Source of the DNA: Kingella sp. (in: b-proteobacteria) | GTDB taxonomy: Bacteria; Pseudomonadota; Gammaproteobacteria; Burkholderiales; Neisseriaceae | Assembly: GCF_030527935.1 (NCBI RefSeq) | Contig: NZ_JAUMZV010000001.1 | Span: forward strand, 32,054-64,053 | DNA length: 32,000 nucleotides | Direction of reading: 5' to 3' | Shown here: positions 1 to 32,000 of the stretch, in pieces | Layout: each line of letters opens with the position of its first letter | Numbering within the stretch: the stretch's first letter is position 1 | Position numbers and translations under genes: made by a program | Notes under the pieces: model-generated | The model's database searches: none | What the model was told of the DNA's origin: nothing | What the model saw: the letters and a program-made list of their open reading frames with translations, nothing else

Positions 1-327
1 TTGCCCGATGAGTTGCCCAAAGGCACGCCCTGCCCTGTTTCGCTGGTGGGCAAGTGTTCCGCCGCTTGCGAAACGGGCGATTTGGACGCGCATAATCGGG
101 CGGTGGCGGCGGCGTTGCCGTTTTTGCCGCTGATGGATTGGTCGCGCACGCCACGAGTGGATGTTACCGAGCGCGATGGGCTATCGGGACAGGAAGTGGC
201 GTTGCGCTGCGACAGCGGCGCGGTGTGGCTGCCCGAGCAGGTGTGGTTTTGCGATAAGGAAGTGCTGGCGGTGATGAAGCGGAAGTTTAAGGCGCAGAAA
301 GGGCGCGGGGAGGTTAGGGCAGCCTGA
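1..327 (+). CDS. hypothetical protein, C-terminal part (open at the window edge)
   Basis: The frame is open from position 1 to a TGA at 325-327 that lies inside a DUS copy. No domain is recognisable by eye, and the true start may lie upstream of the window. Confidence 0.3.
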   Translation: MPDELPKGTPCPVSLVGKCSAACETGDLDAHNRAVAAALPFLPLMDWSRTPRVDVTERDGLSGQEVALRCDSGAVWLPEQVWFCDKEVLAVMKRKFKAQKGRGEVRAA

Positions 328-467
328 AAAGGCAGCCTGAAATGCTGTTTGGCAAGACTCAATGCTTTGCTTATTTGGGTAAAGTTGCTTGTATGGCTTA
401 ACGCGATTGCCTTAATATGCGCCCAGCGTTGCCGCGTTGGCATCGTGTAAACACAAGGAGTCATACG

Positions 468-779
468 ATGAAATCTGATTTTGAAGCGCAAAAACAAGCC
501 TTGCTGGGCGAAATCCGCACCGTGTTAAACGAAGTGGAAAACTTGTATCAATCGGGCGTGGAGCGCAGCACGGAAGAAACGCAGGCGTTGAAAACCCGCT
601 TGCAAGCGCGTTTGGGCACGGCGCAGGAAAAATTGCAACACTTGGAAACCCGCGCGGTGGAACAAGTGAAACACCATGCGCAACGCGCGGATGAATACAT
701 CAACGAAAAACCGTATTACGCGATGGGCTTTGCGGCGTTGGCGGGCTTGGTGGTGGGCGTGTTGTTGAACCGCAAATAA
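468..779 (+). CDS. DUF883 family membrane-anchored ribosome-binding stress protein (ElaB/YqjD/YgaM-like)
   Basis: ATG 468 lies 7 nt after AAGGAG. The 103-aa product has a helical N-part and a C-terminal hydrophobic anchor GFAALAGLVVGVLLNRK, as in ElaB/YqjD. YqjE-like and YqjK-like genes lie downstream. Confidence 0.8.
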   Translation: MKSDFEAQKQALLGEIRTVLNEVENLYQSGVERSTEETQALKTRLQARLGTAQEKLQHLETRAVEQVKHHAQRADEYINEKPYYAMGFAALAGLVVGVLLNRK

Positions 780-909
780 GCGATGCGTTTTCAGGCTGCC
801 GCTGTGTGCGCCGCCTTGTAAACACACAATAGAAACAGCGCAATCAACCCGTATTCATCACGCATGAATACGGGTTCTGCATAAATTGGCGTAAGATTGC
901 CACCATCAT

Positions 910-944
910 TTTCAGGCTGCCTAACCGCATCAGGCAGCCTGAAA
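910..944. terminator. DUS inverted-pair hairpin
   Basis: TTTCAGGCTGCCT (910-922) and AGGCAGCCTGAAA (932-944) form a 13-bp stem with a 9-nt loop. It lies downstream of the DUF883 gene. Confidence 0.4.
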
Positions 945-962
945 TGGGTCAATTGATTTGAC

Positions 963-1187
963 GTGGCGTATGGCGGCAAGGACATCGCCGCGTTAAACAA
1001 AGAGTTGGGCTATAAAGCAGGCACGGAATTTGAACCATCTGATAACTGGGGCTTTGCCCAAGGCGACTTGCTGTTTGAGTTTCAGCACGATTGGGGCAAG
1101 CATACGATTATCATCCCAGCGGCGAAGCTGCGCGGCATCATCAAACCGCAATTTTTGTGCGAGATGGATGACTTTCGGGCGGAATAG
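963..1187 (+). CDS. hypothetical small protein or orphan gene fragment
   Basis: This 74-codon ORF opens only at a GTG directly after a DUS hairpin and has no SD. It is bracketed by DUS pairs on both sides and may be a remnant. Confidence 0.25.
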   Translation: MAYGGKDIAALNKELGYKAGTEFEPSDNWGFAQGDLLFEFQHDWGKHTIIIPAAKLRGIIKPQFLCEMDDFRAE

Positions 1188-1243
1188 TGGATTACGGTTT
1201 TCAGTCTGCCTTGGTTAGGTTAGAGGCAGCCTGAAACCTAAAA

Positions 1244-1330
1244 ATGGAGCGGCGACGGCTCGTCGCCAAATGGTGTATTCAACAGAGTTTTACGAGTTAG
1301 CCAAATGTCGGCGAGCCGCCGACGCTCCAC
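1244..1330. repeat. palindromic repeat family 2, full copy
   Basis: The terminal inverted repeats are ATGGAGCGGCGACGGCTCGTCGCC and GGCGAGCCGCCGACGCTCCA. Related copies lie at 18451-18535 and 21968-21995. Confidence 0.6.
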
Positions 1331-1434
1331 CAATTGCAGGTTTTGCAAAGATTTCAGACTGCCTTTGCACTATGAGGCAGCCTGAAACCGATAGCAAACA
1401 CCGAATAATTTAAACAACATAAAGGCAGCCTGAA

Positions 1435-1875
1435 ATGGGTATCAAACAAGATTTAGCCACATTAAAAACCGTGGCTGCGCAAGGCAGCGAATTGTTGCTG
1501 CTGCGGCTGCGCGTGTTGCAAATGGATGTCAACGAGCAGATGCGCGGCGTGTTGATGATTGCTGCGCTGATTGCTGCGGCGGCGGTGCTGCTGCTGGTGA
1601 TGCTGGTGGCGGTGCTGCTGGGACTGAATGTGGTACTGACGGCGCAGGCGAAGATGTGGCTGTTTTTTGGCGTGGCAGCGGCGAGCGTGCCTGCGATGTG
1701 GCTGTTGCTGTGGCGCATTCCACGCATTTGGCAGCGCAACACGGCGCAGATACAGCAAACGCTTGCCGCCTTGCAACAAGACTTGGCAGCACTTTCAGGC
1801 AGCCTGAAAGCAGGCGAAGCGGACGCGGATAGCAACCAATCCCAACCCACAGGAGCATCGCGCGATGTTGAGTAA
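1435..1875 (+). CDS. YqjE/DUF1469-like inner membrane protein (annotated in databases as phage holin family protein)
   Basis: The 146-aa product has two central hydrophobic helices (LMIAALIAAAAVLLLVMLVAVLLGL and LFFGVAAASVPAMWLLLW). Its position between DUF883 and YqjK-like genes mirrors E. coli yqjD-yqjE-yqjK. Confidence 0.7.
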   Translation: MGIKQDLATLKTVAAQGSELLLLRLRVLQMDVNEQMRGVLMIAALIAAAAVLLLVMLVAVLLGLNVVLTAQAKMWLFFGVAAASVPAMWLLLWRIPRIWQRNTAQIQQTLAALQQDLAALSGSLKAGEADADSNQSQPTGASRDVE

Positions 1876-2155
1876 ACAAGAACAACGAGAATTGTTGCTG
1901 CTGCAATGCGATTTAGCCCGCGCCAAACTGCGCTACACGCAGCAACAAGCGGCGCAACGCAAGCAGGCAGCGCAGGCAAAATCGGGTGGCGTAGCTTGGC
2001 AACTGGCGGATGTGGCGGGCGAGGTGGTGCGCCATTCGGATGGCTTGAAGCTGGCGATGTTGCCCGCCAAATGGAACCATCGCGCGGCGGTGTTGCTGGG
2101 GCTGATGGCGTTGGAATGGGCGGAACGCTGGGCAACGGGCAAGCGCGGGAAATAG
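1865..2155 (+). CDS. YqjK-like protein
   Basis: ATG 1865 overlaps the upstream gene end by 11 nt. The 96-aa product has an N-terminal coiled coil (QRELLLLQCDLARAKL) and sits in the third position of the yqjDEK-type operon. Confidence 0.55.
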   Translation: MLSKQEQRELLLLQCDLARAKLRYTQQQAAQRKQAAQAKSGGVAWQLADVAGEVVRHSDGLKLAMLPAKWNHRAAVLLGLMALEWAERWATGKRGK

Positions 2156-2250
2156 CGGAAAGCGGGTTTCAGGCTGCTGGATGGCATAAGACAGCCTGAA
2201 AACCAAAAAAAACGCCTGAAAACGGCATTAGATTTCAGGCTGCCTACCAA

Positions 2251-2531
2251 ATGGCAAAGACCGCGTGCGTGGCAAAGCCACACACCCTACCTATGCAGGC
2301 TACGCTTGCTAAAAGTGGAACAGCAACATGGACAGCTGGCTCTGGGCACGTCAAAGCTACTAATAATGCGACTGAATCATCTCAATCACAAGCAACACGA
2401 GCTCAACCAAAAAGACCTACACCAAGAGAATCAGAAATTCATGTAGGTAAAACTCTGCCGCCAAATGCATATGCACAAGTAAGTTATTTGAATGGTAAAG
2501 AAGTTCCTTATGGTACAAAAGGCAGCCTGAA
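2251..2531 (+). pseudogene. possible remnant of a polymorphic-toxin C-terminal nuclease-like domain
   Basis: This patch is AT-rich in a GC-rich context. The translation ...PRESEIHVGKTLPPNAYAQVSYLNGKEVPYGTKGS runs straight into a DUS pair. The E-x-x-V ... QV ... G-x-EV-x-YG pattern is reminiscent of restriction-endonuclease-fold toxin tips. This call is speculative. Confidence 0.2.
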
Positions 2532-2558
2532 AACGGCTAAACCACGTTTCAGGCTGCC
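2521..2558. terminator. DUS inverted-pair hairpin
   Basis: GGCAGCCTGAAAACG and CGTTTCAGGCTGCC pair with one bulged A. Confidence 0.4.
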
Positions 2559-2564
2559 CAACCT

Positions 2565-2593
2565 TTGCCCATCCCCACCCCGCGCGGTACAAT
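2565..2593 (+). promoter_or_regulatory. candidate sigma70 promoter for hldA
   Basis: TTGCCC (2565-2570), a 17-nt spacer, then TACAAT (2588-2593), 33 nt upstream of ATG 2627. Confidence 0.35.
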
Positions 2594-2626
2594 CCCCACC
2601 CTATTTCCTTGTTCTCGGAGCGCAAA

Positions 2627-3577
2627 ATGCCCAACTTGATGCCCGCCCTATCCCGTTTCCAGGCTGCCAAAGTGCTGGTGGCAGGCGATGTGATGCTAGA
2701 CCAATATTGGTTTGGCGATGTATCGCGCATTTCGCCCGAAGCCCCCGTGCCCGTTGCCAAAATTGGGCAAACCGAGCATCGCGCGGGCGGTGCGGCGAAT
2801 GTGGCGCGCAATATCGCCGCGCTGGGCGGGCAGGTTGCGCTATTGGCGGTGGTGGGCGAAGATGAAGCCGCCGATAGCCTTGCCCATCTGCTTGCGCAGG
2901 ACAACATCGCCAACCATTTGATTCGCAGCCACGATGCGCCCACCACGCTTAAACTGCGCGTTTTGTCGCGCAATCAACAGCTTATCCGTTTGGATTTTGA
3001 AAAAATGCCCGATTTAGGCAGCCTGAAAAGCGTGCAGCAACGCTATGCCGAGTTGGTTGCGCAATACGATGCCGTGATTTTGTCGGACTACGGCAAAGGC
3101 GTGTTGCACGAAGTCGCCGCCATGATTGCCGCCGCCCGCGCCGCTGGCAAGCCTGTGTTAATCGACCCAAAAGGCGCGGATTTCAGCAAATATGCGGGTG
3201 CCACGCTGCTCACGCCCAACCGCGCCGAATTGCGCGAAGCCGCTGGCGGCTGGGAAAACGAAGCGGGCTTAACCGCCAAAGCGCAAGGTTTGCGCGAAAC
3301 ACTGGGCTTGGATGCGCTGCTGGTAACGCGCAGCGAAGAAGGCATGACGCTTTACCGCGCCGATGGGCAAACCCACCAGCCTACCCGCGCCCAAGAAGTG
3401 TATGACGTATCGGGCGCGGGCGACACCGTGATTGCCGCGATGGGGCTATGCCTTGCCGCTGGCTACACACTGCCCGAAGCCATGCACACGGCAAATGCGG
3501 CGGCGGGCGTGGTGGTTGCCAAGCTGGGCACGGCGGTGTGTTCGTTTGCCGAGTTGGAACAGGCGTTGGCGGCGTAA
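2627..3577 (+). CDS. hldA: D-glycero-beta-D-manno-heptose-7-phosphate kinase (RfaE domain I type, ribokinase/PfkB family)
   Basis: ATG 2627 lies 6 nt after GGAG. The product carries KVLVAGDVMLDQYWFGDVSRISPEAPVPV and the PfkB motif DVSGAGDTVIAA. It is kinase-only in length, as in the Neisseria split HldA/HldC arrangement. Confidence 0.9.
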   Translation: MPNLMPALSRFQAAKVLVAGDVMLDQYWFGDVSRISPEAPVPVAKIGQTEHRAGGAANVARNIAALGGQVALLAVVGEDEAADSLAHLLAQDNIANHLIRSHDAPTTLKLRVLSRNQQLIRLDFEKMPDLGSLKSVQQRYAELVAQYDAVILSDYGKGVLHEVAAMIAAARAAGKPVLIDPKGADFSKYAGATLLTPNRAELREAAGGWENEAGLTAKAQGLRETLGLDALLVTRSEEGMTLYRADGQTHQPTRAQEVYDVSGAGDTVIAAMGLCLAAGYTLPEAMHTANAAAGVVVAKLGTAVCSFAELEQALAA

Positions 3578-3588
3578 ATTCTATTTTA

Positions 3589-3748
3589 GAACCTGTATTC
3601 ACTATTTTCATAGGCAGATTTGATGGCATAAAAGCGTGGATACAAGGCAAAAAGCACAGCAAGGTTGGACACCTTGCGCGCATTTTTAACGCGGTAGCCG
3701 CGTTTTTAGGGCATAAAAGATGACTATGAAAATAGTGAATACAGGTTC
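3589..3748 (+). mobile_element. 160-bp MITE, copy 1
   Basis: The terminal inverted repeats are GAACCTGTATTCACTATTTTCATAGG and CCTATGAAAATAGTGAATACAGGTTC. The copy is flanked by direct TTA (3586-3588 and 3749-3751) and is near-identical to four other copies in the window. Confidence 0.85.
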
Positions 3749-3776
3749 TTAGTTTCGCAGAAGCCCGTAAACTCGC

Positions 3777-3818
3777 TTTCAGGCTGCCTTGTTATCACGC
3801 CCCAAAGGCAGCCTGAAA
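3777..3818. terminator. DUS inverted-pair hairpin
   Basis: TTTCAGGCTGCCTT and AAGGCAGCCTGAAA form a 14-bp stem with a 14-nt loop. Confidence 0.4.
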
Positions 3819-3835
3819 CCCCAAAACATCCCATC

Positions 3836-4267
3836 ATGAAACCTGCTTATCTTTTTCTACTACTCTCCGCGCTGGGCACTTGCGCCTACCACATCGGACA
3901 AAAATCGCTGAACAACGAACACGCCAATCCCATGCTGATGCTGAATTTAATCTACGGCGCGGCATGGCTGATGACGCTGCTGCTGATGCCGCTGTTTGGC
4001 GAAGCCCGCGCCGCCGATGCCACCACGCTGCTGGGCGGCTGGAAAATTTGGCTGGTGGCGGGTGGCACGATGATTATTGAGCTGGGCTTTTTGCTGACGT
4101 ATCACGCGGGCGGCGCGGTGCAATAGTCGGGCATGGCGGTGGCGGGCATGGCAGCGTTGATGCTTGCGCCCACGGGCATGCTGCTGTTTGGCGAGCCGTT
4201 TTCGTGGCACAAGGCGTTGGGCGTGGTGCTGACGTTAAGCGGGCTGGCGTTGATTGCGCATAAATAG
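3836..4267 (+). pseudogene. small EamA/DMT-type 4-TM membrane protein interrupted by an in-frame TAG
   Basis: The 96-codon ORF ends at TAG 4124-4126. The same frame then continues for 46 codons to TAG 4265-4267, ending with the EamA-like tail GEPFSWHKALGVVLTLSGLALIAHK. Confidence 0.6.
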
Positions 4268-4284
4268 GCAGCCTGAAAACCATA

Positions 4285-4324
4285 AGGCAGCCTGAAATAG
4301 CCAACCCCCGTTTTCAGGCTGCCT
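4285..4324. terminator. DUS inverted-pair hairpin, preceded by a third direct DUS at 4266-4277
   Basis: AGGCAGCCTGAA (4285-4296) pairs with TTCAGGCTGCCT (4313-4324). Confidence 0.4.
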
Positions 4325-4354
4325 AACCATCTTTATTTATCAAGGAGTAACCCC

Positions 4355-5356
4355 ATGACCATCATCGTAACAGGCGCAGCAGGCTTTATCGGCAGCAACA
4401 TCGTCAAAGCCCTGAACCAGCGCGGCGAAACCAACATCATCGCCGTGGACAACCTAACCAACGGACACAAATTCCGCAACCTAGCCGATTGCGACATCGC
4501 GCATTATCTGGACAAACACGAATTTATCCGCCAAGTGCGCGAACACCTGCTGCCACACGACATCCGCGCCGTGTTCCACCAAGGCGCGTGCAGCAACACC
4601 ATGGAACACAACGGGCAATACATGATGGAAAACAACTACCAATACAGCCTAGATTTGCTGGATTGGTGTCAAGACGAGCGCATCCCGCTGCTTTACGCCA
4701 GCAGCGCAGCAGTGTATGGCAAAGGCGAAGACTTCCGCGAAGAGCGCGCGCTGGAAAAACCGCTCAACGTGTATGGCTACTCCAAATTCCTGTTTGACCA
4801 AGTGGTTCGCCAGCGCATCGCGCAGGGCTTAACCGCCCAAGTGGTCGGCTTTCGCTATTTCAACGTTTACGGCATGCGCGAGCAACACAAAGGGCGCATG
4901 GCATCCGTCGCCTTTCACCATTTCAACCAATACCGCCGCCAAGGCTATGTAAACCTGTTTGGCGCATACGAAAACTACGGCAACGGCGAGCACAGCCGCG
5001 ATTTCATCAGCGTGGAAGACGTTGCCAAAGTTAATCTCTATTTTTGGGACAACCCCGCCCAATCAGGCATTTTCAACTTGGGCACAGGGCGCAGCCAGCC
5101 GTTTAACGACCTTGCCGCCGCCACCGTAAACGCCTGCCGCGCCGCCGAAGGCAAGCCCACATTGTCATTAGAACAACTGGTAGAACAACAACTTATCCGC
5201 TACATCCCCTTCCCCGAAGACTTGGTGGGCAAATACCAATCGTTCACCCAAGCCGACACCAGCAAGCTGCGCGCCGCAGGCTATGCCGATGATTTTTACA
5301 CCGTAGAACAAGGCGTAGCACGTTATGTGGCTTGGCTGCTGGAAAATGCAGAATAG
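4355..5356 (+). CDS. hldD: ADP-L-glycero-D-manno-heptose 6-epimerase
   Basis: An AGGAG RBS precedes the start. The 333-aa product has the Rossmann motif [12 protein letters not shown] and the SDR catalytic motif YGYSK, with end-to-end similarity to RfaD/HldD. Confidence 0.95.
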
Positions 5357-5417
5357 GCAGCCTGAAAGCGAGTTTACGAGCTTCTGCGAAGCGAAAATGG
5401 GTTTTAGGCTAAGACCT

Positions 5418-5586
5418 TTGCAAAACCTAAAAATGCCACAAGAAATAGTCAATGCTCCGTCATTCCCGCGTAGGCGGGAATCTTGGTAGAGTTTGTGCAA
5501 TGAATTGTTTCTGCGAAAATTTCTGAATATCAAACAAGATTCCCGCCTGCGCGGGAATGACGGCATTTCTTATTTTTCAGGCTGCC
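5418..5586 (+). repeat. NIME-like mosaic repeat with two dRS3-type inverted units
   Basis: ATTCCCGCGTAGGCGGGAAT (5462-5481) and ATTCCCGCCTGCGCGGGAAT (5539-5558) fit the ATTCCC-N8-GGGAAT dRS3 pattern. The right 60 bp is nearly identical to the copy at 24919-25085. Confidence 0.7.
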
Positions 5587-5764
5587 GCTGGGGGTTTTGC
5601 AAAAGTTTCAGGCTGCCTTTGTATGATTGGGCGGGATGAGCAACGGTTATCTTGCTTAAATCAGCCCAACTATTCAGCAACACCATTCGCGCCTAAACGC
5701 CCATCATCAGGCAGCCTGAAACACCCATTTCAGGCTGCACTCCCCATCTCTCCTTCTCCCCACC

Positions 5765-8089
5765 ATGCTACTCCGCCATCTCTACACACTCTTCACCCTA
5801 CTGCTCTGCCTGTTTCTCGCCTACACCGTTGCCACCCGCAACTGGCTGCAAACCGACCTGACCGCCCTGCTCCCCGCCGAGCAGCAGCCCGACGCGCTGC
5901 TGGTTGCCGCCGATAAAGCAGGCGAAGCGCAGCTCAATGAGCAGATTGTCTTGCTCGCTGGCAGCGCGAATGCGGAACACGCTTTTCAGGCTGCCGATGC
6001 GATTGCGGCGAAATGGCGCGAAAGCGGCGTGTTTGAGTCGGTGGACAGCAGCATCACGCCCGATTTGGACAGCGTGCGCGCCGATATGCAGCGTCTGGCG
6101 TTGGCAACGCTGCCGCAGGAGCAGGCGAATCTGTTGACGGACAATCCCAAGCAGTATTTCCAAGCCCGCGCCGAAGATGCGGCGAACCCGTTTGCCGCCG
6201 TCTCGCCCTTGTCGCTGGAACAGGACTGGCTGGGCTTCGGGCGGTTTGTGGCAGCAAAAGCCAATCCGCAGAGCCGTTTGCAGTGGAATATGGACAACGG
6301 CATGTTGTTCACCGAAGCGGACGGCAAAACGTGGGTGTGGCTGCGCGGCCGTCTGAAAACGGGCAATAACTTTTCGGGCAACGACCGCCTGCTGCCGCTG
6401 ATAAACAACAGCCGCGCCATCGCGCAACAGCACGGCGCGGAAACGCTTGCGGCGGGCGGTGCGCTGTTTGCCGCCGCGTCCAAATCCGCCGCCGAAGCGG
6501 AAAGCCAAACCATGAGCTTGTTCGGCACGCTGGCAACGTTCGCGCTGCTGCTGTGGGTGTTCCGCAGCCTGCGCGTGTTCTGGCTGGCGTTGCCGCTGGC
6601 GGCGGGCATGCTCACGGGGCTGGCGGCGGCGTTGGCGGTGTTCGGCGAAGTGCATATTTTGACGATTGTGATTGGCACGAGCTTGGTCGGCATGCTGGTG
6701 GATTTTCCGCTGCATTGGCTTGCGCCGTCCGTATTCGGCGCAAACAGGCTTTCAGACGACCTTTCGGCAAAATGGTCGTCTGAAAGCGCGATGAAACACG
6801 TTCTGCCCAGCTTTGCCGTGAGCCTGACGATTACCGTGTTGGGCTACGCGCTGCTGTGGCTCACGCCGCTTGCCGTGTTGCGCCAAACCGCCGTGTTCTC
6901 GGGCTTCGCGCTCTTGGGCGCGTTCGGCGCAACCGTGTTGTGGCTGCCGCCGCTGTTTCGCCGTTATCAGGCAAAAACCGTGCCGTTTACGGGTTTGACG
7001 GAAAGCCTGCTCCGCCTGCAAGGTCGTCTGAACAAGCGTCTGCACAAACGCGGCTGGCTGGTATTGGGCGGCATATTCTTGGCGGCGGGCTTGTGGCGCA
7101 GCGACTGGCGCGACGACATCCGCCAATGGGTCAATATGCCGCCCGAAATGCTGGCGCAAGTGCAGCGCATCGGCGAATTGAGCGGCACCGATTTCGGCGG
7201 CCGCTACATCGTTGCCGAAGCCGACAGCGAAGACGCGCTGCTGGCCAAAAACGCCGAACTCAACCGCGCCCTGCAACCGCTCATCGTCCAAGGCAAACTC
7301 GGCGGCACGCAGTCGCTGGACCAATTTGTGATGCCCGTATCCGAACAGGAAAAACTGCAAAACCGCCTGCGCGAACTCGCCAAGCAGCCTGAAAATTGGC
7401 AGCCGCTTGCCGACATCGGCATACCGCGCCAAACCCTGCGCCAAGCCCTGAACCAAGCCGCCGACACACCGCCACTTATGCTTTCAGGCAGCCTGAAAAC
7501 CCAGCTCGCCCAAGCATGGCAGCCGCTGTATTTGGGCGAAGTGGAACGCGGACGCTACGCCGCCGTCGTGCGCCTGAACGGCGTAAGCGACGAAGCCGCC
7601 GTCCGCGCCGCCGCGCAAAGCGTTTCGGGCACACATTGGGCAGACAAACGCGCCCATCTCAACGACCTATTCCACCACACGCGCAACCAAGCCGCATGGC
7701 TCAAACTCGCGTCCTACGCGCTGGCATGGCTGCTCTTGTGGCAGATGTTCGGCGCAAAACGCGGCAGCAAAATCCTTGCCGTGCCGCTCGCTGCCGCCGT
7801 CTGCACCGTTGCCGCGCTCGGCTGGCTGGGCATACCCGTGAGCCTGTTCGCCATGTTCGGGTTGCTGCTCGTTTCCGCCATTGGCGCGGACTACGCCGTC
7901 TATGCGCTCACCGCCAAACACCCCGCCAACGCACGGCTGGGCGGAATGCTGCTCGCTGCCGCCACGACTGCCATTTCCTTTGCCCTGCTTGCATTGAGCA
8001 GCACGCCCGCCGTCGCCGCATTCGGGCTGACGGTAACCATCGGCGTGGGGTTTAATCTCTGGCTGGCAGGGGCGTTGTTGGAGGATTGA
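5765..8089 (+). CDS. MMPL/RND-superfamily exporter of the aryl-polyene cluster (ApeM-like)
   Basis: The 774-aa product has two blocks of multiple TM helices separated by large soluble regions. The size and the neighbouring DUF3261 and KS genes match APE clusters. Confidence 0.85.
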   Translation: MLLRHLYTLFTLLLCLFLAYTVATRNWLQTDLTALLPAEQQPDALLVAADKAGEAQLNEQIVLLAGSANAEHAFQAADAIAAKWRESGVFESVDSSITPDLDSVRADMQRLALATLPQEQANLLTDNPKQYFQARAEDAANPFAAVSPLSLEQDWLGFGRFVAAKANPQSRLQWNMDNGMLFTEADGKTWVWLRGRLKTGNNFSGNDRLLPLINNSRAIAQQHGAETLAAGGALFAAASKSAAEAESQTMSLFGTLATFALLLWVFRSLRVFWLALPLAAGMLTGLAAALAVFGEVHILTIVIGTSLVGMLVDFPLHWLAPSVFGANRLSDDLSAKWSSESAMKHVLPSFAVSLTITVLGYALLWLTPLAVLRQTAVFSGFALLGAFGATVLWLPPLFRRYQAKTVPFTGLTESLLRLQGRLNKRLHKRGWLVLGGIFLAAGLWRSDWRDDIRQWVNMPPEMLAQVQRIGELSGTDFGGRYIVAEADSEDALLAKNAELNRALQPLIVQGKLGGTQSLDQFVMPVSEQEKLQNRLRELAKQPENWQPLADIGIPRQTLRQALNQAADTPPLMLSGSLKTQLAQAWQPLYLGEVERGRYAAVVRLNGVSDEAAVRAAAQSVSGTHWADKRAHLNDLFHHTRNQAAWLKLASYALAWLLLWQMFGAKRGSKILAVPLAAAVCTVAALGWLGIPVSLFAMFGLLLVSAIGADYAVYALTAKHPANARLGGMLLAAATTAISFALLALSSTPAVAAFGLTVTIGVGFNLWLAGALLED
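6748..6787. repeat. Neisseria-dialect DUS inverted pair embedded in-frame in the MMPL CDS
   Basis: GCTTTCAGACGACC (6748-6761) and GGTCGTCTGAAAGC (6774-6787) form a perfect 14-bp stem with a 12-nt loop. The segment is translated as LSDDLSAKWSSES. Confidence 0.85.
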
Positions 8090-8096
8090 TGCAAAA

Positions 8097-8151
8097 GATC
8101 GTCTGAAAGCGGTAAATGCATCTTTCAGACGGTCTTTCAGTCTGCTTTTTT
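8097..8151 (+). terminator. terminator built from a Neisseria-dialect DUS pair
   Basis: GATCGTCTGAAAG pairs with CTTTCAGACGGTC (one mismatch), followed by TTTCAGTCTGCTTTTTT. It starts 8 nt after the MMPL stop codon. Confidence 0.6.
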
Positions 8152-8260
8152 CATTGAAGTAAAGCAAATCGGGCATTATCCGTGCATCAATACCCAACCC
8201 ACTCAACAAAAAGCAGCCTGAAACCCCATTCCCCCATTTTCAGGCTGCCTTGCAAGATCC

Positions 8261-8266
8261 TATAAT
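8261..8266 (+). promoter_or_regulatory. candidate -10 box upstream of the halogenase gene
   Basis: A perfect TATAAT lies 45 nt upstream of ATG 8311, and AAAGGAG sits 7 nt before the ATG. I found no convincing -35. Confidence 0.3.
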
Positions 8267-8310
8267 TACGCCTTTATGCCAAACCATTTATCTGCGAAAG
8301 GAGTTTCATT

Positions 8311-9555
8311 ATGTCCCACCCCCAATTTGATGTTGCCGTTATCGGCGCAGGCCCGTCAGGCTCGGTGGCTTCCGCGCTGCTGCACAAGCAAGGCTTTAAA
8401 GTATGCGTGCTGGAAAAACAGCATTTTCCGCGCTTCGTCATCGGCGAGAGCTTGCTGCCGTACTGCATGGAAATGCTGGAAGAAGCGGGCTTTGCCGATG
8501 CCGTACGCGCCGAAAAAGGCTTTCAGTTTAAAAACGGCGCGGCGTTCGCATGGGGCAGCCGCCGCACCGCGTTTGATTTCACCGACAAATTCACCGCCGG
8601 GCCGGGCACGGTGTTCCAAGTGCGCCGCGAAGTGTTTGACAAAATCCTGATAGACGAAGCCGCCAAACAGGGCGTTCAAGTGCGCTTCGGGCACGGCGTA
8701 ACCGCGTTTGACAACAGCGGCGACACCGCGCGTTTGAACGTGGCAACCGACACAGGCGAACAATACGAACTCACCGCCCGCTTTGTTTTAGATGCCAGCG
8801 GCTACGGGCGCGTGCTGCCGCGCCTGCTGGACTTGGAAACCCCGTCCCACCTGCCCCCGCGCATGGCGCATTTCACCCGCATCACCGACAACATCGCCGC
8901 CGATGCGGATTTTGACCGCAACAAAATCCTGATTACCACCCACCCGCAGCACCGCGACGTGTGGTTTTGGACAATCCCATTCGGCGACAACACCTGCTCG
9001 CTCGGCGTGGTCGGCACGCCCGACAAACTCGCGGGCGAACCCGAAGCCGTGTTGAAAAAAATGGTTGCCGACTGCCCCAATCTCGTTGGATTGTTTCAAC
9101 ATTCCGAATGGGAAAACGGCTTCCCCTACCGCAGCATCCAAGGCTATTCCGCCAACGTCAAAGCCCTTTACGGCAAACATTTCGCACTCTTGGGCAACGC
9201 CGCCGAGTTTCTTGACCCCGTGTTCTCATCGGGCGTAACCATCGCGCTGCACTCCGCCAAACTCGCCGCCGACCTGCTCGCCCGACAGCTCAAAGGCGGC
9301 GCGGCAGACTGGCAGACCGAGTTCGCCGAACCGCTGATGGTGGGCGTAAACGCCTTCCGCACCTATGTGGACGGCTGGTACGACAACCGTTTCCAAAACG
9401 TGGTGTACGCCCCCAACCGCGCCCCCGAAATCAGCCGCATGATTTCCGCCATTCTCGCAGGCTATGCGTGGGATACGGAAAACCCGTTTGTCGCAAAATC
9501 GGAACAGCGGCTGAACACGCTGGCGGAGGTGGTGGGGGATTTAGCGTTTGAGTAA
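8311..9555 (+). CDS. flavin-dependent halogenase (NAD(P)/FAD-dependent oxidoreductase, tryptophan-halogenase family)
   Basis: The product has the FAD motif VIGAGPSGS. It also has the WxWxIP signature as WFWTIP (8962-8979) and the FxxPxxSxG signature as FLDPVFSSG (9208-9234). Confidence 0.8.
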   Translation: MSHPQFDVAVIGAGPSGSVASALLHKQGFKVCVLEKQHFPRFVIGESLLPYCMEMLEEAGFADAVRAEKGFQFKNGAAFAWGSRRTAFDFTDKFTAGPGTVFQVRREVFDKILIDEAAKQGVQVRFGHGVTAFDNSGDTARLNVATDTGEQYELTARFVLDASGYGRVLPRLLDLETPSHLPPRMAHFTRITDNIAADADFDRNKILITTHPQHRDVWFWTIPFGDNTCSLGVVGTPDKLAGEPEAVLKKMVADCPNLVGLFQHSEWENGFPYRSIQGYSANVKALYGKHFALLGNAAEFLDPVFSSGVTIALHSAKLAADLLARQLKGGAADWQTEFAEPLMVGVNAFRTYVDGWYDNRFQNVVYAPNRAPEISRMISAILAGYAWDTENPFVAKSEQRLNTLAEVVGDLAFE

Positions 9556-9565
9556 GCAGTAAAGA

Positions 9566-9609
9566 GTTTCAGGCTGCCTTTCATGTCATCTGAAAGGCAG
9601 CCTGAAAAC
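9566..9609. terminator. DUS inverted-pair hairpin after the halogenase gene
   Basis: GTTTCAGGCTGCCTTT pairs with AAAGGCAGCCTGAAAAC, 11 nt after the stop codon. Confidence 0.5.
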
Positions 9610-9740
9610 GCATCAGCCCAATTATTTTGCCAGCGCACGGCTTGCAAGCAAGCCGTAGGAAACGCGAAGCAACCATTTCAGGCTGCCGCCATCCATTCCC
9701 GCGTTCAGGCAGCCTGAAACCCCCAACCCAAAGGAACCCC

Positions 9741-10271
9741 ATGCGCCTTATCCCGATAACCGCAACCCTGCTCGCCCTTGCCGCCTGTACCACATTGCCA
9801 CACCCGCAAACCCTGCCCGCGCTGCCGCAGCAGGCGCAATGGTTCAAATTGGAGCAGACCGATGCCGCAGGGCAAGCCGTGCAGACCAGCCTGTTGGCGG
9901 TGGAGCAGCTTTCAGACGGCATCCGCTTTGTGCAGACCGACGCGCTCGGCGCGCCCGTGTCGCGGCAGACCGTTACCCCGCGCGGCTGGAAAAACGACGG
10001 CTTTATCATGCCCAACGCCCGCTCGCGCCACCTGTTTGCCGCGCTTTTGCCGCTGATTGCCGCCGACCGCGCCGAAACGCTGTATCCCGATGTGCAACAG
10101 ACGCAGCCTGAAACGTCGTCTGAAAGCCGCCAGACCTTCTGCCCCACAGGCAGCAGCGCACTATTCCGTTACCGCAACCGCGATTTGTGGTGCGTGGCGC
10201 ACAGCGGCAGCCGCTTTGACATCTCGTTCCCCGACCAAACCCGCTGGACAGTCCAACCCATTGAAGAATAA
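9741..10271 (+). CDS. DUF3261-type lipoprotein of APE clusters (ApeN-like)
   Basis: ATG 9741 follows AAGGA. The signal peptide carries the lipobox LLALAAC. Its size and position between the MMPL and KS genes are as in APE clusters. Confidence 0.7.
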   Translation: MRLIPITATLLALAACTTLPHPQTLPALPQQAQWFKLEQTDAAGQAVQTSLLAVEQLSDGIRFVQTDALGAPVSRQTVTPRGWKNDGFIMPNARSRHLFAALLPLIAADRAETLYPDVQQTQPETSSESRQTFCPTGSSALFRYRNRDLWCVAHSGSRFDISFPDQTRWTVQPIEE

Positions 10272-10274
10272 ACC

Positions 10275-11483
10275 ATGAGCACCCCCGTTTACCTGACCCG
10301 CCCCGCCGTAACCAGCGCACTCGGCAGCGGACTGCAAACCCATATTGATGCGCTGCTCAATCCGAGTGCCGGCAGCCCGCTGACGTTTTCCGCGCAATGG
10401 GTGCGCGGCAAAAATTATGCGTTCGGTGTAGTCAATGAACCTTTACGCGGTTTTTCAGACGACCTCCCCGCCGAACACCGCAGCCGCAACAACCAATTAC
10501 TCTGGCACGCCCTCGCGCAAATCGAGCCCGACATTCGCGCCGCCGTTGCCCGCTACGGTAGCCACCGCGTCGCCGTGGTCATCGGCACGTCCACCAGCGG
10601 CGCAGACGAAAATATCCCGCTGTTTGAACACGTCTCCCACGGCGGCGTCTGGGCGGACAAACCGTTTAACCAATTGCAGCACACCATGGGCGCGCCCGCC
10701 GAATTTGTCGCCGAAGTGTACGGCCTGCAAGGCTTGCGCTACACCGTCTCCACCGCCTGCACCTCGGGCGCGCGCGCCTTAATCAGCGCGGCGCGGCTGT
10801 TACGCGCCAACCTTGCCGATGCCGTGATTTGCGGTGGCGCAGACACCCTGTCGCCCTTAACCATCAACGGCTTCGCTTCGTTGGAAGTGTTGTCGGACGG
10901 CATCGCCAACCCCTTTTCCGCCCGCCGCAACGGCATCAACATCGGCGAAGCCGCCGCCGCATTCGTCATGACCCGCGATGCCGATTTCGGCGGCGCAATG
11001 CAGCTTCTCGGCTACGGCGCAAGCAGCGATGCCTACCATATGTCGTCCCCCCGCCCCGATGGCTTGGGCGCGGCACAAGCGTTTCAGGCTGCCTTCGACC
11101 ACGCCCGACTCAGCCCGCAAGACATCGGCTGGATAAACCTGCACGGCACCGGCACGCGCCACAACGACAGCATGGAAAGCCGCGCCGTCGCCCAAGTGTT
11201 TGGCAGCCGAACGCCCTGCACCTCCACCAAACCGAGCACAGGACACACCCTCGGCGCAGCAGGCGCACTCGAAGCCGCATTCGCATGGGGCGTGGCAAGC
11301 CGCGAAACCAACCCGCAAGGCAAGCTCCCGCCGCAGCTCTGGGACGGCACCCCCGACCCCGAACTGCCCGCCATCGCCCTGACTGATGAAAACAGCGTAT
11401 GGCAAAACGAACGGTGGATTGCGGCGAGTTCGTCGTTTGCATTCGGCGGGAGCAATGCGGTGTTGATTATCGGCGAGCCGTAA
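10275..11483 (+). CDS. beta-ketoacyl-ACP synthase (type II PKS KS, ApeO-like)
   Basis: The 402-aa product has the active-site Cys in VSTACTSGARAL and the two His in NLHGTGT and STGHTLGAAG. It ends FAFGGSNAVLII. Confidence 0.9.
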   Translation: MSTPVYLTRPAVTSALGSGLQTHIDALLNPSAGSPLTFSAQWVRGKNYAFGVVNEPLRGFSDDLPAEHRSRNNQLLWHALAQIEPDIRAAVARYGSHRVAVVIGTSTSGADENIPLFEHVSHGGVWADKPFNQLQHTMGAPAEFVAEVYGLQGLRYTVSTACTSGARALISAARLLRANLADAVICGGADTLSPLTINGFASLEVLSDGIANPFSARRNGINIGEAAAAFVMTRDADFGGAMQLLGYGASSDAYHMSSPRPDGLGAAQAFQAAFDHARLSPQDIGWINLHGTGTRHNDSMESRAVAQVFGSRTPCTSTKPSTGHTLGAAGALEAAFAWGVASRETNPQGKLPPQLWDGTPDPELPAIALTDENSVWQNERWIAASSSFAFGGSNAVLIIGEP

Positions 11484-11495
11484 ACGGCGTGAAAA

Positions 11496-11535
11496 AGGCA
11501 GCCTGAAAACGGGGGAATACGTTTTCAGGCTGCCT
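11496..11535. terminator. bidirectional DUS inverted-pair hairpin between convergent genes
   Basis: AGGCAGCCTGAAAAC and GTTTTCAGGCTGCCT form a 15-bp stem with a 10-nt loop. Confidence 0.55.
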
Positions 11536-11552
11536 GTGTTATGACTGCTTCA

Positions 11553-11795
11553 TCAAGATTGAGTACGCTCAAACCATTCCTGCTCCAACTCCCATTCCGC
11601 TAGCGCAATCAATTTATCCGTAACCCGCCTATCTAAGCCGAAATTTTCTTGAAACATCTGTTGCAGTTGCCGAGCAGCAATATCCCGCTCTTTGGCGTTT
11701 TGCAGCATCACCTTGATAAAACGAACCATTTTTTCAATCTTGTCGTCCGACACATGGTCTAAGGATTTTACTTCCCGCTTGCTACACATGGGCAT
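11553..11795 (-). CDS. hypothetical small acidic helical protein
   Basis: This 80-aa ORF lies in an AT-rich patch with AGGA upstream. It starts 18 nt after the stop of the COG4648 gene on the same strand. No family is recognisable. Confidence 0.5.
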   Translation of the reverse strand: MPMCSKREVKSLDHVSDDKIEKMVRFIKVMLQNAKERDIAARQLQQMFQENFGLDRRVTDKLIALAEWELEQEWFERTQS

Positions 11796-11813
11796 TATTC
11801 CTTTTTAATGGCT

Positions 11814-12350
11814 TCACACTTTCAACACCAGCTTGCGGTAAATCCATTCCCCCGCAAACAGCAGCCCCATCAGGATATACGACACAATACCCGTGTAAAC
11901 CGCCCACCAGTCGTAGTGTTGCCATAATGCCAACACGGCGGCGGTGATGCCGTTAAACACAAAAAAGCCGCACCAAATCTGCGTTACCCGCCGCGTGTGG
12001 CGCACGCCCTCGGGCGGCAGGTCGGGATGTTGCAGGCGGGCGAGGCGTTCAATCACGGTTTGCTTGGCAAACAGGCTGCCGCCGAACACGGCGAGCATCA
12101 GCGCGTTGACGGCAACAGGATACCAATACATCGAATCAGGCAGCCTGAAAACCAAAACGGCGGCGAAAAACGCGGCGAGCAACAGCGCAACCGCCCGCTG
12201 CCCCGCCGTTTGCGGCATGGCGGCGCGTATCAGCCACAGGACGCACATGGCGGCGGCGAGCCAGAAAAACGCGCCGTTTTCGCGCCCGTAGTACCACAAA
12301 AGCGGGTAGGCGAGACTGGCTAGGGTGAGCAGAATTTTGGCGGCGGTCAT
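11814..12350 (-). CDS. COG4648-type integral membrane protein of APE clusters (ApeG-like)
   Basis: The start was set at ATG 12350 (MTAAKILL...), because the longer ORF reads into the MITE. The 178-aa product has multiple TM helices. Confidence 0.7.
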   Translation of the reverse strand: MTAAKILLTLASLAYPLLWYYGRENGAFFWLAAAMCVLWLIRAAMPQTAGQRAVALLLAAFFAAVLVFRLPDSMYWYPVAVNALMLAVFGGSLFAKQTVIERLARLQHPDLPPEGVRHTRRVTQIWCGFFVFNGITAAVLALWQHYDWWAVYTGIVSYILMGLLFAGEWIYRKLVLKV

Positions 12351-12396
12351 GGTGGGAATGGAAATGTTTAGGCAGCCTGAAAACGAGTGAAAGTTA

Positions 12397-12556
12397 GAAC
12401 CTGTATTCACTATTTTCATAGGCAGATTTGATGACATAAAAGCGCGGATACAAGGCAAAAAGCGCAGCAAGGTTGGGCACCTTGCGCGCATTTTTAACGC
12501 GGTAGCCGCGTTTTTAGGGCATTAAAGATACCTATGAAAATCGTGAATACAGGTTC
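12397..12556 (+). mobile_element. 160-bp MITE, copy 2
   Basis: The termini are the same as in copy 1. Direct TTA flanks lie at 12394-12396 and 12557-12559. The copy sits 46 bp upstream of the ApeG-like start. Confidence 0.85.
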
Positions 12557-12588
12557 TTAAACACGTTTTCAGGCTGCCTTTGTGCCAA

Positions 12589-12936
12589 TTAGCAACGACC
12601 TGCTGCTCTCAACAAATCATTGCATTGCCCTGTTCTACGCAATGCGGCTTTGGCTGCGTTGCCCGAACACAGCGCGTCCGAAGTCGTCGCACCTATCATG
12701 GTAACGGAGTTGGTTACATAGCATTGGGTGGCGCGTCCGCCCACGGTCGCAGTAAAGTGAATGGTTATGCCTTCATTTCTACGGTTGCTGATGGTTACTT
12801 TGTCGGGGCTCGTGCCCAAAGTAAACGCAGCGCGTTCGCGTAGCTTCGCATCGGAAACGGTAGCATTATTGACCCCCGAGCAAGCGGTTAAAGTAAGCGC
12901 AGCGGCTAGGGTGATGATGGATAAACGAATATTCAT
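12589..12936 (-). CDS. small Cys-rich lipoprotein, function unknown
   Basis: The signal peptide carries the lipobox LTLTAC. The 115-aa product has four further Cys in the mature part. It is not a canonical APE gene. Confidence 0.65.
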   Translation of the reverse strand: MNIRLSIITLAAALTLTACSGVNNATVSDAKLRERAAFTLGTSPDKVTISNRRNEGITIHFTATVGGRATQCYVTNSVTMIGATTSDALCSGNAAKAALRRTGQCNDLLRAAGRC

Positions 12937-13097
12937 AAAATGCCTTTCTTTTGGCTGGTTAAAAAAACAAAATCAGTCGGTTTGCTGGCACAGCAGGCAG
13001 CCTGAAAACTGTCCGACACAATTTGCGCTTCACCGAAATTGTTTCGCCCATTTGGGTTTCGTTGAAGCCTTGGGTTTTCAGGCTGCCTAAACATTAT

Positions 13098-13379
13098 TCA
13101 GCGTTCTGTGCCGCTGTCGGCAGCCTGAACTTTCAACACTGCCTGCACCACGTCGTTCACGGTGCGCACGTTGCGGAAGTCTTCGGCGTTGAGCTTACGG
13201 CCGGTTTCGCGTTTGATGCGGTCGATCAAATCAATCGCGTCGATGCTGTCGATTTCCAAGTCTTCGTAAAGATTGGTGTCGGGCTGGATGCGCTCGGGTT
13301 CGATTTCAAACAAATGAACCAGCGTGTCGGCAAGCAGGGTGCGGATTTCGGCTTCGCTTAGGATTTTTTGTTCGCTCAT
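13098..13379 (-). CDS. acyl carrier protein (ApeF-like)
   Basis: ATG 13379 lies 5 nt after AAGGAG. The phosphopantetheine attachment site is in DLEIDSIDAIDL. Confidence 0.85.
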   Translation of the reverse strand: MSEQKILSEAEIRTLLADTLVHLFEIEPERIQPDTNLYEDLEIDSIDAIDLIDRIKRETGRKLNAEDFRNVRTVNDVVQAVLKVQAADSGTER

Positions 13380-13388
13380 CACTGCTCC

Positions 13389-13655
13389 TTATGCCTGCGC
13401 CTGACGGCTTCTGACAAATTCCGCCAGCGTTTTGACGTTGGCGAAGTTGTCGCGCAGGTTGTCTTTTTCGCCGTCGAGCTGGAAGCCGAAGATTTTTTGC
13501 ACCGCCAATCCCAGTTCCAGCGCGTCCACGGAATCCAGCCCCAAGCCGTCGTCGCCAAAGAGCGCGTCTTCGCTGCCGATGTCGTCGGGCGTGATGTCTT
13601 CCAGCGCGAGGCTGTCGATGATGAGTTGTTTGATTTGGTGTTCTAAGTCGTTCAT
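13389..13655 (-). CDS. acyl carrier protein (ApeE-like)
   Basis: The 88-aa product has the LGLDSVDALEL motif. Its ATG overlaps the upstream stop as ATGA. Confidence 0.9.
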   Translation of the reverse strand: MNDLEHQIKQLIIDSLALEDITPDDIGSEDALFGDDGLGLDSVDALELGLAVQKIFGFQLDGEKDNLRDNFANVKTLAEFVRSRQAQA

Positions 13656-14410
13656 GTGGTTTTCCTTGTGAAATAGTCTTGCAGGTATTCGTTGAGCCGT
13701 CTGGCGGCGATGGGTAAGGGTTTTTCGGCGAGCCAGTCTTGCGGGTTGATGTCGTCGCCGACGGTGATTTCGTAATGGATTTTGCGCGGCGGGATTTTGT
13801 ACCACGGCTGCCCTTTTTTGAAGTTGGGCGGGTTCATTTTGATGACTACGGGCGTAATCACTTTTGCGCTGCGCAAGCCGATGGAAACCGCGCCACGGTG
13901 CATTTTGACCTGTCCGTCCCAGCCTGTGCGCGTGCCTTCGGGGAAAATCAGCAGGCTTTGTCCGCTTTGGAACACGGCTTCGATTTCTTCCAGCATTTCC
14001 ATGCTTTCGTCGTTGGGAATATAGCCTGCGGCGCGGATTTGGCTGCTCATGCTGGGGTTGTGCACCAAGTCTTTTTTCACCAGCACATTCGGGTCGGGCG
14101 CGTGGCTGACGAGCAGCACCACATCTAATAAAGACGGGTGGTTGGCAAGAATCAACTGCCCGCCGCGCCCGAGTTTTTCTGCGCCGTGGAAGGTTACCGT
14201 CAACACGCCCGACCATTGCAGATAGCCGACAAAAAACCGCCACACGCGCCCTATCATGCGCCGGGCGGCAAGCTGGCGCGGCACATCGCCGTGCGTGGAT
14301 TTGAGCGTGTAGGGCAGCAGGGCGATTTTGAACAGCACACCTGCCACGCCGAACAGGATAAAGCCCAGCAGCGTAGCAAAAAAGCGGCGGCAGTAATCCA
14401 AACGGTTCAT
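13652..14410 (-). CDS. lysophospholipid / 1-acyl-sn-glycerol-3-phosphate acyltransferase family protein (ApeD-like)
   Basis: The product has the HX4D motif NHPSLLD and the FPEGTR motif, plus an N-terminal TM segment. ATG 14410 forms an ATGA overlap with the upstream gene. Confidence 0.85.
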   Translation of the reverse strand: MNRLDYCRRFFATLLGFILFGVAGVLFKIALLPYTLKSTHGDVPRQLAARRMIGRVWRFFVGYLQWSGVLTVTFHGAEKLGRGGQLILANHPSLLDVVLLVSHAPDPNVLVKKDLVHNPSMSSQIRAAGYIPNDESMEMLEEIEAVFQSGQSLLIFPEGTRTGWDGQVKMHRGAVSIGLRSAKVITPVVIKMNPPNFKKGQPWYKIPPRKIHYEITVGDDINPQDWLAEKPLPIAARRLNEYLQDYFTRKTT

Positions 14411-15147
14411 GCGCGTTTTTCCCACAGCCAGCGGCGGTTTGCGTATTGCCGCGTGTGTTTCAGGCTGCCCGAAAGCAGAAAGCGTATCCAGTCCAACGCG
14501 CCGAAATAGTTTTCAGACGGCCTTTCGCTGTCGTCTGTTTGCAAAGTGAGGCGGAAATCGTCGCCGCGCTCGATGACCATCGCCAGCGCGTAGGCAAAGG
14601 GCGCGCGTTCGGCGGCAACGGCGTATTCGGTTTTCAAAGGGTCGTCCGCCACCACCAGCAACACGCGCTCGATGCCGTCTGAAAACAGCGACACGGCTTC
14701 TGCCAAAGCGGTTTCCAAACCGTCCGCGCCCGTTGCCAGCGCGGTGTTTTCCTGCATTTCGCCGCGCTGGATTGCCCACTGCCCCGCCAGCGCGTTGTGC
14801 ACCGATAAGCCGAACGATGTCGGCGACACGGTGTGCGTTTTCAACAGCTCGGGCCACAATTCAAAGCTGCGGTTCGTCTCGCCGTCATGCGAAGCGTAAA
14901 CCAAAGGGCAGCCTGAAAACCGCTCCGCCAAATCCCAAGCCGCTTCGCACACCAGCCGCGCCGCCGCGCCCAACCGCCGCCGCTGCATCGCAGGCAGAAA
15001 TGCCAGCTCGGGTTTGTGTTCGGGCAGGTTTTCCGTTTTCAGGCTGCCTTGCGCCCAACCACGCCACTGTTCCGCCGTAGCAAGGCGGTTGGAAGCGGCG
15101 TGCCATGCGGCGATGTTGAAAGAGAAAGTGCAGATTGTGGAAATCAT
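14407..15147 (-). CDS. beta-ketoacyl synthase chain-length-factor-like protein (ApeC-like)
   Basis: The 246-aa product shows KS N-terminal-like fold similarity but has no active-site Cys motif. It is the first gene of the CLF-acyltransferase-ACP-ACP operon. Confidence 0.75.
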   Translation of the reverse strand: MISTICTFSFNIAAWHAASNRLATAEQWRGWAQGSLKTENLPEHKPELAFLPAMQRRRLGAAARLVCEAAWDLAERFSGCPLVYASHDGETNRSFELWPELLKTHTVSPTSFGLSVHNALAGQWAIQRGEMQENTALATGADGLETALAEAVSLFSDGIERVLLVVADDPLKTEYAVAAERAPFAYALAMVIERGDDFRLTLQTDDSERPSENYFGALDWIRFLLSGSLKHTRQYANRRWLWEKRA

Positions 15148-15218
15148 GGCTTGGCTCTGCGGCGGGAAAAGGCGTGCATTTTAACCGAAATTAACACCTT
15201 ATGAAACTGCGGGCGCAT

Positions 15219-15227
15219 TGGTATAAT
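15219..15227 (+). promoter_or_regulatory. extended -10 promoter element for the dehydratase-KR-KS operon
   Basis: TGgTATAAT lies 30 nt upstream of ATG 15257, in the 109-bp divergent intergenic region. Confidence 0.4.
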
Positions 15228-15256
15228 CCCGTTTTTTCAAACCACATCAAGCCGAT

Positions 15257-15742
15257 ATGCACCGCCTTACCTGCCCCATAGAACACCCTGCCTTTCTGCT
15301 GCCGCACAGCGGACACATGGTTTTAATCGACCGCGTAACCGAACACCGCGCCGATTTCGTGCGTGTAGAAGCCCATATCGGCAGCAAACACATTCTGTTG
15401 CAAAACGGCACGCTGCCCGCCACGATGGGCATGGAAATCATGGCGCAAGCAATCGGCGCGTTTGCCGGCATACAGGCGATTAGCGCAGGCGAAGAAGTGA
15501 AACTCGGTTTTCTGCTGGGCACGCGCAAACTCAATCTGTTTGCCGATTCTATCCCAGTCGGCACAACACTCGCCGCCACCGCCCACCTTTCCACCCAAGA
15601 CCCCAGCGGCATGGGCGTGTTTGACTGCGAACTGCGCTGGACAGACGCGCCCGACGATGTGCGCGATACGCTGCCGCAAGACGGGCTGCTGGCGCAGGCG
15701 GCGTTGAATGTTTATAGTCCGAAAGATGCGCGGGCGGTTTGA
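15257..15742 (+). CDS. hotdog-fold 3-hydroxyacyl-ACP dehydratase (ApeP family)
   Basis: The product has the N-terminal LLPHSGHMVLIDRV motif typical of FabA/FabZ-like APE dehydratases and is 161 aa long. Confidence 0.8.
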   Translation: MHRLTCPIEHPAFLLPHSGHMVLIDRVTEHRADFVRVEAHIGSKHILLQNGTLPATMGMEIMAQAIGAFAGIQAISAGEEVKLGFLLGTRKLNLFADSIPVGTTLAATAHLSTQDPSGMGVFDCELRWTDAPDDVRDTLPQDGLLAQAALNVYSPKDARAV

Positions 15743-15751
15743 ATATTGGGT

Positions 15752-15810
15752 TTCAGGCTGCCTTTTTGATTTTCAGACGGCATCAGAGGCAGCCTGAAAA
15801 GCCGTCTGAA
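15752..15810. repeat. interleaved two-dialect DUS structure
   Basis: The order is reverse kingDUS 15752-15763, reverse ATGCCGTCTGAA 15772-15783, forward kingDUS 15787-15798, forward AAGCCGTCTGAA 15799-15810. Confidence 0.8.
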
Positions 15811-15828
15811 ACCCATGAAACCCAGCGG

Positions 15829-15899
15829 GTAGGTCGGGCATTTATGCCCAACAAATCTCGGCAAATGTGAAAAACGTCGGGCATGAATGCCCGACCTAC
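15829..15899. repeat. REP-like double hairpin (GTAGGTCGGGCAT...ATGCCCGACCTAC)
   Basis: The outer inverted repeat is GTAGGTCGGGCA / GCCCGACCTAC, with inner hairpins. Related copies lie at 26544-26611 and, in part, at 19183-19195. Confidence 0.65.
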
Positions 15900-15961
15900 A
15901 AGTTTTCAGACGGCCTTAAAAGGCAGCCTGAAACCCCAATCCCTTTATCTTTGGAAACACT

Positions 15962-16690
15962 ATGAACAAAACCATCCTAATCACAGGCTCAAACCGTGGC
16001 ATCGGCAAAGCCGTCGCACTTGCCCTTGCCCAAGACGGCTTTGACATTGCCGTGCACTGCCGCAGCCGCCGAGACGAAGCGCAAGCGGTTGCCGCGCAAA
16101 TCCGCGAAATCGGCAGACAAGCGCGTGTGTTGCAGTTTGACGTATCCGACCGCGCCGCCTGCCGCGACGTGTTAACCGCCGATGTGGAAGCGCACGGCGC
16201 GTATTACGGTGTGGTGCTGAACGCGGGTTTGACGCGCGATGCCGCCTTTCCTGCGTTTTCAGACGACGATTGGGACAGCGTTTTGCGTACCAATCTGGAC
16301 GGTTTTTACAACGTGCTGCACCCCGTTATCATGCCGATGATACGCCGCCGCCAAGATGGGCGGATTGTATGCATGGCTTCGGTGTCGGGCATCACGGGCA
16401 ATCGCGGGCAGGTCAATTACAGCGCGTCCAAAGCAGGCATTATCGGCGCGGCAAAGGCGTTGGCGGTGGAGTTGGCAAAACGAAAAATCACGGTGAACTG
16501 CGTTGCGCCGGGTTTGATTGACACGGAAATCGTGGATGAAAACGTGCCTGTGGACGAAATCTTAAAAGCCGTGCCTGCCGCGCGAATGGGTACGCCCGAA
16601 GAAGTCGCCCATGCGGTTCGTTTTCTGATGGACGAAAAAGCGGCGTATATCACGCGCCAAGTGATTGCGGTGAACGGAGGATTGTGCTGA
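15962..16690 (+). CDS. fabG: 3-oxoacyl-ACP reductase, FabG paralogue (ApeQ-like)
   Basis: The 242-aa SDR has TGSNRGIGKA and the catalytic NYSASKAG motif. Confidence 0.9.
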   Translation: MNKTILITGSNRGIGKAVALALAQDGFDIAVHCRSRRDEAQAVAAQIREIGRQARVLQFDVSDRAACRDVLTADVEAHGAYYGVVLNAGLTRDAAFPAFSDDDWDSVLRTNLDGFYNVLHPVIMPMIRRRQDGRIVCMASVSGITGNRGQVNYSASKAGIIGAAKALAVELAKRKITVNCVAPGLIDTEIVDENVPVDEILKAVPAARMGTPEEVAHAVRFLMDEKAAYITRQVIAVNGGLC

Positions 16691-17943
16691 TGGAAACCAG
16701 ACGCGTTGTGATAACAGGCATCGGCGGCCTTACCGCATTCGGGCGCGACTGGCAGAGCATTCAGGCTGCCTTTCGTGCCGAAAAAAACGCCGTGCAATAC
16801 ATGGACTGGCAGGCGCGTTTTCCCGAATTGGAAGCGCAACTGGGCGCGCCGCTGCCCGATTACGCGCCGCCTGCACATTGGACGCGCAAACAGCTCCGCA
16901 GCATGGGGCGCGTGTCGCAATTGTGCGTGGACGCGGCGGAACAGGCGTTAAGCGACGCAGGCTTGCTCGGCGACGACCGCATTAAAGACGGGCGTATGGG
17001 CGTAGCCTGCGGCTCATCGGTTGGCAGCACCAAAGACATCGGCGACATGGGCGCACTGCTGCTCACCGGCACATCGCGCAATTTTAACGCCAACACTTAT
17101 GTGCGCATGATGCCGCACACCACTGCCGCCAATATCGGCATTTTTTTCGGATTAACAGGGCGGATTATTCCCACGTCCAGCGCGTGTTCATCAGGCAGCC
17201 AAGCCATCGGCTACGCCTACGAAGCCATCAAATACGGGCTGATTGACACCATGCTGGCAGGCGGCGGCGAAGAGTTCTGCCCTTCGGAAGTGTATGTGTT
17301 TGATTCGCTCTACGCCGCAAGCCGCCGCAACGGCGAACCCGAACGCACGCCGCGCCCGTATGATGCCGCCCGCGACGGCTTGGTCATCGGCGAAGGCGCG
17401 GGCATCATGGTGTTGGAATCGCTGGAACACGCGAGGGCGCGCGGCGCGAAAATCTACGCCGAAATCATCGGCTACGGCGCAAACAGCGATGGCAGCCACG
17501 TTACCCAGCCGCAAAAAGACACCATGCAGCAATGTATGGAACTTGCGCTCAAAGACGCAGGCATACGCGCCGAACAGGTCGGCTATGTGAGCGGACACGG
17601 CACGGCCACCGAAAAAGGCGACATCGCCGAAACGCTCGCCACCGAAGCCGTGTTCGGCTTTGTGCCGATGAGTTCGCAAAAAAGCTATCTCGGGCATACG
17701 CTGGGCGCGTGCGGCGCGCTGGAAGCATGGTTTGCCGTGGAAATGATGAACAGCGGCTGGTTCGCCCCCACCGTAAATCTGGACAACATCGACCCGCGCT
17801 GCGGCAAAGTGGACTACATCACAAGCGGCGGGCGCGAAATTGCAACGGATTATGTGGTCAGCAACAATTTTGCCTTCGGCGGCGTGAATACTTCGCTGGT
17901 GTTGAAACGGTGGCGGGGGAATAGCGGTTTCAGGCTGCCTTAA
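16690..17943 (+). CDS. beta-ketoacyl-ACP synthase (FabF/FabB-like, ApeR-like)
   Basis: ATG 16690 overlaps the fabG TGA by 1 nt. The Cys is in SSACSSGSQAIG and the His residues in SGHGTAT and YLGHTLGACG. The last residues, GFRLP, are DUS-encoded. Confidence 0.9.
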   Translation: METRRVVITGIGGLTAFGRDWQSIQAAFRAEKNAVQYMDWQARFPELEAQLGAPLPDYAPPAHWTRKQLRSMGRVSQLCVDAAEQALSDAGLLGDDRIKDGRMGVACGSSVGSTKDIGDMGALLLTGTSRNFNANTYVRMMPHTTAANIGIFFGLTGRIIPTSSACSSGSQAIGYAYEAIKYGLIDTMLAGGGEEFCPSEVYVFDSLYAASRRNGEPERTPRPYDAARDGLVIGEGAGIMVLESLEHARARGAKIYAEIIGYGANSDGSHVTQPQKDTMQQCMELALKDAGIRAEQVGYVSGHGTATEKGDIAETLATEAVFGFVPMSSQKSYLGHTLGACGALEAWFAVEMMNSGWFAPTVNLDNIDPRCGKVDYITSGGREIATDYVVSNNFAFGGVNTSLVLKRWRGNSGFRLP

Positions 17944-17963
17944 ACCCAAAGGCAGCCTGAAAA
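17927..17963. terminator. DUS inverted-pair hairpin spanning the KS stop codon
   Basis: GTTTCAGGCTGCCTT and AAGGCAGCCTGAAAA pair with a 6-nt loop. Confidence 0.5.
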
Positions 17964-18129
17964 CAAGCAAAGCAGAATGGCGAAGCTAAAAATCAGAAAT
18001 GCCATCATTCCCGCGCAGGTTAGAAATACCCTTATCGTTCTACAAAGATTTCAGGCTACCTAAACGCGGGAGCGTATGCCCAAGCAGCCTGAAAATGCTT
18101 CAAACCCATTTTCAGGCTGCCTAATCTTA

Positions 18130-18289
18130 GAACCTGTATTCACTATTTCCATAGGCAGATTTTATGAAATAAAAACGTGGCTGCCGCGTTAAAAATGCTC
18201 GCAAGGTGTCCAACCTTGCTGCGCTTTTTGCCTTGTATCCGCGCTTTTATTTCATAAAATCTGCCTATGGAAATAATGAATACAGGTTC
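18130..18289 (-). mobile_element. 160-bp MITE, copy 3 (core inverted relative to the other copies)
   Basis: The termini match the other copies, with compensatory changes in both arms. The core is the reverse complement of copies 1, 2, 4 and 5. Direct TTA flanks lie at 18127-18129 and 18290-18292. Confidence 0.85.
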
Positions 18290-18450
18290 TTAATCTTTTG
18301 CCAGGCCACGCCGCGCATCGCGGCGTACCCACGCGGAGAATATTTACCGCCGCTCCACTATTCCCGCCCGCGCCCCAAGCGTGCAACGCGCAACCCAACC
18401 ATTGCCCCGCCACCAAAGGCAGCCTGAAACCTTTGCTCAGCCTGCAACCA

Positions 18451-18535
18451 ATGGAGCGGCGGCGGCTCGCCGACATCTTGGTAAACCAGCAATGCTATGT
18501 TTAATAAGCCATTTGGCGGCGAGCCGCCGCTCCAT
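18451..18535. repeat. palindromic repeat family 2, full copy
   Basis: The ends are ATGGAGCGGCGGCGGCTCGCCGACAT and ATTTGGCGGCGAGCCGCCGCTCCAT. Confidence 0.6.
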
Positions 18536-18555
18536 TTTCGGTTTCAAGCTGCCTT

Positions 18556-19131
18556 TCAACACTCAGGCAGCCTGAAATCCACCCGCACCCCTTCCCCGCG
18601 CCAAACACACGCCACCACCAGCCCGCCCGTCAGCACCCGCTCCACGCCCTGCCAGCCGCTTTGCCCGTCCACGCGCCAGCCTGCCCTTTTGCCGCCGATG
18701 ATTTCATAGCCCACGCGCGGCATATCGGCGGGAAAGTCCAAGCCCGCCGCTTTAATCAGGGCTTCTTTACTGCACCATAATCGGTAAAACGTTTCAGGCT
18801 GCCTTTCGCGCCCGCGCAAGTAGTTGCGCTCGGCGTCGTTGCCAATCCATGCGCTTACCGCGGCGAAATCGCGCGGTTTCATGGTTTCTATGTCCACGCC
18901 CGCCGCGATGGGTTCGCTGGCGCATAGCACCACCGCGTTGCCCGCGCTGTGGCTGAGCGACACGATGGGCAGCGTTGCCCGCTGTTTTAACGCGCGGCTC
19001 ACTCGCCAATCCAGCCGTATTTCCAGTTGCGGCGATTGCGCCACGCGGCGGGCATCGGCGGGGCTGAGCAAGGCGCGATTGTATTCGTGGGCGATTTGGG
19101 GCGTGCCGATTAGGCAAATCAAGTCGGTCAT
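18556..19131 (-). CDS. 4'-phosphopantetheinyl transferase (Sfp/EntD type)
   Basis: The start is at ATG 19131 (MTDLICL). The product has the motifs GVDIE and WCSKEALIKA. Its C-terminal FRLPEC is DUS-derived. Confidence 0.8.
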   Translation of the reverse strand: MTDLICLIGTPQIAHEYNRALLSPADARRVAQSPQLEIRLDWRVSRALKQRATLPIVSLSHSAGNAVVLCASEPIAAGVDIETMKPRDFAAVSAWIGNDAERNYLRGRERQPETFYRLWCSKEALIKAAGLDFPADMPRVGYEIIGGKRAGWRVDGQSGWQGVERVLTGGLVVACVWRGEGVRVDFRLPEC

Positions 19132-19251
19132 CGTGTTAAGGCGTGCGCCAATAGGCAGCCTGAAACCTTTGCAAAACCTAAGTAGGTCGGGCATTGATTG
19201 CAGCCTAAAAACGGTTTACAAAAAACCACCGTCAAGCGGTGGTTGCGCGGT

Positions 19252-19788
19252 TTAGTGGTAGCTGCCTTTGAGCACAACGTAGCTGTGGAATGTGCCCACG
19301 TGGCATTCGTATTCGCTGCCACCTTTGGTTTGGCGGTCGTAAAAGCTCACAAGACGCACACCGTGTTTGCGGTGGCGGGCAGCGGTGGATTGGAAGCGTC
19401 TAACGGCGTTTAAGAACGCACGTTGGCAGGTTGCGTCCACCGATTTGCCTGTGGCGTTGGCACTTTGGCGCGACACATTGGTTGCACCGCTGGTACTGCC
19501 GTAGGACACGCGAATGCTGGGGTCTAGCACTTCGTGGGCTTCGGCGGAGTTGAGCACGGCAGAAGCCTTGCACATATAGGCATCGTTTTTGCCTTTGCCC
19601 ACCGCAGAGCCAATGCTGCGGCAAATGGTGCCACCGCTAGGTTGCGTGGCGGCGCGATGTTCAACTTGCGGCGCGGGGCGGCTGGGTTCGGGCTCGGCGG
19701 GGGCAGCAGGTTCGCCTTTGGACGCGCAAGCAGACAGGGCAACCACGGCAGAGAGCAGCAAAACGCGGGAAATACGGACAGTCATCAT
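19252..19788 (-). CDS. lipoprotein, function unknown
   Basis: An AGGAG RBS precedes the start. The signal peptide carries the lipobox ALSAC, followed by a Pro/Ala-rich linker. The product is 178 aa. Confidence 0.65.
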   Translation of the reverse strand: MMTVRISRVLLLSAVVALSACASKGEPAAPAEPEPSRPAPQVEHRAATQPSGGTICRSIGSAVGKGKNDAYMCKASAVLNSAEAHEVLDPSIRVSYGSTSGATNVSRQSANATGKSVDATCQRAFLNAVRRFQSTAARHRKHGVRLVSFYDRQTKGGSEYECHVGTFHSYVVLKGSYH

Positions 19789-19881
19789 CGTCTCCTAATA
19801 AATGTTAATGTTGGTAAAAGAATAGATTTTAGCGTATCTGTTTGTATCTGTATATCAATTCATCTTGCGCCATAGATTTAA

Positions 19882-20041
19882 GAACCTGTATTCACTATTT
19901 TCATAGGCAGATTTGATGACATAAAAGCGCGGATACAAGGCAAAAAGCGCAGCAAGGTTGGATACCTTGCGCGCATTTTTAACGCGGTAGCCGCGTTTTT
20001 AGGGCATGAAAGATGCCTATGAAAATAGTGAATGCAGGTTC
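19882..20041 (+). mobile_element. 160-bp MITE, copy 4
   Basis: The core orientation is the same as in copies 1, 2 and 5, but the flanks are direct TAA (19879-19881 and 20042-20044) rather than TTA. Confidence 0.85.
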
Positions 20042-20046
20042 TAAGT

Positions 20047-20075
20047 TTGCCTTTATTTACCGAACGCCCTACAAT
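20047..20075 (+). promoter_or_regulatory. candidate sigma70 promoter for the adenylase operon
   Basis: TTGCCT (20047-20052), a 17-nt spacer, then TACAAT (20070-20075). It begins 6 nt beyond the MITE end and lies 75 nt upstream of ATG 20150. Confidence 0.35.
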
Positions 20076-20149
20076 TTTCGCCCGCTGCCGCTTCTTGCCT
20101 ATAAAGGCAGCCTGAAATCCCTTCCCCCAATCATTCCAAGCCACTACCC

Positions 20150-21802
20150 ATGCACCCGCTCACCCAAATCCTATCCCCTGCCCTGCCGCCCACCGACCTA
20201 ATCGCCGCCCAGCCCAACTGGACGCGCGCCGATTTCAACCGCGCCGTTTTCCAGCTTTCAGGCAGCTTGAAAACGCACAACGTGCAAGCCGCCGCGCTGT
20301 GGTTTGACGATGCCGCGCTGTTTGCCTGCGCCGTGCTGGCAGCGTGGCACGCGGGCGCACGGGTGTTGCTGCTGCCAAACACCGCGCAGGAAAACATCGC
20401 ATGGGGCGAAACGGCAGACGTATTCCTAACCGATAATCTCGTCCACCCGCAAGCATGGCATCTGCCCACCCTGCTCGCGCCAAGGCAGCCTGAAAACGCT
20501 GGGCTGCCTGAAAACTGGGCAATCCCCGCCGACGCCCAAGCCCATTTGAAAACATCGGGTTCAAGCGGCAACGCGCAAATCATCGTCAAAACCGCCGCGC
20601 AAATGCAAGCCGAAGCCCTTGCCCTTGCCGCCGCCCTGCCCTTTAACCACGCAGGCGCAACCGCAGTTGGCAGCGTGTCGCCGCAGCATTTATACGGCTT
20701 CACCTTCCGCTTCGCCCTATCGCTCACGCTCGGCTGGGTTATCGCCCGCGCCCAAGCCAGCTACCCCGAGCATCTGCTCGCCGCCACCCACGGCAAAACC
20801 GTGTGGATTGCCAGCCCCGCCGTGCTCAATCGCTTAGAAAACGGGCGCGACTGGGCAGCCGCAGCAGCGAACATTGCAGGCATTATTTCATCGGGCGGCG
20901 CATTGCCCGAAGCCACCGCCGCCCAACTCGCCGCCCACGCCAGCCGCCCCTACGAAATCTACGGCAGCACCGAAACAGGCATCATCGCTTCGCGGCGCGG
21001 CGGCGAAGTGTGGCAGCCGTTTAGCGGCGTATCGTTCGGGCAAGATGCAGACGGCGCATTGTGGGCGCAATCGCCGTGGGCAACGCGCGTGCAAACGGCA
21101 GATTTGATTGAACCGCAAGCGGGCGGATTTCTGCTACTGGGGCGCAAAGACCGCATCATCAAGCTGGAAGACAAGCGCGTCTCGCTCACGCAACTGGAAC
21201 ACAGCCTGCTGCAACACGAATGGCTGGCAGACGCGCATTGCGCCCTGCACCACCGCCGCGTGGCAGCGTGGGCAGCGTTAAACGAAGCGGGCATCGTCGC
21301 GCTGCGCGAACAGGGGCGCGCCGCCGTTGCCGATGCGCTCAAACGCCACCTTGCCGCCACGCAAGACAAAACCGCGCTGCCGCGCTACTGGCGTTTTGCC
21401 GCCGCCCTGCCGCGCAACGCGCAAGCCAAAATCGCCGCCGCCGATTTTCAGGCTGCCTTTACCACGCCGCAAACCGCACCGCAATGGCAAGAAACCGCGC
21501 CAAATGTGTTTACAGGGCGCGTGCCGTTGGATTTGGTGTATTTTGGCGGGCATTTCGCTACGTTTCCGCTGGTGCCGGGGGTGGTGGAACTGCAATGGGT
21601 GCGCGATTTGGCGGCGCGGTTTGACTGGGGCAGGCAAAGTGTTGCGCGCGTGGAAGCGTTGAAGTATCAGCAGTTTGTGCGCCCGCATGATGAGATTGTG
21701 CTGACGTTGCACCATGATGCGGCGAAAAATAAGCTGGCGTTTACCATCACGAGCAACGGCAATGCCTGCGCTTCGGGGCGGCTGGTGTTTCAGGCTGCCT
21801 GA
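20150..21802 (+). CDS. AMP-dependent synthetase (aryl starter:ACP ligase, ApeH-like) fused to a C-terminal hotdog dehydratase (ApeI-like)
   Basis: The adenylation motifs are LKTSGSSGNAQ and YGSTETG. The last ~110 aa carry the FabA/Z-like VYFGGHFATFPLVPGVV motif. The product is 550 aa. Confidence 0.85.
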   Translation: MHPLTQILSPALPPTDLIAAQPNWTRADFNRAVFQLSGSLKTHNVQAAALWFDDAALFACAVLAAWHAGARVLLLPNTAQENIAWGETADVFLTDNLVHPQAWHLPTLLAPRQPENAGLPENWAIPADAQAHLKTSGSSGNAQIIVKTAAQMQAEALALAAALPFNHAGATAVGSVSPQHLYGFTFRFALSLTLGWVIARAQASYPEHLLAATHGKTVWIASPAVLNRLENGRDWAAAAANIAGIISSGGALPEATAAQLAAHASRPYEIYGSTETGIIASRRGGEVWQPFSGVSFGQDADGALWAQSPWATRVQTADLIEPQAGGFLLLGRKDRIIKLEDKRVSLTQLEHSLLQHEWLADAHCALHHRRVAAWAALNEAGIVALREQGRAAVADALKRHLAATQDKTALPRYWRFAAALPRNAQAKIAAADFQAAFTTPQTAPQWQETAPNVFTGRVPLDLVYFGGHFATFPLVPGVVELQWVRDLAARFDWGRQSVARVEALKYQQFVRPHDEIVLTLHHDAAKNKLAFTITSNGNACASGRLVFQAA

Positions 21803-21967
21803 TTGGATTGCGCGGATTGTTTGGGCGCGGGCAGGATGAATAGGCAGCCTGAAAACGTATCCTGCGTGCTTTATCATGCGATGCTGTTTCAGGCTGCCTG
21901 AAACCTGAATAGAGTGGCAACGGCCCATCGCCCAATAACGCAGCAGATAGGGCTTTACTGATTAGCA

Positions 21968-21995
21968 AGATGTCGGCGAGCCGCCAACACTCCAT
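21968..21995. repeat. palindromic repeat family 2, half copy
   Basis: ATGTCGGCGAGCCGCCAACACTCCAT matches one arm of the 1244 and 18451 elements. Confidence 0.5.
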
Positions 21996-22138
21996 TGGTA
22001 GCAGATTAGGCAACGGTTTCAGGCTGCCTGAAACGCCCCCCGCGCCCCCTACGGCTTGCTTGCAAGCCGTGTCCTAGCCAAACAACCATTTCAGGCTGCC
22101 TTACCCCCACACCCCCCAACCCCAAAAAGGACCCACCC

Positions 22139-23230
22139 ATGAACCTATCCCCCCATCTCGCCGACCGCTACACCCAAGAACACCAAACCGCCAACCAAGC
22201 GCAACGCTTGGCGCAGGAAATCGCCTTTGCGCCGATTGTGTTTCAAGTGTCGCGGCTGATGCTCAAATACGGCATTTTGGCGCAGCTTAGCCACGCGCAT
22301 CACGGCTTAACCCGCGCCCAAATCGCGCAGGCGGCAAACATCAGCGATTACGCCGCGCAAGTGCTGCTGGAAGCGTCGCTGTCTATCGGCACGGTGCTCA
22401 TGCGCGATGACCGCTTTTTTATCAGCAAAGCAGGCTGGTTTTTGCTCAACGACAAAATGGCGCGGGTGAACTTGGATTTTGTGCAAGAAATTTGCTATCA
22501 AGGTATGTTTGATTTAGATGCCACGCTGCAATCGGGCAAACCCGAAGGGCTTAAAGTGTTTGGCGATTGGGCGACCATTTACGAAGGCTTGTCATCGCTG
22601 CCGTCCGCCTCGCAGGAAAAATGGCTGGCATTTGACCACCATTATTCCGACAGCGCGTTTCAGGCTGCCTTAAACATCGTCTTCGCCCAGCCCGTGCAAC
22701 GGCTGCTAGACGTGGGCGGCAACACAGGGCGATGGGCGTTGCAATGCGTGGCGCACAACCCCGATGTGCACATCACCATTATGGATTTGCCCCAGCAGCT
22801 CGCCTTGATGCGCGAAGCCGTGCGCGGCAAAACGGGCGCAGAGCGCATTCACGCCCACCCTGCCAATCTGCTAGACGACCAAGCTCCCTTCCCCGCAGGC
22901 TTTGATGCCATTTGGATGAGCCAATTTTTAGATTGCTTTTCCAACGAGCAAGCCACCCGCATTCTGCGCCGCGCCGCCCAAGCCATGAGCGAGCACGCCA
23001 GCTTGTTTATTTTAGAACCGCTGTGGGACAGACAACGCTACGAAACCGCCGCCTATTGCCTAACGCTCACCAGCGTCTATTTCACCGCCATGGCAAACGG
23101 CAACAGCAAAATTTTCCATTCCGAAGACCTGCTGCGCTGTATAGAACAAGCAGGCTTGGCGGTTGCCGAGATTACAGACGGCATCGGCTTGGGACACAGC
23201 ATGCTGCGCTGCGTGAAAGCCAAACCATGA
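22139..23230 (+). CDS. class I SAM-dependent (O-)methyltransferase (ApeB-like)
   Basis: The 363-aa product has an N-terminal dimerisation-like domain and the SAM motif LLDVGGNTGRWA. Confidence 0.85.
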   Translation: MNLSPHLADRYTQEHQTANQAQRLAQEIAFAPIVFQVSRLMLKYGILAQLSHAHHGLTRAQIAQAANISDYAAQVLLEASLSIGTVLMRDDRFFISKAGWFLLNDKMARVNLDFVQEICYQGMFDLDATLQSGKPEGLKVFGDWATIYEGLSSLPSASQEKWLAFDHHYSDSAFQAALNIVFAQPVQRLLDVGGNTGRWALQCVAHNPDVHITIMDLPQQLALMREAVRGKTGAERIHAHPANLLDDQAPFPAGFDAIWMSQFLDCFSNEQATRILRRAAQAMSEHASLFILEPLWDRQRYETAAYCLTLTSVYFTAMANGNSKIFHSEDLLRCIEQAGLAVAEITDGIGLGHSMLRCVKAKP

Positions 23231-23946
23231 AAACACTCGCCCTCATCCCGCACTACAACCACCCCACCACAGTGGGCAGCGTAGCCCACACCCTGCGCGG
23301 CTTTGGCTTAGACGTGTTGATTGTGGACGACGGCTCGCGCCCAGACTGCCGCCCCCTGCTGCAAGGTTTGCGCGGCGATGGCATACACGTTCTCTTCCGC
23401 CCGCGCAACGGCGGCAAAGGCGCGGCGGTGAAAACAGGGCTGCAATACGCCGCCATCGGTGGCTACACCCATGTGTTGCAAGTAGATGCCGATGGGCAAC
23501 ACCATCTTGCCGACACGCCCCAATTCATCGCCGCCGCGCAAAGGCAGCCTGAAAACGTTATCTGCGGCGAACCGCAATACGGCGATGACGCGCCCAAAGC
23601 GCGGCTTTACGGACGCAAAATCACCGACTTCTGGAATATGCTGCACACCGCATCGCGCGACATCAAAGACGGCATGTGCGGCTTTCGGCTTTATCCACTC
23701 GCCCCCACCATCGCCATCGTGCGCGAAGAACCGCTGGGCGACCGCATGGATTTTGACACCGAAATCCTTGTGCGCCTGTATTGGCGCGGCATCAAGCCCG
23801 TGTGGATTCCCACCCCCGTGCGCTACGCCCAAGACGGCGTGTCGCATTTTCGCGCCCTAGCCGACAATCTGCTCATCAGCAAAATGCACGCGCGGCTATG
23901 CTGCACCATGCTGTGGCGGCGCATCACAGGCAGCCTGAAACCATGA
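23227..23946 (+). CDS. glycosyltransferase family 2 protein (ApeJ-like)
   Basis: An ATGA overlap links it to the methyltransferase stop. The product has VLIVDDGS and the DxD motif in LQVDADGQH. The C-terminal GSLKP is DUS-encoded. Confidence 0.85.
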   Translation: MKTLALIPHYNHPTTVGSVAHTLRGFGLDVLIVDDGSRPDCRPLLQGLRGDGIHVLFRPRNGGKGAAVKTGLQYAAIGGYTHVLQVDADGQHHLADTPQFIAAAQRQPENVICGEPQYGDDAPKARLYGRKITDFWNMLHTASRDIKDGMCGFRLYPLAPTIAIVREEPLGDRMDFDTEILVRLYWRGIKPVWIPTPVRYAQDGVSHFRALADNLLISKMHARLCCTMLWRRITGSLKP

Positions 23947-24935
23947 AACCGCTGCAACACAACCATTGGGCCGCCCAGCCCGAACGCGGCAACCGCCTAT
24001 TTCTCGCGCTCACCACGCTAATGGTGCGCCACCTGCCCGCATGGCTGCTCAACCCCAGCATCGCACTCATCGTGTGCTATTTCTACGCCACCGCCCCCCG
24101 CGCTCGCCGCCATATCCGCCGCTATCAAGCCCGCCTACGCGCCGCCTATCCCGCCGCAAAACTCCCCCGCATGGCCGCCTTTCGCCAATTCACCGCCTTT
24201 GGCGCAGCCATTTGCGACCGCTTTGCCGTGTGGCAGCGCAAAATCCGCTACAAAGACTTAATCATCGAAGACCCCGACAACGTGTACGCTCTCGTGCAAC
24301 AGCGCGGGCGCGGGCAAATTTTCGCCTGCTCACACATCGGCAACACCGAAGTCTGCCGCGCCTTGGTGTCGCACAACCAAGGCTTCAAACTCAACGTACT
24401 CGTGCACAGCCAACACGCCCAAGCCTTTAACGAAGCCCTGCACAAAGCAGGCGCAGCGCGGATTCAGCTTATCCAAGTAACCGATTTAGATGCCGCCCTG
24501 ATGCTGGAACTCAACCGCCGCATAGACGCAGGCGAATGGCTCGCCATCGCCGCCGACCGCGTGCCCGTGCGCGGCGAAAAAACCGTTGCCGTCCATTTCT
24601 TAGGGCACACCGCCGAGCTGCCACAAGGCGCATGGCTACTCGCCGCCCTGCTCAAAACCCAAATCAACACCCTGTTTTGCATCAAACAAAACGGACGCTA
24701 TCATTTAAAATTGCGCCGCTTCGCCGATACCGCCAGCTGGACGCGCAGCAACCGCCCCGTCCAAGTCGCCGCCACCGCGCAACAATTTGCCGACATCATG
24801 GCGCAAGAATGTGCCACCAACCCGCTGCAATGGTTTAATTTTTATGATTTTTGGGGCGATGAAGCAGGCTGCATAGCGAAGCAGAGTGGCGAAGCTAAAA
24901 CAAGGCAGCCTGAAAACGTTGCAAACCCAAAATGA
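23943..24935 (+). CDS. LpxL/HtrB-family (lauroyl-type) acyltransferase
   Basis: An ATGA overlap links it to the GT2 stop. The 330-aa product has an N-terminal TM segment and an HX4E-type motif, SHIGNTE. The last ~20 aa are repeat- and DUS-derived. Confidence 0.7.
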   Translation: MKPLQHNHWAAQPERGNRLFLALTTLMVRHLPAWLLNPSIALIVCYFYATAPRARRHIRRYQARLRAAYPAAKLPRMAAFRQFTAFGAAICDRFAVWQRKIRYKDLIIEDPDNVYALVQQRGRGQIFACSHIGNTEVCRALVSHNQGFKLNVLVHSQHAQAFNEALHKAGAARIQLIQVTDLDAALMLELNRRIDAGEWLAIAADRVPVRGEKTVAVHFLGHTAELPQGAWLLAALLKTQINTLFCIKQNGRYHLKLRRFADTASWTRSNRPVQVAATAQQFADIMAQECATNPLQWFNFYDFWGDEAGCIAKQSGEAKTRQPENVANPK

Positions 24936-25085
24936 AACAAGAAATCGCTAAATTGCCGTCATTCCCGCGCAGGCGGGAATCTTGGTTAAACTTCAACAAC
25001 AGATTGTTTTAATTAAATTTCCAAATATCAAACAAGATTCCCGCCTGCGCGGGAATGACGGCATTTCTTAATTTTCAGGCTGCCT
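24919..25085 (+). repeat. NIME-like mosaic repeat with two dRS3-type units
   Basis: ATTCCCGCGCAGGCGGGAAT (24961-24980) and ATTCCCGCCTGCGCGGGAAT (25037-25056) are in the same orientation and architecture as the 5418-5586 copy. Confidence 0.7.
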
Positions 25086-25124
25086 TAACAGTCTTTGCAC
25101 CATTCCCAAATCAGAAAGCACCCC

Positions 25125-25562
25125 ATGAAAAAACACATCTACTGCCACCACAGCCACGAGCTAGAAATCCCCTTTTTTGACGTAGATGCCATGCACATCG
25201 TCTGGCATGGCAACTATGTCAAATACCTAGAAGTCGCCCGCTGCGCCTTTCTCGCCAGCATCGGCTACGACTACAACGAAATGGCACGCCAAGGCTACGG
25301 CTGGCCCATCGTCAAAATGGATTTCAAATACATACGCCCCGCCCAGTTCGGGCAACACATTCGCATAGACATGGACATCGTAGAAATTGAAAGCTGCCTA
25401 CGCATAGACTACACCCTGCGCGATGTCGCCACAGGCGAAAAACTCACCCGCGCCAGCACCACCCAAGCCGCCGTTGCCATCGCCACAAGCGAAATGCAAT
25501 TCCAAACCCCCGCCAGCTGGCTTGCCGCCGTGTGCCAACACCCCACGTTTCAGGCAGCCTGA
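25125..25562 (+). CDS. 4HBT/YbgC-type acyl-CoA or acyl-ACP thioesterase (ApeK-like)
   Basis: The 145-aa hotdog-fold product has FFDVDAMHIVWHGNY. Its stop codon lies inside a DUS (..TFQAA*). Confidence 0.85.
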   Translation: MKKHIYCHHSHELEIPFFDVDAMHIVWHGNYVKYLEVARCAFLASIGYDYNEMARQGYGWPIVKMDFKYIRPAQFGQHIRIDMDIVEIESCLRIDYTLRDVATGEKLTRASTTQAAVAIATSEMQFQTPASWLAAVCQHPTFQAA

Positions 25563-25735
25563 AACGTGGAAAATTGTGTCTTCAACCTTGCGCGTTGCGC
25601 TGCGGTATCTCCCTTTGGCGTTGCATAAGTTCACATAGCTAAATCAAAGATTTAGATGCTTACTTATACCCAAATCAAAGATTTGGACAAAGGGGCAAGG
25701 CTGCCTTACCCCATTATTCAACAAGGAAACCCCAC

Positions 25736-26326
25736 ATGAAAAAATACCTTCTCGCCCTAGTCATTGCCCTAACTACCCCCGTCCTATGGGCATTCTCCCT
25801 TGCCGACTTAACGCAAACCCTGCAAAAGCCCGCCAACGTGCAAGGCGCGTTTACCCAGCAGCGTTATCTCAAATCGCTTACCAAGCCCATGACCACCAGC
25901 GGCGCGTTCACCCTTGTGCCGAAAAAAGGGCTGCTCTGGCAAATGCAAAAACCATTTGACACCACCCTGCGCGTGCGCGCCGACGGCATCATGCAATGGA
26001 CAGGCAGCGCGTGGACGAACCCCAACGCCAACAAGCTCGGGCAAAATCGCCAAATCCAGCTTTTTCTGGACTTGCTCGGCGGCAACACGCAAGGGCTGGA
26101 AAAACAATTTAACCTAAGCCTAAGCGGCACCGCGCAACAATGGACGCTGCAACTCACCCCCAAAACCGCCATCACGCGCCAAATTTTCACCCGCATAGAC
26201 ATCAGCGGCGACAGTGTTGTCCGCAAAATTGAGCTGCACGAAAAACAAGGCGACCGCACCGTGATGCAATTTAGCCAAATCCAAACCAGCAAACCGCTGG
26301 GCGAATTTGCCAAAAGCGCGTTGTAA
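25736..26326 (+). CDS. LolA-like outer-membrane lipoprotein carrier protein (ApeL-like)
   Basis: The 196-aa product has a signal peptide ending VLWA-FS and LolA-family similarity (GAFTQQRYLKSLTKPMTTSGAF). Confidence 0.8.
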   Translation: MKKYLLALVIALTTPVLWAFSLADLTQTLQKPANVQGAFTQQRYLKSLTKPMTTSGAFTLVPKKGLLWQMQKPFDTTLRVRADGIMQWTGSAWTNPNANKLGQNRQIQLFLDLLGGNTQGLEKQFNLSLSGTAQQWTLQLTPKTAITRQIFTRIDISGDSVVRKIELHEKQGDRTVMQFSQIQTSKPLGEFAKSAL

Positions 26327-26332
26327 GAACCC

Positions 26333-26375
26333 AAAGGCAGCCTGAAAACCCTTTTCCCTTTTTCAGGCTGCCTTT
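26333..26375. terminator. DUS inverted-pair hairpin followed by a T-run
   Basis: AGGCAGCCTGAA (26335-26346) pairs with TTCAGGCTGCCT (26362-26373), followed by TTTAACGTTTTTTT. Confidence 0.55.
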
Positions 26376-26543
26376 TAACGTTTTTTTATTCCCAGAGCAG
26401 GCGTTTCGCCGCCTACCACGAGCAGGGGCAAGCCCCTGCACCCCGCCGCCGCATCAACTCTTGCTGCATAAACTCAACCCATAGAGTGGACAATCCATTG
26501 CCCCCCGCCCACAAAGGCAGCCTGAAAATTTTGTAAAACCTAA

Positions 26544-26611
26544 GTAGGTCAGGCATTTATGCCCGACGTTTTTATGTGTCCGTGTTTTTCGGGCATAAAT
26601 GCCCGACCTAC
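26544..26611. repeat. REP-like double hairpin
   Basis: GTAGGTCAGGCATTTATGCCCGAC ... TCGGGCATAAATGCCCGACCTAC belongs to the same family as 15829-15899. Confidence 0.6.
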
Positions 26612-26741
26612 CGATAAGCAACAGCCCGTAGGGCGGGCAATTTATTGCCCACCAAAATGTTCACAATCATGCTAAGCAAGCACTTGCCCCCCATCTCAAA
26701 GGCAGCCTGAAAACCCTTTTTCCCCTTTTCAGGCTGCCTTA

Positions 26742-26900
26742 GAACCTGTATTCACGGTTTTCATAGGCATCTTTTATGACATAAAGCGCGGATACAAGGC
26801 AAAAAGCACAGCAAGGTTGGACACCTTGCGCGCATTTTTAACGCAGTAGCCGTGTTTTTGGGGCATAAAAGATGCCTATGAAAACCGTGAATACAGGTTC
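26742..26900 (+). mobile_element. 160-bp MITE, copy 5
   Basis: Direct TTA flanks lie at 26739-26741 and 26901-26903. Both arms carry the compensatory TA-to-GG/CC change (CACGGTTTTC / GAAAACCGTG). Confidence 0.85.
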
Positions 26901-26928
26901 TTAGATTTTAAAAAACCAATACAAAAGC

Positions 26929-26934
26929 TATAAT
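26929..26934 (+). promoter_or_regulatory. candidate -10 box upstream of darA
   Basis: A perfect TATAAT lies 26 nt before ATG 26961, with an A/T-rich tract upstream. No clear -35 is present. Confidence 0.3.
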
Positions 26935-26960
26935 TGCGCGTTTTATCATTGCCTTTCGCC

Positions 26961-27875
26961 ATGACCGCCTCCAAAGTTCTCATCGTTTACTACTCCCAAA
27001 CAGGGCAGCTTGCCACGCTTGCACAGCAATTCGCCGCCCCGCTGCAACAGGCAGGCATCACGGTGGATTGCGTGCCGCTTGTGCCGCAGCAGCCCTATCC
27101 GTTTCCGTGGCGGTTCTGGCATTTTTTTGACACGTTTCCCGAATCCGCACATCTGAAACCCGCGCCCATCAATCCGCCGCAGATTCCGCACAACGATTAC
27201 GATGTGGTTGTGATTGCCTACACCGTGTGGTTTCTCGCGCCATCGCAGCCTGTTACCGCCTTTTTGCAGCGCGAAGACACGCGCCGCCTGCTCGCGGGCA
27301 AGCCCGTAGTTACGCTTATCGGCTGCCGCAATATGTGGCTGTCGGCACAGGAAAAAATGAAAACACTGCTGGCGGCGAACGGCGCGAAACTCATCGGCAA
27401 TATCGTCAAAACCGATGCCTGCGGCACGGCGGCGAGTTTCGTTACCACGCCCGCATGGCTGCTGTCGGGCGACAAACACTATTTCAAAAACCTGCCTGCT
27501 GCCGGAATTGCCGAACACGAATTGATGGACGGCGCACGTTTCGGCGCAAAATTGCGCGACGCGCTGTCGTCTGAAACGCCGCTTGATGAGACGCTGTTTC
27601 AAAATATGGGCGCGGCGCGGGTAGATGAAAAACTGATTTTCAGCGAAAAAGCCGCCAGCCGCAGTTTTTACCTGTGGGGCAGGCTACTGATGGCGGCAGG
27701 GCGCGTGTCGCCCGTGCTGCGCCGCGTGCTGCTGGCGGTTTATATCGCGTTTTTGGTTACGCTGATTCTGACCGTTATCCCCGTCAGCATTGTGCTGAAA
27801 AAACTGCTGCACCCGCTGTTGAAAAACCGCCTTGCCCAAGCCAAACGCTATTACGCCGCGCCGTCGGGCGAATAA
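26961..27875 (+). CDS. darA: dialkylresorcinol condensing enzyme DarA-like protein
   Basis: The N-terminus is flavodoxin-like (KVLIVYYSQTGQL) and the C-terminus has TM helices. It is adjacent to a DarB-type KSIII. The family assignment is from memory. Confidence 0.7.
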   Translation: MTASKVLIVYYSQTGQLATLAQQFAAPLQQAGITVDCVPLVPQQPYPFPWRFWHFFDTFPESAHLKPAPINPPQIPHNDYDVVVIAYTVWFLAPSQPVTAFLQREDTRRLLAGKPVVTLIGCRNMWLSAQEKMKTLLAANGAKLIGNIVKTDACGTAASFVTTPAWLLSGDKHYFKNLPAAGIAEHELMDGARFGAKLRDALSSETPLDETLFQNMGAARVDEKLIFSEKAASRSFYLWGRLLMAAGRVSPVLRRVLLAVYIAFLVTLILTVIPVSIVLKKLLHPLLKNRLAQAKRYYAAPSGE

Positions 27876-27975
27876 ATCCGTTTCAGGCTGCCTTAACATA
27901 CAGGCAAGCCTGAAAATAATATAACCCCTGCCGCATCATTTCAGGCAGCCTGAAAACCCTTACCCACACACCACC

Positions 27976-29118
27976 ATGTCCAACGAAGTCTATCTCACCC
28001 GCGCCGCCGCCTTTCTGCCCAACGAGCCCGTATCCAACGACCAAATGGAAGCCGTGCTCGGCATGGCGGGCGGCATTCCCTCGCGCGTGCGCCGCATGAT
28101 TTTGCGCTCCAACGGCATCACCTCGCGCCACTACGCGATAGACCCCGCCACCCGTACCGCCACCCACACCAACGCCGAACTCGCCGCCGAAGCCCTGCGC
28201 CGCCTGTTTGCCGCCGCGCCCGAAGCGTGTGATTCAGGCTGCCTTGCCTGCGCCACGTCCTACCCCGACCAAACCATGCCGGGGCACGGCGTGATGGTAC
28301 ACGGTTTGAGCGGTATGCCGCCGTGCGAAACCGTGTCGCTGGCGGGCGTGTGCGTGGCGGGCATGGCGGCAATGAAATACGCCTACCAAGCCGTGAAATC
28401 GGGCGAACACGCCGCCGCTGTTGCCACCGCTTCGGAAAACGCTTCCGCCGTGATGTGCGGCAAAAATTTCCAAAGCGAAACCGACCTGAAAAAACTGGAA
28501 CACGCCACGCCCGAAATCGGCTTTGAAAAAGACTTTTTACGCTGGATGCTCTCGGACGGCGCAGGCGCGGTGCTGCTCGCCGACCGCCCCGTTGCAGGCA
28601 GCCTGAATTTCAAAATCCATTGGATAGAAATGCTGTCCTACGCCAACGAAATGCCGCCCTGTATGTATGCAGGCGCAGAAATCCGCAACGGCGCGTTCCA
28701 CGGCTGGAAAACCGCCGATGCCGCCGAACACGCCCGCAGCAGCATGATGGCAGTGAAGCAAGACGTGAAACTGCTCAACGAACACATTATCGCCTATACC
28801 GTAGAAAAACCGCTCGCGCACATCATCGCCAAACGTCGTCTGAAAGCCGAAGATATCGACTGGTTTCTGCCGCATTACTCATCGGGCTTTTTCCGCGACA
28901 AAGTCGCCGCAGGACTCGCCAACGCAGGCTTGCCGATACCGCAGGAAAAATGGTTCACCAACCTTGCCGAAAAAGGCAACACAGGTTCGGCTTCCATTTA
29001 CATTATTCTAGAAGAGTTTATGCGCACTTTCGCGCTGCAAAACGGTCAGAAAGTATTGTGCTACATACCCGAGAGTGGGCGGTTTTCTACTTGTTTTATG
29101 CTGCTGGAAGCGGTGTAG
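27976..29118 (+). CDS. darB: beta-ketoacyl-ACP synthase III family protein, DarB-like
   Basis: The 380-aa product has the Cys in LAGVCVAGMAA, the His in FLPHYSS and the Asn in EKGNTGSAS, giving a FabH-type Cys-His-Asn triad. Confidence 0.8.
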   Translation: MSNEVYLTRAAAFLPNEPVSNDQMEAVLGMAGGIPSRVRRMILRSNGITSRHYAIDPATRTATHTNAELAAEALRRLFAAAPEACDSGCLACATSYPDQTMPGHGVMVHGLSGMPPCETVSLAGVCVAGMAAMKYAYQAVKSGEHAAAVATASENASAVMCGKNFQSETDLKKLEHATPEIGFEKDFLRWMLSDGAGAVLLADRPVAGSLNFKIHWIEMLSYANEMPPCMYAGAEIRNGAFHGWKTADAAEHARSSMMAVKQDVKLLNEHIIAYTVEKPLAHIIAKRRLKAEDIDWFLPHYSSGFFRDKVAAGLANAGLPIPQEKWFTNLAEKGNTGSASIYIILEEFMRTFALQNGQKVLCYIPESGRFSTCFMLLEAV

Positions 29119-29234
29119 CCAGCTTGCTTTCAGGCTGCCTATCCTTTAAAATGGCGCACATTAAGCCGAGAGTGCTGACCTTTATTTGCAGAACGTTGGG
29201 CGATTGACCCACTCGGCTTACCACATTCATTTCA

Positions 29235-29267
29235 CAGCCCTTTGCAGCTATGCAGGGGCTGTTTTAT
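29235..29267 (+). terminator. candidate intrinsic terminator (not DUS-based)
   Basis: CAGCCC..TGCA..TGCA..GGGCTG forms an interrupted stem followed by TTTTATT, about 115 nt after the darB stop. Confidence 0.35.
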
Positions 29268-29283
29268 TAGGGAAAAATCAAAA

Positions 29284-30060
29284 ATGTATTTGCTCTATGC
29301 CGATGAATCGGGTTCTATTGACGACCCGAACGGCGATTTTTTCGTATTGGCAGGCATCAGTATTTTTGAACGCCAAACTCACTGGTTAGACCAAAAAATA
29401 GAAACCGTAGCGCAACGCTTCAACGCCCGCTTTGCCAGCGGGAAATGCGAGTTTCACGGCAGCCCCATGCATTCAGGCAGAGACGGTTGGAAAACCGCCG
29501 CTACGCCTGCCGAACGCGCTCAGGCGGTTGCCGATATTTTGCATTTGTTGTCGCATTCGCAATCTCAAATCCGCATCTTTGCATCGGTGATTGAAAAACG
29601 GCTGTTTGCCGACAAATCAAAAATTATCCCCACCGCGTTTCAAGATATAGCCTTTTCCTTTGATACTTCGCTGCGAAACATTTATTACAAACACAACAAC
29701 GCCCAACGCGGCTTGGTCTTATTTGACAAAAGCACGTCCGAGCGCATGATACAAGAGCTGTCTTACAGCTATAAGCATTTGGGTTCGTCAGACGACAAAC
29801 TGCGTAATTTCGCCGAAGTGCCTGTAGTTGTGGATTCGCAAGCCACGCGGCTGATACAAATGGCGGATTTATTTGCCTATTGGCTGTACCGTTATTACCA
29901 AAGCAACGACAATCGCGGATTCAACATCATTCAACCGCATATTTGGCGCAACGGCGCGGAAATATTGGGCTTGCACGAACATATTTCTGATGAAACGCGC
30001 CAGCGTTTGACCCATGCAGACGACTGCGGTTTTCCGTTTCCCGCGCCCAACCCCATTTAA
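29284..30060 (+). CDS. DUF3800 domain-containing protein
   Basis: ATG 29284 gives the N-terminus MYLLYADESGS and a C-terminal LIQMADLFAY motif, which I recall as the two conserved blocks of DUF3800. The gene is AT-rich and has no internal DUS. Confidence 0.75.
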   Translation: MYLLYADESGSIDDPNGDFFVLAGISIFERQTHWLDQKIETVAQRFNARFASGKCEFHGSPMHSGRDGWKTAATPAERAQAVADILHLLSHSQSQIRIFASVIEKRLFADKSKIIPTAFQDIAFSFDTSLRNIYYKHNNAQRGLVLFDKSTSERMIQELSYSYKHLGSSDDKLRNFAEVPVVVDSQATRLIQMADLFAYWLYRYYQSNDNRGFNIIQPHIWRNGAEILGLHEHISDETRQRLTHADDCGFPFPAPNPI

Positions 30061-30072
30061 GGCAGCCTGAAC

Positions 30073-30465
30073 ATGGACATAAACGACATTCCCCAAGACC
30101 AAAGCGCAAGCTACGGCGGACACAAAAAAATCATCTACGGCACGCAGGGCGGGCATTACCAAGCAGCTACCAGCAGCGGCTGGGACACCGAAGCCTACGC
30201 CACCGCGCTTGCCGTGCAGGAATTGGACGCGCAAACCGAAGCCGCCCGCGCTGCCGTGTTGCGCGGCGAATTTTCCCCGTTGTATTACCAAATGTTCCGC
30301 GCCCGACACGACATCGCCAGCCTTGCCACCGCCGCAGGCTTTTGGCAATGGCAGACGCGTCGCCATCTGCACCCTGCCGTGTTCGCCAAACTGCCCGAGC
30401 GCGTGTTGCAGCAATACGCCGACGCACTCAATATCAGCGTGGCGCAGTTGAAAAGCACCGATTGA
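30073..30465 (+). CDS. small protein with a C-terminal helix-turn-helix-like region
   Basis: The C-terminal half of this 130-aa product (HDIASLATAAGFWQWQTRRHLHPAVFAKLPERVLQQYADALNISVAQL) looks like an XRE-type HTH. It has no SD, and its ATG lies 1 nt after a DUS. Confidence 0.5.
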   Translation: MDINDIPQDQSASYGGHKKIIYGTQGGHYQAATSSGWDTEAYATALAVQELDAQTEAARAAVLRGEFSPLYYQMFRARHDIASLATAAGFWQWQTRRHLHPAVFAKLPERVLQQYADALNISVAQLKSTD

Positions 30466-30557
30466 ACGTTAAACGCCGTTTCAGGCTGCCTGAAAATCAT
30501 GCTTGCCTTATTGTTGCTGACGACAAGCAGCATTGGTTAAAAATTCTGAAACCTGTT

Positions 30558-30651
30558 CCTTCTCCCGCTGGCGGGGGAAGGCTAGGAAGGGGTGGTAGGT
30601 CAAACAGCCACCCCCACCCTAACCCTCCCCCGCCAGCGGGTGAGGGAATGG
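30558..30651. repeat. GC-rich imperfect palindromic element
   Basis: The arms CCTTCTCCCGCTGGCGGGGGAAGGCTAGGAAGGGGTGG and CCACCCCCACCCTAACCCTCCCCCGCCAGCGGGTGAGGGAA surround a 12-nt loop. Confidence 0.6.
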
Positions 30652-30758
30652 GGTACAGCATACTTTGTATGAACGCCGCCCAACCAGTTTCAGGCTGCCT
30701 CCATTATTTATTGTTTTACCCAAGCTGCCGCCCGAAACCACAGAAAGCCCCTTTATCT

Positions 30759-31757
30759 ATGACCGATTTCCCTCACCAGCACACCGCCCATTGCGAAAGC
30801 GGCGTGATGTCCACTCTGCTGCAATACCACGGCTACCCGCTCAACGAAGCCATGATATTCGGCATCGCCCACGCGCTCACCTTTGTGTGGCTGCCCGTAG
30901 TCAAACTCAACGGCATGCCGCTGGTTTCCTACCGCACCCCGCCGCGCAGCATCATCAAACGCACCTGCCGCGCACTCGGCTTGAAACTCAGCGTGCAGAA
31001 ATTCGCCCGCGCCGACGACGGCAAAACCGCGCTGGACAACGCCCTTGCATCGGGCAAACTGGTGGGGCTGCAAACTTCCGTGTACTGGCTGCCCTACTTC
31101 CCCGAGCAGATGCGCTTTCATTTCAACGCCCACAACCTGCTGGTGTACGGCAGAGACGGCGATGATTATTTAATCAGCGACCCCGTGTTTGAAAGCGTGC
31201 AACGCTGCCCGAGCGAAGATTTGCAGCGCGCCCGCTTCGCCAAAGGCGCGCTTGCCGCCAAAGGCATGATGTACACGCTGAAAGTGCCAAGGCAGCCTGA
31301 AAACGCCGCCGCCGAACTGCCCGCCGTTATCCGCCGCGCCATCGGCAAAAACGCCCGCCAAATGCTCGCGCCCGTGTTTTTTGTCGGCGTAAAAGGCATA
31401 CGCACCGTTGCCCAAAACATTGAAAAGCTGCCTGAAAAACACGATGAAAAATACCAAAAACTGTTTCTCGGACATTTAGTGCGTATGCAGGAAGAAATCG
31501 GCACGGGCGGTGCAGGCTTCCGCTACATCTACGCCTATTTTTTGGAACAGGCGGCGCAAATCTGCGGTGAACCTGCTTTTCAGGCTGCTTCCGAAACCAT
31601 GACCGCCATCGGCGACGCATGGCGGCAGTTCGCCGCGATGTGCGTGAAACAGTGCAAAAAGCCCGCGCCAGACGGCTGCGCCAAAATCGCCGCTTTTTTG
31701 CGCGGGATTGCCGATAAAGAAGAAGCCTTGTGGCGCGATTTAAAACAAATGAAATAA
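30759..31757 (+). CDS. BtrH N-terminal (papain/C39-like) domain plus DUF4872 protein
   Basis: The start is at ATG 30759 (MTDFPHQHTAHCESG). A candidate Cys-His-Asp set lies at HCESG, FNAHNLLVYG and LISDP. The product is 332 aa. Confidence 0.7.
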   Translation: MTDFPHQHTAHCESGVMSTLLQYHGYPLNEAMIFGIAHALTFVWLPVVKLNGMPLVSYRTPPRSIIKRTCRALGLKLSVQKFARADDGKTALDNALASGKLVGLQTSVYWLPYFPEQMRFHFNAHNLLVYGRDGDDYLISDPVFESVQRCPSEDLQRARFAKGALAAKGMMYTLKVPRQPENAAAELPAVIRRAIGKNARQMLAPVFFVGVKGIRTVAQNIEKLPEKHDEKYQKLFLGHLVRMQEEIGTGGAGFRYIYAYFLEQAAQICGEPAFQAASETMTAIGDAWRQFAAMCVKQCKKPAPDGCAKIAAFLRGIADKEEALWRDLKQMK

Positions 31758-31761
31758 AACA

Positions 31762-31793
31762 AAAAGGTCGTCTGAAACGTTCAGACGACCTTT
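31762..31793. terminator. Neisseria-dialect (AGGTCGTCTGAA) DUS inverted-pair hairpin
   Basis: AAAGGTCGTCTGAA and TTCAGACGACCTTT form a perfect stem with a 3-nt loop, 5 nt after the stop codon. Confidence 0.5.
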
Positions 31794-31814
31794 GCCGATA
31801 ATCCTTCCATTTTT

Positions 31815-32000
31815 ATGATTCAAATCCAATCTCTCTCCCACCGCTACCCCCGCGCTGACAAGCCCGCGCTGGATAATGTCTCGTTTGACATCGCCGACGG
31901 CGAATGCGTGGGGCTGCTCGGGCACAACGGCGCGGGCAAGACCACGCTGATGTCGCTGTTGGCGGGTTTGCAGCGCGTGCAAAGCGGCGCAATTCTGTTT
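31815..32000 (+). CDS. ABC transporter ATP-binding protein (N-terminal part, runs off the window)
   Basis: The translation MIQIQSLSHRYPRADKPALDNVSFDIADGECVGLLGHNGAGKTTLMS contains the Walker A motif GHNGAGKTT. Confidence 0.85.
   Translation, partial: MIQIQSLSHRYPRADKPALDNVSFDIADGECVGLLGHNGAGKTTLMSLLAGLQRVQSGAILF

Follow-up and report, generated by a model that had tools for sequence, protein, structure and literature searches.

In a Kingella-like member of the Neisseriaceae, an aryl-polyene (ape) gene cluster of the E. coli type is physically joined to the dialkylresorcinol (DAR) genes darA and darB. Of the 19 genes that make up the E. coli ape locus (apeA–R plus acpT), 17 are matched at 25–58% identity, in BLASTP against the annotated locus, by homologues in the window, a stretch of 32 kb that was analysed as a whole; the window also encodes a flavin halogenase and DarA/DarB. 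Gene calls in the cluster are based on Pfam, NCBIfam and these BLASTP comparisons, and the roles of the E. coli genes are taken from PMC8253772. The best explanation is that the window holds most of a cluster of about 31 kb, in which an ape pathway of the E. coli/Xenorhabdus type is combined with an Azoarcus-type dar module. The predicted pigment class is a yellow, membrane-bound aryl-polyene joined to the dialkylresorcinol module, and we think it somewhat better than an even chance that the ape pathway and the dar module jointly make a polyene–resorcinol ester similar to flexirubin and arcuflavin. A first-pass annotation had described a complete cluster with every aryl-polyene (APE) component. 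The 17 homologues bear out much of the component list, but the cluster is not complete because it continues past the right edge of the window, where a DarG-family gene and DarH are followed by 62 codons of an ABC ATPase. The host was correctly recognised as a Kingella-like Neisseriaceae: within 32 kb there are 71 copies of the AG-kingDUS 12-mer AGGCAGCCTGAA, the DUS dialect and the best matches are Kingella/N. bacilliformis-like, the top DarA matches (91%) come from an uncultured Kingella and from a MAG of Kingella oralis, and the K. potus locus, with a DarA 84% identical, is syntenic with the window from 16.7 to 32 kb.

Two ketosynthases (KSs) with Cys-His-His triads build the core of the polyene set, as had been claimed. 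The ApeO-like elongating KS (10275–11483, +; NF006618, 449 bits against a cut-off of 407; 42.5% identity to ApeO) has Cys 161 (ACTSG), His 290 (HGTGT) and His 323 (GHTLGA), and the ApeR-like KS (16690–17943, +; NF006587, 706 bits, cut-off 470; 57.6% identity to ApeR) has its triad in ACSSG 167, HGTAT 305 and GHTLGA 337. The Cys-less partner is an ApeC-like half-KS resembling a chain-length factor (14407–15147, −; PF13723 (Ketoacyl-synt_2), 220 bits; 32% to ApeC), with Leu at the position of the nucleophilic Cys. Model matches and BLASTP also support the two ACPs, the ketoreductase and the adenylating starter enzyme. The DSxD serine is present in both the ApeF-like ACP (13098–13382, −; NF003757, 109 bits; 51% to ApeF; DSID motif) and the ApeE-like ACP (13389–13655, −; NF006617, 74 bits, cut-off 70; 52.5% to ApeE; GLDSVD motif), and the ApeQ-like ketoreductase is of the FabG type (15962–16690, +; adh_short, 175 bits; 57% to ApeQ; YSASK motif). 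Two hotdog dehydratases had been proposed. The ApeP-like one is a gene of its own (15257–15742, +; PF22817, 53 bits; 30% to ApeP), but the ApeI-like one forms the C-terminal part of the adenylating enzyme (20150–21802, +), in which an ApeH-like acyl-ACP synthetase (AMP-binding, 26–281; 33% to ApeH) is fused to the dehydratase (460–532; 29% to ApeI). The same fusion is found in K. potus and in a contig labelled as Haemophilus. The expected Sfp/AcpT-type phosphopantetheinyl transferase (18556–19131, −; Pfam ACPS, 39 bits; 35% to E. coli AcpT) is also present; in E. coli, the AcpT gene likewise flanks the ape cluster.

The methyltransferase, thioesterase and halogenase named in the first-pass annotation are all supported. 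The SAM methyltransferase belongs to the ApeB/FlxJ family (22139–23230, +; NF053543, 602 bits, cut-off 560; 47% to ApeB), and the 4HBT thioesterase is ApeK-like (25125–25562, +; 4HBT_2, 45 bits; 45% to ApeK). The flavin-dependent halogenase (8311–9555, +; Trp_halogenase, 77 bits; FAD_binding_3, 80 bits) contains GAGPSG, WFWTIP, FLDPVFSSG and the Lys of KNGAAF, and in N. bacilliformis a halogenase homologue adjoins the exporter gene. Because the Azoarcus pigment contains no halogen despite the halogenase gene of its cluster (PMC3949708), halogenation cannot be assumed here.

The lipid-attachment enzymes are likewise confirmed by Pfam and by identity to ApeD and ApeJ. The PlsC-type acyltransferase is ApeD-like (13652–14425, −; Pfam Acyltransferase, 61 bits; 36% to ApeD; HPSLLD motif). 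Whereas E. coli ApeJ is a single protein, its N-terminal half corresponds here to a GT2 glycosyltransferase (23227–23946, +; Glycos_transf_2, 56 bits; 47% to ApeJ 10–235) and its C-terminal half to a separate LpxL-type acyltransferase (23943–24935, +; Lip_A_acyltrans, 42 bits; 34% to ApeJ 248–549). Three of the four proposed export components hold: an ApeL-like periplasmic carrier of the LolA type (25736–26326, +; LolA_3, 50 bits; 29% to ApeL), an ApeM-like RND/MMPL exporter (5765–8089, +; 25% to E. coli ApeM over residues 143–761, about 600 residues, E 2e-37; Pfam MMPL, 15.5 bits, below cut-off) and an ApeG-like, COG4648-type membrane protein (11814–12350, −; 49% to E. coli ApeG, E 9e-42), for which a longer start at 12491 falls within a MITE copy. 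The fourth, a supposed DUF3261 lipoprotein in the position of ApeN (9741–10271, +; lipobox LAAC), does not match the Pfam DUF3261 model even at E ≤ 1, and BLASTP detects no similarity between it and E. coli ApeN. Its family is confined to Neisseriaceae. The AF2 model (pLDDT 85) has a predicted LolA/LolB-like fold by Foldseek (E 4e-5 to 1e-3, TM about 0.4–0.47), so the protein is an analogue of ApeN in position and fold only.

In E. coli, the corresponding lipid-attachment set, which together with export comprises ApeD, ApeJ, ApeK, ApeL and ApeM, yields APE lipids without resorcinol (PMC8253772; bioRxiv 10.1101/2020.12.19.423268). Since the full set of their counterparts is kept here, a resorcinol-free APE lipid could equally be encoded. 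The ape and dar modules may accordingly be adjacent but chemically independent, one producing an outer-membrane APE lipid as in E. coli and Xenorhabdus and the other free dialkylresorcinols that an ABC transporter would export as signals, antioxidants or antimicrobials; we regard this as a possible but rather unlikely arrangement. The flexirubin and Azoarcus clusters also retain glycosyltransferase, acyltransferase, LolA and exporter genes (PMC3949708), so the presence of these genes is no argument against an ester.

The dar genes directly downstream are assigned as the first-pass annotation had proposed, and not to ordinary flavodoxin or FabH proteins. DarA (26961–27875, +), a dialkylresorcinol aromatase or 'condensing enzyme', consists of a flavodoxin-like N-terminal part, which gives weak flavodoxin matches in Pfam/NCBIfam, and a hydrophobic C-terminal stretch; its relatives at 57–84% identity carry the NCBI/UniRef name dialkylresorcinol condensing enzyme. 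DarB (27976–29118, +), a ketosynthase of the StlD/DarB family that forms the cyclohexanedione/resorcinol ring, scores 562 bits with NF005293 (cut-off 450), and C126, H300 and N335 are kept in at least 97% of 78 sequences. Together with this model match, its score of 419 bits with the sequence of the StlD crystal structure (PDB 5gk0), where the best FabH reaches 52 bits, places it with StlD/DarB and not with FabH. Further downstream lie a DarG-family protein (30073–30465, +; darD in the Azoarcus paper; NF053536, 171 bits, cut-off 70), the BtrH-related acyltransferase DarH (30759–31757, +; darE in the Azoarcus paper; NF053550, 495 bits, cut-off 300; BtrH_N, 161 bits; DUF4872, 178 bits) and the 5′ end of an ABC-transporter ATPase gene (31815–32000, +; darF in Azoarcus), which is cut by the window edge and matches residues 1–62 of the ABC ATPase that follows DarH in K. 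potus at 84% identity (E 4e-29). This is the gene order darA, darB, darD, darE (BtrH-like), darF onwards of Azoarcus BH72 (PMC3949708), making the likeness to arcuflavin stronger than had been claimed.

In K. potus and Kingella MAGs, the genes for an ABC ATPase and an ABC permease come after DarH, and then those for an ACP and a KS and one more gene (p239). Judging from these loci, the ACP and KS genes would also lie downstream of the window. In a MAFFT alignment of five sequences p239 aligns with chain-length factors, and it is likely, or at least possibly, the chain-length-factor partner of the KS. Because the window ends within the ABC ATPase gene and the Kingella ACP lies beyond, a few kb on, the reported lack of a DarC ACP is an edge artefact, and synteny largely answers the question of the DAR carrier.

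DarH is a candidate for joining polyene and resorcinol, since it models as a carrier-protein-dependent transacylase with a Cys-His-Asp triad. Along its entire length, the AF2 model of DarH (pLDDT 83) resembles the crystallised CtaG, CcbD and AziU3 (TM 0.6–0.69), and the CcbD structure was solved with its PCP partner. C12, H125 and D141 of DarH, kept in at least 97% of 57 sequences, parallel the residues changed in the CtaG variant PDB entries C11A, H128A and D144N. Alternatively, DarH could act within resorcinol assembly.

The locus is best read as encoding an ester of the flexirubin/arcuflavin kind, though this is not proven, and the pathway can be outlined from characterised homologues at every step. 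A hydroxybenzoate starter would be adenylated and loaded onto ACP by the ApeH-like domain. It would be supplied from elsewhere in the genome; the models for tyrosine ammonia-lyase, chorismate lyase (UbiC) and XanB2 match none of the scanned ORFs of the window, and the first two had already been noted as missing. The ApeR-like and ApeO/ApeC-like KSs, the ApeQ-like reductase and the ApeP/ApeI-like dehydratases would assemble the polyene on ACP, and the ring would be modified by the ApeB/FlxJ-type methyltransferase and possibly by the halogenase. DarB would convert two fatty-acid-derived thioesters, provided by a DarC ACP and a DarJ/DarK synthase pair just past the window, to a cyclohexanedione that DarA aromatises to the 2,5-dialkylresorcinol. 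The polyene acyl group would then be esterified to a resorcinol hydroxyl, most plausibly by DarH, as a BtrH/CtaG/CcbD-type transacylase taking acyl groups from carrier proteins; for flexirubin, an earlier proposal assigned the joining step to the ligase-like FlxW (PMC3992019). The GT2, the PlsC- and LpxL-type acyltransferases, the thioesterase, the LolA-/LolB-like proteins, the RND exporter and the ABC transporter may place the pigment, or a parallel APE lipid, in the outer membrane.

Expression of Azoarcus BH72 DarAB in E. coli yields resorcinol, free DAR is below detection in BH72 extracts, and MS fragmentation of the BH72 pigment indicated a polyene–DAR ester (PMC3949708). In both dar plus polyene systems whose chemistry has been examined, flexirubin and arcuflavin, the resorcinol is esterified to the polyene, which argues against independent modules. 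Consistently, Neisseria sp. GT4A_CT1 has the order TE-LolA-[DarA...DarK]-MMPL, so that dar separates genes, among them export genes, which are neighbours in E. coli, and dar is contiguous with ape in Kingella and in the Haemophilus-labelled contig. DarB follows DarA in 77 of 77 loci, DarG follows the pair in 73 of 73 and DarH in 55 of 64. On the side of independence, an ABC transporter, an ACP and a KS belong to the dar module itself, a promoter-like site lies directly upstream of darA, and ape-specific genes are few or lacking within 10 kb of the dar module in Azonexus, Dechloromonas and Caulobacter loci. In the N. flavescens/subflava/perflava group, nine loci retain DarA-DarB-DarG alone, and neither DarH nor any ape gene lies within 10 kb, suggesting that the module can decay or act alone.

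Such remnants would also fit a silent or decaying cluster that gives no pigment in normal conditions, as would the uptake sequences, which are very dense, the MITE-like and dRS3-like repeats found throughout the span, the absence of a UbiE-type methyltransferase that K. potus and K. oralis MAGs possess, and a DUF3800 gene between darB and darG (29284–30060, +; Pfam DUF3800, 65 bits; GC about 47%). This last is an insertion probably outside the pathway, shared only with K. potus (94% identity), while four other Kingella loci lack it at the exact junction. We consider silence or decay quite improbable: all ORFs are full length compared with K. potus, catalytic motifs are intact in both KSs, both ACPs, the ketoreductase, DarB and the halogenase, the Kingella orthologues retain 75–96% amino-acid identity, and the repeats sit between genes and none within. 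Furthermore, oral biosynthetic-gene-cluster surveys describe a health-associated aryl-polyene/resorcinol family of Neisseria and H. parainfluenzae that is expressed, for Neisseria in oral metatranscriptomes. Resorcinol and arylpolyene clusters are also on record for N. leonii. Clusters of this type have been catalogued before, in oral Neisseria and Haemophilus, and the Kingella-like locus adds another member; in agreement with the first-pass annotation, no characterised product from Neisseriaceae is described in the literature found. Within the span, the ORFs at 11553–11795 and 12589–12936 are neither ape nor dar genes. Nor is a lipoprotein gene (19252–19788, −) that matches no Pfam or NCBIfam family and whose membership in the pathway is uncertain; K. 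potus and a pair of Kingella MAGs have it at the same place, with 75–84% identity.

The open reading frames (ORFs) of the window were listed and scanned with Pfam and NCBIfam, and their products were compared protein by protein with the annotated E. coli aryl-polyene (ape) locus in RefSeq, which consists of 19 genes, apeA to apeR and acpT. Biosynthetic genes are densely packed from position 5765 to the window end and form five transcription blocks on alternating strands. The roles of the ape genes are those described for E. coli and Xenorhabdus (PMC8253772; bioRxiv 10.1101/2020.12.19.423268). Homologues of 17 of the 19 E. coli genes are present, namely ApeB, ApeC to ApeM, ApeO, ApeP, ApeQ, ApeR and AcpT, and blocks of gene order are shared with this locus, which is of the type described from E. 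coli CFT073 and Xenorhabdus doucetiae. [quoted passage not shown] ApeJ is one protein in E. coli, whereas the window encodes its GT2 half (47%) and its LpxL-type acyltransferase half (34%) in two genes. The first-pass annotation had credited the window with all components of the APE pathway and with two hotdog dehydratases. The 17 matches bear out most of the first claim, but ApeA has no counterpart and ApeN no homologue. Both dehydratase domains were also found, but the ApeI-like one (29% identity), a separate protein in E. coli, forms the C-terminal domain of the ApeH-like enzyme; K. potus and a Haemophilus-labelled contig show the same fusion. The E. coli locus has a single gene orientation, whereas the window carries several operons across both strands and adds a halogenase and an entire dialkylresorcinol (dar) module.

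The core machinery is retained at the level of catalytic residues. A pair of an ApeO-type ketosynthase with a Cys-less ApeC-type chain-length factor and an ApeR-type initiating ketosynthase are all present; Cys-His-His is kept in both full-length ketosynthases, and Leu replaces the ketosynthase Cys in the half-size ApeC-like protein. An ApeH-type adenylating enzyme is predicted from sequence together with the ApeE- and ApeF-like ACPs, both of which carry the phosphopantetheine serine, and the ApeQ-like ketoreductase, with its YxxxK motif, is found along with the ApeI- and ApeP-like dehydratases. Each of the lipid-attachment and export genes ApeD, J, K, L, M and G has a homologue in the window. 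The PlsC-type enzyme has HxxxxD, and the halogenase has GxGxxG, WxWxIP, FxxPxxSxG and the conserved Lys. A 225-aa long start of the ApeG-like protein was rejected because the extension enters a copy of a MITE-like element, and a 212-aa long start of the PPTase because the extension lies outside the orthologue alignment.

The position of ApeN is occupied by a lipoprotein (9741-10271) unrelated to ApeN in sequence. The first-pass annotation had called it a DUF3261 lipoprotein, a label that has to be withdrawn: a Pfam search at E<=1 gives no DUF3261 signal, and the protein shows no BLASTP similarity to E. coli ApeN. The family is confined to the Neisseriaceae. Its AlphaFold model (27 sequences, pLDDT 85) matches LolA/LolB structures at E values of 4e-5 to 1e-3 with a modest TM of about 0.4-0.47, and this predicted fold agrees with the description of ApeN as "LolB-like" (PMC8253772). 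The best named relative comes from Neisseria bacilliformis (88%). In the N. bacilliformis locus compared here (L084, 1-11893), an inserted efflux system of OEP, MFS and membrane-fusion protein genes plus a LysR/Rce1-like gene splits the exporter-halogenase pair from the lipoprotein-ketosynthase pair; genes of the DUF883 and holin-like Pfam families lie near these pairs, and both also occur in the left flank of the window (417-779 and 1435-1875). Two further lipoprotein genes inside the cluster, 19252-19788 and 12589-12936, both on the reverse strand, received no family assignment; K. potus and two Kingella MAGs encode a counterpart of the 178-aa product of the former at the equivalent site (75-84%).

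The dar module begins with DarA (26961-27875) and DarB (27976-29118), both on the forward strand. DarB scores 562 bits on the NCBIfam StlD/DarB model NF005293 (cut-off 450) and 451 bits on the narrower 'resorcinol_DarB' exception model, under its cut-off of 550. It aligns end to end with crystallised Photorhabdus StlD (5gk0) at 419 bits, against 52 bits for the best FabH, and the reading as an ordinary FabH was rejected. Each residue of its Cys-His-Asn triad (C126, H300 and N335) is kept by at least 97% of 78 sequences. DarA has thousands of relatives, and the named ones at 57-84% identity are called dialkylresorcinol condensing enzyme. Because no DarA-specific model in NCBIfam or Pfam matches, the flavodoxin matches being weak (20-23 bits), the assignment of DarA rests on these named relatives and on synteny. 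In related loci with enough flank, DarB directly follows DarA in all 77, and DarG (73/73) and DarH (55/64) are found after them. The DarB scores, the conserved triad, the names of the DarA relatives and this gene order together argue that DarA and DarB are not ordinary flavodoxin-like and FabH proteins, the outcome that the first-pass annotation had named as fatal to its proposal.

The module does not end with darB. In Azoarcus BH72, the dar genes run darA, darB, darD (hypothetical), darE (BtrH-like) and darF (ABC ATPase), followed by two inserted genes and then by darI (permease), darC (ACP), darJ (KS) and darK (PMC3949708). The window has this order as far as it extends: darB is followed by a DarG-family gene (30073-30465, counterpart of darD), darH (30759-31757, counterpart of darE) and an ABC transporter gene, with a DUF3800 gene (29284-30060) between darB and darG. 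The 130-aa DarG-family protein scores 171 bits on NF053536 (cut-off 70), the 332-aa DarH scores 495 bits on the equivalog model NF053550, "BtrH-related acyltransferase DarH" (cut-off 300), and the ABC ATPase starts at 31815 with its first 62 codons in the window, up to base 32000. A longer 471-aa ORF (30342-31757) was rejected as the DarH gene because the alignments with K. potus and with the NCBIfam model begin at 30759. In the syntenic K. potus locus and two Kingella MAGs, the genes that follow encode the ATPase, a permease, an ACP, a Cys-His-His ketosynthase and a 239-aa protein. The K. potus ACP (96 aa) has a PP-binding match of 21.9 bits and a DSLD motif; the MAG ACPs are 90-92% identical to it, and the window ends short of its position. 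The first-pass annotation had described the cluster as complete and as devoid of a dedicated DarC ACP. In view of the further dar genes in the window and the syntenic Kingella loci, the first statement is an artefact of the window edge, because the cluster runs off it, and the second probably is too, because synteny would place the ACP gene past it. The K. potus 239-aa protein (region 17835-19576 of the K. potus locus) aligns with ApeC-type chain-length factors (MAFFT, five sequences), and its Azoarcus counterpart darK is annotated as hypothetical (PMC3949708); the sequences faintly suggest that the dar module may have a ketosynthase/chain-length-factor pair of its own.

DarH contains BtrH_N and DUF4872 domains. 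In a set of 57 sequences with identities of 44-95%, at least 97% retain each of its residues Cys12 (in HCESG), His125 and Asp141. A sequence search of the PDB found no match for DarH, but a fold search with its AlphaFold model (pLDDT 83) matched CtaG, CcbD and AziU3 over the full length (Foldseek probability 1.0, TM 0.6-0.69), including CcbD complexed with a PCP domain. In the model, Cys12 opens a helix (residues 12-23) within what is predicted to be a papain-like fold with an N-terminal Cys nucleophile, His and Asp. Deposited CtaG variants are named C11A, H128A and D144N, a spacing nearly identical to that of the conserved DarH residues. Enzymes of the BtrH/CtaG/CcbD type transfer carrier-protein-bound acyl groups to acceptors. 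DarH shares with these papain-like transacylases the BtrH_N/DUF4872 architecture, the full-length fold and the Cys-His-Asp set; however, its sequence identity to them is only 10-16%, and the known members form amide bonds with amine acceptors. Esterification of a phenol would call for another kind of acceptor chemistry. By this analogy, DarH would move the ACP-bound polyene onto a resorcinol hydroxyl. The proposal is reasonable but unproven, given the domains, the conserved residues, the fold matches and the transacylase activity of the family; it is also possible that DarH works within resorcinol assembly instead. For flexirubin, a ligase-like protein, FlxW, was proposed in 2014 (PMC3992019), and our literature search found no paper characterising DarH or the flexirubin esterification step.

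An intact ape-plus-dar cluster is best read, by analogy, as directing a membrane-bound aryl-polyene pigment esterified to a dialkylresorcinol. Its chemical precedents are flexirubin and arcuflavin. No free resorcinol was detected in Azoarcus, and the way the pigment fragmented in MS was indicative of a polyene-resorcinol ester (PMC3949708). The main alternative is that the cluster makes two independent products, an APE-lipid and free resorcinols: the full lipid-attachment set is present and the dar module has its own transporter, both of which fit this alternative, and the precedent of the two characterised pigments favours the ester. A silent cluster is unlikely because the ORFs are intact, the cluster is conserved across Kingella and the related Neisseria family is transcribed in vivo. 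Halogenation is possible but not assured, since Azoarcus has a halogenase gene yet a non-halogenated pigment. As for the starter unit, no XanB2-type chorismatase that could supply 3-hydroxybenzoate was found among the window ORFs scanned with Pfam, and one may be encoded elsewhere in the genome. There is likewise no tyrosine ammonia-lyase (TAL) in the window, and the adenylating enzyme reaches 86 bits on a 4-coumarate ligase model with a cut-off of 335. [quoted passage not shown]

Compared by published gene list, the Azoarcus BH72 arcuflavin genes have the same dar order as the window and its Kingella relatives (darA, darB, small protein, BtrH-like protein, ATPase, permease, ACP, KS and hypothetical protein), and they also include a methyltransferase, a halogenase, LolA, a glycosyltransferase, acyltransferases and an exporter (PMC3949708). 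However, the Azoarcus polyene genes lie in two unlinked loci and the dar genes form a third set apart from them (PMC3949708), whereas all are contiguous in the window. Furthermore, the Azoarcus cluster encodes a XanB2-type chorismatase and its gene set resembles that for xanthomonadin, whereas the window has neither feature and follows the E. coli ape organisation. Window DarA is 41-44% identical to its homologues in the Rhodocyclales. The flexirubin clusters of Chitinophaga pinensis and Flavobacterium johnsoniae resemble the window in combining the APE pathway with darA/darB, and a resorcinol/polyene cluster of Chryseobacterium has, by its annotated gene list, BtrH-domain and ABC genes adjoining darAB. 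The flexirubin clusters differ in having TAL and 4-coumarate ligase, both absent from the window. Among the flexirubin-specific models tested, only that of the FlxJ-family methyltransferase passes (602 bits, cut-off 560); flexirubin_DarG (119, cut-off 170) and LolA2_flexi (65, cut-off 125) stay below.

Aryl-polyene clusters are among the commonest bacterial biosynthetic clusters. The window is closest to a Kingella oralis MAG and to the genome of an uncultured Kingella (DarA 91%; 89-91% nucleotide identity over the shared part), K. potus is about 84% identical, and none of the matches reaches species level. DarA homologues occur at 73-75% identity in N. sicca, N. oralis, N. subflava, N. flavescens, N. 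perflava and N. dentiae, at 57-60% in Pasteurellaceae, and at 41-52% in Caulobacter, Pseudomonas, Azonexus and Dechloromonas; numerous DarH homologues come from contigs labelled Haemophilus, Aggregatibacter, Actinobacillus, Mannheimia, Rodentibacter and Cardiobacteriaceae. The dar and ape genes are contiguous in Kingella and in a Haemophilus-labelled contig, and in most of the Rhodocyclales loci no ape-specific gene lies within 10 kb of the dar module. The LolA-like and exporter genes, neighbours in E. coli, enclose the entire dar module in Neisseria sp. GT4A_CT1, whereas in the window the module follows lolA at the cluster end. Nine Neisseria loci (L009-L016 and L030, from N. flavescens, N. 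subflava, N. perflava and two other Neisseria) carry DarA, DarB and DarG only and lack genes for DarH, the ABC transporter and the ACP/KS, as well as ape genes, in the surrounding 10 kb; they may represent a remnant or a minimal module for free resorcinol. Between lolA and darA, K. potus (9170-9913 of its locus) and two K. oralis-like MAGs have a UbiE-type methyltransferase gene, which was found neither in the window gap (26326-26960) nor in two other Kingella MAGs; its absence could give a different methylation state of the product.

Resorcinol and aryl-polyene clusters have already been reported in Neisseria, and oral-microbiome surveys list an aryl-polyene/resorcinol gene-cluster family of Neisseria and H. 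parainfluenzae that is expressed and health-associated. That family is a hybrid of this kind from the same bacterial families, but the reports catalogue it at antiSMASH level and give neither a gene-by-gene analysis nor a product, and one survey describes oral aryl polyenes as still uncharacterised. NCBI curated models exist for DarG, DarH and FlxJ. Our literature search found no paper joining aryl polyene, dialkylresorcinol and Neisseria, nor a characterised product from the Neisseriaceae, in line with what the first-pass annotation had said on this point. The window is not a new kind of system; it is a clear and intact case from a Kingella-like organism. Seen alongside its relatives, it defines the resorcinol part as a module of about nine conserved genes within a polyene cluster, and the predicted carrier-protein-dependent transacylase of this module is a specific candidate for linking polyene to resorcinol. 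What the window offers in practice is a pathway proposal that can be tested in naturally competent bacteria. Tentatively, and with somewhat more doubt than belief, we propose that human-associated Neisseriaceae and Pasteurellaceae may make a flexirubin-like, possibly halogenated APE-DAR ester, in which DarH, as a Cys-His-Asp transacylase, would form the bond from the polyene-ACP to the phenolic hydroxyl. If so, the joining enzyme of flexirubin-type pigments, of which no characterisation was found in the literature, would be identified, the health-associated oral aryl-polyene/resorcinol family would gain its first structure, and the system would be open to genetic testing in naturally transformable bacteria.

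Several features of the DNA around these genes were also recorded. The DUF3800 gene (29111-30060 region) has a GC content of about 47% versus about 58-60% around it and lies exactly between darB and darG. It occurs only in the window and in K. potus, with 94% amino-acid identity versus about 85% for its neighbours, and is not at the darB-darG junction in four other Kingella loci. When DUF3800 and three unassigned ORFs were searched with PADLOC, the sole match was a weak one to PDC-M04A (E 2e-4). An element of about 155 nt with ATTCCCGCG...GGCGGGAAT hairpins, which we take to be dRS3-like, is present in two copies just upstream of the exporter gene (5430-5586) and the thioesterase gene (24929-25084), and its second half is 96% identical between them.

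A MITE-like element of about 170 nt has five copies (3583-3755, 12391-12563, 18124-18296, 19876-20048 and 26735-26907) that are 72-95% identical and carry inverted repeats of about 56 nt at their termini (AGAACCTGTATTCAC...). Every copy lies between genes, at an operon boundary within or beside the cluster, and two copies yield spurious N-terminal ORF extensions (11814-12491 and 19878-20144). Rfam returned no family at gathering score across the whole window, and the MITE-like element has no Rfam match. The lolA-darA gap (26326-26960) contains a MITE-like copy, small hairpins and uptake-sequence pairs, and a promoter-like TTTAAA-16-TATAAT (26907-26934) lies at the MITE edge just before darA. 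The uptake sequence AGGCAGCCTGAA, a 12-mer that is presumably the Kingella denitrificans-type dialect, has 71 copies in 32 kb (about 2.2 per kb), against 0-8 copies of other dialects. Many copies are located inside coding sequence, where they read FQAA, GSLK, RQPE or FRLP, and inverted pairs after genes are terminator-like, for example at 17929/17950, 26335/26362 and 26700/26728.
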